IMG/VR virus record: IMGVR_UViG_2918486186_000008
Span: 892 to 64,891 of that record
Length of the DNA: 64,000 nucleotides
Source of the DNA: a virus
Strand: one strand, 5' to 3'
In this document: piece after piece, positions 1 to 64,000 of the stretch
Layout of the letters: each line of letters opens with the position of its first letter
Position numbering within the stretch: position 1 is the first letter of the stretch
Notes under the pieces: generated by a model
Seen by the model: the letters and a program-made list of their open reading frames with translations, nothing else
Databases searched by the model: none
What the model was told of the DNA's origin: nothing
Program-made: the position numbers and the translations under genes

Positions 1-608
1 ACCTCCAGTGCGATGCCATGCTCGCGGGCGGCTGTGGCCGGCTTCTCGCCCGTGTAGCCCTGATCGACGAAGGCGACCTCGACGCTCTCGCCGGTGGCCG
101 CCTGCACGGCCTTGGCCAGCCGGCCGACCTGAGCGCGATCATCGGCATCGGCGGGCGTGACGTGCAGCGCCAGGAGATGGCCGAGGGTGTCCACCGCCAT
201 GTGCAGCTTCGAGCCCTTCTTGCGCTTGGCCCCATCGTAGCCGGCCCGCTCGCCGCTCTCGGGCGAGGAGCGCAAAGTCCGGCTGTCGAGCACAGCCGCC
301 GTCGGCTCCGGCGCGCGACCCGACGCCGTGCGCAGCACCGCGCGCAGATCCTCGGCCAGTTGCTCGAAACAGCCGGCAGCCAGCCAACGCTGGGCCTGCT
401 GATACACGGCAAACCAGGGCGGCAGATCATGCGGCATCAGCCGCCACGGGCAGCCGCTTCGCACCACGTAGCGCAGGCCGTTGAACACCTCGCGCAACGC
501 ATGCTCACGCTGACCGGCATCTTCACGCAGCAGCGTCAGGTAGGGCGCAACCAGCGCCCACTCCTCATCGGAAACGTCGGACGGATACGGCTTGCGGGGA
601 GCGCTCAT
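1..608 (-). CDS. IS5-family DDE transposase (3' end truncated by the window edge)
   Basis: Manual translation, not in the ORF track: MSAPRKPYPSDVSDEEW...AAVLDSRTLRS...GYDGAKRKKGSKLHMAVDTLG...FVDQGYTG, typical IS5 DDE motifs. Confidence 0.93.
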   Translation of the reverse strand, partial: MSAPRKPYPSDVSDEEWALVAPYLTLLREDAGQREHALREVFNGLRYVVRSGCPWRLMPHDLPPWFAVYQQAQRWLAAGCFEQLAEDLRAVLRTASGRAPEPTAAVLDSRTLRSSPESGERAGYDGAKRKKGSKLHMAVDTLGHLLALHVTPADADDRAQVGRLAKAVQAATGESVEVAFVDQGYTGEKPATAAREHGIALE

Positions 609-654
609 CCCCGCTCATCTGAGCACAGACCCGCCCCAGGTCCATAACAGCCTC
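1..654 (-). mobile_element. IS5-family insertion sequence (left end; the rest runs off the window)
   Basis: Transposase on the minus strand; element end GAGGCTGTTATGGAC next to a CTAG target (654-657). Confidence 0.9.
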
Positions 655-896
655 TAGGCGGCTGAGCGGAGACGCATCTGGTTGTCGTCGAGGCCAGCCC
701 AGCGCCGGATCACCTTCAGGCGGTAGGCGGCGTAGAGGTGCTTGAGGTGGTCGGCGCAGCTCTTGGCGAGCGAGGAGCGGGCGAGCGGCGCCCAGTCGTC
801 GCCGGCGCAGGCGATGCACTCCAGCCGGTCGTTGAGGAGCTCCGCGTTCTCGAAGCAGTGGCACTTGGTGCAGGCGAGGATGGCCATGTCAGGCAC
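654..896 (-). CDS. hypothetical Cys-rich protein; stop codon coincides with the IS insertion site
   Basis: 80-aa ORF with CxxCxC and CxxC motifs; overlaps the stop of the upstream gene. Confidence 0.55.
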   Translation of the reverse strand: MPDMAILACTKCHCFENAELLNDRLECIACAGDDWAPLARSSLAKSCADHLKHLYAAYRLKVIRRWAGLDDNQMRLRSAA

Positions 897-1587
897 TCAC
901 CGTCATGGCGTGCTGGGCGTGGTCGGCCTCGATGGCGTCCTCACGCTCGGCCGTGGTCGCCCGCTCGTGCAGGTAGGCGGTCGCCTCCTGCTGCATGTCC
1001 TTGGGCAGCGCCTCGAACAGCGCGGTGCGGATCCGGTTGAGCAGGTCCCACGCTTCGCCCGTGTCGGTGTGCTGGGCCCGACCACAGGCGACCGCGAAAT
1101 CGTCGATGGACTCGATCACGTCGGCGCAGGTGTCGCGCGCCTTGAGCAGGTCCGGGACCATGACGCCATCGTGCCCATGCTCCTCGCTGAAGGCGCACTC
1201 CTCGCCCTCGTGGTTGATGACGTCGGTGACGTAGGGGAGCGCGTCGTCCCGGTGCTCCATGCGGGGCGCGCCGGCTCGGCCGTCCGTGACCATCTCGCGG
1301 GCGATGCCGGCGGCCTGGTCCGGGTCGGTCGCCTCGATCAGCAGCTCGTAGCGGGTGTAGGCGCAGTCCTCGATCAGGACGACGCGGTGCGTGGCGACCA
1401 CCTCGAAGACGTCGACGCCGATGACCAGGTGCAGTGTCCGGCCGCTGTCCCACTTCACGCCGATCTGGCCCGGGCCGGCGCTGACGTAGAGGATGGTGCC
1501 GAGGCTGCCCGGCTCGATGGGGCACGGATCGTTCGGCATCTCGAGGAGGCGGATCCGGTCGCCGACCGATGGGAGAAGGTGTGTCAT
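889..1587 (-). CDS. DUF4314 domain-containing protein
   Basis: N-terminal GDRIRLLEMPNDPCPIEPGSLGT...IGVKWDSGRTLHLVIGVD matches the DUF4314 pattern; start moved to ATG 1587. Confidence 0.7.
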   Translation of the reverse strand: MTHLLPSVGDRIRLLEMPNDPCPIEPGSLGTILYVSAGPGQIGVKWDSGRTLHLVIGVDVFEVVATHRVVLIEDCAYTRYELLIEATDPDQAAGIAREMVTDGRAGAPRMEHRDDALPYVTDVINHEGEECAFSEEHGHDGVMVPDLLKARDTCADVIESIDDFAVACGRAQHTDTGEAWDLLNRIRTALFEALPKDMQQEATAYLHERATTAEREDAIEADHAQHAMTVSA

Positions 1588-1753
1588 CGCTGACTGACTT
1601 CCTGTGTGCGCGTTGTCTGCTCTGACAACGTAGCTGCGCAGCACGAACGTGTCGGCTGGGGCTGTGTGGCAAGTCAGTGGTGACTGAACTGTGAACGCGC
1701 GTCAAGCTCGGATTGGTCCGGATCGTGGCACGGGGCGCTCGGGAATATCCGGT

Positions 1754-1814
1754 GCCATGGGCCTGTAATTAGAAGTATAGATAAGTAGTAAATTAGTAAT
1801 TACAGGCCGATGGC
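1754..1814. repeat. 18-bp inverted repeat around a 25-bp AT-rich spacer
   Basis: GCCATGGGCCTGTAATTA (1754-1771) versus TAATTACAGGCCGATGGC (1797-1814), 1 mismatch. Confidence 0.85.
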
Positions 1815-2049
1815 GGTGGAATCCATGGTTCCGGGATGGAATGCCGTGCCGGCTACGCTTACGGCTCCCCTACCCTCTTGATTTCGGGCGCAGACGCGCG
1901 ATTATCTATACGATCACGTCGGGCCGCTGGAGCAAGCTGGCAGCCCGGGAGTGGGCCGGGAGGCCTCGTGAACCTCCCGAACCTTTCAGTGGCTAGGTCA
2001 ACCGAGCTGGATGCGGAGGATCAGTAGCAAGCTGGTCCTCCGCACACAT

Positions 2050-2487
2050 TTAAGATCGAGGAGTTTGTTCGAAGTTGGCCCCAGCGCGCCTAACTTCTGC
2101 GGCCATATAATCATATATTTTTTCAAAGAAACTCTTAGGAAATTGGCCGTAAATCACTGTAGCCGGTTCTTTATCGGGGACGGGTCGTAAGTCGGTTCCG
2201 GGCCAAGGAAACAGATTTACTTCCGTATAGATTACCCATTGGCGGTCCGCGTCCAAACCGAGTCGCTCTTTAATTTTATTTGGGATTTCAATGCCTGCAT
2301 CCGGCTCCTCGGGAGGAGAATGCGTTATCGGCGCTACTAAGCATTGGCCTGATGCCGCATCTCTCGCGATCATCAAAACTGCGGGGCGAACCTTCTTAGG
2401 CTTTGTCTCGCCCTCCCTACGCTCGCGTGCCCATAGGTAATTAAATCTAACAACAGTGCCTGGTGTGGGTGGTGCTGGTGGTATCAC
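2050..2487 (-). CDS. PemK/MazF-like toxin
   Basis: PGTVVRFNYLW...KKVRPAVL...VAPITHSPP, PemK-like signature; downstream of the antitoxin gene; low GC. Confidence 0.75.
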   Translation of the reverse strand: MIPPAPPTPGTVVRFNYLWARERREGETKPKKVRPAVLMIARDAASGQCLVAPITHSPPEEPDAGIEIPNKIKERLGLDADRQWVIYTEVNLFPWPGTDLRPVPDKEPATVIYGQFPKSFFEKIYDYMAAEVRRAGANFEQTPRS

Positions 2488-2498
2488 AATGCGAAATC

Positions 2499-2804
2499 CT
2501 AATATTCATATTCCTCCAAATCAGACGGCGGCGCTTCCAGAATCATTTGAGCGACGTCTGGCGGGAGATTGTCAATTGTATAAGCTTGGCGGTCACTTTT
2601 AGTGTCGCCAATTTTCAATAAGTTAAGAGCGGCTTCGAGAGCTTCCAGCATCTCTATGAAATCCGAGTAATCAACAACTACTGTGCTAGGCTTGCCATCT
2701 TCTTTGACAAGAACGGGCTTGCGATGCGCCTTATCGCGATAGAACTTAGGTTCCCTATCGAACTCGGTGACATCTGCTTCTATAGAAAATTCTAAAACGT
2801 CCAT
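2499..2804 (-). CDS. Phd/YefM-like antitoxin
   Basis: VTEFDREPKFYRDKAHRKPVLVKEDGKPSTVVVDYSDF, Phd fold pattern; upstream of the toxin gene. Confidence 0.7.
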   Translation of the reverse strand: MDVLEFSIEADVTEFDREPKFYRDKAHRKPVLVKEDGKPSTVVVDYSDFIEMLEALEAALNLLKIGDTKSDRQAYTIDNLPPDVAQMILEAPPSDLEEYEY

Positions 2805-2846
2805 TTAAATCATCGCCTTCGGTGGCCGGGCAAGCGACTTCGACCT

Positions 2847-2875
2847 GATATACGCGCTAGTCGTCAATTTGTCAA
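2847..2875 (-). promoter_or_regulatory. sigma70-like promoter of the TA operon
   Basis: TTGACA-N17-TATATC on the minus strand, next to an operator-like palindrome at 2881-2896. Confidence 0.65.
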
Positions 2876-3000
2876 TAAGTCAGTCAGTGCTGATTTTCTT
2901 TCGGTCGCCTGTCACAGCGTCTTAGGTTGTCTGCTTGCTGCATACGTATGATCAGCTACTTGACAGATAATTAGTAGGCGATCCGACAAATCTCGTGGCT

Positions 3001-3234
3001 TCAGTCCGCGCGTCGGGCGATGACCGCGGCGACGTTCTCCAGGCTGGCTGCGGCGATGGCCGCCTTCACTGCTCGGATCATCAACCCCTGCTCGGCCGAG
3101 GAGTATGCCTCCCAGGCAAGCACGGGGCATTCCTTGGTCGGGTGGAGCCGCACCCAGGCCCGGCGCCACTCGGCGAGCCAGGACTGGGTGGCGATCTGCG
3201 CGGTCAGCCCGTCGATCGGCGGCTTGGTCATCAC
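3001..3234 (-). CDS. hypothetical protein
   Basis: 77-aa ORF coupled to the upstream ORF (overlapping stop/start). Confidence 0.55.
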   Translation of the reverse strand: MMTKPPIDGLTAQIATQSWLAEWRRAWVRLHPTKECPVLAWEAYSSAEQGLMIRAVKAAIAAASLENVAAVIARRAD

Positions 3235-3773
3235 GCGGCGCGCCCGATGGTGCGGGTTGTCCGGCCAATACGACCTTTCAAGCCGGTGCGGATCAGGCTC
3301 TCGGCGTGGGCCTCGGCCAGGTGCCCGGGCAGGTGGATGGAGTTGCCGCTCTCGTTGATCGCCCAGGTCAGGTGGTCGATCACGGCGTTGGCCTCGCCAG
3401 CCTGCCGTGCGTAGGCGTCAGCCGCCCTCCCCTGCTCCACCGAGTCGACCTTGTAGGCCTCGAGCTCTGTGCGCAGGTCGGCGTTCTCCTCGCTCAGCTC
3501 CTGGACCTGAGCCGTGAGCCGGAAGTGCTCGGCGAGCGCCGCGGCGACGTTGAGGCCGCCCTGCACGTCCATTCGGCGCCAGCGCGCCCGGACGTCGTCG
3601 ATGTAGCCGAGCGTCTGGCGCACCCGATACTGCACCAGGTCTTCGGCGCCCGCCTCGATCTGCGCCGCGCGCTTGCGGGCGCCGGCGAGGATGAACCGGG
3701 AGACGGCGAAGGAGCCGAGGATCATGGCGGCGCCGGCCGTGCCGGTCAGTGTGGGGAGGATCAGGAGGTCCAT
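3231..3773 (-). CDS. hypothetical membrane-anchored coiled-coil protein
   Basis: Start at MDLLILPTLTG...; N-terminal hydrophobic helix; lies behind the conserved promoter/operator at 3792-3831. Confidence 0.65.
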   Translation of the reverse strand: MDLLILPTLTGTAGAAMILGSFAVSRFILAGARKRAAQIEAGAEDLVQYRVRQTLGYIDDVRARWRRMDVQGGLNVAAALAEHFRLTAQVQELSEENADLRTELEAYKVDSVEQGRAADAYARQAGEANAVIDHLTWAINESGNSIHLPGHLAEAHAESLIRTGLKGRIGRTTRTIGRAA

Positions 3774-3809
3774 GTGCTGTGCTCCGGTCGTGAGTAAGTG
3801 CTGACTGAC

Positions 3810-3831
3810 TATAGCGCGAGAGCGTCGGGTT
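3810..3831 (-). promoter_or_regulatory. conserved bipartite promoter AACCCGA-N8-CGCTATA with downstream operator (3792-3807)
   Basis: Exact consensus match. Confidence 0.75.
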
Positions 3832-3834
3832 GCA

Positions 3835-4761
3835 TCAGGCGAGATGCGGAAGCAGCGCGACCAGGGTGACGAAGGCCATGAGCACGCCGGCGACGGCGAG
3901 CTTGGCCAACCAGGGCGACTCATTCGGTAGGCGCGGCCTGTTCACCAGCTTCGTCGGCACGAAGGCTTCGCCGAGCTTGAGGTGCTTGCTCTGCGTGGGC
4001 GCGACGGAGATGAGGACCGGCTGCTTGCCGATGGCGATGCCGAAGCCCCAGAACTGGCCTGGGTCGAGGTCGCGTAGACCCAGCGCCTCGTCGCTCTTGA
4101 GCGGGAAGCCCAGATTGTTCGCCGCGGCGTTGCGGTCAAGCACCTGCCCGACCCGGCCGACGAGCCAGGTGTTGCACTCGCCGGTGGCGTCCTTCGTGAT
4201 CTTGGCGAGCCGCTGGGTGCAGAGGATGCCGGTGAACCCGCGCTTCCGGCCCTGGCTCATCAGCGTGCAGATCGCGCGCCGAGAGGTGTCGGCCGGCCCG
4301 GACTGCGGGGCGTAGCGGTGCGCCTCGTCGATCACGACGAATGCGGGCTGCCAGAGGTCGCGCGGCTGGGTCATGAGCGCGTCGAGGAACTTGCCGATCC
4401 AGAGGCGCTGCGCGTCCATACCCTCGGTGTCGTTGAACTGGATGATGACCGAGGTCTTGGTCTCCAGGATCCACCGGGCGAGCCGGAAGGCTGCGCCGCG
4501 CGGCGCATCGGCGTGCGGGCCGCCGAAGATCACGTAGGGGTGGAGCTGGCGCAGGGTGTGGAACTCCTGCTCGGGGTCGATGATGATCTGCACCCCGTGG
4601 CCCCAGAGCTGCTCGAGGACCTTGCGCACCGTGTGCGTCTTGCCGGCGCCCGTGTTGCCGATGATCGCGAGGTGGGTGCCGGTGAGCTTGTCGGCGTCGA
4701 GGGCGATCTCCTGCCCGTTTGCGTCGTGACCGATCATTCGCGCGTTCTCGCTTGCTGTCAT
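3835..4761 (-). CDS. HerA/DUF87-like P-loop ATPase with C-terminal TM helix
   Basis: Walker A GNTGAGKT, Walker B VVIDEAH, GRKRG and TQR motifs; hydrophobic C-terminus. Confidence 0.8.
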   Translation of the reverse strand: MTASENARMIGHDANGQEIALDADKLTGTHLAIIGNTGAGKTHTVRKVLEQLWGHGVQIIIDPEQEFHTLRQLHPYVIFGGPHADAPRGAAFRLARWILETKTSVIIQFNDTEGMDAQRLWIGKFLDALMTQPRDLWQPAFVVIDEAHRYAPQSGPADTSRRAICTLMSQGRKRGFTGILCTQRLAKITKDATGECNTWLVGRVGQVLDRNAAANNLGFPLKSDEALGLRDLDPGQFWGFGIAIGKQPVLISVAPTQSKHLKLGEAFVPTKLVNRPRLPNESPWLAKLAVAGVLMAFVTLVALLPHLA

Positions 4762-4780
4762 GCGAGAATGCGCGAATGAC
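4733..4780. repeat. 8-bp periodic array forming an 18-bp inverted repeat
   Basis: ATCATTCG CGCGTTCT CGCTTGCT GTCATGCG AGAATGCG CGAATGAC. Confidence 0.75.
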
Positions 4781-5061
4781 GATCGGGGAACTACTGGCAG
4801 CGCTCGGGGTCTTCTAGGGCTGCGCGCGTCTCGTGCTTCTGCTGGGCGCGTGCGCGCTGGTGCTGGAGCACGGTGTCCCGGGTCTGCGCCCGCTTGCTGC
4901 GCCGGTTGGCGTAGGTCTCGGACGGGAAGGTGTCGTGGCCGGGGCAGCAGCCGCTGTCCCCGCGCCGGCGGCCGTAGGGCTTCACGGCTCCTCCTGGATC
5001 AGGTCGGACGGGCGGCTCTCTCCGTCCTCGATGATGGTGCCGTCCTGCGTGATGATCCGGT

Positions 5062-5472
5062 TCATGCAGCCTCCTCGAGCAGGTCCTCGCTGCACACGCC
5101 GTCGGCGATCTTGCGCTCGATCCGCGCCTTGAAATGGGCGGTGGATTTCGAGAGCACCCGGAGGATCTCGGCCTCCTCGCACTCGTCCGCGGAGATCTCG
5201 GCCGTCTCGCACAGGGCAAGCACGCTGATCCCGAGGCCGCCGACCTCCTGGCGCAGCGCGCCCGGCGGATTGGCGTAGACCTTGGCCGTGAGCCCGGCGA
5301 TCTTCTCCTGCGGGTAGCCGGCCGCCTGGGCGAGCTCCAACGCCTCCTCCAGGACCCGCTCGGCCCGGAAGCGCAGGTTCAGGGTGCGCAGGCCGAACAC
5401 CCGGGTGATCCAGTCCTTCACGACGACCTGGCGCTTGTCCCGCGTGTAGCGGGTCTGGTGGGGAGTGAGCAC
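5062..5472 (-). CDS. MazG-like nucleotide pyrophosphohydrolase domain protein (putative)
   Basis: RVLEEALELAQA...QEVGG, resembling the MazG-like EExxE...E pattern. Confidence 0.5.
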   Translation of the reverse strand: MLTPHQTRYTRDKRQVVVKDWITRVFGLRTLNLRFRAERVLEEALELAQAAGYPQEKIAGLTAKVYANPPGALRQEVGGLGISVLALCETAEISADECEEAEILRVLSKSTAHFKARIERKIADGVCSEDLLEEAA

Positions 5473-5545
5473 GTTCGTCTCCTGGTAAGTCAGTGGTGAC
5501 TGTTGCAGATGGGCAACACGGCGCGCGAGAGCGCCCTGCCCGGTT

Positions 5546-5818
5546 CTAGTGGCTGGGCCCGGTGTCGATGCCGTCGCCGACGATGGCCGGATCGTTCGCC
5601 ATGCGCTCGAGGACCATCATGACCTCGGGGTAGCGCAAGGCGATCGAGAGGGCGATCAGCTTCCGGCCCTGTGCCTCCTGCGCGGGCGTCAGTGGGCCGT
5701 CGACGCCGGTCGAGAACACCTTGAAGGTGCCGTCGGGCTTGAGGATCACGCCGGCATCACCGTGTTCGATCGGTGAGGTTACGGTGTTCTCCAGGGTCAG
5801 CAGGGTGTTGGGCTTCAC
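5546..5818 (-). CDS. hypothetical protein
   Basis: 90-aa ORF with an SD (GGAG) and an upstream promoter-like TATAGCG at 5885. Confidence 0.65.
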   Translation of the reverse strand: MKPNTLLTLENTVTSPIEHGDAGVILKPDGTFKVFSTGVDGPLTPAQEAQGRKLIALSIALRYPEVMMVLERMANDPAIVGDGIDTGPSH

Positions 5819-5979
5819 GAGGTCTCCTTGTTGGCTGTGGATGCGCTGTGGATATGTGGCGCGTGTCGCGCTGTGCGTCTCATCTATAGCGCGCTGTCGC
5901 TCAGATTTTCGTGGCGTGTGTAGGAACCGATTGCTAGAACAAAAAGGGAACGGAACGACTCACCATAGGTTGAAAGCGT

Positions 5980-6010
5980 CGGAAGCCCCGGAGGGGGTCC
6001 GGGGCTTCCG
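5980..6010. terminator. perfect 13-bp GC hairpin (terminator-like, no U-tract)
   Basis: CGGAAGCCCCGGA-GGGGG-TCCGGGGCTTCCG. Confidence 0.45.
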
Positions 6011-6353
6011 CTGGTAGGTCTTCTTGGTGATGACCCGCTGCCTAAAGATTGGGCGTGCTAAAACTTTGGCGTTTGGGTTGCGGCACTTAGGGGATTTTTT
6101 CTCCATGGCTCAGCTTCTTCATGAACGTGTTGTGAAATTAGCGATTTTTTCCTGCGGTGTCGGTTGGAATGTCACGGAAACCTGCGAGGTCTGCAAAATT
6201 TCGCTACCACGACCGCTGGTTACGCCCGTAACCCACTAGCATGTTAACGCTGTCCGATTTATGGACAGCTACGGCCCCGGGTGATTGGCGACCCGGAAGC
6301 AATGCGGCCCGTCTTCACACCACACACAAGAAATCCCGGGAGCCTCACACACG

Positions 6354-6947
6354 ATGTCAGAGGTGTCGGTCAATCGCTTCCACGACATGAGCTCCGAACT
6401 CGTAGCTCGGATCGAGGATACGCTTGCTCACTACGCACGCGAGCACGGACAAGTCTACAGTGCCGTGGCGATGTCCCAATCGCATCAGTCGATTAGGGAT
6501 CTCGCTCAAGACGCCCTCACGTTCGGAATGGACATCTGGACCCACGGGTCCGGGGGCAGCGACGACGACTACGGTGGGAATGTTGTCCGCCTGCCGGTCG
6601 GACGCTCGCGGCGCCGCCCTAGGGCGTTCGCCGGCGTTCGCATGGCCATGTCGATCATCGGGGCCGTGACGGGCTCCACGATCATCGCGGCCGCGACGAC
6701 GGAGACGGTGAGCCTGCCCGGGTTCCACCAAGTCGCCAGCTTCATCTTCTCCAAGAACGCGCCGCCCGAGTCCGTGCGGATCGTCGAGGATCACGGTCAC
6801 GTCTACCGCATGCGGTTCACCCGGCATCCGGGCGAGCCGTGGGACGTGGTCCATCTCGAGGAGACCAAGGAGCTGACACCCTCTGAGGTCGCGGGCTCTC
6901 GCCACGACGACGGCACGATGCTCGACGATCCGCCGTTCCACGGCTGA
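6354..6947 (+). CDS. hypothetical protein with a central hydrophobic segment
   Basis: Open frame with coding-like codon usage; start moved to ATG 6354. Confidence 0.6.
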   Translation: MSEVSVNRFHDMSSELVARIEDTLAHYAREHGQVYSAVAMSQSHQSIRDLAQDALTFGMDIWTHGSGGSDDDYGGNVVRLPVGRSRRRPRAFAGVRMAMSIIGAVTGSTIIAAATTETVSLPGFHQVASFIFSKNAPPESVRIVEDHGHVYRMRFTRHPGEPWDVVHLEETKELTPSEVAGSRHDDGTMLDDPPFHG

Positions 6948-6948
6948 G

Positions 6949-7281
6949 CTACCAGCTCCCCCACGCATAGCCGTCTTCGGGCACGCGCTCGAGGGCGGGT
7001 TCGACTGCCGGCGCCGGCTCCTCGATGGTCTGGTCGATTTCGGCCATGCGCGCATTCGCGATTGCGAGCAGCTTCTCCGCGTAGCCGGCGAGCGCCTTCC
7101 GGGCCCGGCGATATTGCCGCTGGGTCATGCGGTCGTCGTAGAGCGGGAGCTTGCGATGGATGTCCGCCAGGAACTCCGCGTCCGGGCCGTCGAAGCCCGC
7201 GGGCGCCAGCGCCTTGATCGCGCGCTTCACCGCGGCGTCGGAGCCGGCGATCAGCGCCAGGATGGTCTTTTCGGTGTGCAT
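6949..7281 (-). CDS. hypothetical protein
   Basis: 110-aa ORF with SD GAGGAG. Confidence 0.65.
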   Translation of the reverse strand: MHTEKTILALIAGSDAAVKRAIKALAPAGFDGPDAEFLADIHRKLPLYDDRMTQRQYRRARKALAGYAEKLLAIANARMAEIDQTIEEPAPAVEPALERVPEDGYAWGSW

Positions 7282-7418
7282 GTCGCTCCTCTCGTGTCGC
7301 TCTCGACACTCAGAAGCTACGACAGCCGTTCAGCCGGGTCGGGTGGCGATGCGAGGATTATTTTGCGTTCACGTTCGTTGACAGATCGCCGGCGTGCGCT
7401 CGGCAAATGGAGTATCTG

Positions 7419-7679
7419 ATGGCACGACACCTGTTCATCGCCGGTGCGTTCCTGCTCACGATCGCCACCGCTCAGGCTGCACCAAAGGAACAAAACTGGC
7501 CCGGAGGTGGGGGTTACAGCAGCGGCGGGTTCGGTGGAGGCAGCAGCGCGGCCCAGGCCGGGCAGATGCGGTTCGAGACTGACGTTCGCGGTCGAAGCGA
7601 GCGGAACCTCGGCGGTTTGCAGGATCGGCGCGGTTGCACCGGTCGACAGACACACAGTCACTCTCGACCCGACTGTTAA
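7419..7679 (+). CDS. small exported Gly-rich protein
   Basis: Signal peptide MARHLFIAGAFLLTIATAQA; GGAG SD. Confidence 0.55.
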   Translation: MARHLFIAGAFLLTIATAQAAPKEQNWPGGGGYSSGGFGGGSSAAQAGQMRFETDVRGRSERNLGGLQDRRGCTGRQTHSHSRPDC

Positions 7680-7682
7680 AAC

Positions 7683-7730
7683 GGCATTCGCGCATGCCGG
7701 CATGAGAGCATGCGCGAATGCCCTGATGCT
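7683..7730. repeat. 8-bp periodic array / 15-bp inverted repeat
   Basis: GGCATTCGCGCATGC-N10-GCATGCGCGAATGCC between convergent genes. Confidence 0.75.
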
Positions 7731-8332
7731 CACAGACCGGCGAAGTGCATCACCTTGCGACCGTAACTGGTGCAGCGCGGCCGCGCGCCGACGCCCGTGT
7801 TGTAGAGCGAGACGCCCGCGCAGGAGGCCCCTCCCCTGCTGATCGCCTGGCGCAGGTAGCGCATCGAGCCCGCGATGTTCTGGCGGCAGTCCATCGGGTT
7901 GCGCACGCCCATGGCCCGTGCCGTCGCCGGCATGAGCTGCCCTGCCCCGGCCGCACCCGAGCGGTTGCGGGCCCGGCAGTTGTAGCCGCTCTCCACCCGG
8001 ATGATCGCGTGGGCGATCCGCTGGGGCACGCCGGCGCGGGCCGCTTCCTGGGTGACGATCGCCTGGACGGAGCCGCCCTCGGCCTGGTCGGTGAGGCGGT
8101 TCAGCCCGCGGTTGATCCGGCGGACCGGCGCCTCGACGACGCGCTTGGTCTTCCCGAGAAGCTGATCGAGGAAGCTGGGCTCCTCGGCCGGCGCCTCGAC
8201 AGCGACTGGCTCCAGCGCCACGATCTGCGCGTGGTGCCGGTGGTGATGGTGATGACGGACCCGGGCCGCAGCCTCTCCCGTCGTGGCCGTGATCGTCAGT
8301 GCGACCATGGCCGCCAGCGTTACGAGGCGCAT
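7730..8332 (-). CDS. exported lytic transglycosylase (SLT domain)
   Basis: AIIRVESGYN, GAGQLMPATA and NIAGSMRYL SLT motifs; signal peptide; His-rich linker. Confidence 0.9.
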   Translation of the reverse strand: MRLVTLAAMVALTITATTGEAAARVRHHHHHRHHAQIVALEPVAVEAPAEEPSFLDQLLGKTKRVVEAPVRRINRGLNRLTDQAEGGSVQAIVTQEAARAGVPQRIAHAIIRVESGYNCRARNRSGAAGAGQLMPATARAMGVRNPMDCRQNIAGSMRYLRQAISRGGASCAGVSLYNTGVGARPRCTSYGRKVMHFAGL

Positions 8333-8360
8333 CCGCCCTCTCCTCTGTTGCACACCGAAC

Positions 8361-8401
8361 AAGTCAGTGCTGACTTATTATAGCGAGGGAGGGCCCGGGT
8401 T
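8361..8401 (-). promoter_or_regulatory. perfect operator AAGTCAGTGCTGACTT (8361-8376) directly downstream of the conserved promoter (8379-8401)
   Basis: Read directly from the sequence. Confidence 0.8.
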
Positions 8402-8666
8402 TGTCTGAACGCTGCCCGCCCGGCCGCTCGACCAGGCCGGGGATCGCGTGCGCGCGTCGCTGAGACGCTTCGCGTGCTGCGTGCTGTCGTCGTGCGCGCG
8501 AGCGCGCCCCGACGCTGTGCGAGCTTCTGAGAGCTTGCGCGCTCTCGCCCATTCGATCATGCGCGCACGCTCGCAAGCGCTCACGAAAAGACCCGAGCAG
8601 CGGGTGCTGCGCGGGCCAGGTTCTGCCAGAGCAAGTGGGCTGCGATATCGCCCCAGCAGATCGGCG

Positions 8667-8903
8667 TCAGACCGGGTCGCGGTCGCCGTCGTCGCTGCCG
8701 TTCGTCTCGCCCTGCTTCAGGAGCGGCAGGACCATCTTCAGCGGCTCCGTCGGCGAGCCCTTCCACTTCATGTCCTTCATCCCGAGCGTGATCTGCGAGC
8801 CGTTCGGCAGCGTCGCGGTGATCGTCTCGCCACCATCCGTGAACGCGAGCTGCGCGTCCGGATGAAAGAAGGGCCTGAAGATCTTGTCGGTGAAGGCGCT
8901 CAT
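8667..8903 (-). CDS. hypothetical protein
   Basis: 78-aa ORF with SD GGAG. Confidence 0.6.
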   Translation of the reverse strand: MSAFTDKIFRPFFHPDAQLAFTDGGETITATLPNGSQITLGMKDMKWKGSPTEPLKMVLPLLKQGETNGSDDGDRDPV

Positions 8904-8939
8904 TCTCGCATGCTCCTATGCGCGAAAGCGCGCCGTCTA

Positions 8940-9092
8940 TCAGCGTCGCGCCCGGAGCACCAGGCCGGCGATGAAGAGGGCGATCAGCCCCGCCTCCATC
9001 AGGAAGAAGCCGACGGACGGCTCGCTCCCGAAGCCCGAGTAGACCGGGCCGCGGACGCCGGAATTGCCGTAGTGGCTGATCGACGGCACCAT
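8940..9092 (-). CDS. small membrane protein
   Basis: Manual translation MVPSISHYG...FFLMEAGLIALFIAGLVLRARR, 50 aa. Confidence 0.45.
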   Translation of the reverse strand: MVPSISHYGNSGVRGPVYSGFGSEPSVGFFLMEAGLIALFIAGLVLRARR

Positions 9093-9093
9093 G

Positions 9094-9564
9094 TCAGGCG
9101 ACCTCGCCCCGGATCAGGCCGTCACACAGCGCCCTCGCCTCGTCCACGAGCTGCCGGCGCTGGGCTGCATCGTCCCGGTAGAGCTGGCCGCCGAACTGAA
9201 TCATCAGGTTGCGGGCCGCGGCCGAGACGTTGTCCAGCATCTCCAGGAGCTGCTCGCGGGTCGGCTCGGCCGGCGGCTCGTCGCGCCAGGTGCGCGGGCC
9301 CGACACGTAGGTGAAGCGGTCGGTGCCGCCGTCGCCGACCCAGCTATCGGCGAAGCCCGCCCACTGGTTGTCGGCCGAGAACAGCAGCGCCCGGGTCCAG
9401 GCGTCGCCACCCTCGACCGGCTCGTAGGTCACGAGCCACTCGCCCGGGTTCTCGCTGTGTCGGGAGACGGCGGCGACGCGGTAGCGGGTGCCCTTGTGGT
9501 GGCGCCAGATCGAGCCGCGACCGGGCAGGTAGTCGGGCTTGGGCGAAAGCGCGGTTGCGGTCAT
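9094..9564 (-). CDS. DUF1653 domain-containing protein
   Basis: WRHHKGTRYRVAAVSRHSE...LVTYEP...WTR pattern. Confidence 0.75.
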   Translation of the reverse strand: MTATALSPKPDYLPGRGSIWRHHKGTRYRVAAVSRHSENPGEWLVTYEPVEGGDAWTRALLFSADNQWAGFADSWVGDGGTDRFTYVSGPRTWRDEPPAEPTREQLLEMLDNVSAAARNLMIQFGGQLYRDDAAQRRQLVDEARALCDGLIRGEVA

Positions 9565-9579
9565 GATCGCATGCTCCCT

Positions 9580-9954
9580 TTAGCGCTTGGGCGAAACGAG
9601 GCCGGGGTAGCGGCTCCCGGCCGGCCCGTAGACCTCGAGGATCTCCTCGCATGCGGTGCGGGCGCCCTGCTTGCCGCGGCGCTTCTGCTGGCCGAGCCAA
9701 ATCTCCTCGGGGCCCTCGGGCTCGAGGTCCATCATCTCGATGCCGTTGGCGTAGAGCGTCTTGGTCACGGCGTCGCCGTCGACCCGCAGCCCCGGGCAGG
9801 CCTTGTCGGCATACTGGGTGTCGCCGAACATGGCGGCCATCGCCTTCAGCTTGTCGAAGTGGTCGGGCTCCGACTGGTGCCGGAAGTGGGTCTGCGCCTG
9901 CGCCGGGCCGGCGATCAGAGCGACGAGGAGGGCGGTTCGTGCGAATGCGCGCAT
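9580..9954 (-). CDS. exported two-Cys domain protein (paralog 1)
   Basis: Signal peptide; C...CEEILEVYGPAGSRYPGLV. Confidence 0.75.
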   Translation of the reverse strand: MRAFARTALLVALIAGPAQAQTHFRHQSEPDHFDKLKAMAAMFGDTQYADKACPGLRVDGDAVTKTLYANGIEMMDLEPEGPEEIWLGQQKRRGKQGARTACEEILEVYGPAGSRYPGLVSPKR

Positions 9955-9968
9955 GATCGAATGCTCCC

Positions 9969-10334
9969 TTACTCGCCCTGCGGCGCGTTCGGCCACACGA
10001 TCAGGCCGGGCAGGGTGGTGCCGCGGCGCCCGAACCGGCTGTAGAGGTCGACGCAGTTCGACCCGACCGCGCCCCGGTGGAAGCGCTCCTCCCAGTCGCG
10101 GGCGATAGCGGCGACCTTCTTGCCCTCGACCTCGGCCCGGCTGACGCCGTTGGCGCGCACCGCCTGCGCCATCACCTCGTAGTTCGTGCGCATGCCGGCG
10201 CAGTTGTGGTCCACGAACCGGGCGACGGCGATCATGATGCCGACCCGGTCGAGGCTGGTCATCGGCTTCTCCTTCGCGAGCGCCGGAGCGGTAGTCGCGG
10301 CGATCAAGGCGAGGGTGGTCAGGGCGCGCTTCAT
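9969..10334 (-). CDS. exported two-Cys domain protein (paralog 2)
   Basis: Signal peptide; C...CVDLYSRFGRRGTTLPGLI. Confidence 0.75.
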   Translation of the reverse strand: MKRALTTLALIAATTAPALAKEKPMTSLDRVGIMIAVARFVDHNCAGMRTNYEVMAQAVRANGVSRAEVEGKKVAAIARDWEERFHRGAVGSNCVDLYSRFGRRGTTLPGLIVWPNAPQGE

Positions 10335-10413
10335 GCTGGGGCTAGGTCCTTTCGTTTGAGCGGGTTGGTCGAATAGGCGCATGCGAGCTTGCCCGCATGC
10401 GCCCTTGCGATCG

Positions 10414-11070
10414 TCAGTGCTTCTTGGTGATGACGTGGGCGATCACGCTGCCCTCGTCGCCGAAGCGGCCCCAGGCGGTGTCACAGCCCTTCGGGTGCCT
10501 CACGTAGGCGGCCACCTGGTTCATCGCCTCGTTGGCGAGCGCCGGGCTGTTGATGTGGTCCTGGGGCACCTCGAGGCCGTTGAGCGTCGACACAAAGGTA
10601 TCCTGGCTGATCTCCATGTCCTTGCACTGGCCCCGGACGTAGGAGCTCGACGCCATCAGCAGCGCCGCCTTGTTCTCCGGCGAGCCGTCGGGGAAGCGCT
10701 CGGTGATCGGCTTCTTCTGCTCGCGCGGCTTCACGAGCCCGAGGATCACGGTGCCCTGGGGTCCGAACGCCTCCTCGATCCCCTTGCAGCCGTTCACCGG
10801 GTCCTTGCGCAGCTTGTCCGTCAGCTCGGCGATGTCGGCCGCGTAGCGCTTGTCCACGAGATCGGCTTGCGTGATGCCGTAGCCCTTCATGGCGCCGGCC
10901 TGGCCTGCGGAGTCGGGCTCGACGTTGCGGCAGACGAAGGCGGCCACGACGTTGACCGAGGCGATCTGGACGATCTTCATCTCGCGGGAGCCGTTCTTGG
11001 CCTCGTAGGCGCCGGCTGAGGAGGTGAGGGCGAGAGCGAGGGCGATGGCCGAAAGAGCGCATGCGCGCAT
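10414..11070 (-). CDS. exported protein with two tandem two-Cys domains (paralog 3)
   Basis: CKGIEEAFGPQGTVILGLV and CDTAWGRFGDEGSVIAHVI. Confidence 0.75.
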   Translation of the reverse strand: MRACALSAIALALALTSSAGAYEAKNGSREMKIVQIASVNVVAAFVCRNVEPDSAGQAGAMKGYGITQADLVDKRYAADIAELTDKLRKDPVNGCKGIEEAFGPQGTVILGLVKPREQKKPITERFPDGSPENKAALLMASSSYVRGQCKDMEISQDTFVSTLNGLEVPQDHINSPALANEAMNQVAAYVRHPKGCDTAWGRFGDEGSVIAHVITKKH

Positions 11071-11151
11071 GGTCGAATTTCCGTCTCGATTGCTGGGTGT
11101 GTCGGGGCGCGCATGCGGGCTTGATCGCATGCGCGCTTTAGCGAATGCGGC

Positions 11152-11655
11152 CTACTTCTTGCCGGCGCTGACGATCACGTCCGGGATGGCGCTGCCGGTC
11201 GGCCCGAACTCGGAGAAGATCAGGTCGCAGGCGCGCTTCGCCTCCATGCCGCGGTAGAAGGCGAGCTGCTGATCGGCGAGGTCCTTGATCTTCACCTGGT
11301 CGAGGCCGTCGGTCTTGAACTTGGCCTCGGAGAGCCGGGTGGCCGCGCCGACCGGGTCGAACTTGGCGTTCGGGCAGGCGCCGCCGTCCACGAACTCGTT
11401 CAGGGCGATGAAGGTCGCCTGGGTCTGGTAGTTGCGGCTCTCCCGGATCTGCTCGGGCGTGCCGGTCGGCAGCTTGGACTGGTCGGGGCGCGGCGTCTGG
11501 GCCGGGGCCGCCTTCGGGGCGTCCTTGTTCGTCGCCTCGATGTGCCCGTTCGGGGCGTCCTCGTGGTTCGTGACCCAGCCCGCGCGGGCGGCGATCGAGT
11601 TCGCCGGGATGGCCAGCAGGCAGCAGAGGGCGAGGGCGATGTGACGGTTCTTCAT
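11152..11655 (-). CDS. exported two-Cys domain protein (paralog 4)
   Basis: Signal peptide; C...CDLIFSEFGPTGSAIPDVI. Confidence 0.75.
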   Translation of the reverse strand: MKNRHIALALCCLLAIPANSIAARAGWVTNHEDAPNGHIEATNKDAPKAAPAQTPRPDQSKLPTGTPEQIRESRNYQTQATFIALNEFVDGGACPNAKFDPVGAATRLSEAKFKTDGLDQVKIKDLADQQLAFYRGMEAKRACDLIFSEFGPTGSAIPDVIVSAGKK

Positions 11656-11674
11656 GGTCGCTTGTGTCCTTTCG

Positions 11675-11989
11675 CTAATGCGCGCTTTCGCGCAGAGGGG
11701 TTGCAATCAGGAAGTCGCGCAGGACCCGCAGCTCGTTGAGGTCCTCGACGGCGTTCCAGTGCTCGTGGCCCCGCTTGCCGTGACGGCGCGGGAAGGTGCG
11801 CTTGACCCGGTCCTCGGCCTCGGGGAGCACGGTCCCGTCGAGGTGCGCGAGGCACTGGGTGCGATGTTCTTCGGAGACGGGCCGGCCATCGCCCGCGTGG
11901 AAGGCGTAGAAACAGGCCCCGGGGTCGGCTGAGTGGATGTAGCTGCCCCACTGGGAGGCGATGGCGTAGGCGGCCGACGGCGCCAGCAT
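11675..11989 (-). CDS. hypothetical protein
   Basis: 104-aa ORF with SD AGGAG. Confidence 0.6.
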   Translation of the reverse strand: MLAPSAAYAIASQWGSYIHSADPGACFYAFHAGDGRPVSEEHRTQCLAHLDGTVLPEAEDRVKRTFPRRHGKRGHEHWNAVEDLNELRVLRDFLIATPLRESAH

Positions 11990-12062
11990 GATCGAAAGCT
12001 CCTTTGCTCGAATGCGCGAATGATCGAGGTGAGGGCGGGGCGCGTCGGCCCCGCCCGGTGGA

Positions 12063-12884
12063 TCAGGCGGCTTCCGCCGGGGCGGGCCCGGCGGCGAGGG
12101 TGCGAAGCGCCTCGACCAGGAGGCTGTCCGGGTTCACGGTCAGCTTGTTGCCGGCCCGGGTCGCGATCTTGAGCGCGGGGAACAGCGACATGATCTGGCC
12201 GACCTGGCTGCGGGCGGTGCCCTCGGCGTAGGTCTTCGAGCCGTTCTTGGTGCTGGTCGCCTTCAGCACCGCGACCATGTCCGACGAGGTGATCTCGCCG
12301 GCGGCGTCGAGCGCCCGGAAGCAGTCCATCACGTAGGTGGACGGCGCCTTGCCCTGGTGGATCGAGACCAGGAGGTTCTCGAATTTCTCCTGGACCTTCT
12401 TCTGCGCCGGGCAGGCGCGGATGACGGCCGCCTTGTTCGCCTCGAGGTCGTCGGGCACGAGGGTGGTGAGCACGAAGGCGTCGACCGGCAGGGCATCGAC
12501 GCTGATCCGCGGGGTGCGGGTTTTCGCCGGGCCGGCAGCCTTCTTGGGCTTGGCGGCAGCGGGCGTGGCCGGGGTGACGTCGGTCGCCGCGAGGTCGATG
12601 ACCGGGCCGCTCTCGTGGCTGGCGTAGACCTCCTCGCGGGCCTCCTGGAGCTGCATCTCGGCCTCGATCGCGGAGGCGGTCTCCTCGTCGAGGATCGTCT
12701 CGTCGGTAGCCGCGAGCTCCACCTGGCCGTCCTCGGTCGCCGGCTCCTCGATCACGTCGTCGGCGGCGACGTCGCTGACCGCCTGCACGTCGACGATGGT
12801 CTCGTCGGGGATATCCAGACCGCCCAGCAGAGCGTCCAGCTCGTCGGCTTCGGCAGTCATCACGGTGGTGCTCGCGTCGTTCAT
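12063..12884 (-). CDS. hypothetical protein, acidic N-terminus and possible winged-helix C-terminus
   Basis: Start moved to MNDASTT (SD AAGGAG); promoter variant at 12944-12965. Confidence 0.7.
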   Translation of the reverse strand: MNDASTTVMTAEADELDALLGGLDIPDETIVDVQAVSDVAADDVIEEPATEDGQVELAATDETILDEETASAIEAEMQLQEAREEVYASHESGPVIDLAATDVTPATPAAAKPKKAAGPAKTRTPRISVDALPVDAFVLTTLVPDDLEANKAAVIRACPAQKKVQEKFENLLVSIHQGKAPSTYVMDCFRALDAAGEITSSDMVAVLKATSTKNGSKTYAEGTARSQVGQIMSLFPALKIATRAGNKLTVNPDSLLVEALRTLAAGPAPAEAA

Positions 12885-13085
12885 CTGTGTGTTCTCCTTC
12901 TCTGTTGCTGTTGTCGTTGCTCTCTTGCTCTCGACAGTCTCGTTATAGCTACGAGAACTCGGCGATGCGGCTGGAACGACTTGGATCAGGAAGGGAGCTT
13001 TCGCTCTTGCGCGCATGCGCTGATGCGCGCTTGCCGCCATACGGCCGGGGTCCAGCCCCGGCCGTTCGGTCACGATGTGCGAGGA

Positions 13086-14063
13086 TCAGAAGTCCTGGAG
13101 CGCGGCCCGCTTCCAGTGGTTGTCCGACACGCACTGGTAGAAGAAGCCGGTGTCGTAGGCCTGCTCGCCGCGCACGCACGCGCCGAACGACGAGGACGGG
13201 GTGTGCGGGATCGTGGCGGCGATCCGGCCGACCTGGACAAGGCCGTCATCGAACACCGACAGCATCGGGCCGCCCGGGGTGAAGTAGCGGAGCGCCGTGT
13301 TGTCGTAGTCCCAGAAGTGCTTGAAGTTGCCGTCGTTGTCGCCGTCGACCGCGAAGAACTGGTTCGGCGCCATCATGATCGCGGCCTTGGAGAAGTAGGC
13401 CTGCGTGGTGTCGAGGCCGATCTGGAACTGCCCGCCCTGGCCCAGGAAGCCGATGCCGCGGTCGATCCAGCCGCCGGCCGGGGTGCCCATCATGATGCCG
13501 TAGCCCGAGTGGGCGCCGTTCGTGCCGGACATGGAGATCTGGATGCCGACGCGCTGCCGGTTCTTGTCGGTGCCCTTGGCCGTGGTGGACACGTCGATCT
13601 CGGTGCCGATGCACGAGGCGACCGGGTCTTCCTCGCCCGTCATGTCCGCGCAGTTGAAGTTGCCCGCCCAGGTCGGACCGACCGGTCCGATGCCGTTCGA
13701 CTCCTTGAAGGCCGTGCCGTTCACCGCGACGTTCTGGGCGCCCGTGGAGGCGAGGGCGTTGTTGTGGAGCTCACCCGTGAGGACCCACTCGAAGCCCTTG
13801 TTGTTCGGGTTGGTCGAGCCCAGCGCCCAGATGGTGTGGTAGGTGTTCCACATCTGCCCCGAGCCCGAGTTCATGTGCCGGTCGACCCGCAAGCTGGTCG
13901 TCGGGTCGAAGTTCGGCGGCGCGTTCCAGATCATCATCGTGCCGCCGTCGATGCCCGGCTGACCCGTGCCCTGCACGTTCGGGACAAAGGTCTGCGCCGC
14001 GACAGGAGAGGCCGCGCAAGCAAGAACGGAGGCGAGCAGAAGGTTACGAAGGAAATAGGTCAT
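13086..14063 (-). CDS. exported beta-rich protein with a phage tail-fibre-like C-terminal motif
   Basis: Signal peptide; Gly/Asn-rich body; C-terminus PSSSFGACVRGEQAYDTGFFYQCVSDNHWKRAAL. Confidence 0.65.
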   Translation of the reverse strand: MTYFLRNLLLASVLACAASPVAAQTFVPNVQGTGQPGIDGGTMMIWNAPPNFDPTTSLRVDRHMNSGSGQMWNTYHTIWALGSTNPNNKGFEWVLTGELHNNALASTGAQNVAVNGTAFKESNGIGPVGPTWAGNFNCADMTGEEDPVASCIGTEIDVSTTAKGTDKNRQRVGIQISMSGTNGAHSGYGIMMGTPAGGWIDRGIGFLGQGGQFQIGLDTTQAYFSKAAIMMAPNQFFAVDGDNDGNFKHFWDYDNTALRYFTPGGPMLSVFDDGLVQVGRIAATIPHTPSSSFGACVRGEQAYDTGFFYQCVSDNHWKRAALQDF

Positions 14064-14102
14064 AGTTATCCTGTGTATTCTACTGGTGGATCTTTGCCGT
14101 CT

Positions 14103-14143
14103 CAGTCAGTAGTGACTTATCTATAGTGAGGCGACTTCGGGGA
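14103..14143 (-). promoter_or_regulatory. operator (14103-14118) plus conserved promoter variant (14122-14143)
   Basis: CAGTCAGTAGTGACTT; TCCCCGA-N8-CACTATA. Confidence 0.65.
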
Positions 14144-14157
14144 TGGCAACCGAATTT

Positions 14158-14427
14158 TTACTCGGCTTCTGCAAATTCTTCGGGAACTGCCGGGATGTCT
14201 GCGACGAGCATCGCGGCCGGCATGATGGTTTGGCCCGCGACGACCATGCAGATGTTGGCGCCGGCGGCGATCTGGGCGCGCTCCTCGGGCGTCGGCTCCC
14301 AGACGGTCGTGACCTGGCCGTCCTTCCGGTGGCCGTAGATCGTGAGGCACTTGCCGTGCTTGGCCTCGTCCCAGTCCTTGGGTGCCGTGAGGCGCAGGTT
14401 CGCCCCGTGGAACTTCACAGCCTTCAT
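14158..14427 (-). CDS. hypothetical phage protein
   Basis: MKAVKFHGAN...TTVWEPTPEERAQIAAGANI, a type common in phages. Confidence 0.6.
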   Translation of the reverse strand: MKAVKFHGANLRLTAPKDWDEAKHGKCLTIYGHRKDGQVTTVWEPTPEERAQIAAGANICMVVAGQTIMPAAMLVADIPAVPEEFAEAE

Positions 14428-14462
14428 GGTGGCATGCTCGCTTTCGTGCTTGTGCGAATGGG

Positions 14463-14717
14463 CTACGGGATGGCGAACCAGCGCTGCTGCCGGCCCTGGC
14501 GCACGCACCGGATCTGCCCGGCCGTGCGGAGCTTCTGGATGAGCCGGTCTGCGAGCCGGTGCGGGACCATCCGCTTCGGGTCGGTGATGCCGGCGGCGAG
14601 GAGCAGCGACGTGGCGCGGCCCTCGATCGCGGTGGCCGTGGGGCCGGAGCCGCTGGTGATGAAGTGGGTCAGCGCCGTCACGACGCTGTCGGGGATCTCG
14701 GTGCCGAGGACGATCAT
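14463..14717 (-). CDS. hypothetical protein (possible HTH)
   Basis: 84-aa ORF in a co-directional cluster. Confidence 0.55.
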   Translation of the reverse strand: MIVLGTEIPDSVVTALTHFITSGSGPTATAIEGRATSLLLAAGITDPKRMVPHRLADRLIQKLRTAGQIRCVRQGRQQRWFAIP

Positions 14718-14745
14718 GGGCGCATGCTCGCTTGATTGAATGCGA

Positions 14746-14904
14746 TCAGAAGTGGACGCCTGCGGCCATCAGGCCGCCGGCCGAGAGCGCCGCGGTGCCG
14801 AGGATGATGTTGAAGCCGCACGAGCCGTAGAGGCCCTCGCGCCAGTCGTAGGCGGCCGTCCCGAACAGGATCAGGGCCAGGGCGATGAGAGCGAGCCAGT
14901 TCAT
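14746..14904 (-). CDS. small two-TM membrane protein
   Basis: Manual translation MNWLALIALALILFGTAA...IILGTAALSAGGLMAAGVHF, 52 aa. Confidence 0.5.
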   Translation of the reverse strand: MNWLALIALALILFGTAAYDWREGLYGSCGFNIILGTAALSAGGLMAAGVHF

Positions 14905-15215
14905 GCGACCACCTGCAGGTGAGAGGGACGGGACTTCGAGCGAAGGGGAGGGCGGTGCGCGGCCGGCGGCGTGTAGCTGTGCGCCGGGCAGAGCGGGTGC
15001 GGCGCGGCCGCGACCGGGAAGGCCATGAACCGGCGCGGCATGCGCCGGTCGAACTGGTAGGCGCCGAAGCGCACGAGGCCCCAGCCCTCGTTGCCGCCCA
15101 TTAGGTAGTAGCGGGCGATCTCGGGGTCGTGCTCGACCACCATCGCGATCGAGGGCTTGGGCGCGGCGTAGGCCTTGAACTCCGCGATCGTGAGATTGTC
15201 GTTGACCGCGATCAT
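14901..15215 (-). CDS. hypothetical protein
   Basis: 104-aa ORF; operator at 15223-15238 just upstream. Confidence 0.55.
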   Translation of the reverse strand: MIAVNDNLTIAEFKAYAAPKPSIAMVVEHDPEIARYYLMGGNEGWGLVRFGAYQFDRRMPRRFMAFPVAAAPHPLCPAHSYTPPAAHRPPLRSKSRPSHLQVVA

Positions 15216-15497
15216 CGGTGGGAACTCAGCACTGACTTACTGCCCTGGACGGACTTCGGGCGTAGATGACCCAGCAGACCGAACACCACGAAGTGCAGGC
15301 GGATCAGCACCCACAGAGCGAGGCCCACGATCAGGAAGGCGAAGCCCGACAGCATGGTGACGAGGGGCCACCAGGTGAGGTTGATGAGCGAGCCGGGTGC
15401 CCGGAGGATGCCCCGCTCGAACGCGAGGTAAACGGAGCTGACGTAGCGCGGGTTTCGGCCGGCCTCGATGTCGAGGAAGTCGTTCAGCGGATCGGGC

Positions 15498-16079
15498 TTA
15501 CGCGGCAAGGGAGATCTCCTGGGCGGGGTAGAGGAAGTCGAGGTCGGGGTCCTTGAAGGCGCGCCAACGGCGCGCGTTGAAGAAGGCACGCATCATCACG
15601 TCCACGTCGTATTCCGCCCGGTGCGCCTGGGACGGGTCGTAGTCGATGCCGAGGGCGGCGCAGAACACGCCGAGGTTCGGGACCGCGCCGTTCGGGGTGG
15701 CGAACCGGCCGCGCAGCATCGTGTCGAGGACGGGCTTGGTCAGGGCGGGCAGCCGCATGCGGCCCAGCTCGTAGTTCATGAAGGGGAGGTCGAAGCCCTC
15801 GCCGTTGTGGGCGACGGTGAACACCGGCTCCTCGAGGCGCCGGCGCACCTCCTCGGCGACCTCGGACCAGGTCGGGCAGCCCACGATGTCGTTCGGGCCG
15901 ATGCCGTGGATCCGCCGGACGTCGGCCGGGATCGAGCGCTGCGGGTCGACCTTGGTCACGTAGGTATCCACGAGCCGCTCAGACTCCAGCTCGTAGGTGA
16001 GGATCGCGACCTCGACAAACCGATGGTCGCCCGGCTGCAATCCCGTCGTCTCGGTGTCCCAACCCGCGATCAGCGTCAC
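15498..16079 (-). CDS. DEDDh 3'-5' exonuclease (DNA Pol III epsilon-like)
   Basis: DTETTG, VAHNGEGFDLPF, LDTM and HRAEYDV motifs. Confidence 0.92.
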   Translation of the reverse strand: MTLIAGWDTETTGLQPGDHRFVEVAILTYELESERLVDTYVTKVDPQRSIPADVRRIHGIGPNDIVGCPTWSEVAEEVRRRLEEPVFTVAHNGEGFDLPFMNYELGRMRLPALTKPVLDTMLRGRFATPNGAVPNLGVFCAALGIDYDPSQAHRAEYDVDVMMRAFFNARRWRAFKDPDLDFLYPAQEISLAA

Positions 16080-16369
16080 GCCTCGTTCTCCTCGTCGGTG
16101 AGCGGCACATCCTCCTCGAGGCTGCCGGCGATCTCGTCTCCGTCCCGGAAGCGGGCGACCACGACGGGCTCGCCCTCGCTCCAGGCATGGTCGTTCAACA
16201 GGGCCTCGACGAGCTGGAGCTTCGGCATCTCCGCGAGCTCGATCCGCTCGATCTCGATCACCCGGTCGGTCTTCACCGAGGCGCGCCGCGCGACCCGGAC
16301 CGCTTCGTGCTTGAAGGCCCGGTAGACGGGCGCTCCGTTCTCATCCTTGATGCGGAACACCTTGCTCAC
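16076..16369 (-). CDS. hypothetical protein
   Basis: GTG start overlapping the upstream stop; C-terminal part of the track ORF 16076..16795. Confidence 0.55.
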   Translation of the reverse strand: MSKVFRIKDENGAPVYRAFKHEAVRVARRASVKTDRVIEIERIELAEMPKLQLVEALLNDHAWSEGEPVVVARFRDGDEIAGSLEEDVPLTDEENEA

Positions 16370-16743
16370 TTCGGCGCATGCTCCTTGAGCTCCTGCCGCG
16401 CCCGGTAGAGCAGGGCGCTCATGTCCTCGGCGATCAGCCCGTGGGTCACGTCGAACAGGGCGTCGATCACGAACCACAGGTCTCGGTCGGTCATGCGCCC
16501 GGCGTCGCGGGCGGCGTTGGCGTCCTGGACCGCTTGGAGCGCCTTGCGGGTCAGCTCCTCGCGCATCGTCGGCCATTCGCTCTTGCTCGCATTCGGGCTT
16601 TCGCGCTTGGGCGCCTTCGGCGGCTCGATCAGGCGGCCAGCGAGGACCATTAGCCGGGCCGCTGCGCTGGTGCCGGGCCGGTGCTTGTTGAGCGCGGCGG
16701 CCCCAGCACGGCAGGCGATATGAAACTCGTGTCGCTCGCTCAT
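16366..16743 (-). CDS. hypothetical protein
   Basis: 125-aa ORF behind the conserved promoter (16797-16818) and operator (16823-16838); contains an octamer array at 16572-16611. Confidence 0.65.
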   Translation of the reverse strand: MSERHEFHIACRAGAAALNKHRPGTSAAARLMVLAGRLIEPPKAPKRESPNASKSEWPTMREELTRKALQAVQDANAARDAGRMTDRDLWFVIDALFDVTHGLIAEDMSALLYRARQELKEHAPK

Positions 16744-17191
16744 TTTCGCCTCCCTGTCTGTGTGCGCGTCGCGTCAGCTCGACGTCACGACTCATTTGTA
16801 GCGACGCGACGTCGGGTTGTCACAGTCAGCGCTGACTTACCGTGCTAAACCAGCACGCTGAGGAGTGCAATGCGCTTGGCCAGTCTCATGCCACATGTGC
16901 TCAACGTCCTGCCGCACTGACGTAGGGTTGCCCGCCTTGCGAGCGTCCTGCACCACATCAAGCTCGGCGAGATACTTGAGCGGGCGCGTTTGAAACGACG
17001 CTTCGGCAATGCGCCTTTGCCTTGACCGGCCAAGCAAATTTGACGCTCTGAAATGGCCGACATCGTGAGGCTTTGCAGCGCAGCATCAGTAAATATGGAC
17101 GGCCGGTTCATGACGGAGGCTTTGAAAAAGAAAACCTCCGCTGTGATATAAATAGCACTTTACCTCGTTTCCGACATCCAGAATAAATAGA

Positions 17192-17386
17192 TTGTCGAAA
17201 TGGGAGGTCTGCATGTCGAATGCTTCAATGGGCCGCTATCCAGACAAAGTCGATCCAGATTTGGGTGAAGATGACGCTCCCGATAAGGATGAAGACAAAG
17301 AAAAAGACGAAGAGAAAGAAAAAGAGAAAAAAAGACCAGACACTGGTATCCCAAGACCTCAGAACCCTGACCGATATCCTGATTAA
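17192..17386 (+). CDS. small highly charged low-complexity protein
   Basis: DKDEDKEKDEEKEKEKK; inside the low-GC island. Confidence 0.4.
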   Translation: MSKWEVCMSNASMGRYPDKVDPDLGEDDAPDKDEDKEKDEEKEKEKKRPDTGIPRPQNPDRYPD

Positions 17387-17482
17387 TCAGCAAATTTTCC
17401 AGATCCGGCCCGCTGGGTGATTGGCTTCAGTGGGCTGATATTCGAGCGTGTGACTATCTATTTGCAGACGGATTATTTGCTC

Positions 17483-18688
17483 ATGACGATGGCTCGGCGC
17501 GTAACGATTTTGATCGTGGCCGCATTTCTCGGATCGTGCACGCGCATCGGAGTGACAAGCATAGTTGCGGAGAGACAGGATTACAACGAAGCGATTAATT
17601 ACACCTCTACGCAGCAGACTATGGCCAATATCGTTCGATCGTATAATCGGGAAAGTCCGACTTTTTTAAATGTATCGGATATCACGAGCAGCAAATCTTT
17701 GGGCGCAAACTTAAGCGGTGGATCAAGCAACATAGGGGCCATGCTGCCAATCGGCTCGCTTAGCAGCATGTTTTCTGCAAACGATCAGCCAATTGTTAAA
17801 TATACTGCGACAACTGGTTATGATCTTATAAGTCAAATTTCTGATCCAATATCAATCAATGACATATTCAAGTTGACGAGTTCTAACTCTCCCTTGCTGC
17901 CGTTGCTGGTATTCTCGACCAACAGATTTACGCCGGAGTTCGGTGATTATTTTAGGGCTATCGCGATAATCAATGCGCTCGATACGCTTGGCGCCATCAC
18001 TATGCAACAAGCGGATGACGGTGTTGTATCGATTAAGTTCGACGAGCGAGGGTTCGTTTCCAAGGCGGTATCTGATAACCGAGAGGACGCAAATATTGCT
18101 TGTTTTAATTCAGTAAGCTCATCTGGTTTGGCTCGCGGCCTTTGGGCTCAGTTGCTTTCTATTTATAAGCAGCGCAGTCGCAATGAAATACTTCTATTCG
18201 CTGGGCTCACAAAAAGGCGCGAGACGTATATTGTGACACGCTCAGCACTTGGCGCTCTCAGTGTCAGTGGCAATGACCATGACATCGCATTTCTGCCGGA
18301 AATCGAAATAAATCGTATTATACTTGAAAATAAACAACAAGATAACTGCTTACAAGATTTCTATTTCATGGGAAGAGGAGATTTGGGTGTTGCCGAGCTT
18401 TGGTCTTCCTATTACAGGTTGATGGCGTCGAATGAACCGAGTGCCCAAGCCCAATTCGAGTTTCGAAAGCTGGCTGGGCAGCGCGCGTTGATTTTGATCC
18501 AAACTACAAATCATCCTGTCTACGGTGCATTTGCCAGCTACGAGAGAAATGGTGTCTGGTATTCTATCAGGGATGATGACCGAATTTCGAAGAGAAACTT
18601 CTCTCTTTTGAACACTTTGTTGACCATACAAGCCGTGCCCGCCGCTCAACCGACGCCTACGCTCACATCAATCCAGCTTCGGAATTAG
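17483..18688 (+). CDS. uncharacterised lipoprotein
   Basis: Lipobox FLGSC; RQDYNEAI...ANIVRSYNRESPTFLNVSDI resembles a widespread hypothetical lipoprotein family; low GC. Confidence 0.7.
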   Translation: MTMARRVTILIVAAFLGSCTRIGVTSIVAERQDYNEAINYTSTQQTMANIVRSYNRESPTFLNVSDITSSKSLGANLSGGSSNIGAMLPIGSLSSMFSANDQPIVKYTATTGYDLISQISDPISINDIFKLTSSNSPLLPLLVFSTNRFTPEFGDYFRAIAIINALDTLGAITMQQADDGVVSIKFDERGFVSKAVSDNREDANIACFNSVSSSGLARGLWAQLLSIYKQRSRNEILLFAGLTKRRETYIVTRSALGALSVSGNDHDIAFLPEIEINRIILENKQQDNCLQDFYFMGRGDLGVAELWSSYYRLMASNEPSAQAQFEFRKLAGQRALILIQTTNHPVYGAFASYERNGVWYSIRDDDRISKRNFSLLNTLLTIQAVPAAQPTPTLTSIQLRN

Positions 18689-18749
18689 TTATCTTGGCAT
18701 ATTGCTGAATTTTTCGGATCGCCAAGGATCAACGGTTAGGTGGTTCGGT

Positions 18750-19352
18750 TCATTGGAGAGGTGAAGCGGACCGTTTCAGCGAGTTTTCATCCAGCCATTC
18801 GGCGATGACATTGCACACGCCGTTGACCCGGGTCTCCAGGTCGAGCGCCGAGATCCGCACCATCGTCGGGCCGCGCATCATCTGGGCGGCGCCTTCCATG
18901 ATCCAGTGCGTGTGCCACTGGTAGGCGGGGTTGGCCGGCGCCTTGCCGTCGGCGACCTGGTAGGTCGGCAGCGGCACAGGGATGAAGATGATCCCGAAGT
19001 TGCGGTTCGCCAACGACAGGGCGCGCTCGCAGAAGACGCGGATCCGCTCGCCCTGTTCGGGCGTGGTCGCGTGCATGCCCACCTCGGCCATCATGTAGCC
19101 GATCAGGTCGAGCGGCGTGCGGTCGACGAGCACCGGGCGCGGCAGCTCGGCGATGATCTCCGCGTAGCGCTTGAGGTAGAACTCCTGGGCGGCGATGCGC
19201 ACGTCGATCGACAGGTTGCCGATGTTCTCGAAGCCGCCGCCGGCCATGATCTCGGCCGTCTTCATCTCGTGGTAGGTGAAGCCGAGGTTCGCGGCAGCGA
19301 GGCGCGCGAGGGTGCTCTTGCCAGTGCGGCTGGCGCCGGTGAACCCGATCAT
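18750..19352 (-). CDS. P-loop nucleoside/nucleotide kinase (AAA_28-like)
   Basis: IGFTGASRTGKST and VLVDRTPLD; lies next to dut and thyX. Confidence 0.75.
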   Translation of the reverse strand: MIGFTGASRTGKSTLARLAAANLGFTYHEMKTAEIMAGGGFENIGNLSIDVRIAAQEFYLKRYAEIIAELPRPVLVDRTPLDLIGYMMAEVGMHATTPEQGERIRVFCERALSLANRNFGIIFIPVPLPTYQVADGKAPANPAYQWHTHWIMEGAAQMMRGPTMVRISALDLETRVNGVCNVIAEWLDENSLKRSASPLQ

Positions 19353-19606
19353 GGAGTGTCCTGGATGAGCCGGTAGCAGCGTGCGAAGCGCGCGAGCCGG
19401 ATGAAGCGGTTGGTAGGGCGGAACTCTGCCCGGCTGGCCGGGCGGGTCGAGACGCGGGCGATCTGCGTCTCGACGGTGCGGGAGAGGCCGAGCACCGTCT
19501 GGGTCGAGGTCTGCACCTCGATCCGGTCGACGCGCACGTAGCGGGCCTCGCCGCCGGGCAGGCGGGTGTTCGAGATCCAGATCTGCCCTGGGCGAACCGT
19601 GCTCAC
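19349..19606 (-). CDS. hypothetical protein
   Basis: 85-aa coupled ORF. Confidence 0.55.
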   Translation of the reverse strand: MSTVRPGQIWISNTRLPGGEARYVRVDRIEVQTSTQTVLGLSRTVETQIARVSTRPASRAEFRPTNRFIRLARFARCYRLIQDTP

Positions 19607-20238
19607 GCGGGCTCCTCCCCGGTCTCAGGGGCAGCTTCGAGCCAGCGAGGCGGACCCTCGTGCCGGCGCCGGTCGGCCGCCTCCTGCGCGAGCGCGCGGA
19701 GACCGATCTTGCTGTTGCGGTCCATCGGCTTGCCCGACGGGAGAAGAACCTCCTGGTCCAGCACCGAGAGGGGAGGGGAGGGGGCCTGGCTGACGCCCGT
19801 GGAGCCGAAGCCGCCGGTGCCGCGCGCCGTCTCGTCGAGCTCCTCGACCTCCTCGAACACGGCCTGGAACACCGGCACGATCACGCCCTGCGCGATCCGG
19901 TCGCCCGGGGCGACGTGGAACTGCTGGTCCGTGGTGTTGTGCAGGATCACGCCGAGCCCGCCCCGGTAGTCGCCGTCGATCACGCCAGGGCCGTTGTGGA
20001 CGGTGATGCCGGACTTGTTCGACAGGCCGGAGCGCGGGCAGACGAACAGCGCGAGGTGCGCGGGCAGCGACATGGCGATGCCGGTCGGGATCAGCGCGCG
20101 GCCGCCCGGCTGCACGGTGATGTGGTGCGGGATGTCGGCGTGGAGATCCATGCCGGCGGCCTGATCGGTGCCGTAGGTCGGCAGGATCGCGGTCGGGGTC
20201 AGGCGCTTGATGCGCAGGGGGATCTGGATCGTGTTCAC
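19603..20238 (-). CDS. dut: trimeric dUTPase with a C-terminal extension
   Basis: AAGMDL, PRSGLS, GVIDGDYRG and RGTGGFGSTG motifs; GTG start at 20238. Confidence 0.95.
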   Translation of the reverse strand: MNTIQIPLRIKRLTPTAILPTYGTDQAAGMDLHADIPHHITVQPGGRALIPTGIAMSLPAHLALFVCPRSGLSNKSGITVHNGPGVIDGDYRGGLGVILHNTTDQQFHVAPGDRIAQGVIVPVFQAVFEEVEELDETARGTGGFGSTGVSQAPSPPLSVLDQEVLLPSGKPMDRNSKIGLRALAQEAADRRRHEGPPRWLEAAPETGEEPA

Positions 20239-20510
20239 GCTGCGATCCCCTCGACAACGGCCTGCGCGCGGGCGTCGGCCAGATCCAGGATCAGGGTGCC
20301 GGCCGCCTCGAGCGCGGCCTCGCGGGTCTCGTGCGGCCCGTAGAGCTGCACCGTCGTGCCGGGCTTCGCGTCGGGGTCGGGCAGGGTGAAGTAGAAGCCC
20401 GGCCACAGCTCCAGCTTGTTCGTGGCATCGAGCTGGATGATGCCGACGGTGACGGAGGCGAACGTGCCTCCCTCCTCGTCCTTGAAGTCGACCGTTCCGG
20501 TCTCGCTCAT
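20235..20510 (-). CDS. hypothetical protein
   Basis: 91-aa ORF; operator at 20522-20537 upstream. Confidence 0.6.
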   Translation of the reverse strand: MSETGTVDFKDEEGGTFASVTVGIIQLDATNKLELWPGFYFTLPDPDAKPGTTVQLYGPHETREAALEAAGTLILDLADARAQAVVEGIAA

Positions 20511-20574
20511 CGCGGCCTCGTGTGTAAGCGCTGACTTATCTAGGTGGCCGCCGGATGTCCAGCAGCCGGCGATC

Positions 20575-21465
20575 TCAGGCGGCCTCGGTCTCGTCGGCCG
20601 GGCGCAGGAACAGAGCCTTGCCGGCGTAGGGCTGGTCGAACACCGCCTCGCTGTCGAGGAGCTTCCGGTGCTGGATCCAGCCGCGGAAGTTGCCGTGCAG
20701 GTGCGGGTGCTTCCAGGGCTGGCGCAGGCCGGTGAACACGTCGGGCGTGGCCTGGTGCTCGGCCGGACTCGCGTGGACGGGCTTCGAGATGACCAGGCGC
20801 TCGAAGCGGGCCTTCTCAGCCTCGTAGTCGGCGTTCCCGTCGAAGGGCTCGATGGTCAGCCGGGCGCAGCGCGCGGTGGAGAGGACGAGCTGCTCGTTGG
20901 CGGAGATGGTTTCCCTCTCCGCCAATGTCACGAAGGGCATGTGCCACTGCCCGGGCTGGAGGACGCGCGGGGAGGAGGCGTCGAGCGCCGCCTTGATCGC
21001 CCGGGCGAGCGCCTCGATCTCGGGCTGTGCGCCGGCTTCGTCGCGCAGAGCGAAGAAGTTGGCCCAGTCGGTCGACGTGACCAGGACGTCGATCTTGCCG
21101 AACCACTCCAGCGGCCGGTTCGCCCACTGCTTGTGGAGCCCGGCGAAGTGCAGCAGCCGCACGCTGAGTTTTGTCAGCCGGGCTGTGCCGACCCAGACGG
21201 CCCGGGCGAGCCAGTAGCGCCAGCCGGTGAGCTCCTCGCCCGCGGCCATGCCCGACTTGTTCGAGCCGTAGAAAAGCGGCTCCACGATCGGCTCCGCGAG
21301 CAGCCGCTTGGTCGGCACGGCGCGAGAGGAGCGGCCGTTCCGGGAGAAGACGCGGTGGGTCATCATTTCGCTATGAACAAAGCGGCTGTAGCTCAACAGC
21401 ACTGTCGTTAGTCGCTCGCCCTGCGGCGAAACGCTGTCCTCAATTATCACTGCAGAGCGTAGCAT
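20575..21465 (-). CDS. thyX: FAD-dependent thymidylate synthase (phage type)
   Basis: RFVHSEMMTHRVFSRNGRSSRAVP ThyX motif; HASPAEHQA. Confidence 0.88.
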   Translation of the reverse strand: MLRSAVIIEDSVSPQGERLTTVLLSYSRFVHSEMMTHRVFSRNGRSSRAVPTKRLLAEPIVEPLFYGSNKSGMAAGEELTGWRYWLARAVWVGTARLTKLSVRLLHFAGLHKQWANRPLEWFGKIDVLVTSTDWANFFALRDEAGAQPEIEALARAIKAALDASSPRVLQPGQWHMPFVTLAERETISANEQLVLSTARCARLTIEPFDGNADYEAEKARFERLVISKPVHASPAEHQATPDVFTGLRQPWKHPHLHGNFRGWIQHRKLLDSEAVFDQPYAGKALFLRPADETEAA

Positions 21466-22264
21466 CTATGATCTCCAGGAACTCTTCGCCAGTCCGATTT
21501 CGCTTGGCCGAATTACAGGGATGACAGGCCATCACGAGGTTGTCGGCGCTGTGGGCGCCGCCTCGTGCCAGAGGTGTCGCGTGGTCCGCGGTGCGTCGAT
21601 CCCGCTCGGTGAACCGGAGGCAGTAGGCGCAGTCCTCGGTGTCGTAGAGCGCCTTCATGAACTCGTCGGTGACGGTGCCATCGGCCGTCGCCCGCACGCT
21701 CTTGTTGCGCTCGAACTGGTAGATCCGCTGGCGCGCCCGCACCCGCTCCAGGTGACGCGCGCGATGCTTTGCCGTCACCTCGCGCGCCCGCTCTTTGGGC
21801 GCCCGGTAGCGGAGGTTGTGGCACGGCTTGCAGTTCGCCGAGCACCCTCCCAGACCGCGTGCGCTCGGCGAGAAGTCCCCGAGGGGCTTCATCTCCTGGC
21901 AGGTCACGCACAGCTTGTTGTCACCCTCGATCCGCGAGAGGTTCTTGACCGGGATTCCCTGTGCAGCGCGCCGGGCCTTCTCGGTGGTCGTGTGACAAGC
22001 CTTGCACGCGCCGGCGACGCCACCGCGGCCGGACTTGAGAAGCGCGAAGTCTGCCAGCGGCTTCGCCGTCAGACACGCGCTGCAAATCTTCTTGCCATCG
22101 ACGATCGGGCCGGTTGATTTTGGCTTCACCCCGGCGGCGCGGCGCTGCTGGCGGTTGTAGTTGGTCTTGCACGTCCGGCAGTGGCCGTGAGGCTGGCCGC
22201 GCACGACGTTGAAGCGGCCGATCGGCTGGTCCGTCTTGCAGCAGGTGCAAAAGCGCATGGTCAT
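21440..22264 (-). CDS. HNH homing endonuclease with three N-terminal CxxC...CxxC zinc-finger repeats
   Basis: CAYC...ADHATPLARGGAHSADNLVMACHPCNSAK; overlaps the thyX start. Confidence 0.9.
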   Translation of the reverse strand: MTMRFCTCCKTDQPIGRFNVVRGQPHGHCRTCKTNYNRQQRRAAGVKPKSTGPIVDGKKICSACLTAKPLADFALLKSGRGGVAGACKACHTTTEKARRAAQGIPVKNLSRIEGDNKLCVTCQEMKPLGDFSPSARGLGGCSANCKPCHNLRYRAPKERAREVTAKHRARHLERVRARQRIYQFERNKSVRATADGTVTDEFMKALYDTEDCAYCLRFTERDRRTADHATPLARGGAHSADNLVMACHPCNSAKRNRTGEEFLEIIDATLCSDN

Positions 22265-22290
22265 AGCCTGGTCCTCCCTACCAAGGCGCT

Positions 22291-22334
22291 GTGTCATCAC
22301 TGACTTATCTCATATAGCGCACGACCCTCGGGTT
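22291..22334 (-). promoter_or_regulatory. operator plus conserved promoter AACCCGA-N8-CGCTATA
   Basis: Operator 22291-22306, promoter 22313-22334. Confidence 0.75.
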
Positions 22335-22400
22335 TTTTCGCGGCTTGCGCCGACACCTTCTAAGGAGAGCCCCAGAGCGCGAGCCCCGGGGCCTTCGCAG

Positions 22401-22673
22401 TTAATAACTGATACAGCTAATGCTCGAAGAGTCGCATCCGCGCTGCATCAAGCAGGATTTATACTCAACGCAACAAGATGTCTGCATCGCCTTATTGTTT
22501 CCAGCACGCTGTTGGCAGCTATTGTTGCGACTATTGCAGATATTTTGACTCTCAGACGAGCAGGACTGAGCTAAGGTCCATTTGCTCTTCGGCGCGGACG
22601 AAATCTCTGCCAAAGCCGGGAAGCTCGAAACCAAAGCAAACACCGTCGCGGTGATGAGAGAAGCTCGCTTCAT
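22401..22673 (-). CDS. exported 8-Cys small protein
   Basis: Signal peptide MKRASLITATVFALVSSFPALA; C-x7-C-x6-C-x13-CC-x5-C-x5-C-x6-C; low GC. Confidence 0.65.
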   Translation of the reverse strand: MKRASLITATVFALVSSFPALAEISSAPKSKWTLAQSCSSESQNICNSRNNSCQQRAGNNKAMQTSCCVEYKSCLMQRGCDSSSISCISY

Positions 22674-22940
22674 TGTAGTGACCCCCATTCTCAGATGGCG
22701 ACATATGGAGATCACTGATTTCAGTCCTAAGCAAGGCTCAATTTGAGGTATATGCCCCAACGGGACGTCAGACGATCTGCCTTTAGGTTCCATTGGCTCT
22801 TGCGAAACGGTTACACCCTGCTAGTCATCCTCAATGGGCGCTCAGCTACGCCCTTTACCCCGCCGTGTCAGTCGTTTAGGCGAGATCTACCCGCACCCCG
22901 TGCCTGAAGAAGAACCCGACCAACAAGCTGCATATCAGGT

Positions 22941-22984
22941 GGGTCAGTGCTGACTTATCATCCATAGCGCGCGCAGTTCGGGTT
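22941..22984 (-). promoter_or_regulatory. operator plus conserved promoter
   Basis: GGGTCAGTGCTGACTT; AACCCGA-N8-CGCTATG. Confidence 0.7.
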
Positions 22985-23039
22985 TTCTCAGGAACTGAGC
23001 GCTATCGTCGCTCGGCCAACGACGAACCTGGAGTCCAAG

Positions 23040-23456
23040 ATGCCAAGGAGGCCGGTGCAGCCAGCACAGCCAGCGCCCGTAAGGCAAGCAGAGCCTGTTC
23101 AAATACGGAGCCGTGATGCGGTTAAAGCATTCTGTAATTATTGGGAAACCAGCGAGCGCGGAAGCCAGCAGGTAGAACGCTTCGAGCTATTTGAAGCCGA
23201 AGTTGGCATCTCGTGTGGAGGCGAGCCACGCGATTTTTTGACCGATGTCAAAATCAACCCCGATCAGGAGGTTGAGTTGATTGGATCCGGTCAGTTAAGG
23301 ACGAATGATTATCATTTGCTCTTCAACCCGCTTTATCAGGTCTATGAATTTGACGAAGGAACCGGACGACTGCGAATCTCAGGAACCGGTCTGCCCACAA
23401 AGGGCTACATGAAAGGTCCTTACACTGTCGAAATCTATCCAAGCCACAAGAGATGA
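23040..23456 (+). CDS. hypothetical protein (low-GC)
   Basis: 138-aa ORF with SD GGAG, followed by a hairpin at about 23464-23489. Confidence 0.6.
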   Translation: MPRRPVQPAQPAPVRQAEPVQIRSRDAVKAFCNYWETSERGSQQVERFELFEAEVGISCGGEPRDFLTDVKINPDQEVELIGSGQLRTNDYHLLFNPLYQVYEFDEGTGRLRISGTGLPTKGYMKGPYTVEIYPSHKR

Positions 23457-23494
23457 TACGAAAAAGGCCCCGCATCTCTGCGGAGCCTCTATCG

Positions 23495-24087
23495 TCAGAC
23501 CAGCTCGTAGCTGATCCCGTGCTTGCAATTCAGCCCTTGATCCAAAATCCAACTACGGTGCCAATCGCACCGTAGGCCCACTGTTTGTGTTCTGCGTCAT
23601 AAATATCTGATAGTATGATCCAGAAGGCCACGGCTAGCACGATAAGACTAACCAGCGGCTGCATTACATTTTTTACAAACGTTGCGTTGAATTTTACATC
23701 ATCGCGCGAGGGCCGCTTCGTCTTTGCAGGAGGCTTCTTGTCTTCCAGGTGATATACATATTCGGTGCCGTCGATGTTGGTTTCAATGGTGTCAGGCGGC
23801 GGGTTTTTGGGCGCGCCTGAAACCTCCGATGTGTTCCATGATGCTTTAACAATTGCGATATCAAAAACACTCGCTTGCCTTAGCGGTGTGTATAGGCGGA
23901 TAATTAGAAGCGCGATGATTGTGAATGCGAATAAAATTGCCGGAACATAGCTCATTGTTTTTCCGTCCAATCAGACGAGGCGATCAGATTTGGCAGCATC
24001 GGCAACAAACGAGTGTCGAAATTAAGCCTCACGGCTTGGACCGTGAGACTCTGGTTTCAAACCAGTTCGTAGCTGATCCCGTGCTTG
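23495..24087. mobile_element. inserted cassette flanked by a 31-bp direct repeat (duplicated gene end)
   Basis: 23495-23525 versus 24057-24087, 2 synonymous mismatches; both encode KHGISYELV-stop on the minus strand. Confidence 0.75.
23530..23955 (-). CDS. membrane protein (three predicted TM helices)
   Basis: Hydrophobic N-terminal helix and two C-terminal helices; low GC. Confidence 0.65.
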   Translation of the reverse strand: MSYVPAILFAFTIIALLIIRLYTPLRQASVFDIAIVKASWNTSEVSGAPKNPPPDTIETNIDGTEYVYHLEDKKPPAKTKRPSRDDVKFNATFVKNVMQPLVSLIVLAVAFWIILSDIYDAEHKQWAYGAIGTVVGFWIKG

Positions 24088-24215
24088 AGGATGGTCTCGA
24101 CCAGGCGGTCGGGGTCCACCGGGATGCCGAGGCTCGCGTTGAAACGCGCCAGGGCGATGTAGGGGCGGACCCACCATCGCTGGCGGATCCGCAGGCGGCA
24201 CTCCATCGTCGCCAT
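24057..24215 (-). CDS. small hypothetical protein
   Basis: MATMECRLRIRQRWWVRPYIAL...KHGISYELV; ATGA overlap with the nrdJ stop. Confidence 0.55.
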   Translation of the reverse strand: MATMECRLRIRQRWWVRPYIALARFNASLGIPVDPDRLVETILKHGISYELV

Positions 24216-26731
24216 CAGGCGGCCTTCTCCTCGTTGAAGTCGACCGGGCAGCCGCCCGTGCTGCAGTCGACGTGCTCGAAGCCGATCTCCTCCTTGACGT
24301 TGTCGTTGCCGGCGAGCTTGAGGGCAGCCACGATCTTCTCGAACTCGACCTTGGGGAGCGGCTGTTCGGGTTGATATTCGTATGCTGTGACATCGCTCTG
24401 GGGCATCACCGAGCAGCAGCGGATCGAGAACTGGCCCTCGATCAGCGTCTCGAGGAACTGGCCGTAGGAGACCTCCTTCGGATCATACTTGAGCGTGTAG
24501 GAGATCTGGTTGCCGCTCTCGGTCGACAGCGGGGTGACGCCGTCTTCCTCGACACCCGTGAGCCAATACTTCTCGAGGAGCCGCAGGAACTGATACTGCT
24601 CCTCGGGCGTCGCCTCGGCGGCCGTGACCACCCACTGCCCGTCGCCCAGCTCGCAGATCGCGGGCTTGGTCGGGAACCCGACGATGGTCGTGCCGGAGTA
24701 GCTCTTGAGGCGCCGGACCGGGTAGCCCTTCTCCTCGTAGACCTTCACCAGCGGGTCGTCGTTGCGGAACTGCACCCAGCGCAGGAACTCGCGCATCGAG
24801 GGCAGGTGCGCCCCTTCCGTGAGCCCGAACAGCTTCGAGGTGGTGCCGGCCGGCTTGAACGTCGTGTCCGTGTGCGGGACGGTGACGCCGAGCAGCTCCG
24901 AGAACCGGCGCGCCTCGTCGACCACGGCCCGCTTGAACCGGCTCACCGTCAGCCACAGCGCCTTGGACTTCTCCTCGTCGACCAGGTCGTGCCAGGTGAA
25001 GCCGAAGCGGTCGTAGGCCCACTCGTGGAAGCCCGTCATGCCGACGCCGATGCGGTTGGTCCGCTTCACCTCGCGCGAGTAGAGGCTGTCCATCGTGTTC
25101 GTCCGGATCAGCGCCCGCACGGCCGTGCGGAAGGCGTCCTCGGCGTCGTCGTCGCTCGATGCGTGGAAGGGCACCACGTCCGCGATCACGCAGTAGGCCC
25201 CGAGCATCAGGAGGCAGATCTCCCCGCACGGGTTCGTAATCATCGGCCAGCCGAGCGCCGCGCAGGCCTCGACCAGCGACTTCATCAGCGGCAGGGTCTC
25301 GACGTCGAGCTTGAACTTGGCGCTCTCGGCGATCAGGCCGTCGAGGTAGGCGTCCAGGCCTTCCGGCTTCGAGGTCAGCTTGTCCTGGTTGATGAAGCCC
25401 GGCTCACCCGTGCCGTCATGGTAGGCGGCGTGGGCGGCCGCGCGCAGCACCCGGTAGGCGTGCGCCTCGTCGTCGGTGATCTGCCCCGAGAGCTGAAGCA
25501 GGTTGAGGCGCAGGTTGAGACCCTCGCCCTCGTAGCCGCCGGCGAGCTGGTGCAGCTTGCGCACCGCAGACCGGAACTCCTCGTCGATCGTGACCGAGTT
25601 GTTCGAGCTCCAGAGGAAGCCGCCGCGCTTGACCGCGATGAAGTCCAGGACCGTGCGGTCCTTCCAGAACTTCGTGGCCATGCGCGCCGCGCGCCGGGCG
25701 CCGCCCACGAGCACGCACTCAGCGGCGTAGTGGTCGGCGTAGAGGGCCGCGCGCCACGGGGCCATACCGGCGTCGCGAACCTGGGCGATCGACTTGATGG
25801 CGCCCATCAGCGGGCCCGGGCCAGAGGCCGGCCGGCCCTGCATGCCGGCGATCGGCGCGCCGTTCGGGCGCACGTCGGTGAAGTCCAGGATCAGGACCTC
25901 TTCCCGGCGTCCCTCGAACGCGAAGCGCTCGATGATCTCGACGGCCTTGGCCCAGCCCTCACGGGAGTCCGGCACCTTGAAGGTGGTGATCGTGCGCCCG
26001 GCGTAGAGGTGGCGCGCGTCGCGCTCCGTCAGGTAGCCCTGGATCAGGCCCTTGCCGACGTCCGCATGGTTCCAGTCGATGACCGGCACCACGATGGGCA
26101 TCTGGTTGAGGTCGGCCCGGATCATGGCGTCCGAGTAGTCGCGGCCGACGCCGGAGCCGTTGAGCAGCAGGTAGAACAGCAGGAACGTGGTCGCGCTGGT
26201 CGAGCAGTTCGTGAACACCTCCATGTTGCGGTCGCGCTGGGTGGCGTCGCCGTGCTGGAGGTGCCGGCCGCTCATGAGCAGCGAGGCCTGCCGCAGGTGA
26301 TGGTGCATGCGGCCGAACTCGTCGGTGAACACCTTGTTGGTGCCGGCGTCGAACATCGCGTCGACCGGATCCATGCCGGCCGGGCGCAGGCGCGGATCAA
26401 GCGAGGCGTTGCCGACGGCGACCCGGTAGGCGACGTCCGCCCATTCCTCGGTCTGGATCGTGTAGGGCGGGATGAACCAGCCGGACACGGTGACGTCGTC
26501 ACCCTGGTCGACGTGGTAGTCGGCGAGCCCGTAACCCTGGCTCTTGGCGTAGGCAGCGACCTGGCTGTCGAGCGAGGTGCTGTCGTCGCGGGGGATCTTG
26601 AAGGTGACGACGGCTTCCGCCGTGTAGGGCTTCTGGATCTTGCGGTTCACGGTGCGGTCGGCGACCGCCTGCCCCATGCCGGGGAAGTAGGAGCGAGCCG
26701 GGGTCAGCGACTCGGGGAAAAGGCCTGCCAT
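24215..26731 (-). CDS. nrdJ: class II (adenosylcobalamin-dependent) ribonucleotide reductase
   Basis: SSNNSV, GEPGF, TNPCGEI, RIGVGMTG and KPAGTTSKL motifs; C-terminal CSTGGCP; no R2 subunit gene nearby. Confidence 0.88.
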   Translation of the reverse strand: MAGLFPESLTPARSYFPGMGQAVADRTVNRKIQKPYTAEAVVTFKIPRDDSTSLDSQVAAYAKSQGYGLADYHVDQGDDVTVSGWFIPPYTIQTEEWADVAYRVAVGNASLDPRLRPAGMDPVDAMFDAGTNKVFTDEFGRMHHHLRQASLLMSGRHLQHGDATQRDRNMEVFTNCSTSATTFLLFYLLLNGSGVGRDYSDAMIRADLNQMPIVVPVIDWNHADVGKGLIQGYLTERDARHLYAGRTITTFKVPDSREGWAKAVEIIERFAFEGRREEVLILDFTDVRPNGAPIAGMQGRPASGPGPLMGAIKSIAQVRDAGMAPWRAALYADHYAAECVLVGGARRAARMATKFWKDRTVLDFIAVKRGGFLWSSNNSVTIDEEFRSAVRKLHQLAGGYEGEGLNLRLNLLQLSGQITDDEAHAYRVLRAAAHAAYHDGTGEPGFINQDKLTSKPEGLDAYLDGLIAESAKFKLDVETLPLMKSLVEACAALGWPMITNPCGEICLLMLGAYCVIADVVPFHASSDDDAEDAFRTAVRALIRTNTMDSLYSREVKRTNRIGVGMTGFHEWAYDRFGFTWHDLVDEEKSKALWLTVSRFKRAVVDEARRFSELLGVTVPHTDTTFKPAGTTSKLFGLTEGAHLPSMREFLRWVQFRNDDPLVKVYEEKGYPVRRLKSYSGTTIVGFPTKPAICELGDGQWVVTAAEATPEEQYQFLRLLEKYWLTGVEEDGVTPLSTESGNQISYTLKYDPKEVSYGQFLETLIEGQFSIRCCSVMPQSDVTAYEYQPEQPLPKVEFEKIVAALKLAGNDNVKEEIGFEHVDCSTGGCPVDFNEEKAA

Positions 26732-26769
26732 TTTCGTCGATCTCGATTGCGGGGTTGGAGAGTGTAGGG

Positions 26770-26785
26770 AAGTCAGTGCTGACTT
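26770..26785. promoter_or_regulatory. perfect operator palindrome upstream of nrdJ
   Basis: AAGTCAGTGCTGACTT. Confidence 0.75.
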
Positions 26786-26809
26786 ATCAGACTGGACAAG
26801 CGAAGCCGC

Positions 26810-27376
26810 TTATGAAGCTCGGCGCATAAGTGACAGGGAACGGCGAAATTCGTCGGTGAGCACCCCGGCTTCGGCCACCGCGATGGCGTCGGCGAGGTGT
26901 TCGTTGTCGGCGACCAGCGGCCCGTCCGCCTTGCCTCGGGCCCGGAGCCAGGTCGGGTGCGGATACTTGGCGAAGGCCCACTCGATGATCTCGGCCTTGG
27001 TGGCGTTCTTGCCGAGCCCCGTGGCCTCCTTGGTCTCGAGCGGCATCACCTGCGTGATCGGGATCGGGGCCGCGGCCAGGATGCCGACGACGATGCCGAA
27101 GGCGTTGGCCGAGTTCGCGTCCTGCGCGCCCGAGGGCACCTCGGAGAAGATCGCGTTCACGCCCTGCGCCATCTTGAGGAAGGCCCGGGACAGGGTCTCG
27201 GCCCGCTCCAGCTTGTCCGAGGACACCCGGACGCGCTTCTCCGTGGTCTTCTTCGTCTTCACGAGCACCAGCTCCTGGAGCTCGAGCTCCAGCGTGTCGG
27301 TGTCGAGCAGCATCCGGGCCATGCCCCAGGACGTGAAGCTCGGGTCGTTCGTCAGGATCGGGATCTTCATGCTCAC
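26810..27376 (-). CDS. ruvC: RuvC-like Holliday junction resolvase
   Basis: ILTNDPSFTSWG, IFSEVP, ATKAEII and NEHLADAIAVA motifs. Confidence 0.85.
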   Translation of the reverse strand: MSMKIPILTNDPSFTSWGMARMLLDTDTLELELQELVLVKTKKTTEKRVRVSSDKLERAETLSRAFLKMAQGVNAIFSEVPSGAQDANSANAFGIVVGILAAAPIPITQVMPLETKEATGLGKNATKAEIIEWAFAKYPHPTWLRARGKADGPLVADNEHLADAIAVAEAGVLTDEFRRSLSLMRRAS

Positions 27377-27415
27377 ATGCCCACGCGGGGCCTCCGTTGG
27401 TGGAAGGGGAGGGGG

Positions 27416-27940
27416 CTACCAAGTCCCCCAGTCGTCGTTGTCGGCGTAGGCGAGCGCCGCGTCCCGCTCGGCCTCGGCCAGGCGGTTCGCCTTGATGCGT
27501 CCCAGCAGCGGCTCGACCTCGCGCCGGAAGATGACGATCGCGCCGTTGAACGAGTGACCCGAGGAGATGAACGGGGCGTCGAGCCCGTCAGCGCCAGCCT
27601 CGTCCAGCAGCAGGTTGAAGTAGCCGCCGAGGTGATCGACCAGGTGCTTATCGAGCGCCTCGAACTGCGTGACCTTGTTGCTCTCCAGCTCAATCGCCTC
27701 GTAGTCGACCGCGTCCATCGGGGTCAGCTTGAGGATGACCGGCTGCCGGTTCCCGATCCGGGCGCCGGCGAGCAAGAACTCCTCGGTGCCCTTGAGCTTG
27801 ATCGTCTTGAAGGGCGGCGAGCGGTCCGGGTAGATGGCCGCGACAGCCATCGGCGCCGGGATCTGGATGATCCGGCCGTCGCAGGCGTTGGCGATGGCCT
27901 TGAGCAGATGGCCATCGGTCGTATCGGGTTGCTGAGACAT
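27416..27940 (-). CDS. hypothetical protein
   Basis: 174-aa ORF behind the operator/promoter at 27953-27996. Confidence 0.7.
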   Translation of the reverse strand: MSQQPDTTDGHLLKAIANACDGRIIQIPAPMAVAAIYPDRSPPFKTIKLKGTEEFLLAGARIGNRQPVILKLTPMDAVDYEAIELESNKVTQFEALDKHLVDHLGGYFNLLLDEAGADGLDAPFISSGHSFNGAIVIFRREVEPLLGRIKANRLAEAERDAALAYADNDDWGTW

Positions 27941-28146
27941 CTCCGATCCGTGAAGTAAGTGCTGACATACACTCTATAGCGCTTGATGCCCGGTCTTTGA
28001 TGAAGAAATGCGAGGCTGATCCGAGGCTCTGACTGCGATCCTGCCGATCTGAGGGCGTCTGAGCCCTAACTTCCTCATCTAGCAAGGTTATGCTAACGTG
28101 AACGGATCCGGAACGGATGCGCGGCTTGTGGGACTCAGAGCGCCGG

Positions 28147-28965
28147 ATGGCCAAAAATTCTCGTATCGAATGGACCACACACACCTTCAACCCATGGTGG
28201 GGATGTGTGAAAATGTCTCCAGCGTGCAAGCATTGCTATGCAGAGGCTTGGGCGAAGCGATTAGGGGCCGGTGTCTGGGGTATAGAAACACCGCGCCGAT
28301 TTTTTGGAGATAAGCACTGGGACGAGCCGCTTAGGTGGAACGCCGAAGCTTTGCGGACCGGAGTCCGAGCTCGCGTTTTCTGCGCCTCGATGGCGGACGT
28401 ATTTGAGGATCGAGACGATCTAGATGCCTGGCGCGAACGACTGTGGCGGCTGATTGAAGCAACACCAAGTCTGAACTGGTTGCTACTAACTAAGCGACCC
28501 GATCTGGTGCTTAAAAAAGTTCCGTGGGCTAGCGAATGGCCATCTCATGTTTGGCTTGGGACTACTGTCGAAAACCAAACCTGGGCTGACAAGCGGATGC
28601 CTGAGCTCGCAAAAATTCCGGCGGCAGTGCGGTTTATTTCTGCTGAGCCGCTACTCGGACCGCTAGATCTGACGGCTTGGAAAGATAGCATCGATTGGGT
28701 GATAACTGGCGGCGAAAGTGGGCCACACGCGCGGCCCTCTAGCCCGTCATGGTTTAGGGACCTGATGAATCTCTGCATGGCGGCAGATATTCCATTTCAT
28801 TTCAAACAGTGGGGTGACTGGGCCCCAGGTCAGGGTATCAGTTTGGCGCGGGTGCGTAGCGCGCGTGCCGATGATGGGACTACTATGTTGAGAGTAGGCA
28901 AAAAGGTCGCTGGCCGAACGTTGGAAGGTCAAACATGGGACGGCCTTCCTCGCGCAGTAGCATAG
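28147..28965 (+). CDS. DUF5131 (phage Gp37/Gp68, three-Cys-motif radical-SAM-like) protein
   Basis: IEWTTHTFNPWWGCVKMSPACKHCYA, VFCASMADVF, LLTKRP, ISAEPLLG, WVITGGESG and FHFKQWG. Confidence 0.93.
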   Translation: MAKNSRIEWTTHTFNPWWGCVKMSPACKHCYAEAWAKRLGAGVWGIETPRRFFGDKHWDEPLRWNAEALRTGVRARVFCASMADVFEDRDDLDAWRERLWRLIEATPSLNWLLLTKRPDLVLKKVPWASEWPSHVWLGTTVENQTWADKRMPELAKIPAAVRFISAEPLLGPLDLTAWKDSIDWVITGGESGPHARPSSPSWFRDLMNLCMAADIPFHFKQWGDWAPGQGISLARVRSARADDGTTMLRVGKKVAGRTLEGQTWDGLPRAVA

Positions 28966-28989
28966 CTAGAGCGGCAGCAATTTTCAGCA

Positions 28990-29559
28990 ATGCCCTTGAT
29001 TGTCAGCTATCCCAGCGAACGTGGGAACACCGTTCCTTATCCGCCGTTGTTTGATGATGTGCGCCGCAATCACGGGTTTACGGATCTTCGTGGCAAGCCA
29101 GAACAAATTAATCGAATTCCGGAGGCGTTAGAAAGCCAAGGATTGCGCGAAATCCTGGCGATGCTTGCCAGCGAAGCTTCGCAATTGATGAGCGTTGGGT
29201 GCGATCTTGGTTCTCATAAGCGCGGCGGTGAGAGATTAAGCCGTCGACATTGGGCAGGGGGGTATATCCAAATCGCACAACTCCCGCTTGCACCACCGAA
29301 CCGAGCCGGATTGTTTGCTATCGCGAAGACGGCGGAATCAAAACTAAGAGCACAGGCAGGTCAAGATACGTGGAAAGTAGCTTTTGCGCTGTGCCCCACT
29401 CATTTTAAATTTCAAGAATTACTGGAAACCGAAACGCTTTGGATTTGGTTCGATGCGGCAGCTTCGGGGCATGAAAAAGCGCTTCTTGCACGGGAGCGCC
29501 TCCTCTCCACACTTAAGGAGGGACTCACGATTTCGGACAAACAAAGTTCTGATTGCTAA
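28990..29559 (+). CDS. hypothetical protein
   Basis: 189-aa low-GC ORF between DUF5131 and TcmP. Confidence 0.6.
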   Translation: MPLIVSYPSERGNTVPYPPLFDDVRRNHGFTDLRGKPEQINRIPEALESQGLREILAMLASEASQLMSVGCDLGSHKRGGERLSRRHWAGGYIQIAQLPLAPPNRAGLFAIAKTAESKLRAQAGQDTWKVAFALCPTHFKFQELLETETLWIWFDAAASGHEKALLARERLLSTLKEGLTISDKQSSDC

Positions 29560-30833
29560 ATATTTCGCGGTCGATACAGAGTTCTTAGAAAGTTCTGCTG
29601 TTTCTTTGCGCGAACACGGTCAAGATTGCTGAGTTTTGTCGCTCGTGGGCGTAGGCGGCCCTCTGAGTCAAATATTTCTATCTCGTTATATTCGTCTCGG
29701 AGGCGCACGACGGCTTCGGAGACTAAGCTCATCGTTAGCGGCGTTTCGTTGCAGTGTGCAACGAAAAGTTCAGAGAGCGACACGGGCGTGCTGTCTCCTG
29801 CAGAACCGTCGTTGATCATCCGGGGAAGTTGCTCGACGGCAGCGTTAACAGAGTCGATCCGTGCATTTGTGCCAAAATCGAATTCCAAACTGAGCTGATT
29901 ATTGTCTATACTTGGATCGTATCCTAGGGCATTGAATCCAGATTTACCCGGGTGCGAAAAAGTATTGGATAAATCCCAATGTCGACGCGCCATCTCATCC
30001 CGAGCGCGGGCATGCATAGATAGATGTATCAGCCAATAAGACCATCGGCTCTGCGGCGATCTTATAAAAAACGGGGTATAAAAGGCGGCACCGGTGCGAT
30101 CTATGATGTGTTTATACAGAAATCCTTGAATCACCGCTCTCTGTGCTCTCTCTGTGCGCATGTCCTTGAGAGCTTCACCCAGCAAAGGGCTTAGTTCGAT
30201 ACGCTGACCAGCTCGCATTTTTGAAGTCTGATCGGTCAGATAGTTGATGAGCGTGTCGACGGAAAAGGTGATCAATACCTCTGGATTGGCGAGTTCTCTG
30301 AATAACCCGCGCACCGTTTCGAACGAAACTGCGCTCCACCCATATTGATCCAGAAAAAACAGAGACCTTTGACTGCGCCCCTTAGCTTTGATTGCCGCGA
30401 CAATTTCAGGGGCTTTTTCATCAAAATCACCCGTGATTATATGTATATCTCGGCCTATGCGCTCTGAGAACTCAGATTTTTGGATCTCTTCCATCAGGAA
30501 AGCGGTGTGATTTACTTTTCTATCCACGAAATAGAAATCGCAATGAATAGTAAATCCGTGCTGTCTGGCGTTGGCAAGTTCGATCTCTGCTGCTTTGACT
30601 GCTCGAAGTAAAATTAGTGGCGACCCGGCGGTGACCGTTCCGTTTAAATCATAAGCGCCGCCGCCGCAAAAACCATCGACTATTGTTAGCCGCAGTTCCG
30701 TTTTCTGGAGCATCGGCGACAATATGTGCAGATATTTGCGGGTATAATCTGCAAAAACCTGATGCTTGGCCAAGCTGTGTGCGCCAAGTTTTGGTAGTGG
30801 TTGACCGACCTTCCAGCCATAATGACTGCTCAT
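29556..30833 (-). CDS. tcmP: three-Cys-motif partner protein (methyltransferase-fold, C-terminal wHTH)
   Basis: HSLAKH, IVDGFCGGG, GSPL and FFLDQYGW motifs; neighbours DUF5131. Confidence 0.85.
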   Translation of the reverse strand: MSSHYGWKVGQPLPKLGAHSLAKHQVFADYTRKYLHILSPMLQKTELRLTIVDGFCGGGAYDLNGTVTAGSPLILLRAVKAAEIELANARQHGFTIHCDFYFVDRKVNHTAFLMEEIQKSEFSERIGRDIHIITGDFDEKAPEIVAAIKAKGRSQRSLFFLDQYGWSAVSFETVRGLFRELANPEVLITFSVDTLINYLTDQTSKMRAGQRIELSPLLGEALKDMRTERAQRAVIQGFLYKHIIDRTGAAFYTPFFIRSPQSRWSYWLIHLSMHARARDEMARRHWDLSNTFSHPGKSGFNALGYDPSIDNNQLSLEFDFGTNARIDSVNAAVEQLPRMINDGSAGDSTPVSLSELFVAHCNETPLTMSLVSEAVVRLRDEYNEIEIFDSEGRLRPRATKLSNLDRVRAKKQQNFLRTLYRPRNI

Positions 30834-30951
30834 GCGCTATGCCTGCTACGCTGCGTCTTGGGTTGCCTGAAATGGGATCTGACGGCAATTCGCCACCTTA
30901 GCTGACATAGCTAAGGTATTTAAGCCCCGCGCTAACCAACTTTCTTGTTGC

Positions 30952-32892
30952 TCAGGCGAAAATCTCCTCGATGGTGGACGTCCCGCGCCCGGTCTTCGTG
31001 ACCTTCATCACCTGTGGCACCCAATCCTTCAGGTCGCTGTGGCTGATAATGAAGACGGTTCCGCGCTCGCGGGCCTTCTCCTGAAGGATCATGGTGAGCC
31101 TCTCGACGCCGGCTGGATCGAGGGCGTTGTCGATCTCGTCGCCCACGAATAGCGGGATCGGCTTCGAGGCCCGGGACGCGACCAGGTCCTGGAGCGCGAG
31201 AGCTGCCGCGATGCGGACCTTGCGCTGCTCGCCGCCCGAGATCGCCGCGAACCGGGTCCCGCCCAGCGCGTGGTCCACCTCGATGGCGAACTTCTCCTTC
31301 AGCTCGCCGGCCTTGTTGCGGGTGAGCGTCGACCAGGTCGCCTGGATGTTGCCGTCCGAGAGCGTTCCCAGATACTTCGCCGTCTGGGCGTTGAGGTAGG
31401 GCGTCACCTCGTCGAGCATCTCGGCCCGGGCGCCGGCCGGCGCGAACACCTTGCAGACCTCCTCGGCGATCTCGCACTCGCTGATCGCCGCCGCGTGCTT
31501 CTTCTGGGCCTCGAGCACGGCCGTCTCGCACTCGACGACCCGCGCCTCTGCCCGGGCCTTCGACGCCGCGTGCGGGTTGGGCTTCGCCATGAGCGCCTTG
31601 ATCCGGTCGGACTCCTGGCGCGCCTGTGCGGCCTGGGCGTCGATGCGGTCGGCCTCCCGGTCGTAGGCCGCGATGGATGCGCGTAGCTGAGCGCTGAGCG
31701 TGTTCGTCGCGCTCGCGTCAGTCATGCTCGCGCGATGCGTTTCCAGCGCTGTGCGCGCGACTGTGAGCGCTTCTGATGCGCTCGCGTGATCGCGCTTCAC
31801 GTCGCGCAGCGTCAGCAGCTCAGCGCGCAGGTCGGCCGCGGCCTTCTCCTTGGCCGGGGCGATGTCGTCGGCCGTGTAGGGCTTGGCGCAGGTGCCGCAC
31901 GGGCAGCCGACCTGGTGATCCATCTCGTCGTGCGCCGCCTTGAGCCGGCGCGCCCGGGCCGAGATCGTCTCGATGGAGTGCTGATGCGCGTCCACCAGGC
32001 GCTGGGCCTGGGCGAGCTCCTGCACCAGCCGGCGCTCCTCGGTCTGCTCGCCGGCCAGGCCGTTGAGCCGGGCGAAGGCGTCGGCGAGCTGCGCCCCCAG
32101 GGCCGCCTTGTCGGTCTTGGTGAGCTCGGCCCGGGCCGCCTTCACCTCCGCGACGATCGTGCGGACTTTGTCGGTCATCTGGGCGATTTCGAGCTTACGC
32201 GCATGCTCCCATTCGGTCAGCTCACCGTCGCACGCCACCACCTGGGCACGCGCGCCGTCGAGCAGCGAGCCGGCGCCGGTCAGCACGAGGTTCGCCGACG
32301 CGCAGGCGGTCTCCGCTCCCCGGAACTGGGTCAGGGCGACCTTGTGGCCCTTCTCCAGCACGGTCGTGCCGGCGGCCTCCTCGACGATCACCTTCAGGTT
32401 CTTGTCGGTCATGCCGGGCAGGTCCGGCATCTGGTCCTGACCCGCGAGAACGGCCGAGATGAACACCTCGCGCGAGGCGCCGAGGATCTCGATCACCAGG
32501 GCCTGCGTGAGCTTGTCGGTGCCCTTCGTCAGGTCGTGGGTGTCGCCGGCCGCGTCGAGCAGCAGGACGCGCAGGGCGTTCTTGCCGGCCTTGTGCTTGC
32601 GGTGCCGGGCGATCGTGTAGGTGAGGTCGCCTTCCTGGATCCGGGTCGCGACCCGGGTGCCCTTCTTGGCAGCCCAGTTGATGACGTCGTCGCCCGAGAT
32701 GCCACGGCTGGTCTCGCCGTAGAGGCACCAGAAGACGGCGTCGGCGAAGGAGCTCTTGCCGGCGCCGTTGGAGTCGGCCGACGTGTCGGCCTGGTTCTCG
32801 CCCTGCACGAGCACCAAGCCCCGGTCGGACATGCCGACCCGGGCGCTCGCCAGGGTGAGGAAGTTCTCGATCTCGACGTCGAGGATTTTCAT
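30952..32892 (-). CDS. SbcC/Rad50 (gp46-like) ABC ATPase
   Basis: SNGAGKSS Walker A, coiled coil with CPCGTC zinc hook, ISGGE signature, VGDEID Walker B. Confidence 0.93.
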   Translation of the reverse strand: MKILDVEIENFLTLASARVGMSDRGLVLVQGENQADTSADSNGAGKSSFADAVFWCLYGETSRGISGDDVINWAAKKGTRVATRIQEGDLTYTIARHRKHKAGKNALRVLLLDAAGDTHDLTKGTDKLTQALVIEILGASREVFISAVLAGQDQMPDLPGMTDKNLKVIVEEAAGTTVLEKGHKVALTQFRGAETACASANLVLTGAGSLLDGARAQVVACDGELTEWEHARKLEIAQMTDKVRTIVAEVKAARAELTKTDKAALGAQLADAFARLNGLAGEQTEERRLVQELAQAQRLVDAHQHSIETISARARRLKAAHDEMDHQVGCPCGTCAKPYTADDIAPAKEKAAADLRAELLTLRDVKRDHASASEALTVARTALETHRASMTDASATNTLSAQLRASIAAYDREADRIDAQAAQARQESDRIKALMAKPNPHAASKARAEARVVECETAVLEAQKKHAAAISECEIAEEVCKVFAPAGARAEMLDEVTPYLNAQTAKYLGTLSDGNIQATWSTLTRNKAGELKEKFAIEVDHALGGTRFAAISGGEQRKVRIAAALALQDLVASRASKPIPLFVGDEIDNALDPAGVERLTMILQEKARERGTVFIISHSDLKDWVPQVMKVTKTGRGTSTIEEIFA

Positions 32893-33212
32893 GAGGCCGC
32901 CCTCGGGTGCGCGACGGGGATCAGGAGGTGCTGGAAGTCGCGGGTGTCGATGCGCAGGGTTGCCGCGCCATGACCGTTGCTGAGCTGGTGCTTCTTCCAG
33001 AGCGCGATCATCCGCTCAGCCTGGACCGCGAGCGCCGGCTCGCCCTGGCCGAGCTCCGTGTCGAGCTCGTAGCCGAGGGAGAAGCGGACGCGCCCGATCA
33101 GGTCTGCGATGGCAGCCTCGGCGCCCAGGTGGACGACGGACTCGACGCCAATCCATCCACGCTCGACGTCGTCGGCCTCGGGCTTGATCGTGAGGTCCGT
33201 GACGAGGAACAT
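32889..33212 (-). CDS. hypothetical protein
   Basis: 107-aa coupled ORF. Confidence 0.6.
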   Translation of the reverse strand: MFLVTDLTIKPEADDVERGWIGVESVVHLGAEAAIADLIGRVRFSLGYELDTELGQGEPALAVQAERMIALWKKHQLSNGHGAATLRIDTRDFQHLLIPVAHPRAAS

Positions 33213-33610
33213 CAGGCTGCCTTCTCGACCATCGCATTGACGATGTCGGCGTAGGAGACGCCGAAGGGGTCGTTCTCGGTCTCGGCGGCCGCCGGCACCT
33301 TGCCGGTGTGGATGGACGTGCCGCGCTCCGGGCTCGGAGCGTAGCCCTCGGGCGCCGTCCCTAAGCCGAACGCCTGCCGGTCGCCTGCGGACGGACGCCG
33401 GCCCTTGTGCGCCACGCTCGGCTCCATCGCCTCGGCCTCGACGCGACGGATTTGGTCGCCCAGCACCCGGCGGTAGTTCGCGACCGTTGAGCCGGGCAGG
33501 CCGCCGATCGTCTCCTCGATCTCGCGCGTGACCTCGCGGGTCGCGCCGCCGGGCAAATAGTCAGTGATGACTTGCTTGCGGACGTAAGTGATCTTGAAAT
33601 ACTGGCTCAT
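33212..33610 (-). CDS. hypothetical protein
   Basis: 132-aa ORF behind the conserved promoter at 33643-33664; operator inside the CDS at 33558-33573. Confidence 0.65.
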   Translation of the reverse strand: MSQYFKITYVRKQVITDYLPGGATREVTREIEETIGGLPGSTVANYRRVLGDQIRRVEAEAMEPSVAHKGRRPSAGDRQAFGLGTAPEGYAPSPERGTSIHTGKVPAAAETENDPFGVSYADIVNAMVEKAA

Positions 33611-33673
33611 TTTGCCCTCGCGCTCGTTGTTGCTCAGACGAATATAGCGAGACGATCTCGGGTTGTTCGCGGC

Positions 33674-34741
33674 TTATTCAGTGGCGGCGCGCACAGCCGA
33701 GATGATCGCCGCGGCCCGGGTCTTCACGGCGTCCATGTGCGGCGAGGCCTGGCGCTCGATGTAGTCGGCCACCGAAGCCTCGAGGCTCTTGGCCTTCACC
33801 GACGACGTCGAGGCCCGGGCGCTCGCGGTCTGCCGCTCCACGTTCATGACGACGCCCTTGGCGCCGAGCCGGATCAGCTCCTCGCGCAGATTGACCTCGT
33901 CGGCCTCGGAGAGCTTGAGCCCGCGCACCCGGACGTAGTTGCCGTCGACCACGTTCGGGATCTCGTCCGGGTCGGTCTCGTCTGAGACCTCGACGAACTC
34001 GGGCGCCCGGCTGGCGCGGTAGGCGACGCCGGCATCGTCCACCAGCAGGAAGCCGGCCTTGGTGCCGATGTCGCTGGCCGTCTGGTGCGTCGTCGCGCCG
34101 ATCGACCAGACCTTGCCGTCCTCGAACGAGCAGTGGTGATGGTAGTGGCCGGCGAACACGCGCCGGAAGCCGAGCTTGGCCAGGAAGTCGGGCGTCAGCC
34201 CGTGCGCCGGCATGCCCGACAGGACACCGTCGATGCCCGCGTGCATCACCAGGTCGGTCTGCCCCAGGCTGCCGCGACGCACCGCCTCATCCGCGAGCGC
34301 CTCGAGCACGGCCTTGAGGTCGTCGAGCTTCGGGATCCACGGCACCATCGCCAGCGGCAGGCTGTCCAGGAGCTTCGGCTGCGTGATGATGCCGAAGCCC
34401 TGCGTGCCCTTGAGCGACTGGAAGGCGTTGCCGAGCTCCGTGGTCTCGTTCGACTTGAGGTCGTGGTTGCCCGGGATCGCGACGATGCGGAAGCCGTCGG
34501 CGAGCAGCTCCTTGATCCCCTCCGTGACGGGGTTGAACACCTCCGGGTCGAGCGAGCCGCGGGTGTGGAAGAGGTCGCCGCCGAACACCAGCAGGTCGCC
34601 GCCGACGTCGCGGGTGTCCGCGGCCGCGCGCTTCAGCTCGTCCACGATGATCTGGAGCCGCGAGTTGCGGCCGCACGGCAGCCGGGTCGAGAAGGCCGAC
34701 CAGGCGTGCGCGTGGATGTCGGAGAGGAGGCCGTAAGTCAT
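33674..34741 (-). CDS. SbcD/Mre11 (gp47-like) metallophosphoesterase nuclease
   Basis: SDIH, GGDLFH, PGNHD and GHYH motifs. Confidence 0.92.
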   Translation of the reverse strand: MTYGLLSDIHAHAWSAFSTRLPCGRNSRLQIIVDELKRAAADTRDVGGDLLVFGGDLFHTRGSLDPEVFNPVTEGIKELLADGFRIVAIPGNHDLKSNETTELGNAFQSLKGTQGFGIITQPKLLDSLPLAMVPWIPKLDDLKAVLEALADEAVRRGSLGQTDLVMHAGIDGVLSGMPAHGLTPDFLAKLGFRRVFAGHYHHHCSFEDGKVWSIGATTHQTASDIGTKAGFLLVDDAGVAYRASRAPEFVEVSDETDPDEIPNVVDGNYVRVRGLKLSEADEVNLREELIRLGAKGVVMNVERQTASARASTSSVKAKSLEASVADYIERQASPHMDAVKTRAAAIISAVRAATE

Positions 34742-34897
34742 TGATACGCCAAGGTTGCGCGCGTCATTCGGGCGCTAGTCAGCAAACTATAGCTACTTGA
34801 CGTTGGCTTTTGATCGGAGATGATGCCCCTCAGGCAAAAATTTCATACTACCCTACGGTCGCGGGTAGCCTTCATACGGAAATAATCGGAGTCCAGC

Positions 34898-36613
34898 GTG
34901 GACGTAGTGACTCAAAGTCTGCTGCGCGAATTTGCTGAAAGTCAAAAAATTGAGAAGCAGAACCAGGCATCTCAATTCGAGTCTTTCATTAATTATATCG
35001 TCGTCTCAGACATCTATCCTGAAGAATTTGACTTCAATGTCGTATCAACCGGCGAAGGTGAATTTGGACTAGATGGTATTGCCATCATAGTCAACGACGT
35101 AATTGTTGATGATGAGGAGCAGCTTGACGATATATTAGCTGCTTCTGCGGTGTTGCAAGTTCAGTTTTTGTTCATGCAGTCTAAAAGTAGCTCGTTTTTC
35201 GACTCGGGCGATATGGCGAAATTTTTCCACGCCGTTCTAGATTTTTTCAAAACTGACGCATCATTTGTGCAAAATGAAAAGATCTTGGAGCTGCAGGGTA
35301 TAAAGAACAAAATCTATCAGTTTGCATCGAAGTTCGTGCGAGGCTTGCCGAAGATCAGTCTATACTACGCAACAACTGGCAGTTGGCAAAACGATAAAAA
35401 CTTGTGCGCTATTCGAGATGGGTTTCTCGCTCAGGCTGAAGCGCTGCACATGTTTGCAGGAATAAATTTCACGCCGTTAGACGCATCTCGCGTTCAGAAA
35501 TTGTATTTTAGAACGAAGAATGCCTTCAAGGCGAGTATCAATTTTCCGCAGAGTCTGTCTCTTCCGGACATACCGAACGTCAGGGAGTCGTATATCGGGT
35601 TAATAACGATAGGTGAATATCTCAAAATGATCTGTGACGAGGACGGCTCCGTTCGGCGGCGGCTTTTCTTCGACAACATTAGAGATTTTCAGGGAAATAC
35701 GCCTGTAAATGTATCTATTGCCGAAACCTTGAATTCGGACTCCAGTATCGAATTCCCTCTTCGCAACAATGGTATCACCATTGTTGCGAGAAAACTTCAA
35801 CGCGTCGGGTCACAGTTTACGTTAGAAGATTTTCAAGTTGTAAATGGATGTCAAACTAGCCATGTGATAGCGGCCAATGCAGAGAGTGAGCAGCACTCTA
35901 TAGCCATTCCCGTTAAAATTATAGCCACAGAAGATGAAGAGGTTACCAGGCAGGTTATAATTGCGTCGAACCAGCAGAATAAGGTTGAGCAGGATAGTTT
36001 CTGGGGTCTCGATCCGATCCACAAATCCATTGAGATATTATTTGAATCGAAGTCTGGAGATCAGCGACTATTCTATGAGCGCAGGCCCGGCCAATATAAT
36101 TCAGTTTCGGGAATCGAAAAAGTTCGAATAGTAACTAAGGACTCGTTGTTAAAATTGTATGCGTCAGTTTTTATCGAGTCTCCAAACCAGGTTGGTAGGT
36201 ATTACAAAGATCTCATACCTTTGATCGGCAAAAGTATATTTATTCCTAACGAAGAGATATACTCATATTATACGGCTGCATATATAGGATATAGACTTGA
36301 ATTTATGTTTCGGACCAAAAGGATGCTTCCGGTTTGGAAACCATTCCGCTTCCAAATTGCAATGGCCGCACGTTTTATCTGTGAGCGCATCTGCAATTTA
36401 CATCCTTCAAAAAGGAAGGGGCATGCTTATTGTTCGGCGATAGACAATTTGATGAGCAACGCAGATCTTGCTCAATCGGTATTTGATGAAGCCACGGATG
36501 CTATAATGCTTTCGATAGTCGACCTTAAAGACCAAGATGCCGCGCTGGACCGAAGAACTGCTAAGATGAGAGATATGAGAGATCGGTTGCGGGCGCGAAC
36601 TTCCAAGAAATAA
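34898..36613 (+). CDS. AIPR family protein (abortive infection phage resistance)
   Basis: FFDNIRDFQG, NNGITIVA, QVVNGCQTS and ASNQQNKV motifs; low-GC insert in the opposite orientation. Confidence 0.9.
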   Translation: MDVVTQSLLREFAESQKIEKQNQASQFESFINYIVVSDIYPEEFDFNVVSTGEGEFGLDGIAIIVNDVIVDDEEQLDDILAASAVLQVQFLFMQSKSSSFFDSGDMAKFFHAVLDFFKTDASFVQNEKILELQGIKNKIYQFASKFVRGLPKISLYYATTGSWQNDKNLCAIRDGFLAQAEALHMFAGINFTPLDASRVQKLYFRTKNAFKASINFPQSLSLPDIPNVRESYIGLITIGEYLKMICDEDGSVRRRLFFDNIRDFQGNTPVNVSIAETLNSDSSIEFPLRNNGITIVARKLQRVGSQFTLEDFQVVNGCQTSHVIAANAESEQHSIAIPVKIIATEDEEVTRQVIIASNQQNKVEQDSFWGLDPIHKSIEILFESKSGDQRLFYERRPGQYNSVSGIEKVRIVTKDSLLKLYASVFIESPNQVGRYYKDLIPLIGKSIFIPNEEIYSYYTAAYIGYRLEFMFRTKRMLPVWKPFRFQIAMAARFICERICNLHPSKRKGHAYCSAIDNLMSNADLAQSVFDEATDAIMLSIVDLKDQDAALDRRTAKMRDMRDRLRARTSKK

Positions 36614-36614
36614 T

Positions 36615-37022
36615 TTAGCGCTTTGGCATTTTCACGGGCGCGCGGCGGAACGCGAAGTGCTGCATGGGCAGGTAGCGCTGGAGCGCGCCGCCGCGGCCGG
36701 AGTAGTTCTTCGCGCTGGCCTTGTCCCGGTCGAAGAAGATCTCCGTGCGGATCAGCCACTTGTCGCCGGTGTCCTTGAGCAGCACGCCCGCGAACTCGAT
36801 CTTGCGGGCGCGCAGCATCAGGAGGGTGGCGTCATCGAGCGCCCAGGCGGCGTTGCCCTCGCGCACTGCGTCCGAGATATAGCTCTCGCCCGATCGGAAA
36901 ATCTCCTTGCGGTGCCGGTAGGCGAGGTAGACCTTGCGCCCGTCCGGCATCAGGTAGATGCCACCGTAGAGCCTGTGGCCCTTCTTGACCTTCTCCAGTA
37001 GCGTGACACGGGACGAATTCAT
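36615..37022 (-). CDS. hypothetical protein
   Basis: Start moved to MNSSRVT; 135 aa. Confidence 0.65.
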   Translation of the reverse strand: MNSSRVTLLEKVKKGHRLYGGIYLMPDGRKVYLAYRHRKEIFRSGESYISDAVREGNAAWALDDATLLMLRARKIEFAGVLLKDTGDKWLIRTEIFFDRDKASAKNYSGRGGALQRYLPMQHFAFRRAPVKMPKR

Positions 37023-37025
37023 CGA

Positions 37026-37295
37026 ATGATCCGTTTTTTCTTGATCTGTTGTGTTGTCGCTTTGTTCCCGGCGTCTTGTTTCTGGTGGATCGGAGGCGCC
37101 GGCCAATTCACAAACCCGAATTTTTTCCAGTCCTGGGTTTGGTCATTAGTGATAACGGTAGGTTTTATGGCCGTAATCTATGCGGCTGGCGCATTTTTAT
37201 ATGATTTCCGGCGTGTGATAGGGCTATGGGCCGCGATCATATTGATCGGCGGAACAGTCGTCGGCCTTATGTGGCTTGCTGGGCTTTTGGCGTAA
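37026..37295 (+). CDS. small three-TM membrane protein (low-GC)
   Basis: Highly hydrophobic 89-aa ORF. Confidence 0.55.
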   Translation: MIRFFLICCVVALFPASCFWWIGGAGQFTNPNFFQSWVWSLVITVGFMAVIYAAGAFLYDFRRVIGLWAAIILIGGTVVGLMWLAGLLA

Positions 37296-37298
37296 CGA

Positions 37299-37760
37299 TC
37301 AGGCAGCGATGCCGCGGGAGAAGGGGATGACAGTTGCATCGGGCAGGGTCCAAATGCCCTGCGCGCCCCGGACTGGCACCGGATCGTCGAAGGCTTCGGG
37401 CTCACGGACGCGCCAGGCGTAGCGCCCTTCCGTCCACCAGCCGTAGACCTTCTCCTCCTCCGTCACGTCCTCGAGGTCCTCCTCGCTGATCGGCTCGCAC
37501 GAGTGCAGCAGCACGGTGCCGAGGAGGTAGCCGTTCGGCAGCGCCTCGATGTCCCGCGGGAGGTTGGTCTCGAAGTAGTAGCGGGCGAAGACCGGGTCCT
37601 TCATCGCGTCGCGCTGCTCGGGACGGACGATCTTGGTCGACGCGATGCCGATCCGCTGACCGATCAGAGCTTTGGGCGCGGGGAAGCCCCGGGTTTCGAC
37701 GAGCTTGTGCCCATGCACCAGGAGCGACGCATAGGGGTTCCAAACGGAGATGACACGCAC
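37299..37760 (-). CDS. ASCH domain-containing protein
   Basis: ISVWNPYASLLVHGHKLVETR, IGIAS, YAWRVREP and VRGAQGIW motifs. Confidence 0.88.
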   Translation of the reverse strand: MRVISVWNPYASLLVHGHKLVETRGFPAPKALIGQRIGIASTKIVRPEQRDAMKDPVFARYYFETNLPRDIEALPNGYLLGTVLLHSCEPISEEDLEDVTEEEKVYGWWTEGRYAWRVREPEAFDDPVPVRGAQGIWTLPDATVIPFSRGIAA

Positions 37761-37856
37761 GACACAGTTTCCCTTCTGGGTAGAAACGTAGCGTCGCGCG
37801 AGTCGGGGTGAAAGTGCGATGGGCGCCTCAACCGACGATGAGGCGCCGCATCGAGC

Positions 37857-38963
37857 TCATGCGGCTTCGGCGATCGGGGCCGCTTCGGTCTCGCCGGTGA
37901 GTTCGACCTCCCCGACCACCGGCGGCTCGTAGGCTTTGGGCAGCAGCGCGTGCAGCTCCTCGAGGGCACCGGCCGCCTCGATCTTGCGGGCGAGCGCCTC
38001 CTTGGCGATCTGCTTGCCGTCCCAGACCACGAAGCCAGGCCGGCCCTCGGGCATCAGCTTCTCCTTGACCAGGAACTCGATCAGCGAGCGCTCGACGTCG
38101 AACTTCCCGAAGCCGTCGGGCTGGAACATGAAGCGCCAGGTGGCGCGCAGGAACGGCCGGGCGACCTTGTTCTTGGCGACCACACCCGAGACCTCGACGC
38201 CCAGGACCTCGGCGTCCTCGCCCTTGCCCTTCTGGATCTTGGCCGCGGCGCCGAGCATCAGCTTCTGGCTGTCGTAGAAGTAGGGCGCCTCGCCGCCCGG
38301 GGTCTTCCGGGGATCACCATACATGACGCCGATCTTCATGCGGATCTGGTTGGTGAAGATCGCGCAGACACCGAGCTCCTCGATGTAGAGGTTGAACGCC
38401 GGGAGGTGAGCCGACGTGGCGCGGGCGAGCGCCGTGTTGTCGTTCATGTTCCGGTCGGTCATGTCCTTGTCCTTGCCGGTCTTCATGTCGATCAGCGCGG
38501 ACTGGGGGACCATCGAAGCGAGGGAGTCGGCCACGAAGCAGATGGGCGCCTCGGGCGCGATCAGCTTCTTGGCGCGGATCAGCTCGGCCGCCCGCACCAT
38601 GATCGTGAGGCTGTCCTCGAAGGTGCGCGGCTTCTTGTAGAGGAACCGGCCGGGCGTGGTGTCGAGGCCGATCCGCTGGGCGAGCACGCCCGAGAACGAT
38701 CGCTCGTGGTCCATGAACCCGGCGAAGCCGCCGGCGCGCTGCGCGGCGATCATGGCGCGCGTCGCGATGGCCGTCTTGCCCGAGGTCGACGGACCGGCCA
38801 CCTCGACCTGGCGCCCGACGGGGAAGCCACCGTCCCAGCGCGAGGACAGGGCGTAGTTCAGCGGCGCGTAGCCGGTGTCGAGGAACTGGGTGACGGTCGC
38901 CTCGTCGTCGTTGCCGCCGACCAGGCCCTCGAGCGCCTTCGCGATGTCTGCTGCCGATGCCAT
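37857..38963 (-). CDS. recA: RecA/UvsX-like recombinase
   Basis: GFPVGRQVEVAGPSTSGKT, FVADSLASM, IFTNQIRMKIGVMYGDPRKTPGG and KNKVARPF. Confidence 0.92.
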   Translation of the reverse strand: MASAADIAKALEGLVGGNDDEATVTQFLDTGYAPLNYALSSRWDGGFPVGRQVEVAGPSTSGKTAIATRAMIAAQRAGGFAGFMDHERSFSGVLAQRIGLDTTPGRFLYKKPRTFEDSLTIMVRAAELIRAKKLIAPEAPICFVADSLASMVPQSALIDMKTGKDKDMTDRNMNDNTALARATSAHLPAFNLYIEELGVCAIFTNQIRMKIGVMYGDPRKTPGGEAPYFYDSQKLMLGAAAKIQKGKGEDAEVLGVEVSGVVAKNKVARPFLRATWRFMFQPDGFGKFDVERSLIEFLVKEKLMPEGRPGFVVWDGKQIAKEALARKIEAAGALEELHALLPKAYEPPVVGEVELTGETEAAPIAEAA

Positions 38964-38968
38964 TGTGC

Positions 38969-39481
38969 TCACTCCTCTTCGGTTTCCGAGGCCTCGTCGT
39001 CATCGACGAAGCCGACGTCTTCACTGCCGCCCGAGCCCGACACGATCAGGCCGCGGTCGTTGCCCGGGGTGCGCTTGGCCGCGTCGCGCACGTCGCGGCA
39101 GAACCGGCCGCCGAGCTCATCCACGGACGGGCGGCCCGCGGGGCGCGCCGGCGCCGGGCTCGCGCCGATCGGGGCGCCGGGCACCACGGGCGCGGGCGCC
39201 GTGGCGAGCTGCACGCCGCCGATCGCCGGGATCGCCCGGTCGAGGGAGAAGCTCGTGAGGCTCGCCGCCTGCACCGCGGCCAGCGCCTTCGTCTGCCCGG
39301 CGGCATTGGCGACGCCGATGAAGCTGAAGGCCTTCACGACGTCCTCGGCCGTCAGCTTCTCGCCGCTGCGCTCGATCAGCTTCACCAGGGCGGTGATCGA
39401 GCGGGTGACGGCGCCAACGCCGGCCTCCAGGTTCTGCTGCGGGGTATTCGGCCGCGGCGCCTTCTTCTTCGGTATGCTCAT
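38969..39481 (-). CDS. hypothetical protein
   Basis: 170-aa ORF; operator at 39494-39509 upstream. Confidence 0.6.
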   Translation of the reverse strand: MSIPKKKAPRPNTPQQNLEAGVGAVTRSITALVKLIERSGEKLTAEDVVKAFSFIGVANAAGQTKALAAVQAASLTSFSLDRAIPAIGGVQLATAPAPVVPGAPIGASPAPARPAGRPSVDELGGRFCRDVRDAAKRTPGNDRGLIVSGSGGSEDVGFVDDDEASETEEE

Positions 39482-40509
39482 GCTGCGGCCCTCAAGTCAG
39501 TGCTGACTCCACTCAGCGCGCAGAACGGCTCGAGCCAGCCGTCCAGGTCCGAGAGGAGGGAGTTGAAGACAAGCGCCTCGCACTGCTCGCGCACCGCGTC
39601 CGGGTTGAACTCGGGCTTGGTGAGCTTCGGCCGCACGGGCGCGGGGATGTCGTTGTGCATCAGGTCCATGATGCGCAGGTTGCGGTAGAAGATCTCCCGC
39701 TTCTCCTTCTCGGAGCAGAAGTCGGCGAGCTTCTTGGGCACGTCGACCTTGTGGATCTCGACCGCCTCGAAGAACCCGCGCACGGTGCCGAACTTGCGCA
39801 CCAGGTCGAAGGCGCCGATCTCGCCGATGCCGCCCACGCCCGGGATCTCGTCCGAGACGTCGCCCATCAGGGCCTTCGCCTCGAGATAGGCCTGCGGGCT
39901 CGGGCAGCCGCGCCACTCGATGTCCTCGACCAGGACGGAGCCGTCGGCCTGCTTGGTCCGCTTCTGCTTCATGTAGCCGACCTTCTCCGAGAAGTTGGAG
40001 TGGGTCACACGCTTCTGCTGGACGGGCGCGTGCCAGGCGACGCCGGGTTGGACGAGCTGGAGCCAGTCCTTGTCGCCGGAGATCATCAGGATCTTGGCGC
40101 CGGCCGCGATGTCGGGCGTGTAGCGCTTCACCAGGATGCCGGCGAAGTCGTCGGCCTCGAGGTTGGCGGCCGAGAGCTGCGGCACGCCGCAGGCCTTCAT
40201 GATCCGGTTGACCAGGGGCCGCTGCGAACGCCAGGAGGCGCGCACATGGGCGACCTTCTCGTCGTTCTTGGTCACGGGCTTGGCGTCGCGCGAGCCCTTG
40301 TAGCCCTCGATTTCCTTCTTCCGCCAGCTATCGCCGTCCCAGAGCAGAAGCGGGCGCAGTTGGGGATAGGTCGCGACCATCATCCTGATGGCGCGAATTG
40401 TCCCTAGAACCCCCTGCGTCTCCTGCTCCCCAACCTTGAGGACCTTGGTCGAAGTGGCAGCAAAACCGATGTTATTCACGTCGATGAGCAGATGGCCCCG
40501 GTGCTTCAT
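39478..40509 (-). CDS. 5'-3' exonuclease / flap endonuclease (T4 RNase H / PolI N-terminal-like)
   Basis: LLIDVNN, WDG, YKGSR, LEADD, SGDKDWLQL and GDVSDEIPGVGGIG motifs. Confidence 0.92.
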   Translation of the reverse strand: MKHRGHLLIDVNNIGFAATSTKVLKVGEQETQGVLGTIRAIRMMVATYPQLRPLLLWDGDSWRKKEIEGYKGSRDAKPVTKNDEKVAHVRASWRSQRPLVNRIMKACGVPQLSAANLEADDFAGILVKRYTPDIAAGAKILMISGDKDWLQLVQPGVAWHAPVQQKRVTHSNFSEKVGYMKQKRTKQADGSVLVEDIEWRGCPSPQAYLEAKALMGDVSDEIPGVGGIGEIGAFDLVRKFGTVRGFFEAVEIHKVDVPKKLADFCSEKEKREIFYRNLRIMDLMHNDIPAPVRPKLTKPEFNPDAVREQCEALVFNSLLSDLDGWLEPFCALSGVSTDLRAAA

Positions 40510-41024
40510 ACGTGCCTCCAGGTGCGACCCTGCCGGATCGCGTCGACTACCGCCTTCGTCACCCCAAACTCCTTTGCGACCTTCAGAGATGTCGGATGGC
40601 CCGCGAGCCGGACCTTGATCTTGCGGGCGACCTCATCCGTGATGCTCGCGCCCGGATGCCGTTCGCCGATCGGCAGCGTGCCCATCCGCTTTCGGTCCTG
40701 GTTGTTCTCCCAGGGCGTGCCCCAGCGGAGGTTCGGAAGCTCGTTGCAGCCGCTGCCCCGGTTGCCGTGCAGCCCCTTGTGCCCTTCCGGCTTCGGTCCG
40801 ACGAACGCGGTCAGCACGAGCGTGTGAACGCTGTGGTGCCGGTGCTCGCCTTCCTTCGAGAGGCAGACCCGGAGGTAGCCCTTGGGGCTCACCTGCTGGC
40901 GTAGGCAATGACCGCCTGCCTTCCGGCCGCGGCTATCGACGCGAGCGGGCTTGCGCACCCGACCCATGTCCGAGACCTCGTAGAGGTCCTCGTAGCCAAC
41001 AACAGGAAGCCAATTCTCGGCCAT
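40506..41024 (-). CDS. NUMOD4-HNH homing endonuclease
   Basis: WLPVVGYEDLYEVSDMGRVR (NUMOD4); VHTLVLTAFVG...H...N...NLRWGT (HNH). Confidence 0.92.
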   Translation of the reverse strand: MAENWLPVVGYEDLYEVSDMGRVRKPARVDSRGRKAGGHCLRQQVSPKGYLRVCLSKEGEHRHHSVHTLVLTAFVGPKPEGHKGLHGNRGSGCNELPNLRWGTPWENNQDRKRMGTLPIGERHPGASITDEVARKIKVRLAGHPTSLKVAKEFGVTKAVVDAIRQGRTWRHV

Positions 41025-41114
41025 CAGAGCCTCGCTGACAGGTTATGGGCGGCAGCCGGGTGAAGCTGCCGCCCAGGTGGAGGAGAGGGCGCGTGCGCCC
41101 TCCCGTTGCGAGGC

Positions 41115-42044
41115 TCAGACGCCGTCCAGCTCGTCGAGCAGACCGTCCAGCTCGGCGTCCGGCACGTCGGACCCGAACTCGGCGCCGGTCGAGACCGCCT
41201 TCGGGGCGGGCTTCTCCTCGACCACATCGGCCTCCTCGACCTCCTCGACGGCCGCGGCCGGGCGGGCAGCGGGCTTCGCGGCAGGGCGGGGCGCCGGGGC
41301 GGCGACCTCCTCGGGCTCCTCGGCGACGACCGCGCCGGTCAGCAGGCCGGCAGCGCGCTTCGGGGGCGCGATGGCGAGCGAGATGCCGGTGGCCTGGCCG
41401 ATGGCGTTGAGCGCCTTCTGCTCGTCGCCGCGGAAGAACTCCTTCTCGATGGCCTCGAGGAGGTTGATCTCCTTGGCCTTCGTGATCTGGTCCTTCGTGA
41501 GCGGCTGGGACTTGAGCGCCGGCATCGGCTCGTAGCGGGTGTCTAGACCCTTGCCCGAGCGAGTGATGACGAAGTCCATGCCCTCGGTCGGGGACAGCGG
41601 ATCCACCTCGGAGCCGTATTCCTCGATCATCGACACGATGGTGCCGAAGGTCGACGGGGTGAGCTCGAGGATCTGCGGATCGGGGCTCGCGTCGGCGCCA
41701 TCGTGGATGATCGCCTTCACCAGCACCGACTTGCGGGTGGTCCACTCCTTGACGAGCTTGACGGTGTCGTCGTCGGTCGCGGCCTTCATCGCCTTGTCGA
41801 TCGCGGCGCAGATCGGGCAGGCCTCGTCCTTCACCAGATCGTGGCAGCCGACGACAGCGACGGGCTTGCCGTTCTGCTCGGTCTTGATCCAGTGGACGCC
41901 GAGGTCCTGCCAGAATTTCTCCTCGGTCGCGATCAGGCGAACGCGGGTCTTGCCCTCTTTGAGCTTGACGAACTTGGAGGTGTTCCGCGTGTAGCGGTTC
42001 TTGGCGCCCTTAACGAGCGCCATCATTGCGGGGCTGAGTGCCAT
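41115..42044 (-). CDS. single-stranded DNA-binding protein (T4 gp32-like)
   Basis: KLKEGKTRVRLI, HWI, C...CPIC, G.DFVITRSG.G..TRY and an acidic tail; promoter at 42136-42157. Confidence 0.78.
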   Translation of the reverse strand: MALSPAMMALVKGAKNRYTRNTSKFVKLKEGKTRVRLIATEEKFWQDLGVHWIKTEQNGKPVAVVGCHDLVKDEACPICAAIDKAMKAATDDDTVKLVKEWTTRKSVLVKAIIHDGADASPDPQILELTPSTFGTIVSMIEEYGSEVDPLSPTEGMDFVITRSGKGLDTRYEPMPALKSQPLTKDQITKAKEINLLEAIEKEFFRGDEQKALNAIGQATGISLAIAPPKRAAGLLTGAVVAEEPEEVAAPAPRPAAKPAARPAAAVEEVEEADVVEEKPAPKAVSTGAEFGSDVPDAELDGLLDELDGV

Positions 42045-42314
42045 TGTTCTGCTGCTTTCGTCTTTGGCGATTTGCGCGGAGCGCTGCTGCCGGTGCTTGG
42101 TTGCTTGCTAAGACTTTCATCTGTCGCTGCTCTGTTATAGCGATCACCTGTTGGGTTTTTCGCTAATTCGCGCATTCTCGAATGGGAGAATACGGGAATG
42201 GGTGCCCTCAGAAGGGCCGGTGCCGGGGCGCCGGCAGGGCCGGGCGCGGCTTCTTGATCCGGGAGCGGATCCAGAACAGGGGTCCGAGGACCAGGAGGGC
42301 GACGCCGACGACCA

Positions 42315-42905
42315 TCACTCGGACTCGGCCATCGTGCGGGCGGCCCGGGCGCCGACGCGCTCAGCGGCCGACTTGGCGTTGTCGGCCAGCTCGCGCTTGG
42401 CCGCCATCGACAGCTCGCCCTTCATCTCCTCGCGGGAGGTGGCGCCGGCCTGCACGAGCATGTCGCGCCGGTGCCGGAAGGCCTCGAGGGTCGTGTTGGC
42501 GACCTTCTCGATCTGCTTGGCCTCGTTCAGCGCCCGCTTGAAGGCGACCACCTGCGGGTGCCGGGCGATCTTCCGCTCGACGATGCCCTCGGTGATCTTC
42601 TCGCCGAGGACGGCCATCGCCTCGCGGATCTCGCGATCCACCTTGGCTTCCTGGTTCTCGATGAGGATCTTGATGTTGTCGACCTGGCGCGAGGCCTTGG
42701 CCGCCAGCACGCCGAAGTGGGCGAACAGGGACGCCTGATCGGCCATCGCGCTCGACAGGTCGTTGAGCGAGTAGGCGAGCTTCCCCTTGAGGTCCTCCTC
42801 GGCCAGGAAGTCCTTCACCTGGACCTTGCGGACCTGGATCTGCTTCGGGGCAGGGGGCGTCGGCGGCGTTGCCGATGTCTCGTCGGTCTGGGCTTCGTCG
42901 CTCAT
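42315..42905 (-). CDS. UvsY-like recombination mediator (putative)
   Basis: Helical protein, KITEGIVERKI...LEAFRHRRDML pattern; sits next to the gp32-like SSB. Confidence 0.6.
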   Translation of the reverse strand: MSDEAQTDETSATPPTPPAPKQIQVRKVQVKDFLAEEDLKGKLAYSLNDLSSAMADQASLFAHFGVLAAKASRQVDNIKILIENQEAKVDREIREAMAVLGEKITEGIVERKIARHPQVVAFKRALNEAKQIEKVANTTLEAFRHRRDMLVQAGATSREEMKGELSMAAKRELADNAKSAAERVGARAARTMAESE

Positions 42906-42908
42906 GGC

Positions 42909-43157
42909 TCAGACCCGCGGCGGGAACGACCAGGTGCCCGGCTGATCCGGGCCACCCTCGAGCACGCATTCCGGCAGCGGCTCGGGCTTCCGGCCGGGCG
43001 CGAACACCGTCAGCGAGCAGATGTCGCCGCCGTCGCCGGCCTCGAACACGCCGGTGACGATCGCCGCGTAGGGCTGATCCGAGATCGAGACGCGCTCGGC
43101 GTCCCTGGGGTGGTAGTGGACGATGCGTCCGACGCTGGGACGCTGGTGTGCGGGCAT
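42909..43157 (-). CDS. hypothetical phage protein
   Basis: PSVGRIVHY...AAIVT...LTVF; behind the operator/promoter at 43175-43218. Confidence 0.7.
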   Translation of the reverse strand: MPAHQRPSVGRIVHYHPRDAERVSISDQPYAAIVTGVFEAGDGGDICSLTVFAPGRKPEPLPECVLEGGPDQPGTWSFPPRV

Positions 43158-43321
43158 GGCTGCCTCCGCTGAGTGAGTAAGTGCTGACTGATCTTTTATA
43201 GCGAGCGCGCGTCGGGTTTTGCGTGGGTCGCGCTGGCTTCTGGTGTGGGTAGCTATGGCCATCCACAGCAAGATAAGTCAGCGCTGAATTGGTTTGAAAA
43301 ATCGACGTTTGTGCTATCTTA

Positions 43322-43680
43322 GGGGGTGAGGGACGCAGGTGGCCGCCCGCGTCCCTCGGTGTTGGTAGCTGGCAGCGCTACTCGTTACATGAGCCCGAGC
43401 GTGATGGTCACAGACCACTCACCGCTCGGGTTTCGTGTAACCGTGACCCGCAGAAGCGGGATCATCAGCACATTGCATCACCTCCTCCCCTGCCTTCTCA
43501 AGACGGCGGCGGCACTCGCCGTTAACCCTCGGTCCAAGGGGGTCGCGTAGGGAGGAGACCCAACGAGGCCAATGTAGCAGGCAACTCCGAGTCTACAAAA
43601 CCGGCCGAGCGTCTCGTCCCCAACATCCACCGTTTTGCGGGGGTCGGCCGTCTCTTGTCCCCGGTATCCCCAAGAGCGCC
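43322..43680 (+). ncRNA. candidate large structured non-coding RNA (family not recognised)
   Basis: At least 8 helices including long-range pairings; G-U pairs favour the plus strand; TTGAAA...TATCTT just upstream. Confidence 0.6.
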
Positions 43681-43735
43681 TATTGACTGACGCATTCTCG
43701 GGGCGCGTCGGCCGGTGTGGGCTTGACAGGCGCGA

Positions 43736-46700
43736 TCAGTCGCTCATGAGGGCGGCGGCCACCTCGAACACCTCGTTGAGCTTCGCCTGCTTGGAGGCGT
43801 CGTGGAAGATCTCGCCCGGGGCGAAGCCGATCACGAGATTGGCGTCGAGGCCCTTGTGGTAGACGACCTCGCCGGCGACCTCGGACGCCTTGCCCTTGAA
43901 GTCGGGGATGAACTGCCGGACCGTGGTCGAGCCGAGCAGCACGATCACCGGCGGCTTGAGGATCTCGATCTCGCGGGCGAGGTAGGGCCCGTAGGTGGCG
44001 ATCTCGCTGGCCGAGACCTGCTTGCCGGCCTTGGGCCGCTTGATGAGGGCGGTCCAGTAGGCGTCGGCCCGCGACAGGTCGTTGGCGTCGAGCGCCTCCT
44101 GGACCCACTCGCTGACGCAGTAGGAGCCGCGGTTGTCGTAGCTCATGCGGCCGGAGGTGTCCTCGCCCTTCGAGGGCGCGTCGAGGATCACCATGAAGCG
44201 CATGTTCTTGCCCGTGGTCATCTTCACCGGCATGCCGTCCTCGGCGCAGCCGTCCGAGTAGTCGGCGAACACCTCCAGGATCTTGATCCGGCTGTCCCGG
44301 TCGCGGTGCATCTCGCGGCTGATCGGGACGTGGGCCGTGATGAGCCCCGGGATCAGCTCGCGCTGGTCCTTGATCCGGTCCGGGTGGCGTCGAGGTAGCT
44401 GGCCTGGCTCGATGTCGGCGAAGGCGCCGACCAGGTCGAGGAGCCCGACGTGCTTGACGTTGCAGCGCCGCCGCTCGACGCGGGCGGTCAGGTCCTCCTT
44501 CGACTTGAACGGGCCGGCCCCGTCGCCCCGCGCCTTCAGGATGGCCTCGGTGGTCAGCGCCGAAATGCCCTTGATCCGGTTGAACGGCATGCACAGCCGC
44601 GTGTCGGTCACGATCTCGAACTGGTTGGTCGAGTGGTTGATGTCGGGCAGATCCACCTCGATCCCCATCCGCTCGGCGTCCTTCATCAGGCCCGGCAGCT
44701 TGTCCTGGGGCATCAGGGTGAGCGCCGCCGCGAAGAACTCCACCGGGTAGTGGGTCTTGAGATACATCGCCTGGTAGGAGATCAGCGTGTATTCGACCGA
44801 GTGGCTCTTGTTGAAGCCGTAGCCGGCGAAGCCCTCGATCTTGTCGAACAGCAGACCGGCCCACTCGGGCGTGCAGTCCACGGTCGCGACACAGCCCTCG
44901 ACGAACTTGCCGCGCTCCTTCTTCATCTCCTCGGGGAGCTTCTTACCCATGATCTTGCGGAGCTTGTCGGCCTGCGCGCCTGAGTAGCCGGCGATCACCT
45001 GAGAGGCCTTCATGACCTGCTCCTGGTAGACGAACACGCCGTAGGTCGGGCTGAGCACCGGCTCGAGGAGCGGGTGGTCATAGTCCACGCTCTCGATGCC
45101 CTGCTTGCGCTTCCAGTAGCTGTCCATCATGCCCGACTCCATCGGGCCCGGGCGGTAGAGCGCGGTCGCGGCCGTGATGTCGTCGAAGGTGATGGTGCCG
45201 TCCTTGCCCAGCTCCTTGAGCAGGCGCCGCATGCCGCCGCCCTCGAACTGGAAGATGCCCGTGGAGATCGCGCGGGCGAAGTTGTCGAGCACCTTCGGCT
45301 CGTCGAGCGGGATCCGCAGTAGGTCGACCTTCTTGCCGCGCCGCTTGCGGATGTAGTCGAGGGTGAGCGCGATCAGGTCCAGGGTGTTGAGGCCCAGGAT
45401 GTCCATCTTCACCAGGCCCTGGTCCTCGACGATGCGCTTGTCCCAGCACACCACCGGCAGATCCGGGACCGGCTCCTCGCCCTCCTTCGGCTTCGAGGGC
45501 GCCTTGCGCCGCTCGATGACGGCCCGCTCGACCAGATCGACGCCGCCGACGACGACGCCGGCCGCGTGCTGCGAGAGGTTGCGCAGGCAGCCTTCGAGCT
45601 TCTTGGCCGTGTCCCAGATCTCGGGGTTGCCGGCCGCGAACGCGCCGATCTCCGTCACCTCTGCGGCGGCCTCGGCGAGCTTGACCGGCTGGCCGTGCTT
45701 CTTCGGCACGAACTTGGAGCAGCGATAGAGCTCCTCGTTGAGGCCGAACACGCGGCTCACGTCCCGGATCGCCGAGCTGGCGCCCAGGCGCCCGTAGTTC
45801 GAGACGCCGGCCACGCGGGCGGTGCCATACTTGCGGATGAGATACTGGAACACCTCGTGCCGGCGCTCGGACATGAAGTCGAGGTCGGCGTCGGGAAGGT
45901 CGATACGCTCGGGGTTGATGAAGCGCTCGAACAGGAGCTCGAAGCGGAGCGGATCGCAGTCGGTGATCCCCATCAGGTAGGCGACGAGCGAGCCGCCCAC
46001 GGAGCCGCGGCCGGGGCCGACCAGGATCCCCTGGCTCTTGGCCCACACGACCACGTCCTGCACCAGGAGGAAGTAGCCCGAGAAGCTGAGGTTCTTGAGC
46101 ACGGTCAGCTCGTAGCGCAGCCGCGGCTGGTAGACGTCCTTGAGCTCCTGGTTCGACGGGCGGTGCCCGAACACCGGGGCGGTGAAGCGCTCGTGCCAGC
46201 CCTTGGTGCAGGCCTCGACGACCGCCTTGAACTCGTCGGGCGCCATGATCGGCAGCGAGGGCGCGGACTTGGCCCAGGCGAAGGTGACCATGTCGACGAG
46301 GCGCGCGGTGTTCTTCATGCCCTCGGAGAAGCGCCCCTTGGTCGGCACGCCCCGGAACTCCTCGAGCCGCTTGGCGGCCGCCTTCACGTCGCGCACCAAC
46401 TCCTGCAGGGTCTTCGGATGCAGGTCGCGCACCGGGTTGAACCACGCCCAGGGCTCGGTGAGCTTCACGTTGCGGGTGACGGCGTTCATGATGTCGGCCG
46501 CGTCGGCGCTGCCCTCCTCGTAGAGGGCGGGCGCGGCGACCAGCGTCGGCAGGCCGAGCTCCTCGGCGAGCTGGAGCGCCTTGACGTTCTGGGTGTCCCA
46601 GTAGGGCGTGTCGATCGGCACCAGCGTGCAGAACGTATTAGACGCGCTCAGAGCGTCGGAAATCTTCGTGAGTATCTGTGACGCTGACTTGTGCGCGACG

Positions 46701-47143
46701 ACGCTGTGCGCGTCGCTCGTCGCGATTGCGACGTCTGCCGCAGTCACGTTCGCAAGCTCTGCATAGAGATCGTCGAAGGAGAGCTTGGCGTTGTTGTAGA
46801 AGCGCTCCTCGGAGTTGGCGAGCGACAGCAGGCGGTAGAGCGCCATCAGCCCGGCCTGGGAGAGAACATACCAGGTCACGAAGAACTCCGGCGGCGCCTT
46901 CTTGTCCTCCTTGGTCTTGCGCCAGGTGACGTCGTCCACGAGCCGGAGCCGGCAGCCGATGACGGGCTTGATCCCGGCCTTCTGCGCCTTCTGGGTCAGC
47001 TCGATCAGACTGGTCGCCGACATGGTGTCCGTCACGCCGACGGCCTTGGCGCCGGCTCCAACGGCCCGGTCCACGAGGCTCTCGATCGACAAGATGCTCT
47101 CGCCGATCGAAAAATTGGTGCGAGCCGCTAGGACCGCGTGCAT
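43736..47143 (-). CDS. dnaE: DNA polymerase III alpha subunit with a C-terminal uracil-DNA-glycosylase-like domain
   Basis: PHP ([12 protein letters not shown]), [42 protein letters not shown] and YGFNKSH; true start MHAVLAART at 47143. Confidence 0.95.
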
Positions 47144-47622
47144 GGAGATCTCCGGTTGTTGGCTTGAACTTTTCGGGTGGCCCAGACGCAGTTGCCTGGC
47201 TCGTAGGGGCCGTCGTTGTTCTTCCGCTCGATCGTCAGATTGCGCGGGCGCTCGCCCATGTCGGCGAGGAAATTCTCGAAGGTCTTCCAGTGCTCGCACA
47301 CGGTGATCCCGCGGGCGCCGTAATCCTTGTAGGACTCGTTGTTCGGGTTCGTCGTCCGCTGGATCATGTTGGACCAGCAGACGTAGGTGGGTGAGCGCTT
47401 GCTGTGCCCGTGCCGGATGGAGCGGGCGCTCGTCGCTTCGTTCTTGGCGCAGCCGCAGGACGACGTGTGACCGGACTGGAGATCCCGTCCGGCCGCCCTT
47501 GCTGAGCCGCCGCAGGTGCAAAGGCACCTCCAAGCGGCGTTGCCACCCATGACGCCGTCGCGCGCCTCTACCGTGAGGCGCCCGAAGGTCTGGCCCGTGA
47601 GATCGACCAGCCGGCCCATCAT
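47128..47622 (-). CDS. HNH-type homing endonuclease
   Basis: [12 protein letters not shown]...WRCLCTCG...[13 protein letters not shown] and [20 protein letters not shown]; overlaps the dnaE start. Confidence 0.88.
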
Positions 47623-48143
47623 TCCGTCCTGAGTGTGAGGCGGCCGTTCTGCTCGATGGCTGCGCCGAGCGCGGTGAGCGCCTGGAAGGCCTGGGTCGCG
47701 TGGGCGGCTGCGGTGCCCTCGCTCCATTCGAGTTTGCGCATGAAGGCGGTCTTGAGCGTCGCCCGGTCGATGCCGGCCTTCATGTGCAGCAGCAGGTGGC
47801 AGGTGACGCGCAGGAAGGCTGGGCTCGTCGTGAACGGGTTCTCGCCGCGCGAGAGGGCGGCCGTCACCGAGATGCCGGCGCGCTCGATGCGCCCGATCAG
47901 CTCCTCGACCTTCTTGGGCAGGCCCTCGGTCAAGACGCCGGTCGCGTGCGCTTCCGTGGGACCCCGCGGGCGGGGAGGGCGCTGCGCGCGCGGCTCCTTG
48001 GGCTTGATGCCGAGCTCGGCGCGCCGCCGCGTGAGCTGCTCGGCGCCGACCTGCGCGCACTCAGCGGCGAACGGGCACGAGATGCACTCGGCCGCTTCCG
48101 CGCGATAGGCGAGGGCGAAGCCGAAGCAGCCCGGACGGAGCAT
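47619..48143 (-). CDS. hypothetical protein with an N-terminal Cys4 zinc finger
   Basis: PGCFG...[11 protein letters not shown]; perfect operator at 48146-48161 just upstream. Confidence 0.65.
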
Positions 48144-48167
48144 CGAAGTCAGCACTGACTTACTTCC

Positions 48168-48794
48168 TCAGCGAAGGATCTGCCGCGCGAGGCCTTTGAC
48201 CTCGCCGTAGATGCGGTTGCGTTCGACCCGGTCCGCACCCATCAGGTCGAGGACGAGCGAGCCGGTGATGTGGCTGGGCACGCCGGTGCGGATCCCGCGG
48301 GCGTTGGCGAACTCGGCCCGGGCCTGGATCGCGGTCATCTCCTCGTAGAGCGCCGGAGGCGGGTTCGCGAGGAGCTCGACGAACTGGCGCGCCTCGGGGG
48401 AGAGGAGGGCGATGTTGCGCTCGAACTCCTGGGCGTCGCCGAGCACGTCGTCCTGGAGCGGGCTGCCGTCGGCGATCACCTCGTGCAGGTCGGAGCCGTC
48501 CTCGTCGCCGTGATCCTCGTCGAGGTCGAGGGCGTTGGAGTGGCCGATCTGCCGGTCGATCCAGGCGTTGATGTGGTTGCGCATGCCGAGCTGGAGGTAG
48601 GCCCCGAACGGCACGCCCTTGGTCGGGTCGAACTTGTCCCGGGCGATCACCCAGGCGAGCGACAGCTCCGAGACCAAGTCGGCCAGGAGCACGGTGCGCG
48701 CGCCGGCCGCGTGCGCCCGCTTCAGGTAGCGGTAGGCGGACCGCTCGACGACCTTGCTCCAGTCGCCCCATTGGATCGGGTGGGTGTCGCGCAT
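48168..48794 (-). CDS. phage-encoded sigma70-like factor (putative)
   Basis: Region-2-like DLVSELSLAWVIARDKFDPTKGVPFGAYL..GMRNHI; region-4-like C-terminal HTH. Confidence 0.65.
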   Translation of the reverse strand: MRDTHPIQWGDWSKVVERSAYRYLKRAHAAGARTVLLADLVSELSLAWVIARDKFDPTKGVPFGAYLQLGMRNHINAWIDRQIGHSNALDLDEDHGDEDGSDLHEVIADGSPLQDDVLGDAQEFERNIALLSPEARQFVELLANPPPALYEEMTAIQARAEFANARGIRTGVPSHITGSLVLDLMGADRVERNRIYGEVKGLARQILR

Positions 48795-48798
48795 GGCG

Positions 48799-50025
48799 TT
48801 ACCCGAAGTAGCGCTGCGCGAGCTGGGAGGCGGCCTCGCGGTCGACCCGGCTCATGCGGTTCATGAAGCCCTGGCGCAGGCCGGCCGAGTAGTCGGCGCC
48901 GCGCATCACGCCGAGCCGGCCCGCGGTGATGAGCTCGCGGGGCGAGATCGTCATGCCGATCCGGCCGCCCTTGAACGCCTCGCGGATGTCGTTGGCGAAC
49001 TTCACCAGCTTGGCGGCATCGTCCTTCTTCACGCGCGCCTGGCTGACGATGACGGCCGTCTCCACGTCGGGCTCCATGTAGGGAACCTCCTCGACGATGT
49101 GCATGCGGGAGTAGTTCGCGGCGTTCTGGATCTGGGTGCCCTGGTAGAGACCCGTTTCGTCTCCGCCACCGTTGGTGTTGCCGGTCGCCACGAAGCGGAA
49201 GTTCTTGTGCGGGCGGATCACCCGCATGTCGGGCGGCGCGTCCTTGATGAACAGCGGCTTGCCCTCGAGGATCGGCTGGTAGACCGACAGGACCGAGGGG
49301 AGGGCGAAGTCATACTCGTCGGCGCAGTAGACGTAGCCGTTGAGCATGGCGATCGTGAGCGGGCCGGGCTGAAACACGGTCTCGGTGGAGAGCACCGCGA
49401 TGTCCTCGCCGGTCGCCTGGTTCTTCGTGACGCGCTCGACCGCCTGGACGACATACTGCCCGACGATGTGCGCCTCTTCGGTGTTGGCGGTGTGCTGGAC
49501 CCGCATGAACGGCCGCTTGGTGCGGGCGCAGACTTGCTCGAAGGCGGTGGTCTTGCCGGTGCCGTGAAAGCCCCAGAAGTAGACGTTCATGCCCATCTCG
49601 AGGCCCATGAGCGCCGTCTTCACCAGGTCGAGGTTGAACACGTAGTTCGGGTCGACGTCCGGCACGAGGGCGAGCGCCTCGGCGTCGTGGCCCTTCATCA
49701 CCGAGATCAGGATCGGCTCGCCGCGCTTGTTCTTGGTCGCGGGCACGTCGCCGGTCTCGAACACGGCCGCCAGCGGCATTTTGTCCACGAGCTGTGTGAC
49801 GGTGCCGTCCTCGGCGGCCTTCTTCTGCTCCACGAGGCGCTCCTTCTGACGCTTCTCGGCGGCCGGCGACAGCAGCGGCGCGTCGGGGTAGGTGGCGCGG
49901 TAGCGCTCCACCGTCCATTCGGGGTGGTGCGTCTTCAGGTGCGCCTGGATGACATGGACGCGGGCCCCGTCGAGCAGGCACTCGATCTTGCCGTCGGACA
50001 GGGCTGCGGGGGCGGGCGTGTTCAT
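48799..50025 (-). CDS. MoxR/CobS-like AAA+ ATPase with an N-terminal C2H2-like finger
   Basis: GFHGTGKTT, CADEYD and FVATGNT motifs; N-terminal IECLLDG...IQAHLKTHH. Confidence 0.88.
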   Translation of the reverse strand: MNTPAPAALSDGKIECLLDGARVHVIQAHLKTHHPEWTVERYRATYPDAPLLSPAAEKRQKERLVEQKKAAEDGTVTQLVDKMPLAAVFETGDVPATKNKRGEPILISVMKGHDAEALALVPDVDPNYVFNLDLVKTALMGLEMGMNVYFWGFHGTGKTTAFEQVCARTKRPFMRVQHTANTEEAHIVGQYVVQAVERVTKNQATGEDIAVLSTETVFQPGPLTIAMLNGYVYCADEYDFALPSVLSVYQPILEGKPLFIKDAPPDMRVIRPHKNFRFVATGNTNGGGDETGLYQGTQIQNAANYSRMHIVEEVPYMEPDVETAVIVSQARVKKDDAAKLVKFANDIREAFKGGRIGMTISPRELITAGRLGVMRGADYSAGLRQGFMNRMSRVDREAASQLAQRYFG

Positions 50026-50151
50026 CGGGTGGAACTCTCCTGGGTTGTGCGCTGGGTGCGCTCTCTGTGTGCGAGTCAGTTATCGCTGATCTCGTCGAGG
50101 GACACAAGTCAGTCCTGACTTACATTTCGGGGTCCCGCGACGATCCGGCTG

Positions 50152-52542
50152 TCAGCTCAGCAGGATCCGCTTGAGCTCGCCCATCACGCACTTCGGCAGG
50201 TCGGCCGCGTTGTTCAGGAGCGCGAACTTGGGGAAGTAGTGCCGCGGCGCGTCGGTCAGGATGCCGATGCCGACGGTCTCGATGCCGCGCGCCTCGACCG
50301 CCTTCACCGTCTCCTTGAGGTGCTTGCGCAGCGCGGGCACGTCGCCGTCGGCGACCGGGTTGCCGTCGGACAGCACCAGGAGGACCTTGCGGGTCTCCTT
50401 GCGCCGCAGCAGGCGGTAGGCGGCGTATTCGAGGCTCTCGCCGTCGACGTTCGAGCCCATGAAGTCCTGGTGCGGGGCGGCCGCGAACCGGCGCTTGATC
50501 TCGGAGGTCAGCCGTTCGTCGAAGCCCTTGTAGACGGGCATGTAGATCGGCTCGTAGCGGGTGTAGGGGATCCCGGCGGCGATCGCGGCCTCGTGCGCCT
50601 CCTTGATCTCCTTGCCCCAGGGGTGCCACTTCGTGGTGAAGCCGAGCACCTCGTGCTGGATCCCGACCCGCTCGAGGGTGGTCGAGAGCGCGTAGCCCGC
50701 CTCCATCGCGGTCTGGACCTTGATGCCTTCCATCGACCCGGAGTTGTCGATCAGGAGGCCGACGGCGACGTCCTTGCTCACGTTGACGTGGAGCCGGCGG
50801 AACACGCGGTCGTCGCCCGCGGCCAGGCGGTGCAGGCCGGCCGTGTGCAGGCGGCCCGAGCGGAAGCCCGGGACCTTCACGCTCTGAGAGCGCGCGGCCA
50901 TCATGCGCTGGATCTCCTTCTGCATCACGCCGACCGACTGGCGCGTGCGGTCGTCGAGCGCCGTCAGCCAGGCGTCCTGGTAGTTCTCCATGTCTGTTGG
51001 GAATGGCTCGATGACGTCGAAGTCCTTGGTGTAGATACGGTAGGCGGCGCTCGCGGTCATGTCGCGGGCCTCCTCGCCGATCTTGGCGGCGATCGCGTCG
51101 TCGTAGTCGACAGCGCCACCAACCAGCAGGACCGGGCCGCCGGCGTTCGGGTCGTCGTTGCCCTCGCCCTCGGCGTCCTCGTCGTGCTGCTCTACCGGAC
51201 CCTGGTCGCCGGCCGTGTCTTCCTCGCCCGCATCAGCGCCGCCCGCTGCATCGCCTTCACCGTCCGCAGCCTCCCCATCAGCCTCGTCCGATCCGTCGCC
51301 GCCCTCGCCGTCGGCGTCAGCGGTCTCACTAGGCTCATCGTCGCCGTGATCGTCCTCATCATCGTGCTCACCGGAAGCGCCAGAGGCTCCGACCTCGCCT
51401 TCCTCCTCGCCACGATCTCCTTCCTGATCGTCGCCATCTTCCACGGGCGAACCGGCACCATCGTCCTCAGACGCAGGTTCCTCGCCCTTATCGGCATCAT
51501 CGCCATCATCGGCGGCGCCATCGCTCGGCTCGCCGGTATCGTCCTGGCCCTCGAGCTCGCCTTCGCCAGCCGCCCCTTCGCCGGGTTCGTCGTCCTCGGT
51601 CTCGGGTGCCTCGTCTCCACCAGCCTCATCGCCCGAAGCGTCAGCATCCTCGTCCTTGTCCTCCTCGCCAGCGTCGTCGCTCTCACCGGGCTTGCCAGCG
51701 TCCGACTGCTCGTCCTTCGGCTCCTCGGCCGGACCCTTACCCTCGTCCTCGGGCGTGTCACCCTCGCCGCCGTTCCCACCCTGCGGCTCGTTCTCGGGCT
51801 GCTCCTCGGGCTGCTCCTCATCCTCGCTCGAGGGCGGGGGAGGGGGCGGCGCGGGCATCTTGGGAGCGGGCGGGGGCGGCGGCGCCTTCAGGGCCTCGCT
51901 GATGCGCTTGGCGAGCTCGAAGCACTCCCAGGTGCTCTTGAGCTTGGCGACCTCGGCGACGAACGGCGCGAGGCGCTTGAACTTCGGCCCGAGCTCCGGG
52001 TGAGCCTCGAAGGCGCCGGCCTCCATGAACTCCTGGAACAGCCGCTGGCCGGAGTAGGCGCGGAAGGCGGGAACGAACAGCGCCGAGAACGCGGTGTCGA
52101 CGTCGCCCTTGGCGAGCGCTGCCGTGTAGACCGGCGTGGTAATGTCGGAGATGAAGAAGCGGTGGAGCTGCTGGAGGTTAAAGCCCGAGCCCGCGAAGCG
52201 CCGGGACATCTGGCGCTCGATGAAGGTGTCCTCAAGGGTGTTCCAGATCGCGCGCAGGTGGGGGAAGTCCCTCTGCGCCTTGTCAATCGCGGCATGCACC
52301 GAGAAGTCGGTCTCGAGGATGTGGGCGACCTCGTGGTCGATGAAGCCTTGGATCGCGAGGATCAGCTCCTTGCTCGCGTTGTCCGGCAGGTAGGGGATGT
52401 TGACCACCTCGGGCTTGTGGGTGGCCCGGTTGGTGCCGACGAACGCCTTGGTGCCCCGCTGCGTTACCTTGAGACCCATCCCGGCGAGGAGCTGGGTGAC
52501 TTTCACCACAACCTCTCGCAGGATCCGCACCTCGTCATTCAT
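50152..52542 (-). CDS. CobT-like VWA domain protein with a long acidic linker
   Basis: DHEVAH (HExxH-like), LLIDNSGSM MIDAS motif, N.DGESL and LVLSDGNP. Confidence 0.88.
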   Translation of the reverse strand: MNDEVRILREVVVKVTQLLAGMGLKVTQRGTKAFVGTNRATHKPEVVNIPYLPDNASKELILAIQGFIDHEVAHILETDFSVHAAIDKAQRDFPHLRAIWNTLEDTFIERQMSRRFAGSGFNLQQLHRFFISDITTPVYTAALAKGDVDTAFSALFVPAFRAYSGQRLFQEFMEAGAFEAHPELGPKFKRLAPFVAEVAKLKSTWECFELAKRISEALKAPPPPPAPKMPAPPPPPPSSEDEEQPEEQPENEPQGGNGGEGDTPEDEGKGPAEEPKDEQSDAGKPGESDDAGEEDKDEDADASGDEAGGDEAPETEDDEPGEGAAGEGELEGQDDTGEPSDGAADDGDDADKGEEPASEDDGAGSPVEDGDDQEGDRGEEEGEVGASGASGEHDDEDDHGDDEPSETADADGEGGDGSDEADGEAADGEGDAAGGADAGEEDTAGDQGPVEQHDEDAEGEGNDDPNAGGPVLLVGGAVDYDDAIAAKIGEEARDMTASAAYRIYTKDFDVIEPFPTDMENYQDAWLTALDDRTRQSVGVMQKEIQRMMAARSQSVKVPGFRSGRLHTAGLHRLAAGDDRVFRRLHVNVSKDVAVGLLIDNSGSMEGIKVQTAMEAGYALSTTLERVGIQHEVLGFTTKWHPWGKEIKEAHEAAIAAGIPYTRYEPIYMPVYKGFDERLTSEIKRRFAAAPHQDFMGSNVDGESLEYAAYRLLRRKETRKVLLVLSDGNPVADGDVPALRKHLKETVKAVEARGIETVGIGILTDAPRHYFPKFALLNNAADLPKCVMGELKRILLS

Positions 52543-52597
52543 AAGTTGTCTCTCCAAGTCAGTAGTGACTTACTACTGTATAGACGACGTAAATTGG

Positions 52598-52846
52598 TTA
52601 CGCGAATGGAATGATAGACGCAGATGCGTCCGAGATCATGATGATACAGCGGCCGTAGACTGGATGAACACCGCTGTGGAGTTCGGTCTGGCCGACGTTG
52701 GTGAAATTCTGTTCCCGCAGGAGTGCAACCTGCTCGAGGGCGTCAATCTGATCCACTTTGTGGATCACCGGGTTGAACTCCTCGGCCAGGATCTCGATCG
52801 CCGGAGGCGTCGGGATGAGGTTCAGGATCTCGTTGGACGTCTTCAT
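52598..52846 (-). CDS. hypothetical protein
   Basis: 82-aa ORF; operator variant at 52872-52887 upstream. Confidence 0.5.
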   Translation of the reverse strand: MKTSNEILNLIPTPPAIEILAEEFNPVIHKVDQIDALEQVALLREQNFTNVGQTELHSGVHPVYGRCIIMISDASASIIPFA

Positions 52847-52977
52847 CGCTTCCGCCTATTCCCAGGGACATGAGTCATTGCTGACTTGCTATACGCGTCA
52901 AAAATTGAGCCACCCTTTTGGGCGGCTGGCTGGCATTCCGATGTCGCGCCCGGACCGGGCGCGGTTGCGTATATGGT

Positions 52978-53478
52978 TTAGAGCGACTTCGGCACTGGGG
53001 AGACGCCCCGGCGGTCTTTAACTCGGAACAGGTCTCCGACGGCCTCGAGCTGCTCCTCGGTCGGATCAACGTCCGCGCCGCCGGTCGCCTGCCGGATCGC
53101 GCTCACGACCTTCATCTCCCCGGCCGAGACCAAGTTAGGGAAAATCTTGTCGATTTCAGCCGCGCTTATCGGCATATCGGGCTGCTGAGCGGCTAGACGG
53201 AAGAAGAAGCTCGGGTCGCAGCGTAGCGCCTTGGCCAGCACGAGGGTCTTATTCAGCGGCACCTTCGTTTCGCCGCGCTTAAACATGGAAAGAATGTTCG
53301 GCTTGTCGTAGCCGGCGGCGAGTGCGATCTCCCGCTGATTTATGCCAAGATCACCGAGGCTGTCGATCTGATTTCGCAGATACACAGCCATCGTCGTGTT
53401 TTCATACGGGCGCTGAACTGGCTTCGTCGTCAAATTTTTTGTCTCCTGAACTGCTATGGTTGCTCGGTTGATCACCAT
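52978..53478 (-). CDS. XRE/Cro-C1 HTH repressor (candidate master repressor)
   Basis: NQREIALAAGYDKPNILSMFKRGETKVPL...LAKALRCDP; own promoter 53527-53548 and operator 53596-53611. Confidence 0.8.
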   Translation of the reverse strand: MVINRATIAVQETKNLTTKPVQRPYENTTMAVYLRNQIDSLGDLGINQREIALAAGYDKPNILSMFKRGETKVPLNKTLVLAKALRCDPSFFFRLAAQQPDMPISAAEIDKIFPNLVSAGEMKVVSAIRQATGGADVDPTEEQLEAVGDLFRVKDRRGVSPVPKSL

Positions 53479-53764
53479 TGTATGATCGCTTCGGTTTCGA
53501 TTTTCTCGATGCTCTTGCGATCTCGATATAGCAGCTCGAGCTCGGGTTGCGATGCAGGTATCGCGCCGGAGTCTACAAGCCTGAATTTCACGGATAAGTC
53601 AACACTGACTTAGGTTGTGCCTAATAAAATTTCTGTGTCATGCCATCTGTAGCCCTAGCCTGACGCTTCGGGTATGCGACTCGTAGCGCCCGGTGGTGTT
53701 AAGGTGGCCTAGCGAAGGCCCCGAATCAAATTGCCACCTGGGGTTGTTAGAATTTTACTGAAGG

Positions 53765-54151
53765 TTGATCTGCTTGCGGCTGCAAGGTTGTCAGATCCGC
53801 ATGGCGCGCGCCGCGCTGCGGTTATCGCTTACTGAATTGGCCGAGTGCTCAGGTGTCAGCGAAAAGACCATACGACGATGTGAAGCAGTAGACGGCCAGC
53901 CGCCGGTCGCGGACCATTCCCTCGGACTGATCGGCAAGGCGCTGAACGACCGCGGGGTGCGGTTCATGGAAGGCCGTGGTCGACAATGGGGACCGGGCTG
54001 CATTCTGGACTGGAACCCCGAGATGGGCGACCGCCCCGAGGTTCATGCGCTAATTGCGCGGGAAGGGGATCCCGATGCCGGTGGGGCGAAACTACCATGG
54101 CCGCCGCTGCCCAGACCGAAACCTCCGTCGAAGTTCGGACCGAAACGTTAA
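53765..54151 (+). CDS. XRE-family HTH regulator
   Basis: QIRMARAALRLSLTELAECSGVSEKTIRRCE...GVRF; start uncertain. Confidence 0.75.
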   Translation: MICLRLQGCQIRMARAALRLSLTELAECSGVSEKTIRRCEAVDGQPPVADHSLGLIGKALNDRGVRFMEGRGRQWGPGCILDWNPEMGDRPEVHALIAREGDPDAGGAKLPWPPLPRPKPPSKFGPKR

Positions 54152-54622
54152 CGCCTTGGCACACAGTCCTAAAAATCGTTCGCTTCGCGTTATGGAACCC
54201 GTTTTCCGGGTGAGAGGTTCGATATTCCCTGGCGCTCTCTGTAATCGCAATCTCAGTCACACAGTGCGGAAGGGGCGTTAGGTTCCATAATTTAGCTTAT
54301 GCGAATGGCAGGCCCTGAAACACGAAAGGCCGGCTGCGAGTGAGGGGCACCCATCGCAGCCGGCCTTCCTGAAGCGTTCTGGGCACGGTCGAAGAGCCCG
54401 AACGGCCTTAGAGAACCACGATACCGCATAGCTTGTCCAGGCCTGCGGCATGGCGTTCACCTGCGCGAACACCCGCTCCGGCCGGGGGTTCCAAAAGGCG
54501 CCGGTAGATAAATCACCGCTGACTTCTCTTGCGTCCCCGGTCCATTTTCCGGTAGCCCTTGCGTCAGCCGAGAGAATCGGTCCACGACTCGTAACGCGCT
54601 ACGAGTCGCGCCACACAGGAGG

Positions 54623-54832
54623 ATGCTGATGCCCAACATGGCGTCTCAAGCCCGGGTCAAACGCTTGCGCGAGCAGCGAAAGGCCTCCGGCGAGGTCGAG
54701 ACGAACGTGTGGGTGCCGGCACACCTGCGATCGGCGATCGACCGCGCCGTCGAGGCGGGCAAGTTCCCGAACCGGCGTCTGGCGATCGTCCACGCGCTCG
54801 AAGCGACGTTCTCGGAGACCAAGCAGATGTAA
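54623..54832 (+). CDS. small ribbon-helix-helix (CopG/ParG-like) protein
   Basis: RVKRLREQRKASG.VETNVWVP...AIDRAV...NRRLAIVHAL; directly upstream of repC. Confidence 0.6.
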   Translation: MLMPNMASQARVKRLREQRKASGEVETNVWVPAHLRSAIDRAVEAGKFPNRRLAIVHALEATFSETKQM

Positions 54833-54837
54833 CCGGC

Positions 54838-54920
54838 AAAGCAAAGGCCCCGGAGCTGGGGAGCTCCGAGGCCTTGGATCTTCATACCGGTCCGGGGAAG
54901 GGCCGCCACAAAGTGATTCG
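54838..54920 (-). ncRNA. counter-transcribed RNA (ctRNA/incA-like) upstream of repC
   Basis: TTGACG-N17-TACAAA promoter (54927-54955) on the minus strand; terminator hairpin AAGGCCTCGGAGCT-CCC-AGCTCCGGGGCCTT followed by T residues. Confidence 0.6.
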
Positions 54921-55007
54921 CACCTCTTTGTAGCCCTCCCCCAGATCGCCGTCAATGACACCCTCTCGGGTGAACGATCCCGCTTTGCCTCCAGGAGGAG
55001 GTGGAAG

Positions 55008-56138
55008 GTGGAGACGGTTCATTCCGGTGGCCGGCCGCTCACGCGCGCCGCGCTCGCCGGTCGGAGACGTGCGCTCGAGGACGGGCGAACGATCTCCCGC
55101 AAGGAGCTCGCGGCCGCCGGCCGGGATGCGGCCAAGGCCTTGCGCCTGCGCCCTGCCCTGCGCGCGATCCTGTCGGCGCTCTGTGCCGTGTGGGGCGAGC
55201 AGGAGTGGGAGCGCCTGGTGGTGTGGCCCTCGAACGAGCACCTGTGCGGGATGACAGGCCTGTCCGAGCGCGCGCTGCGCTACGGGCTGCGCGACCTGGT
55301 CGCCCTGGAGCTCGTCACGCCCCGCGACAGCGCGAACGGGAAGCGCTTCGCTGTGCGCGCCCCGGGTGGGGCGATCATCGACGCTTTCGGGTTCGACCTG
55401 ACCCCGATCGTGGCGCGAAAGGGCGAATGGGCGAATGCTCTCATGGAAGCGACCGTGAGAGATGACCACCGGCGGCGTTCGTTCGAGATTTTGACCGTCC
55501 GACGCCGGGCGGTGGCCGAGGCGCTCCACGGGCTTCTAATGCGATTTCCTCAGATTGAGGTCTCCGATCTGCTCGCGGCGCGCGAGTCCCTGGAGTTCGA
55601 CACACCCAGGCGGCGAGCGGCCGGCACCGACCCGGACCTGGTGCTCGAGGCCTGGGGAGAGCTGCAGGTCATGGCAGAGGAACGCTTCTATCAAGCCGCC
55701 TCTGCCGGCAATTCCGGCCGGCACATAGAACAAGACCCCGATGCTCCTACCGATCCTTGTGCAAACGGCTCTCAAGAGGAGCCTGGGCCGATCCGTCTGC
55801 CCGACGCCGAGCTCGTCGCGGCCGCCTGCCCTGTCGCGGCCGAGATGGTTGCGAATCTCAAGACCGCGGCGGACGTCATCGAGGCCGGGCGCCTGATGCG
55901 GGGCGGGATCGGGGCGCACCCGTCGGCCTGGTCGGAGGCGTGCGAATCTCTCGGCGCGTTCCGCGCCGCCTGCCTGGTGCTGATCGTCGCCCAGCTCCAC
56001 GACGACGAGACGCGCCGCGGTGAGATTCGCATCAAGAACCCGGGCGGCTACTTCCGGCAGCTCGTGCGTTTAGCCGTAAACGGTCGCTACGGGCTCGAGG
56101 CCGAGCTCATGGCGATGCGTCGCAGGAAAATGACTTGA
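55008..56138 (+). CDS. repC: plasmid replication initiator RepC
   Basis: VVWPSNEHL, RDSANGKRF, AFGFDLTP and IKNPGGYFRQL motifs of repABC-type RepC. Confidence 0.92.
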   Translation: METVHSGGRPLTRAALAGRRRALEDGRTISRKELAAAGRDAAKALRLRPALRAILSALCAVWGEQEWERLVVWPSNEHLCGMTGLSERALRYGLRDLVALELVTPRDSANGKRFAVRAPGGAIIDAFGFDLTPIVARKGEWANALMEATVRDDHRRRSFEILTVRRRAVAEALHGLLMRFPQIEVSDLLAARESLEFDTPRRRAAGTDPDLVLEAWGELQVMAEERFYQAASAGNSGRHIEQDPDAPTDPCANGSQEEPGPIRLPDAELVAAACPVAAEMVANLKTAADVIEAGRLMRGGIGAHPSAWSEACESLGAFRAACLVLIVAQLHDDETRRGEIRIKNPGGYFRQLVRLAVNGRYGLEAELMAMRRRKMT

Positions 56139-56147
56139 GGGCTAGGT

Positions 56148-56333
56148 ATGAAGGAGCGAAAGAAAGAAGATCTGGCGCTCCAGATCAGCGTCATGGTGCT
56201 CGCCACCCATCTGCGTGAGAAGGCGCCAGAGGACTACCACGAGATGATCGAAGAGGCGTTCAAGAAGCTCAAGCCTCTTGAGGAACACGATGATGTCGGC
56301 GCCGACATCATCGCGCGGCCAAGCACTACTTGA
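56148..56333 (+). CDS. small hypothetical protein
   Basis: 61-aa ORF after repC. Confidence 0.5.
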   Translation: MKERKKEDLALQISVMVLATHLREKAPEDYHEMIEEAFKKLKPLEEHDDVGADIIARPSTT

Positions 56334-56377
56334 CCGAGGAGCCCGGCAAGGAGTCGTAGTCGCGAGCGTTCGACAGC

Positions 56378-56402
56378 AAAAAGGCGGCCCGAGGGCCGCC
56401 TT
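56378..56402. terminator. intrinsic terminator between convergent genes
   Basis: AAAAAGGCGGCC-CGAG-GGCCGCCTT. Confidence 0.7.
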
Positions 56403-56422
56403 GAGATTCGCATCAGTTCGGG

Positions 56423-57322
56423 TCAGCGACCCAGCACTCGGTTGATCCTCTGGAGGAGACCTTGGCGCCGGCCCGACCATGCCTGCTCGGACTCCGGAAG
56501 CGGCACGTCCGGCAGGATCGGCGGATCATCCCGGTGCATGGCCTCGGCGATCTCGCCGGGCTTGCGGCCGATCAGGAAGTTGCCGCAGGCGAGCTCGGAC
56601 TGGGCGGCCGGCGGCAGCGCCTTCACGATGTGAGTCCACTCGGGCCCCTGCGGATCGAGCGACACGATCTCGTGGATCTTCATCTTGGCGACGCGCTTAC
56701 GCTCGGTCTCGGGCAGCCGGTAGAGGAGCATCTGGAGGATCCAGCGCACCGTGAATGCCGCCGTCTGGTGATCTCCGGTGAAGGCATCGACGACCTCGAA
56801 GCCCTTGTCCTGAAAGATCGAGGTCAGGCCCTCGCGCGTCGCATTGAAGAAGTGGCTCGGGTAGCCGTGGACCGGCTGGAGGAACGGCCAGTCGATCATG
56901 ACCCAGCCGCCCGGCTTGAGCATCCGGTGCATCTCCTGAATCACCTGCCAGGGCTCGGGGACGTGCTCGAGGACCGCGAAACAACCGATGCCGTAGAGCG
57001 ACTGGTCCTTGATCGGGTAGAAGCCCGTCGGGTCGACGATCAGGTCGGCCGAGTTGGACGGGTAGACCTCGAGGTAGAGGCAGTTGTCGTAGGTCTTCTC
57101 CCGCAGGCCGCAACCGAGATCCAGGAACAGCTCGTCCGGGTGCTGTTGGATCATGTGGTCGAACTGAGCGACGTTCGCGCCAGCGCTCTCGGACTGATAC
57201 TGACTCAGATCGAAGTGCCGATCGCCGGCGATGATCGGGAAGGCGCCACTCGGGTGCTCGTCGAGCGGCGCCTGGAAGATGCGCCGGAACCGCTCGTATT
57301 TCTCGTGCCCATCCATGCTCAC
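56423..57322 (-). CDS. class I SAM-dependent methyltransferase
   Basis: LDLGCG, AVLEHVPEP, RMLKPGG and HGYPSHFF motifs. Confidence 0.88.
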   Translation of the reverse strand: MSMDGHEKYERFRRIFQAPLDEHPSGAFPIIAGDRHFDLSQYQSESAGANVAQFDHMIQQHPDELFLDLGCGLREKTYDNCLYLEVYPSNSADLIVDPTGFYPIKDQSLYGIGCFAVLEHVPEPWQVIQEMHRMLKPGGWVMIDWPFLQPVHGYPSHFFNATREGLTSIFQDKGFEVVDAFTGDHQTAAFTVRWILQMLLYRLPETERKRVAKMKIHEIVSLDPQGPEWTHIVKALPPAAQSELACGNFLIGRKPGEIAEAMHRDDPPILPDVPLPESEQAWSGRRQGLLQRINRVLGR

Positions 57323-58230
57323 CTCCGGCGCAGCCGACTGAGAAGGCTCTGGGGGCGCGGCGTGGGTGCTGCCGGCTCAGGATCCGCGGCGTAGTTCTGG
57401 CGCCAGGGGTCGACGAGCGAGGAGGCATCGAAGGTGCGCGCGGCCTCGGTCCCGCGCCTGATCGCGATGATCGAGGGCCGGGTCGCGGTCACGGTGCCGG
57501 AGGCGTCGTCGTGGTGGTCGGCGTGGGCCAGGGTGTAGTGGACGTCAAAGCCCAGGTTGTCGAAGATCTTGTTGTAGAGCCCGCGCGAGAGGTGCCACCA
57601 GACGTAGTTGATCTGCGGGTTGTCGAGCGGCGTGATCGGCCGCATCGTCAGGTCGTCCAGCGGTGTGACGTCCGTGAAGGGGATGAGCACCGCCTCCCTG
57701 GCGAGCCGGGCCCAGGCGCCGATCGCGTAGACCGGGTCAGACAGGTGCTCGACGATGGCGCCGGCCATCACGACGTCGAACATCTGCTCGGGCCACTCGT
57801 AGAGCTCGGCCATCGGCGCGTAGACGCAGCGCGCCCGGCTGCCGAACTTGTGCCAGGCGTGCCACCAGGAGTTCTTGATGGGCACGAGGTTCTCGCGCTC
57901 CCACATCGCCCGGTAGCCGCGAATGTCCTTGTAGGAGAGGCTATCGGCGAACGGGAAGTGCCGGAACTCGTGGGTCGAGGAGGCGTCGAGGCCTGTGACC
58001 GTCGCGCCTGCCAGCTCGGCGTGGAACGCGAGGTAGCCAGAGGCCGTGCCAACATCAAGCACTGACTTACTTTTTAGGTCATAGCCGCCGATGTATGTGG
58101 CGAAATTATCGATCGTCCAGGAACCTTTGACGCGCTCGAGGCCCGGGAAGACCATCGAGTGATACCAGTAGCACCGGGCGGTCGGGTCAAACGGGCGCGG
58201 TGTCTCATAGCGCGGCACGTCTCCACTCAT
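57319..58230 (-). CDS. class I SAM-dependent methyltransferase
   Basis: VLDVGTASGYLAF, TGLD and FDVVMAGAIVEHLSDP motifs. Confidence 0.88.
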   Translation of the reverse strand: MSGDVPRYETPRPFDPTARCYWYHSMVFPGLERVKGSWTIDNFATYIGGYDLKSKSVLDVGTASGYLAFHAELAGATVTGLDASSTHEFRHFPFADSLSYKDIRGYRAMWERENLVPIKNSWWHAWHKFGSRARCVYAPMAELYEWPEQMFDVVMAGAIVEHLSDPVYAIGAWARLAREAVLIPFTDVTPLDDLTMRPITPLDNPQINYVWWHLSRGLYNKIFDNLGFDVHYTLAHADHHDDASGTVTATRPSIIAIRRGTEAARTFDASSLVDPWRQNYAADPEPAAPTPRPQSLLSRLRRR

Positions 58231-58539
58231 GGTTTAATCCTCCTGCCTGCGTTTTGTCTGCAAACAAGTAGATAAAACGTAAAAAAATTATTGTCTCGCC
58301 TCAACCGATAGGTGTGCTAGGGCATCGCTCGGTATAAAATGAAACACCACAACTAAATTTGGCGTATTTCCTGGGATGTTGGAAAATCGATCAAGATTTT
58401 GGAATTTTCTCCCGGAAGTTGCAAAAAGGGGCGACCCCAGGAGAGGCCGCCCCGCACACACACAGAAAGGAAACCCGAACACGTCGGTCCCACCCGACGG
58501 TTCTACGGGTCTCCTAACGGTAAGTCAACGCTGACTTGC

Positions 58540-59115
58540 CTATTTCTCGAGGAGGCGGTTGCCCTTCCTCCTGTTCGCGTCGCGGGTCTTCACCTGGAGG
58601 TTCCAGGGGACGTGGAGCCCGCAGAGCAGCTCGTGCTGGAGCGGCTCGATGTGGTCGACTTCGTGCGGGATCCCCGTCACGTCGGTCATGCGCCGGGCCT
58701 CGGCGTAGACGGCCTCGATCGCCTTGCGGTCGGCCCAGGGCGGGGTGGCCTGCTTGATGGCGTCCCAGCGCCAGATGGACTTGGCGGCGTAGTAGCCCGG
58801 GTTGTTGCGGTAGGTCTGCTGAGCGTAGCGCTTGCGCCGCTCCGGGTCAGCCTTCTGCACCGCGATGGCCTGGGCGATCCGCTCCTCGCGGTTCTCCCGG
58901 TAGCGCGCCTTGCACCCGGCCTTGTGTGCCTCGGGATCAGCCTGGTGCCGAGCCTTCGCCTTCGCGATCCTGGCCGCCCTGTTCTTCTGGTAGTTGGTCC
59001 GGTTTTTCTCGCGCACACAGGATGCGCACCAGTGCCCGAAGCCGTCCTTGGTGGACTTGTCCGAGTTGAACTCGGACAATGGCTTCGAGCACTGGCACTT
59101 CGAGCAGTGTTTCAT
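58540..59115 (-). CDS. HNH homing endonuclease with an N-terminal zinc finger
   Basis: CSKC...WCASC; ATPPWAD; HEVDHIEPL..GLHVPWNLQV..AN..KGN; flanked by operators at 58522 and 59127. Confidence 0.9.
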   Translation of the reverse strand: MKHCSKCQCSKPLSEFNSDKSTKDGFGHWCASCVREKNRTNYQKNRAARIAKAKARHQADPEAHKAGCKARYRENREERIAQAIAVQKADPERRKRYAQQTYRNNPGYYAAKSIWRWDAIKQATPPWADRKAIEAVYAEARRMTDVTGIPHEVDHIEPLQHELLCGLHVPWNLQVKTRDANRRKGNRLLEK

Positions 59116-59146
59116 CCTGTCTTCGTAGGTCAGTGCTGACTTACCG

Positions 59147-60505
59147 TCAAGCGGCGACCTTCAGAGCCGAGTCCTTATCGTCCCGGAACCTTACGAAGCG
59201 GGGATGACGAAGCGATCCATCCGGTGTCACCTCGTGATACTCCACCTCGATCAGCCGCCCGATGTAGCTGTCCGGGTCCTTGTCGATCGTCTCCAGCAGC
59301 TCGTGCGAGAAACCGCCGCCCACGCTGACGCTGACCCCGGCCCGGTCGACCACGAAGCCCGCGAACTTCCCTTCCAGGCGGGTGCCGGCCTTCCCGGTGT
59401 AGTGGCCGGTGATCCGGAGATCCTCCGTTTCCTGCCCCTTGATCTTCATCCAGAGGTGGCCCTTCTTCTTCACGTAGTGGCCGTCCCAGGGCTTCACCAT
59501 CGCACCCTCAAGGCCGTTGGCCCGGTGCTCGGCGTAGATGGCCTGGATCTCCTCGTGGGAGTTCGCCTCGCGTAGGTCTGTCACCTGGATCGGGGCGCCC
59601 TCGGGCGCGCAGCGCACCACGAACTCCAGCACCTTGCGCCGGATCTTGAGCGGGACCTTCCACTCGATCTGGCCGGTGTCGCGCATGATGGCGTAGGGCA
59701 CGATGTCGAACACGTTCAGGATCGTATCGGTCGCCTCCTCGTCCTTGCGGCGCAGATCGCCCGAGGTCGTCTTGTAGGAGCCGGACACCGCCTCGCCGTC
59801 GATCGCCGCCGACGGACCAGCGTCGCCGCCCAGGACGTCCCAGATGAAGCGGCGCACCTTGTCGGTCATCCCCGGGCAGCTCTCGGCGTTCTGGACCTTG
59901 GCCCGGGCGTTCTCGACCATCTGGACCAGGTAGGGGCCGGCCCAGTCGAGCTGCGGGAAGTGGTTGCCCACGCGCGAGAACGCCTTCGAGACCCCGGCCG
60001 AGACCAGGCTCATGCCCCGGAAGCCGTCGAGCTTGGGCTCGATCGGGACCGGGAACGTCTTGATGCGCTTCTCCTCGTAGGCCTTGGACAGCATCAGGTC
60101 GAAGGTCGGCACCGTATTCGGCAAGACCAGGTTGATGGTCTTCTCGGAGATGCCGCAGCGCAGGTCCTTGGCCAGGATCCGGCGCAGGACCTCGCAGGAG
60201 GCCGGCTCCAGGTCGACGAGCATGCGCTCGACCGCGACCTTGGCGGCGTTGCCGGTCAGCTCGCGCTTGGAAAGCTGGTGCAGCATCACCCAGGGCTGCG
60301 GGCTGGTGTGGTCGAAGCTGAGCCGGCCGGCGCCCTTCACCTGGGGCGGCGTGATGCCGAAGGTGATGAACGGGTCGTAGGCGAGCTGCACGACGCGCTG
60401 GACGGTCGGGTCCTCGATCTTGGACCGGAGCAGGTCCTCCTTCGCGTTGCGCGAGGTGGTGGCGCCGATCTCCTGGAGGAGGCGGTAGACGTCGATCGAG
60501 TTCAC
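59147..60505 (-). CDS. ATP-dependent DNA ligase
   Basis: EPKLDGFRG (KxDG), IDGEA, EGAMVK, KIK and SLRHPRFVRFRDDK motifs. Confidence 0.93.
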   Translation of the reverse strand: MNSIDVYRLLQEIGATTSRNAKEDLLRSKIEDPTVQRVVQLAYDPFITFGITPPQVKGAGRLSFDHTSPQPWVMLHQLSKRELTGNAAKVAVERMLVDLEPASCEVLRRILAKDLRCGISEKTINLVLPNTVPTFDLMLSKAYEEKRIKTFPVPIEPKLDGFRGMSLVSAGVSKAFSRVGNHFPQLDWAGPYLVQMVENARAKVQNAESCPGMTDKVRRFIWDVLGGDAGPSAAIDGEAVSGSYKTTSGDLRRKDEEATDTILNVFDIVPYAIMRDTGQIEWKVPLKIRRKVLEFVVRCAPEGAPIQVTDLREANSHEEIQAIYAEHRANGLEGAMVKPWDGHYVKKKGHLWMKIKGQETEDLRITGHYTGKAGTRLEGKFAGFVVDRAGVSVSVGGGFSHELLETIDKDPDSYIGRLIEVEYHEVTPDGSLRHPRFVRFRDDKDSALKVAA

Positions 60506-61206
60506 GCGGCCTGGTCCTTCTGTGCTGCGGCCCGGGCGCGGGCCATCTCGAGGAGCGACATGCCCTTGCCGGCCGGAGCCGGTGCGGGCTTCGGGGTGGG
60601 CTTGGGCTGCGCAGGGGCGGCCGCAGGCGGCTTCGGTGCCGGTGCGACAGCCTTGGGCGCGGGCGCGGGAGCTGGCGCCTCGCTGGCCCTGGCGACGGCG
60701 CGGGTCACGGCAGCCGACAGGTCGCCCGACAGCGCGGCCGCCTTCAGCCCGTCGTCAGCGGCCGGCGCCGACTCCTCGCGCTTCACCGCGGCGAGCTTCA
60801 CGCCCGCGGTCTTCTTGGCCGCCCGGGGCTTGCCGGCACTGGCCGCCTCGTTCGCCGCCCGGATCGCATCGGCTTCGGCGCCCTCGACCGCGTAGCGGTT
60901 GACCGCGTCGTCGCGCACCAGGATCGGGCGCACCGCCTCGAGGATCTCACCCTTGAGCGGGAGCACCTTCGGCTCGGCCGAGAAGTAGGGATCCTCGCCC
61001 GTGCGGATGATCGCCCGGTTGATCCAGTAGACCGGGCACTTCGAGGACATCAGGCAGGCCTGGCAGCCGCGCCGCTCGTCGGGCTTGCGGCCGCGAGCCA
61101 CCTGCTGCTCGAGCTCCAGGCAGTCGGCGAGCCGCGTCTCGGCCCCGAAGATCGGGCAGACGATCAGGGCCTCGTTCTTCGGCGAGTAGGTCTTGATGAG
61201 CGTCAT
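60502..61206 (-). CDS. hypothetical protein, Cys-rich N-terminus and Pro/Ala-rich tail
   Basis: VCPIFG...DC...RGCQACLMSSKCP. Confidence 0.65.
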   Translation of the reverse strand: MTLIKTYSPKNEALIVCPIFGAETRLADCLELEQQVARGRKPDERRGCQACLMSSKCPVYWINRAIIRTGEDPYFSAEPKVLPLKGEILEAVRPILVRDDAVNRYAVEGAEADAIRAANEAASAGKPRAAKKTAGVKLAAVKREESAPAADDGLKAAALSGDLSAAVTRAVARASEAPAPAPAPKAVAPAPKPPAAAPAQPKPTPKPAPAPAGKGMSLLEMARARAAAQKDQAA

Positions 61207-61728
61207 CTACCAGGTCCCCCAGTTCTCGTTGTGGGCGACCTCGTCGGCGACGGACGGCCCGGCCGGCTCCACGAAGTCGGTGAACTTGTGCCGGGGCTGG
61301 TAGCCCTTGCGGACGATCTTCCCGTCGCGGTCGAACTCGGGTTGCGGATCGGGAGTGCGCACGCCGGTCGTGTCGGCGCCGGGCGCGATGTGCTCGAGGT
61401 TGTCCGGGCCGAGCTTGGACAGGTAGAGGATGCCGAGCTTCTTGCGGAAATCGGCCTCGTCATCGCACTGCACGATGGTGTCCCGGGCCGGGTCGTGCTC
61501 GTAGCCGTTCCGCTTCTTGTCGCGGTCCTTGCTCTCAAACTCAGCGACGGCCGCGTCAGAGTGGTGGAACGCATCCACCCGCATCTGGCCTTCGGCGTTC
61601 TTCTTGCCCCAGCGCTGGATGACGATCGCGCGGCCCTCGCCGTTCACGATCAGCACTTGGTGATATTCCTTGGTGCCCTGTCGATGCAGCATCGACTTCT
61701 TGCGCAGGGCGATCGGGTAGACCGGCAT
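61207..61728 (-). CDS. WGR-like domain protein
   Basis: YHQVLI...IQRWGKKNAEGQ...A..EF..K..DK.RNGY; promoter 61772-61793 and operator 61797-61812. Confidence 0.6.
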   Translation of the reverse strand: MPVYPIALRKKSMLHRQGTKEYHQVLIVNGEGRAIVIQRWGKKNAEGQMRVDAFHHSDAAVAEFESKDRDKKRNGYEHDPARDTIVQCDDEADFRKKLGILYLSKLGPDNLEHIAPGADTTGVRTPDPQPEFDRDGKIVRKGYQPRHKFTDFVEPAGPSVADEVAHNENWGTW

Positions 61729-61818
61729 GGCTCCTCTCTGCTGTGCGTGTGTCTGTGTCTCGCTCGCTGACTATAGCGAGCGTGCGTCGGTGTTTCGTGT
61801 CACCACTGACTTATTGCG

Positions 61819-62952
61819 TCAGGCAGTGAGCGGCGCCTTCGCCCGGCGCAGCGCCGTGTAGGGGTTGCGCAGGCGCCATTCGACGGCCAGCCGCGGGCTG
61901 TATTCCTGGGCCTGCCAGAGCGCCTTGCGCACGACCTCGGGCTTGGCCTCGTTCGGGTCCTGGTCGAGCGGCAGCAGGGCGATGCGGGCCTTCAGCCCGA
62001 TCTTGCGGATCGACTCGGCCGCCTTCACCGCGGCGGCGAGCGCGTCGGGCGTCCCGTCCCAGCAGATGATGACCTCCTGGAGCCCGTAGCCCTTGAGCAC
62101 GAGGAGCTGACCGAGCTGGTCGCGGCCCTCGAGATCGCCGGTCGACAGGTGCTTGCCGAAGGAGCCGACCGGGACGATGTCGCGCAGCTCGCTCTCACCG
62201 TCGATCGCCGCCTTGAGCGAGAACACGTCGAAGGCGCCCTCCCCCATCGCGATCCGGCGCGCCCGCACGGCGTTGTGGCCGTTGTAGAGGAAGCGACCGG
62301 TGCCGGGCAGCGCGGGCGGGAACAGGTATTTCGCGTCCTGGTCGCCGATGATGTCCCGGCCCTGGAAGGTCACGAGCTTGCCGTCGAGGTCGTAGACCGG
62401 GATCAGCAGCCGCTGCTCCCACTTCTGGCCGCCCCGGCTGCCGTCGTCCTTCGTCCAGTTCCACCAGCCGCTGTCGCAGTAGCGCAGCCGGAAGTAGGCC
62501 GCGAGCTCCACGCCGATCCCGCGGCTCTCGAGGTATTTCAGGTTCTGGCCGTCAGCCGTCGGCAGCGCGAAGCTGTCGGGGAGCTTGATCTCGTCGGGCA
62601 CCTCGACGGCGGCCGTGATCGTGCGCTTCGGGCGCCAGCCCTGCTCCACGCAGGCCGCCTTGACGTGCTTGAGGGTCTCGCCCCACTTCTTCGCGTCCTT
62701 GTCGCCGTGCAGGAAGGCGTTGACGAAGGACAGCTTGTTGAAGCGGGTCTCGCACACGAAGCAGTTGCCGATCCCGGACTCGGCGTTGAGGTAGACCCGG
62801 TAGCGCCCGTCCCGGCAGTGGTCCTGCGGGCAGTCCTTCACGTTGATCTGCATGCCCGACGAGCCGCGCGTGGGCCCCTTGTAGGCCAGGCCCTCGCGGT
62901 CGAACCACTGCTCCAGGTCGAGCTCCTCGGACAGCTCCTGAAAATCGCTCAC
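61819..62952 (-). CDS. DNA primase (zinc finger + TOPRIM)
   Basis: CPQDHC...NCFVC; LKYLESRGI; FQGRDI; GEGAFD; ICWDG; DPNE; GTG start. Confidence 0.88.
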   Translation of the reverse strand: MSDFQELSEELDLEQWFDREGLAYKGPTRGSSGMQINVKDCPQDHCRDGRYRVYLNAESGIGNCFVCETRFNKLSFVNAFLHGDKDAKKWGETLKHVKAACVEQGWRPKRTITAAVEVPDEIKLPDSFALPTADGQNLKYLESRGIGVELAAYFRLRYCDSGWWNWTKDDGSRGGQKWEQRLLIPVYDLDGKLVTFQGRDIIGDQDAKYLFPPALPGTGRFLYNGHNAVRARRIAMGEGAFDVFSLKAAIDGESELRDIVPVGSFGKHLSTGDLEGRDQLGQLLVLKGYGLQEVIICWDGTPDALAAAVKAAESIRKIGLKARIALLPLDQDPNEAKPEVVRKALWQAQEYSPRLAVEWRLRNPYTALRRAKAPLTA

Positions 62953-63170
62953 GGGCGCCTCCAGCCGAGGGACTCGAGGGTCTCGCGCACGGTCCGGGCC
63001 TGCTCGAGGAAGCGCCGGCCCGTGACCTTCGGATCCTCGAGCACGCAGTCCCACTGGAAGTTGGCGTTGCGCGCCAGCACGCGCGCCGCGCCGATGTCCT
63101 CGTCGGTGAACCCGTCGAGCTGCTGCTCCAGCGGGTAGCCCATGCAGTCCTTGCCCGAGCGGTCGATCAT
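62949..63170 (-). CDS. hypothetical protein
   Basis: 73-aa coupled ORF. Confidence 0.55.
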   Translation of the reverse strand: MIDRSGKDCMGYPLEQQLDGFTDEDIGAARVLARNANFQWDCVLEDPKVTGRRFLEQARTVRETLESLGWRRP

Positions 63171-63361
63171 GCGGTGCCTCGGATCTCGCCGCGCGTGGCC
63201 GCCTGGATCGCGTGCGCGTCGCTGCCGGAGGCCAGGATCCAGGCCCGGATGAAGGAGCTGGCCCAGATGTCGGCCGGGTAGCGGACCTCGACCTCGAGCA
63301 CCTGGATCGGCGGCAGCCAGAACCGGCGCCGCTCGACGAACCTGAAACGACCCGTCCTCAT
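63167..63361 (-). CDS. hypothetical protein
   Basis: MRTGRFRF... coupled to its neighbours. Confidence 0.45.
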   Translation of the reverse strand: MRTGRFRFVERRRFWLPPIQVLEVEVRYPADIWASSFIRAWILASGSDAHAIQAATRGEIRGTA

Positions 63362-63672
63362 GCCGCCCTCCTCTCGTCCTCGTCGTTGAGCTCGATCGCC
63401 ACGCAGCGCGGCTCCATCACCACCTCGACGGCGTAGCGGCCGGCGATCCGGGCCGGCGCCAGGATCTCGACCACGTAGTCGAAGGCGTCCCAGCTCTCGG
63501 GATCGTTCTCGACGTTGGCCTCGATCAGCATCTCGGCGACGTCGGACCCGCGCACGAACTCGGGCAGATCCACCTCGGCCTGGCTCTCGTAGGGCTCGGG
63601 CGGCTGGTAGCGCCGGTCCATCTTGATCTTCTGGCGCGGGCATTCGCGCCAGAGCACGGTGATCTTGGCCAT
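63358..63672 (-). CDS. hypothetical protein
   Basis: 104-aa ORF coupled to the helicase stop. Confidence 0.6.
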   Translation of the reverse strand: MAKITVLWRECPRQKIKMDRRYQPPEPYESQAEVDLPEFVRGSDVAEMLIEANVENDPESWDAFDYVVEILAPARIAGRYAVEVVMEPRCVAIELNDEDERRAA

Positions 63673-64000
63673 CAGCGGCTCACCCCCAGGACCTTCGAGA
63701 GGAACTTCATGCGGGCCCGGTCCTGCTGGATGCGGATCACGACGCCCTCTTCGCCGTTGCGGTGCGCGACGAACTCGATGCGGGCTTCCGAGACCTGCTT
63801 CTCCTCGGACGTCGCCGAGATCGCGATCACCACGTCGGCGATGCGGATCTTGTTGAAGTCCTCGGCCACGTCGGTCGCCTTGACGCTGGTCGCCTTGGCG
63901 CCGTCGCGGTTCGTCTGCGTGGCCGTGAGCACCGCGGCGTTCTGCTCGAAGGCGATCGCGCGCAGATCGACCCAGATCGACTTGCTCTCCTGGATCGGAT
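63672..64000 (-). CDS. DnaB-like replicative helicase, C-terminal part (5' end beyond the window)
   Basis: IWVDLRAIAFEQNAAVLTATQTNRDG...AEDFNKIRIADVVI...RN. Confidence 0.85.
   Translation of the reverse strand, partial: PIQESKSIWVDLRAIAFEQNAAVLTATQTNRDGAKATSVKATDVAEDFNKIRIADVVIAISATSEEKQVSEARIEFVAHRNGEEGVVIRIQQDRARMKFLSKVLGVSR

Follow-up and report, generated by a model that had tools for sequence, protein, structure and literature searches.

Among described systems, two come close to the promoters considered here: promoters of the ECF sigma factor type, for example those of Bacillus subtilis SigW (TGAAAC-N16-CGTATA), and the global operator networks of large plasmids, such as the KorB OB sites at RK2 promoters. 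To our knowledge, exclusion of GG and CC dinucleotides (GG/CC) has not been described for ECF promoters. We analyzed a stretch of 64,000 nucleotides (the window; positions 892 to 64,891 of IMG/VR record IMGVR_UViG_2918486186_000008) of a Methylobacterium phage-plasmid, whose genes lie nearly all on the minus strand. Its repeated promoter, gAAAC-CC(C)GA-N9-cGCTATAnn in minus-strand orientation, resembles ECF promoters in the AAC-containing -35 region, the short, GC-rich spacer of fixed length, the CGTATA-like -10 region and a small sigma factor encoded beside the regulon. It differs from them in a spacing that is about 2 nt shorter, in the extension of the -35 region by CC(C)GA, and in the weak match of the sigma factor to the ECF superfamily model (20 bits, cut-off 43). 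This sigma factor is a candidate for the reader of the gAAAC-CC...GCTATA promoters. As in the RK2 network, many of the element's promoters share one 16-bp palindrome (AAGTCAGCACTGACTT type), which lies near ParB-family genes; unlike the KorB sites, this candidate operator is located immediately downstream of the -10 box.

Phages are known to avoid short motifs such as restriction sites, and a genome-wide depletion of the CC PAM was reported for Pseudomonas aeruginosa phages targeted by type I-F CRISPR (PMC12174588). The likeness to our case lies in the selective removal of a very short motif from both strands. However, the known examples are genome-wide statistical depletions for which the cognate system is known, whereas here GG/CC are excluded almost completely, but only from regulatory cassettes, three patches and one operon, the remaining genome being normal. 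Another parallel is the CmdTAC defence, in which CmdT ADP-ribosylates the adenine in GA dinucleotides of single-stranded RNA (PMC11618068). Since this anti-phage effector reads a bare dinucleotide and blocks gene expression, purging a dinucleotide from critical sequences is a plausible counter-strategy. CmdT targets GA in RNA, however, and GA is the second most enriched leader dinucleotide here, after AG; furthermore, the avoidance is strand-symmetric and includes untranscribed spacer DNA.

A preliminary description had listed ten stretches devoid of GG/CC, interpreted as promoter spacer, -10 box and initial transcribed region, and contrasted them with a GG/CC-rich line (31621-31680). The recount of this line again gave 14 GG/CC. 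Nine of the ten stretches, whose GC content ranges from 0.47 to 0.74, contain none, and 3786-3826 has a single GG at its first two bases, the clean run being 3787-3827. The GG/CC-free stretches are thus real. Eight of them are copies of the repeated promoter and extend from right after the promoter CC(C) through the hexamer and the 5′ leader, as had been proposed. The other two are 1603-1653, an upstream region without canonical promoter motif, and 8442-8506, which is a portion of a 150-nt intergenic patch with 8-bp periodicity upstream of the promoter at 8382. The interpretation as a whole was partly supported.

The GG/CC-free stretches are promoter-operator-leader cassettes of the phage-plasmid's transcription units on the minus strand (Table 1), and about 15-18 of them per genome follow the GG/CC rule. 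Each cassette consists of the -35 region gAAAC-CC[C], a 14-nt spacer, the GCTATA -10 box, often the operator palindrome, the 5′ leader and the Shine-Dalgarno sequence (SD); TSSs were inferred from the promoter motif and genes were called by a GC3 heuristic. The 40-65 bp between the -35 box and the ribosome-binding site are almost free of GG/CC on both strands. The free run has its start directly behind the CC(C) of the -35 region and, in most cassettes, its end exactly at the GG of the SD; the doublets left in a cassette are this CC(C) and the GGAG of the SD. The conserved motif accounts for about 20 nt per cassette. The full palindrome was found by pattern match in about one third of the leaders (12 of 34) and a half-site in others; where present, it covers at most about 16-20 nt of the free run.

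Table 1. Features of the window related to GG/CC exclusion. Hexamer, -10 hexamer; SD, Shine-Dalgarno sequence.
Feature	Coordinates	Strand	Details
GG/CC-free upstream region, no canonical promoter motif	1602..1654	-	gene 889-1644
Promoter cassette	3787..3829	-	-35 CCC 3827-3829; hexamer TATAGT 3808-3813; operator-like palindrome; leader; GG/CC-free 3787-3827
Promoter cassette, variant -35	5859..5913	-	hexamer 5883-5888; GG/CC-free 5859-5913; leader of gene starting 5818
Promoter cassette	8356..8399	-	hexamer 8377-8382, then palindrome AAGTCAGCACTGACTT; spacer does hold CC/GG
Intergenic GG/CC-poor patch, ~150 nt	8442..8592	.	GC 0.58-0.74; 8-bp and 2-bp periodicity; upstream of promoter at 8382
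Promoter cassette	12897..12964	-	hexamer 12942-12947; 65-nt GG/CC-free run to SD (GGAG) of gene starting 12884
Promoter cassette, ACTATA variant, palindrome	14098..14142	-	hexamer 14120-14125
Promoter cassette, GCTACA variant	16754..16817	-	hexamer 16795-16800; 61-nt GG/CC-free run to SD GGGAGG; start codon 16743
Promoter cassette, palindrome	22286..22333	-	hexamer 22311-22316
Promoter cassette, GCTATG variant, palindrome	22943..22983	-	hexamer 22961-22966
Promoter cassette, operator half-site	27949..27995	-	hexamer 27973-27978; start codon 27940
GG/CC-poor patch in sbcC-like AAA ATPase gene	31676..31830	-	1 GG/CC per 150 nt; minimum 14 in 1000 synonymous-codon permutations
Promoter cassette	33617..33663	-	hexamer 33641-33646; run to SD; start codon 33610
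Promoter cassette, weaker -35	34772..34808	-	hexamer 34786-34791
Promoter cassette, long leader	42100..42156	-	hexamer 42134-42139
Promoter cassette, operator half-site	43167..43217	-	hexamer 43195-43200; run to SD GGAGG; start codon 43157
GG/CC-poor patch in dnaE (PHP region)	46622..46778	-	2 per 150 nt; minimum 7 in 1000 synonymous permutations
Sigma factor, element-encoded	48168..48794	-	208 aa; Sigma70_r2; weak ECF-superfamily match; annotation of relatives
Promoter cassette	53494..53547	-	hexamer 53525-53530; 51-nt GG/CC-free run
Promoter cassette	61734..61792	-	hexamer 61770-61775; 56-nt GG/CC-free run to SD; start codon 61728

Genome-wide, the raw number of GG/CC-free runs was not decisive: the 82-kb contig contains 20 runs of at least 40 nt with a GC content of at least 0.5, compared to a mean of 12.8 and a maximum of 20 under a first-order Markov model. 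The tests anchored on the promoter motif were decisive. Downstream of the hexamer, the free run of 18 cassettes of the element summed to 505 nt, compared to 129.5 ± 28.4 nt in composition-matched mononucleotide shuffles (z = 13.2), and that of 16 cassettes of the related plasmid pAMS5a to 554 nt compared to 110.3 ± 24.8 nt (z = 17.9). Between positions -10 and +30 relative to the T of TATA, GG/CC per 10-nt bin dropped from about 0.14 to 0.00-0.03, and the 5′UTRs contained 34 GG and CC instead of about 112 expected, most of the 34 coming from one doubtful long UTR. Both doublets were affected equally (GG, 15 vs about 47 expected; CC, 19 vs about 65 expected), and 22 palindrome-free leaders (718 nt) contained none at all. 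The untranscribed spacers, despite a GC content of 0.70, were clean in 27 of 34 cassettes (1.7 expected), with 12 instead of 41 expected GG/CC in the variable N9, indicating that the constraint also holds for never-transcribed DNA. The remainder of the genome is rich in GG/CC (O/E 0.80-0.86). The preliminary description had already distinguished the pattern from simple AT enrichment, and these tests agree with it: the exclusion of GG/CC from spacer, -10 box and initial transcribed region is specific and non-random.

Upstream regions with a shuffle p ≤ 0.01 made up 19% in the element, 14% in a Methylobacterium oryzae plasmid, its closest relative, 12% in pAMS5a, about 10% in some 45 IMG/VR relatives and 5% in RHEph10, compared to 3% in the unrelated rhizobiophage phiLM21 and 1% in host Methylobacterium. 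The pattern is thus not common to host upstream regions, and its scarcity in phiLM21, which has a related host but is itself unrelated to the family, speaks against a host factor of general action. The element and the M. oryzae plasmid differ by 47 substitutions in the GG/CC-free zones, of which only about 2 create a new GG/CC, whereas 27.9% of the possible ones would do so. These zones are kept free by purifying selection, and new GG/CC are still avoided. Orthologous cassettes of pAMS5a have different leader sequences with the same property, as exemplified by the one at 6322, the orthologue of 61734..61792. The exclusion is also independent of promoter class, since cassettes of RHEph10 are clean despite a different promoter (TTGcgT-CCC-N12-GCTAtT), and so are the sigma70-like promoters of the purged operon of pAMS5a described below. 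Altogether, GG/CC exclusion is a selected, family-specific property of this Methylobacterium phage-plasmid and about 50 relatives; it is strand-symmetric, comprises untranscribed and transcribed DNA, is kept across the diverged family and is not seen in host upstream regions.

The same rule was found outside of promoters. The sbcC patch is kept in the M. oryzae plasmid as well as in pAMS5a. Of about 50 relatives, about 17 carry the dnaE patch at an identical offset, and its core shows nucleotide-level conservation. The intergenic patch has its equivalent at 77598-77747 of pAMS5a. In relatives, entire two-gene operons are purged: their proteins lack Gly, Pro and Trp and their SD lacks GG. In pAMS5a, 1531 nt (56733-58263) with two 3-periodic ORFs contain no GG/CC, and a similar operon is present at 98993-100056 of RHEph10. 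The M. oryzae plasmid has an unpurged orthologue of an operon gene, the CC sites of which correspond to CT, CG, TC and GC alike in the purged version. Such mixed replacements point to selection by any route and not to a single mutational process. Family, strand-symmetric rule and conservation in distant relatives are common to operon and cassettes; the operon, however, is one protein-coding cassette, to which the promoters add about 15-18 cassettes per genome, untranscribed spacers and continuing selection. The occurrence of the rule in the sbcC and dnaE patches and in whole operons suggests one common cause that is not specific to promoters.

As the best reading of these data, although tentatively, we propose that regulatory DNA escapes an activity by which GG/CC steps are read. 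Such an activity, of the hosts or of these elements themselves, might modify, cut or bind the step in duplex or transiently single-stranded nucleic acid. Targets would be cleared wherever a single hit silences a whole operon, i.e., in promoters, operators, leaders, embedded cis-elements and one small operon, and the only doublets to be retained would be those that function requires, namely CC(C) in the -35 region and GGAG in the SD. As the genome is otherwise full of GG/CC, the activity must be non-lethal or local in its effect. CmdT provides a precedent for the reading of a dinucleotide (PMC11618068). Against this proposal, the CC(C) of the -35 region and the GG of the SD are still exposed, the closest relative has an unpurged orthologue of the operon gene, phiLM21 shows little depletion, and the searches for DNA methyltransferase and TGT/DpdA domains in five family members yielded no candidate enzyme. 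We know of no effector of the CmdT kind for GG/CC.

A less probable explanation, which we regard as rather unlikely, is that GG/CC are reserved for two signals, the -35 AAC-CC(C) to be read by the sigma factor that the element encodes and the SD GGAG to be read by 16S rRNA, in order to give RNA polymerase and ribosome a unique register and to prevent pairing of leader CC with the SD. This agrees with the boundaries of the free run, with the presence of a sigma gene and with an accessibility of the RBS marginally above that of shuffles (0.549 vs 0.527, p = 0.06). However, CC is depleted in the leader like GG and GG in the spacer like CC, so that each part would need two separate reasons. Moreover, cassettes with other promoter types are also clean, the depletion extends to coding DNA (the sbcC and dnaE patches and whole operons with SDs lacking GG), and host leaders share the SD, yet host upstream regions are not depleted.

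Two mechanisms had been offered in the preliminary description. The first, a bulky modification of the element's own DNA in GG/CC context that protein-binding DNA must escape, would account for an exclusion that is symmetric between the strands, limited to protein-read DNA, specific to the family and also found in embedded patches, but we consider it improbable in this form; the activity proposed above is its broader version, not necessarily a modification by the element itself, and the best unifying reading. The gene search gave no support: neither C5 or N4/N6 DNA methyltransferase domains nor a TGT/DpdA domain were found in five family members, of which three are complete records, and a published survey of the relative pLM21S1 found no methyltransferase gene (PMC5537653). 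The M. oryzae plasmid has two genes with a methyltransferase domain, but these are of the generic class I (Methyltransf_23/11) and not family-wide, and a DUF5131/TcmP island is an accessory insertion not annotated in pAMS5a. Nor would fully purged protein-coding operons obviously be needed. Selection at the RNA level only, for unstructured, RNase-resistant or Rho-resistant leaders, is still less probable. The leaders are indeed A-rich and U-poor (A 0.33, T 0.13) and of CA/GA-rich low complexity; however, their MFE equals that of same-composition shuffles (-14.5 vs -14.1 kcal/mol, p = 0.52), UC is not depleted (O/E 1.34-1.40), so that YC/Rho avoidance is not specific, and untranscribed spacers are purged equally.

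The second mechanism, alternating purine-pyrimidine, Z-prone, flexible or easily melted DNA that favors promoter opening, is largely refuted and highly unlikely. The tracts do have about 1.5-fold more CG and GC steps than expected and, in general, few homopolymer steps (O/E 0.06 for GG/CC, 0.62 for AA/TT), but AG/CT (O/E 1.40) and GA/TC (O/E 1.25) are enriched as well, i.e., the tracts do not alternate, and R-Y or Y-R make up only 57% of the leader steps vs 48% expected (summed step counts). The nearest-neighbour stability is unchanged (-1.461 vs -1.453 kcal/mol per step in same-composition shuffles; z about ±2.5, difference <1%), and the depletion reaches far past the melted region into ORFs. 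Escape from CRISPR PAMs (type I-F CC, Cas9 NGG) or from restriction sites containing GG/CC has the precedent of the P. aeruginosa phages (PMC12174588), and promoters and operators, being repeated, would offer attractive targets in many copies, but we give this explanation hardly any credence: a cut anywhere is lethal, so that local avoidance offers no protection, the element is rich in GGCC, CCGG and CCCGGG elsewhere, and neither type I-F (CC PAM; Csy3) nor Cas9 was found above cut-off in 146 Methylobacterium genomes. Finally, a by-product of base composition, of common ancestry of duplicated cassettes or of motifs lacking GG/CC, for which the conserved motif, the palindromes and the only modest excess of raw runs could speak, is extremely improbable and was refuted at the level of the composition-matched shuffle, N9 spacer, palindrome-free leader and substitution tests, since palindrome-free leaders are just as clean, N9 is depleted and new GG/CC are still avoided.

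The element is known from a virus record of 82,458 bp (64% GC; window, bases 892-64891) that is classed as a provirus with a completeness of ~73%. Over the window it shares 93-96% identity with the circular plasmid NZ_CP090351.1 (116.8 kb) of Methylobacterium oryzae, and ~79% identity with plasmid pAMS5a of Methylobacterium sp. AMS5 (NZ_CP006993.1). Core genes for DnaE, RecA, SbcCD, RNR, CobS/CobT-like proteins and a sigma factor are common to the window, Rhizobium phage RHEph10 (NC_034248.1) and Sinorhizobium pLM21S1, published as a relative of RHEph10 and a phage-plasmid of the RepC type (PMC5537653). According to a GC3-based gene call, in which genes and start codons were assigned by a GC3/SD heuristic, the minus strand holds nearly all genes. 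The coordinates of the features described below are collected in the table.

Features in the window and in related sequences (window positions unless stated otherwise)
Sequence	Position	Strand	Feature
Window	18-647	+	IS5-family transposase
Window	1603-1653		listed stretch; upstream region without canonical promoter
Window	3786-3826		listed stretch; GG at its first two bases
Window	4731-4785		GG/CC-free array
Window	8442-8506		listed stretch; part of the intergenic patch
Window	8442-8592		intergenic patch; GG/CC-free array
Window	17200-18700		low-GC island
Window	22300-24400		low-GC island
Window	28100-30850		low-GC island
Window	31621-31680		comparison line
Window	31676-31830		patch in sbcC-like gene
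Window	34900-36600		low-GC island
Window	46622-46778		patch in dnaE
Window	48168-48794	-	candidate sigma factor
Window	48799-50025	-	CobS/MoxR-like AAA+ protein
Contig	66229 (window 65294, outside the window)		cassette without GG before the start codon
pAMS5a	65145		cassette without GG before the start codon
pAMS5a	86883		cassette without GG before the start codon
pAMS5a	56733-58263		purged operon
M. oryzae plasmid	L001:44971-45579		orthologue of one purged ORF
RHEph10	98993-100056	-	GG/CC-poor tract with ORF

The preliminary description had listed ten stretches in promoter regions that avoid GG and CC. All ten are indeed free of both doublets with the sole exception of a GG at the edge of one of them, and their GC content is 0.47-0.74; the statement that this is not AT enrichment is supported. 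The 14 GG/CC reported for a comparison line were found again on recounting. Eight of the ten stretches are copies of one repeated gene-strand promoter, gAAAC-CC(C)GA-N9-cGCTATAnn, which occurs 18 times in the contig and 16 times in pAMS5a with invariant spacing. Of the other two, one is an upstream region lacking this promoter and one belongs to a distinct 150-nt patch with periodicity. Downstream of the promoter, about one-third of these cassettes carry the palindrome AAGTCAGCACTGACTT in full, and several others a half-site or degenerate copy. The leader is rich in A, G and C, poor in T and usually ends at the SD sequence, and the GG/CC-free run starts directly after the CC(C) of the -35 region. 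Some cassettes, among them the three in the table, have no GG before the start codon, their ribosome-binding site being a GAGAG-type purine run; the exclusion can thus take precedence over the canonical SD sequence. Whatever the cause of the exclusion, the cassettes provide a clean map of the transcription units of the element.

The promoter resembles ECF-type promoters in its AAC-containing -35 region and conserved -10 region at fixed spacing, repeated upstream of genes. The SigW-type consensus has a spacing about 2 nt longer than that in gAAAC-CC(C)GA-N9-cGCTATA. The sigma factor of an ECF-type promoter would be small and consist of regions 2 and 4 only. The candidate sigma factor encoded by the element, a protein of 208 amino acids, matches Sigma70_r2 with 29.4 bits, which is above the cut-off; with the ECF superfamily model it reaches 20.2 bits (cut-off 42.9), and region 4 gave no reported match. 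The adjoining gene encodes a CobS/MoxR-like AAA+ protein whose N-terminus gives a weak, sub-threshold match to the ROS/MucR zinc finger (E 5e-4, 20.5 bits, cut-off 25.4) and is possibly a DNA-binding head.

A plain genome-wide count of GG/CC-free runs was not decisive: the contig has 20 runs of ≥40 nt (GC ≥0.5), and first-order Markov sequences gave 12.8 on average and up to 20. Tests anchored at the promoter are convincing because the downstream sequence played no part in defining the motif. Each 60-nt stretch was compared with its own mononucleotide shuffles, and the distances between hexamer and first GG/CC summed to 505 nt for the 18 contig cassettes (shuffled 129.5±28.4, z=13.2) and to 554 nt for the 16 pAMS5a cassettes (shuffled 110.3±24.8, z=17.9). 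The frequency of GG/CC per 10-nt bin falls from ~0.14 to 0.00-0.03 between -10 and +30, counted from the T of TATA, and is back up by about +40. The 14-nt spacers, with a GC content of 0.70, are GG/CC-free in 27 of 34 cassettes (1.7 expected), and the variable N9 core of the spacer holds 12 GG/CC (41 expected). Between the transcription start, as inferred from promoter position, and 16 nt before the start codon, 15 GG and 19 CC were counted where 47 and 65 were expected; most of this remainder comes from one doubtful 119-nt UTR. The RNA data consist of assembled contigs only, in which a relative with ~94% identity occurs in one metatranscriptome (Logan contigs, which carry no start or strand information). 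Avoidance of SD decoys alone was rejected as an explanation, as the leaders show no asymmetry between GG and CC (15 versus 19).

As a measure for comparing different DNAs, we took the percentage of upstream regions with a longest GG/CC-free run above that of 99% of composition-matched shuffles. This share was 19% in the element, 14% in the M. oryzae plasmid, 12% in pAMS5a, ~10% (37/385) in ~45 IMG/VR relatives fetched via DnaE and 5% in the central 50 kb of RHEph10, compared to 3% in the unrelated Sinorhizobium phage phiLM21. The host does not share the pattern, with 1% in 400 kb of Methylobacterium chromosome, a control that comprised every upstream region rather than mapped promoters in host DNA located via IS5-transposase loci. 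The depletion therefore characterises the element family rather than its host or GC-rich non-coding DNA at large. Taken over all its non-coding DNA, the element is normal (GG/CC O/E 0.86). Against composition-matched shuffles the depletion proposed in the preliminary description persists in the anchored tests, both in the element and in pAMS5a.

Selection is visible in the substitutions. In 17 orthologous cassette zones of the element and the M. oryzae plasmid, only ~2 of 47 substitutions make a new GG/CC, whereas 27.9% of the possible single substitutions would do so. The leaders of orthologous pAMS5a cassettes, e.g., upstream of the gene starting with MPVYPIA, have diverged substantially and are still GG/CC-free.

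Three patches of ~150 nt, one intergenic and two inside sbcC and dnaE, also follow the rule. All are found at orthologous places in pAMS5a, and the sbcC site, which was scanned in the M. oryzae plasmid, is patched there as well. With codons permuted synonymously, the minimum per 150 nt was 14 GG/CC for sbcC and 7 for dnaE, while the real windows hold 1 and 2; six other large genes were unremarkable in this permutation. A common sequence of the three patches was rejected, as no meaningful alignment was obtained. The sbcC patch (155 nt, one CC, zero GG) encodes a segment without Gly, Pro or Trp; it could not be aligned to the dnaE patch, and to the intergenic one it aligns only locally, weakly and with gaps. 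The dnaE patch lies at the same offset (~345-545 nt into dnaE) in ~17 of ~50 relatives, down to a DnaE identity of 42-57%, and is absent from the others, in which this segment of the protein contains Gly and Pro. It is thus a presence/absence polymorphism. Where present, its core is conserved at the nucleotide level including rare synonymous codons (GCA, TCT), and it contains the inverted repeat GACGTCGC-N11-GCGACGTC. Presence of the patch was not linked to promoter depletion across the relatives, with ~10% significant upstream regions in both groups. The intergenic patch and a second array are strongly 8-bp periodic (lag-8 identity 0.48-0.55); they lie at gene junctions, are built of ATTCGCGCAT / GCGCGCATG-type motifs and are unlike the promoter motif.

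In pAMS5a, 1531 consecutive nucleotides with a GC content of 0.53 contain neither GG nor CC. This tract spans two 3-periodic ORFs of 205 and 127 amino acids without Gly, Pro or Trp and without a Pfam match. It also takes in their sigma70-like promoters, which carry operator palindromes, and their ribosome-binding sites, which are devoid of GG. One of these ORFs has an orthologue in M. oryzae (59% amino acid identity) that is not purged. The CC sites of M. oryzae correspond in pAMS5a to CT (19), CG (9), TC (8) and GC (7), and this mixture argues for selection rather than a single mutational process. Deaminase-type hypermutation as the origin of the operon was rejected, as transitions and transversions are mixed. 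RHEph10 has a GG/CC-poor tract of the same kind (1064 nt) with a minus-strand ORF of 188-204 amino acids that distantly matches a pAMS5a ORF (23% identity, pairwise E 5e-4); the RHEph10 record annotates plus-strand genes there.

The exclusion of GG/CC is strand-symmetric, covers untranscribed DNA and holds whatever the promoter class. It is family-wide, kept by selection and reaches coding DNA at discrete places. From this we infer one common cause that acts on the GG·CC step itself. The preferred, still tentative reading is that a putative activity reads this step, each hit being locally disabling but not lethal, so that sequences in which a single hit silences a whole operon would be cleared of GG/CC. 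A precedent for the reading of a dinucleotide is CmdT, which acts on GA in single-stranded RNA (PMC11618068). It is rather doubtful, though conceivable, that a putative virus-host activity hits every G after G (equivalent to C after C), be it in DNA or in nucleic acid that is briefly single-stranded, and that the family has its single-point-of-failure sequences written without the step. The actor might then be an alphaproteobacterial anti-phage effector, or the elements themselves might encode it as a weapon or modifier, and the rewritten parts would be the ~15-18 promoter-operator-leader cassettes per genome, the cis-elements embedded in dnaE and sbcC, and the small operon. The latter, free of Gly, Pro and Trp, may encode a countermeasure.

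Avoidance of a motif is commonly the sign of an enemy or a tool acting at the molecular level. In the present case it concerns no more than a dinucleotide step, is near-absolute and restricted to regulatory DNA, and is conserved across a large phage-plasmid family (115-120 kb) from Methylobacterium and Rhizobium, where it is under ongoing, measurable selection. If a GG/CC-reading activity exists, the cassettes offer a ready assay for it, with expression, modification or cleavage after the addition of GG/CC as the readout, and the purged operon is the place to look.

The main rival explanation is an intrinsic signal hygiene that keeps the CC(C) of the -35 region and the GGAG of the SD sequence as the only doublets. 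We consider it unlikely, as it agrees with the boundaries of the runs but is at odds with their strand symmetry, their independence from promoter type and the purged coding DNA. If the cause lay in sigma-RNAP or the ribosome itself, promoter spacers and leaders of high-GC bacteria would follow a novel sequence rule, which could serve in designing promoters for Methylobacterium.

A bulky base modification in GG or CC context, as suggested in the preliminary description, found no gene support in five family members within the known domains searched. Six-frame searches of the contig, NZ_CP090351.1, NZ_CP006993.1, NC_034248.1 and a 100%-complete 119-kb relative gave no match to PF00145, PF01555 or PF01702 (C5 and N4/N6 methyltransferases, TGT/DpdA). 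A published survey of pLM21S1 found no methyltransferase gene (PMC5537653). In the M. oryzae plasmid, the two genes that carry a methyltransferase domain adjoin repC and encode generic class I enzymes, and the DUF5131/TcmP island at 28.1-30.8 kb is an accessory insertion of low GC content. Escape from a PAM, for which the depletion of the CC PAM in P. aeruginosa phages under type I-F is the comparison case (PMC12174588), is unlikely because Csy3 (type I-F) and Cas9 above cut-off were each absent from all 146 Methylobacterium genomes. Depletion across the whole genome was likewise not seen, GG + CC O/E being 0.80-0.86 in coding and non-coding DNA and GGCC/CCGG being frequent.

The second mechanism suggested earlier, alternating purine-pyrimidine DNA selected for promoter opening, has to be dropped, as have unstructured leaders and avoidance of Rho. 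The composition of the leaders is A 0.33, C 0.27, G 0.27 and T 0.13. In the tracts, the strand-symmetric O/E is 0.06 for GG/CC, 0.62 for AA/TT, 1.53 for CG, 1.56 for GC, 1.40 for AG/CT, 1.25 for GA/TC and ~1.05-1.08 for CA/TG and AC/GT. The tracts are therefore not alternating, and Z-DNA was rejected in view of the enriched AG/CT and GA/TC steps; R-Y or Y-R steps, summed from step counts, make up 57% of the leader steps (48% expected). Easier melting was rejected as well, the nearest-neighbour stability, with parameters after SantaLucia 1998, being -1.461 versus -1.453 kcal/mol per step in shuffles for the whole zone and -1.361 versus -1.375 for the core. The minimum free energy of the leaders is -14.52 versus -14.13 kcal/mol in shuffles (Wilcoxon p=0.52), the unpaired fraction of the RBS (0.549 versus 0.527, p=0.06) points to a marginal gain in accessibility at most, and UC is not depleted, which speaks against avoidance of Rho/YC sites.

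The leaders of the 34 cassettes lack 8-bp periodicity. Measured against first-order Markov simulations, their self-identity is in excess at two lags only, 4 (z=6.7) and 11 (z=4.4), an excess that may stem partly from the palindrome and from short repeats of the GAGC/ACAC type. Four low-GC islands break the core genome and contribute many AT-rich GG/CC-free runs unconnected with promoters. By comparison with the annotation of the M. oryzae plasmid, they contain a HEPN/Toprim-associated gene, DUF5131 and TcmP (GMT-like wHTH) genes and a 571-aa plus-strand ORF, and they look like accessory or defence insertions. The IS5-family transposase gene at the extreme start of the window, 78-85% identical at the amino acid level to copies in many Methylobacterium genomes, probably marks the edge of the element or its disruption in the record.

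Follow-up and report, generated by a model that had tools for sequence, protein, structure and literature searches.

What occupies the gap beside the DNA polymerase gene of this phage-plasmid, and on which strand is it read? The window, a stretch of 64,000 nucleotides taken from IMG/VR record IMGVR_UViG_2918486186_000008, comes from a record classed as provirus. Between dnaE and a gene for an 82-aa hypothetical protein it leaves a gap of 578 nt, the site of a structured element. A sequence-only reading had interpreted this element as a large plus-strand RNA. Comparison with homologues suggests a different answer, in which a structured mRNA for a very small hydrophobic peptide would be transcribed from the minus strand and opposed by an antisense RNA.

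Genomic location of the element

dnaE (43736-47140, minus strand) was assigned by Pfam and by the RefSeq annotation of a 99%-identical M. oryzae plasmid. Its Pfam domains are PHP, Pol III alpha, fingers and HHH, with a C-terminal UDG-like match. The 82-aa gene lies downstream of the element on the same strand (42909-43157), and further minus-strand genes beyond encode a gp32-like SSB, an HNH endonuclease, a 5′-3′ exonuclease, a sigma factor and a MoxR ATPase. The circular, 116.8-kb plasmid 'unnamed2' of M. oryzae H33R-06 showed 99.3% identity to the window in the cassette region. In a plasmid collection this near-identical plasmid was the sole match, and blastn against a phage collection returned none.

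The dnaE locus was compared across 22 relatives from viral contigs. Among phage-plasmid-like records, the cassette was found, besides the window itself, in the four closest relatives only (L004, L007, L023 and the M. oryzae plasmid), always 3′ of dnaE and in constant orientation. It was absent from relatives L005, L006 and L021: just 74-110 nt separate dnaE from the next gene in L006 and L021, and the gap of ~530 nt in L005 contains an open frame that is unrelated. In more distant relatives, dnaE is followed immediately by the next conserved gene. Because it is carried by the closest relatives only and absent from the others, the cassette is an insertion gained within one phage-plasmid lineage.

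A chromosomal family in Methylobacterium and Methylorubrum

The core of one hairpin of the element (GTGATGGTCNNNGACCACTCAC, from P3, described below), used as a query against genome contigs, recovered 13 chromosomal contigs of Methylobacterium or Methylorubrum, with some genomes contributing two. All 13 align with the window from the promoter-like motif across ~245 nt. Covariance model R1 (positions 1-256) matched the window at 43323-43565 (cmsearch, 198.8 bits, E = 2e-55), and this interval, defined by cmsearch and the homologue alignments, constitutes the conserved structured cassette, which could in principle be read on both strands. A search of five genomes with R1 gave one to three copies in each. 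Of 41 genomes sampled at genus level around a Methylobacterium brachiatum chromosome, 20 contained matches, again with one to three copies each; sampling at the level of the GTDB family gave matches in just 2 of 151 genomes, one of the two being the centre genome itself. The chromosomal copies are intergenic, and their contexts are unrelated to each other.

These boundaries differ from those proposed before, when the structured RNA was thought to extend over about 355 nt. The segment 43322-43680 does fold better than dinucleotide shuffles (z = -4.7 for the plus strand and -3.1 for the minus strand), but conservation stops at 43565, leaving a unit of ~245 bp and a 3′ third (43566-43680) that is not conserved.

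No Rfam family matched the window at gathering thresholds, and a search of the 13 chromosomal loci gave no match save two tRNAs elsewhere, in agreement with the earlier view that the element belongs to no known Rfam family. A tRNA/tmRNA scan found none. In the window, a permissive Rfam search (E up to 10) returned CC2171 and anti-hemB (18 bits), both on the minus strand and at chance level. Membership in either was rejected, since the anti-hemB match was sub-threshold at 18 bits and taken as chance, and CC2171 (RF01867) reached 20.2 bits (E = 0.06), well below its gathering score of 75. The weak minus-strand likeness to CC2171 was driven by AGGAGGUGAU and a GC hairpin, whereas no chromosomal copy of the cassette attains any Rfam threshold. 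The cassette family is found in none of Rfam, Pfam and NCBIfam, and its proteins are unnamed. What was already known of it is one member, which a preprint tabulates among its unverified candidates (bioRxiv 10.1101/2022.01.24.477521).

RNA structure and covariation

From 16 sequences, RNAalifold derived a structure of 61 pairs, and compensatory changes were present in 29. In a model-fitted alignment of 48 distinct rows, 91.8% of cells pair. Compensatory changes were present in 47 of 58 pairs, compared with 28.5 ± 2.7 in shuffles (0 of 500 shuffles equalled the observed value); fitting the alignment to the covariance model favours the structure, and the margin is nonetheless large. The covariation score was 0.306, as against 0.123 for shuffled alignments and 0.04-0.06 with slid partners. 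Covariation among homologues, on which the case for a structured RNA had been made to depend, is therefore present, and the cassette is a highly structured, conserved RNA element that has no Rfam counterpart.

Five helices of the original proposal recur with compensatory changes (43328-36/43349-57, 43384-401/43423-41, 43447-60, 43502-08/43517-23 and 43482-89/43550-57), and they fall within the following structure. The GC-rich hairpin P1 (43328-43357), which would lie at the 3′ end of the mRNA and the 5′ end of the antisense RNA, shows compensatory changes in all 13 of its pairs. P3 is a long hairpin of 19 bp inside the small open reading frame (43391-43433, with an outer extension at 43384-90/43435-41); 95.8% of its cells are paired, 11 pairs have compensatory changes, and its two arms encode the peptide turn and the second β-strand. 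The small hairpin P4 (43443-43465), in the 5′ part of the ORF, has compensatory changes in 5/5 pairs with 79% paired. Hairpins P5a and P5b (43500-43546) belong to a three-way junction in the mRNA 5′ UTR (12/12 pairs compensatory, 92% paired). The helix that closes this junction, P5 (43482-89/43550-57), is identical with the Shine-Dalgarno (SD)/anti-SD helix and also covaries (helix 4).

Other parts of the proposed fold fared less well. The pseudoknot and the long-range helices past 43565 (43358-65/43620-27, 43468-75/43570-78 and 43602-08/43644-50) were rejected, since they extend into the flank that is not conserved. The last of these helices, followed by TTTT on the minus strand, lies outside the conserved cassette and is absent in homologues. 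From its sequence, the minus-strand segment 43597..43650 looks like a possible terminator of the dnaE operon; a terminator scan of 43100-43800 made no call, this candidate included.

The distribution of wobble pairs gave a mixed picture of the strand. G-U pairs had been said to occur only on the plus strand, which is contradicted by P1, where 47 A-C pairs on the plus strand (equivalent to G-U on the minus strand) were counted versus 9 G-U pairs, and by the SD/anti-SD helix, whose U-G pairs are valid on the minus strand only. Because the A-C pairs of P1 on the plus strand are G-U pairs on the minus strand, P1 appears to be selected in the minus transcript. For P3, P4 and the P5 closing helix, G-U pairs were commoner on the plus than on the minus strand, the structure having been derived on the plus strand. 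When the minus-strand alignment was folded separately with RNAalifold, P1, the junction and the closing helix were all regained, and the minus-strand segment 43566-43322 folded with z = -4.6 relative to shuffles.

A small open reading frame on the minus strand

The element had been considered to hold no credible ORF. A conserved ORF of 28 codons nonetheless runs along the minus strand from GTG (43471-43469) to TAA (43387-43385), and in the window it specifies the peptide (M)LMIPLLRVTVTRNPSGEWSVTITLGLM. Across the family its length varies from 27 to 30 codons, and the frame is kept in 35 of 36 distinct recovered peptide sequences, the ORF sequences having been chosen by a peptide regular expression. 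GTG, ATG and TTG interchange as start codons in a single alignment column, the stops TAA, TAG and TGA occur within a few codons, and indels are in frame (the Glu that precedes Trp is lost, or the first strand gains one residue). One chromosomal copy, L046 (same locus as L033), is frameshifted by 1 nt, and L074 has no canonical start in the conserved start column. The family consensus reads x-V-I-G-F-P-I-x-T-I-T-V-x-K/R-N-x-S-G-W-S-x-T-I-T-L-G-L-I. Most residues are changed in a divergent clade (AVTFTATKTRDGWQFAIHLALI), in which hydrophobic and small polar residues still alternate strictly.

GC content by codon position in the ORF was 0.45/0.49/0.84, a periodicity that a real gene would be expected to show in a high-GC genome, and a non-coding hairpin would not. 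When the six frames were compared, pN/pS was lowest in the ORF frame (0.74), where the synonymous fraction was also highest (0.23) and differing codons scored best by BLOSUM, with margins that were modest and biased by an alignment built in the ORF frame and by the constraint of RNA structure on synonymous sites. Plus-strand ORFs, for example a 74-aa GTG frame at 43326-43550, were rejected, having no conserved start and no SD. By these sequence patterns, the minus-strand ORF is conserved and carries a coding signature. The covariation expected of a gene-free ncRNA or ribozyme class is present, but so is a conserved ORF with codon periodicity on the minus strand, and that classification is not supported. 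The methodological lesson is that a strongly covarying 'ncRNA' may conceal a real small ORF on the opposite strand.

Properties of the encoded peptide

Peptides of the family are 27-30 aa long, with a mean GRAVY of 0.92 and a net charge of +1 to +2. AlphaFold2, run with a 27-sequence alignment and a 30-residue query, returned a β-hairpin with strands at residues 7-15 and 21-29 (mean pLDDT 90.8). The window peptide, of 28 residues and hydrophobic, is accordingly predicted to be an amphipathic β-hairpin. Its hydrophobic stretches are each just ~10 residues, shorter than the length of a transmembrane helix.

Searches of Pfam and NCBIfam at E up to 10, together with ESM Atlas features, gave nothing for the peptide. 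A profile search of 1.8 billion protein representatives found only 15 small unnamed proteins ending in the peptide motif, and the named sources among these matches were all 'hypothetical protein' entries of Methylobacterium or Methylorubrum. Homology to known toxin families (Hok, Ldr, Ibs, TisB, Fst, TxpA, AapA and others) was found by none of Pfam, NCBIfam and the profile search.

As a side observation, hydrophobic and Thr/Ser/Gly residues alternate along the 28-residue hairpin, a pattern that may, speculatively, be likened to the membrane-spanning stem hairpins of β-barrel pore-forming toxins.

Predicted SD sequestration and convergent promoters

The SD sequence GGAGGAGGTGA (43478..43488, minus strand) is located 6 nt 5′ of the GTG start, and homologues keep an SD-like GGAAGG(G/A)GGTGA with equal spacing. 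An anti-SD, CUCCUCCC (43550..43557, minus strand), occurs in the 5′ UTR and pairs with the SD region at 43482-43489. In the minus-strand RNAalifold structure, the closing helix joins the 5′-UTR CCUUCC/CUCCUCCC to the SD region, and its U-G pairs would be A-C if read on the plus strand. The SD/anti-SD pairing was also present in the minimum-free-energy fold of the window's mRNA. These models indicate an mRNA folded with its SD sequestered, by an anti-SD/SD helix that covaries and contains minus-only U-G pairs.

For the peptide mRNA, a sigma-70-like promoter was predicted on the minus strand at 43571..43598 (-35 TTGTAG at 43598-43593, a 16-nt spacer and -10 TACATT at 43576-43571), with a start predicted from sequence at ~43562-43564. 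Motifs of this kind were present at the equivalent place in 20-26 of 40 unique homologues, where 2-3 would be expected. On the plus strand, a sigma-70-like promoter for the antisense RNA was predicted at 43293..43320 (-35 TTTGAA at 43293-98, N16 and a TG-extended -10 TATCTT at 43315-20), with a predicted start at ~43326-43328. Here 32 of 40 unique homologues carried the motif TTGNNN-N15-18-NANNNT (2.3 expected), which bears out the earlier suggestion of a promoter pointing into the element on this strand. In the phage-plasmid copies, TATCTTA and GTTT..AA are invariant at this promoter. The minus promoter is the less canonical of the two, and the plus promoter is better conserved. A strict consensus promoter scan of 43100-43800 made no calls on either strand. 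Since the promoter motifs converge from both ends, the conserved unit is exactly the interval between the two predicted start sites.

Expression

Contigs with 100% identity to the locus were found in three metatranscriptome runs from two studies, covering 43311-43515, 43338-43520 and 43437-43595; they are strandless, and DNA carry-over is conceivable. A fourth run gave a contig at 43585-43787, comprising intergenic spacer and the last 52 nt of dnaE, and no further metatranscriptome coverage of the flanking genes was found within 42600-44400. The start of one contig (X39) precedes the predicted plus-strand start by 16 nt, which the plus promoter by itself is insufficient to explain. A second contig extends past the predicted minus-strand start, to 30 nt upstream of it. 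With contig ends beyond both predicted starts, neither promoter explains the contig set by itself. The set fits transcription of both strands, minus-strand read-through from dnaE, or DNA carry-over.

A member of the family was recovered from a published data set. Candidate 1113 is an RNA-seq candidate from Methylorubrum extorquens AM1 (Boutet et al., bioRxiv 10.1101/2022.01.24.477521, Table S1), and the 51-nt probe used for it exactly matches the reverse complement of the plus-sense segment from the P3 3′ arm to P4. This identity indicates that candidate 1113 is a chromosomal member of the cassette family, picked up from RNA-seq coverage. The cassette region is transcribed in the model strain M. 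extorquens AM1, where the locus lies around 2,218,259-2,218,369. The probe has the sense of the peptide and would hence detect plus RNA; no Northern band was obtained with it, bands being given only for candidates 1153 and 2624 and none for 1113 (bioRxiv 10.1101/2022.01.24.477521). The preprint treats 1113 as a candidate either untested or undetected, and gives no structure, ORF, family or function for it (bioRxiv 10.1101/2022.01.24.477521). The cassette thus accounts for an 'sRNA candidate' from M. extorquens RNA-seq that lacked Northern confirmation. The preprint also validated an sRNA, Met2624, whose membership of the family was rejected: five core family motifs (e.g. GTGATGGTC and CCTTCCCGTC) were absent from the Met2624 intergenic-region supplement, and the Met2624 probe showed no resemblance by eye to the family consensus.

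A possible type I toxin-antitoxin arrangement

Type I toxin-antitoxin (TA) loci are nearly invisible to annotation. We see about an even chance that the cassette (43293-43598) is a type I TA-like module captured by a phage-plasmid, possibly for maintenance. Transcription from the minus promoter (TTGTAG-N16-TACATT) would start near 43563, in the sense of dnaE. The 5′ UTR of this mRNA, ~90 nt long, would adopt the three-way junction, in which the anti-SD CUCCUCCC would sequester the SD; the mRNA would encode the 28-residue hydrophobic peptide, a predicted amphipathic β-hairpin, and would end in the GC-rich P1. From the stronger and better conserved plus promoter (TTTGAA-N16-TGcTATCTT), an antisense RNA would run across P1 into the cassette. 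The 5′ part of this RNA would be the complement of the terminal hairpin of the mRNA, making a loop-loop contact possible, and, if it read on, it would span the ORF and the start codon and match the SD with a perfect anti-SD. An mRNA for a toxic small peptide, silenced both through its folding and through an antisense RNA, would have the architecture of a type I TA system. The family is a chromosomal one, multi-copy in Methylobacterium and Methylorubrum, from which one dnaE-bearing phage-plasmid lineage has captured a copy 3′ of dnaE. Its role in the phage-plasmid would most plausibly be maintenance, by post-segregational killing, or exclusion. Multi-copy chromosomal spread together with capture by a plasmid-like phage fits the type I TA class.

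Measured against the traits of that class, the ORF is small and hydrophobic (27-30 aa, where toxins are under ~60 aa; GRAVY 0.92), and the SD appears sequestered in the mRNA by a covarying helix with minus-only U-G pairs. In place of the typical helical transmembrane segment a β-hairpin is predicted, the helical segment being a typical trait of the toxins and not a strictly defining one. The cassette is type I TA-like and not a demonstrated member: the peptide departs from the typical toxin fold, and toxicity and antisense control, like translation, the ends and strands of the transcripts and the role in the phage-plasmid, are what we infer.

The Ibs-Sib loci of Escherichia coli (SIB/QUAD repeats) are type I TA systems with several copies per chromosome, and Ibs is a helical transmembrane peptide of ~19 residues. 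The present cassette resembles them in being short, conserved, present in several copies per chromosome and missed by gene callers, and in having a very small hydrophobic ORF directly opposite what would be an sRNA gene with its own, here predicted, promoter. It differs in its peptide (27-30 residues and a predicted β-hairpin, where Ibs has ~19 and is helical), in its length of ~245 bp, its elaborate 5′-UTR junction and its alphaproteobacterial host, and there is no sequence similarity between the two. Self-silenced toxin mRNAs are known from the type I systems hok/sok of plasmid R1 and AapA1/IsoA1 of Helicobacter. Both share with the cassette the sequestration of the SD by an upstream anti-SD or long-range pairing and a stronger promoter, here a predicted one, for the antisense RNA, and hok/sok shares the residence on a plasmid-like element, where post-segregational killing would be stabilizing. 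Unlike these systems, the cassette has no leader ORF (mok) and no sign of 3′ or 5′ processing, its peptide is of another class, its promoters are convergent and ~245 bp apart, and its toxicity is only putative. Comparable in layout are txpA/RatA and bsrG/SR4 of Bacillus subtilis, prophage-borne type I modules with 3′-overlapping convergent RNAs and helical membrane toxins. As in those modules, a convergent toxin mRNA and antitoxin RNA would overlap at a 3′ hairpin in a phage-derived element; the Bacillus modules differ in their Gram-positive hosts and helical membrane toxins.

The coding and structural evidence is identical for a real small-protein gene with a cis-antisense regulator whose peptide is not toxic, for instance a regulatory or membrane-associated β-hairpin protein encoded by an ordinary accessory gene. 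The peptide has no segment of transmembrane-helix length, one frameshifted copy is tolerated, and no known toxin family is matched, all of which would suit such a gene. Several traits of the cassette typify type I TA systems and would be uncommon in an ordinary small-protein gene, namely its multiple copies at unrelated loci, its plasmid-like capture, its sequestered SD and the stronger promoter that opposes it, and we regard the non-toxic alternative as unlikely, with a modest chance of being correct. Less probable still, to the point of being doubtful, is a plus-strand structured ncRNA of ~245 nt whose anti-SD-like UCACCUCCU would act in trans on ribosome-binding sites, the ORF being a by-product of the hairpins and the anti-SD. 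It would explain why conservation is higher at the plus promoter than at the minus one, why the structure covaries strongly, why P3, P4 and the P5 closing helix have more G-U pairs on the plus strand, and why a conserved plus-strand stretch is complementary to the SD and start codon. It leaves unexplained the GC periodicity (0.45/0.49/0.84), the switching of start codons, the in-frame indels and the amphipathic alternation, as well as the minus-strand preference of P1 and the SD helix, the minus promoter motif and the contig that reaches upstream of the plus start; nor does the plus strand offer an ORF with a conserved start.

We attach hardly any weight to a DNA-level element that is not a gene, such as a replication origin, an attachment or packaging site or a MITE-like repeat. 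The position next to replication genes in a phage-plasmid, and the occurrence of multiple copies in varying contexts, would be compatible with it. The chromosomal copies, however, are not near replication genes, the alignments contain no terminal inverted repeats or iterons, and covariation with wobble pairs together with codon periodicity argues for selection at the RNA and protein levels. The MITE and origin readings were rejected on the same grounds, namely the lack of terminal repeats and iterons and the presence of RNA-level and codon-level signals.

If the TA interpretation is true, it would widen the taxonomic and structural range of type I modules to a β-hairpin family confined to Methylobacterium and Methylorubrum, and would provide a concrete candidate for the stable upkeep of phage-plasmids of ~115 kb. 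A more far-reaching form of it can be put forward, which we consider improbable as a whole, with perhaps a modest chance: that this is the first type I TA family described in Alphaproteobacteria, that the toxin is a β-hairpin oligomerizing into a membrane pore, and that the module serves the phage-plasmid in addiction or exclusion, with its antisense promoter beside a phage-wide operator palindrome.

The palindrome in question, AGTCAG-N2-CTGACT (14 bp, 1 mismatch, both strands), lies at 43276..43289, just upstream of the plus-strand -35 element. The sequence-only reading had taken it as an operator through which a repressor would control the element. A copy is indeed present at 43276-89, but at the equivalent position the palindrome is missing from all other copies of the cassette, and such control would be possible for the window copy only. 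Throughout the window, the palindrome gave 51 strand-matches (~27 sites) against 1.5 expected. Because the plus promoter abuts this phage-wide palindrome, phage control of the antisense RNA is conceivable for that one copy.

Variation among cassette copies

Cassette copies differed in which of their parts were kept. In the chromosomal locus of Methylorubrum rhodinum (L046:1552-1632, the same locus as L033), a 1-nt insertion frameshifted the small ORF, although the RNA structure still scored 268 bits. This cassette is possibly a pseudogene or an RNA-only copy. Two phage-plasmid copies, L004:3582-3700 and L023:1388-1500, retained hairpins P1-P4 and the ORF, which begins with ATG, while the P5 junction was replaced by another 5′-UTR domain. 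Since the ORF was kept and the 5′-UTR domain exchanged, the putative silencing domain would seem to turn over faster than the ORF.

Flanking modules and a phage-wide palindrome

The cassette site downstream of dnaE is a variable insertion hotspot. In the related locus L007, the gap between dnaE and the cassette was ~950 nt and held an additional open frame of ~122 codons, stop to stop (L007:5356-5730). A block of TATAAA, palindrome and SD lies immediately 5′ of the 82-aa gene (window 43173-43219); a second copy, 83% identical, occurs elsewhere in the element (~3790-3831, L003), and in loci L005 and L006 the block directly follows dnaE. The block is a promoter/5′-UTR module that is used repeatedly.

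With at most 2 mismatches allowed, the 14-bp palindrome AGTCAG-N2-CTGACT gave 51 strand-matches across the whole window where 1.5 were expected, corresponding to ~27 sites (for example 8362-8375, 16824-16837, 26771-26784, 39495-39508, 43176-43189 and 48147-48160). Many lay close to ORF boundaries, as judged by eye. The palindrome is probably an operator or promoter element for a phage-encoded regulator or sigma factor.

Metagenomic occurrence and the DnaE C-terminus

The exact sequence of window 43230-43700 was found in public marine, soil, air, freshwater and wastewater metagenome runs, which fits with Methylobacterium being both widespread and a common contaminant of reagents. Habitat inferences from these matches are for that reason unsafe.

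At the C-terminal end of the phage-plasmid DnaE, residues ~1110-1213 of the long minus-strand frame (window 43736-47533) matched PF03167, the Pfam entry for the uracil-DNA glycosylase superfamily, with an E-value of 4.6e-8. Fusion of a Pol III alpha subunit to such a match is out of the ordinary.
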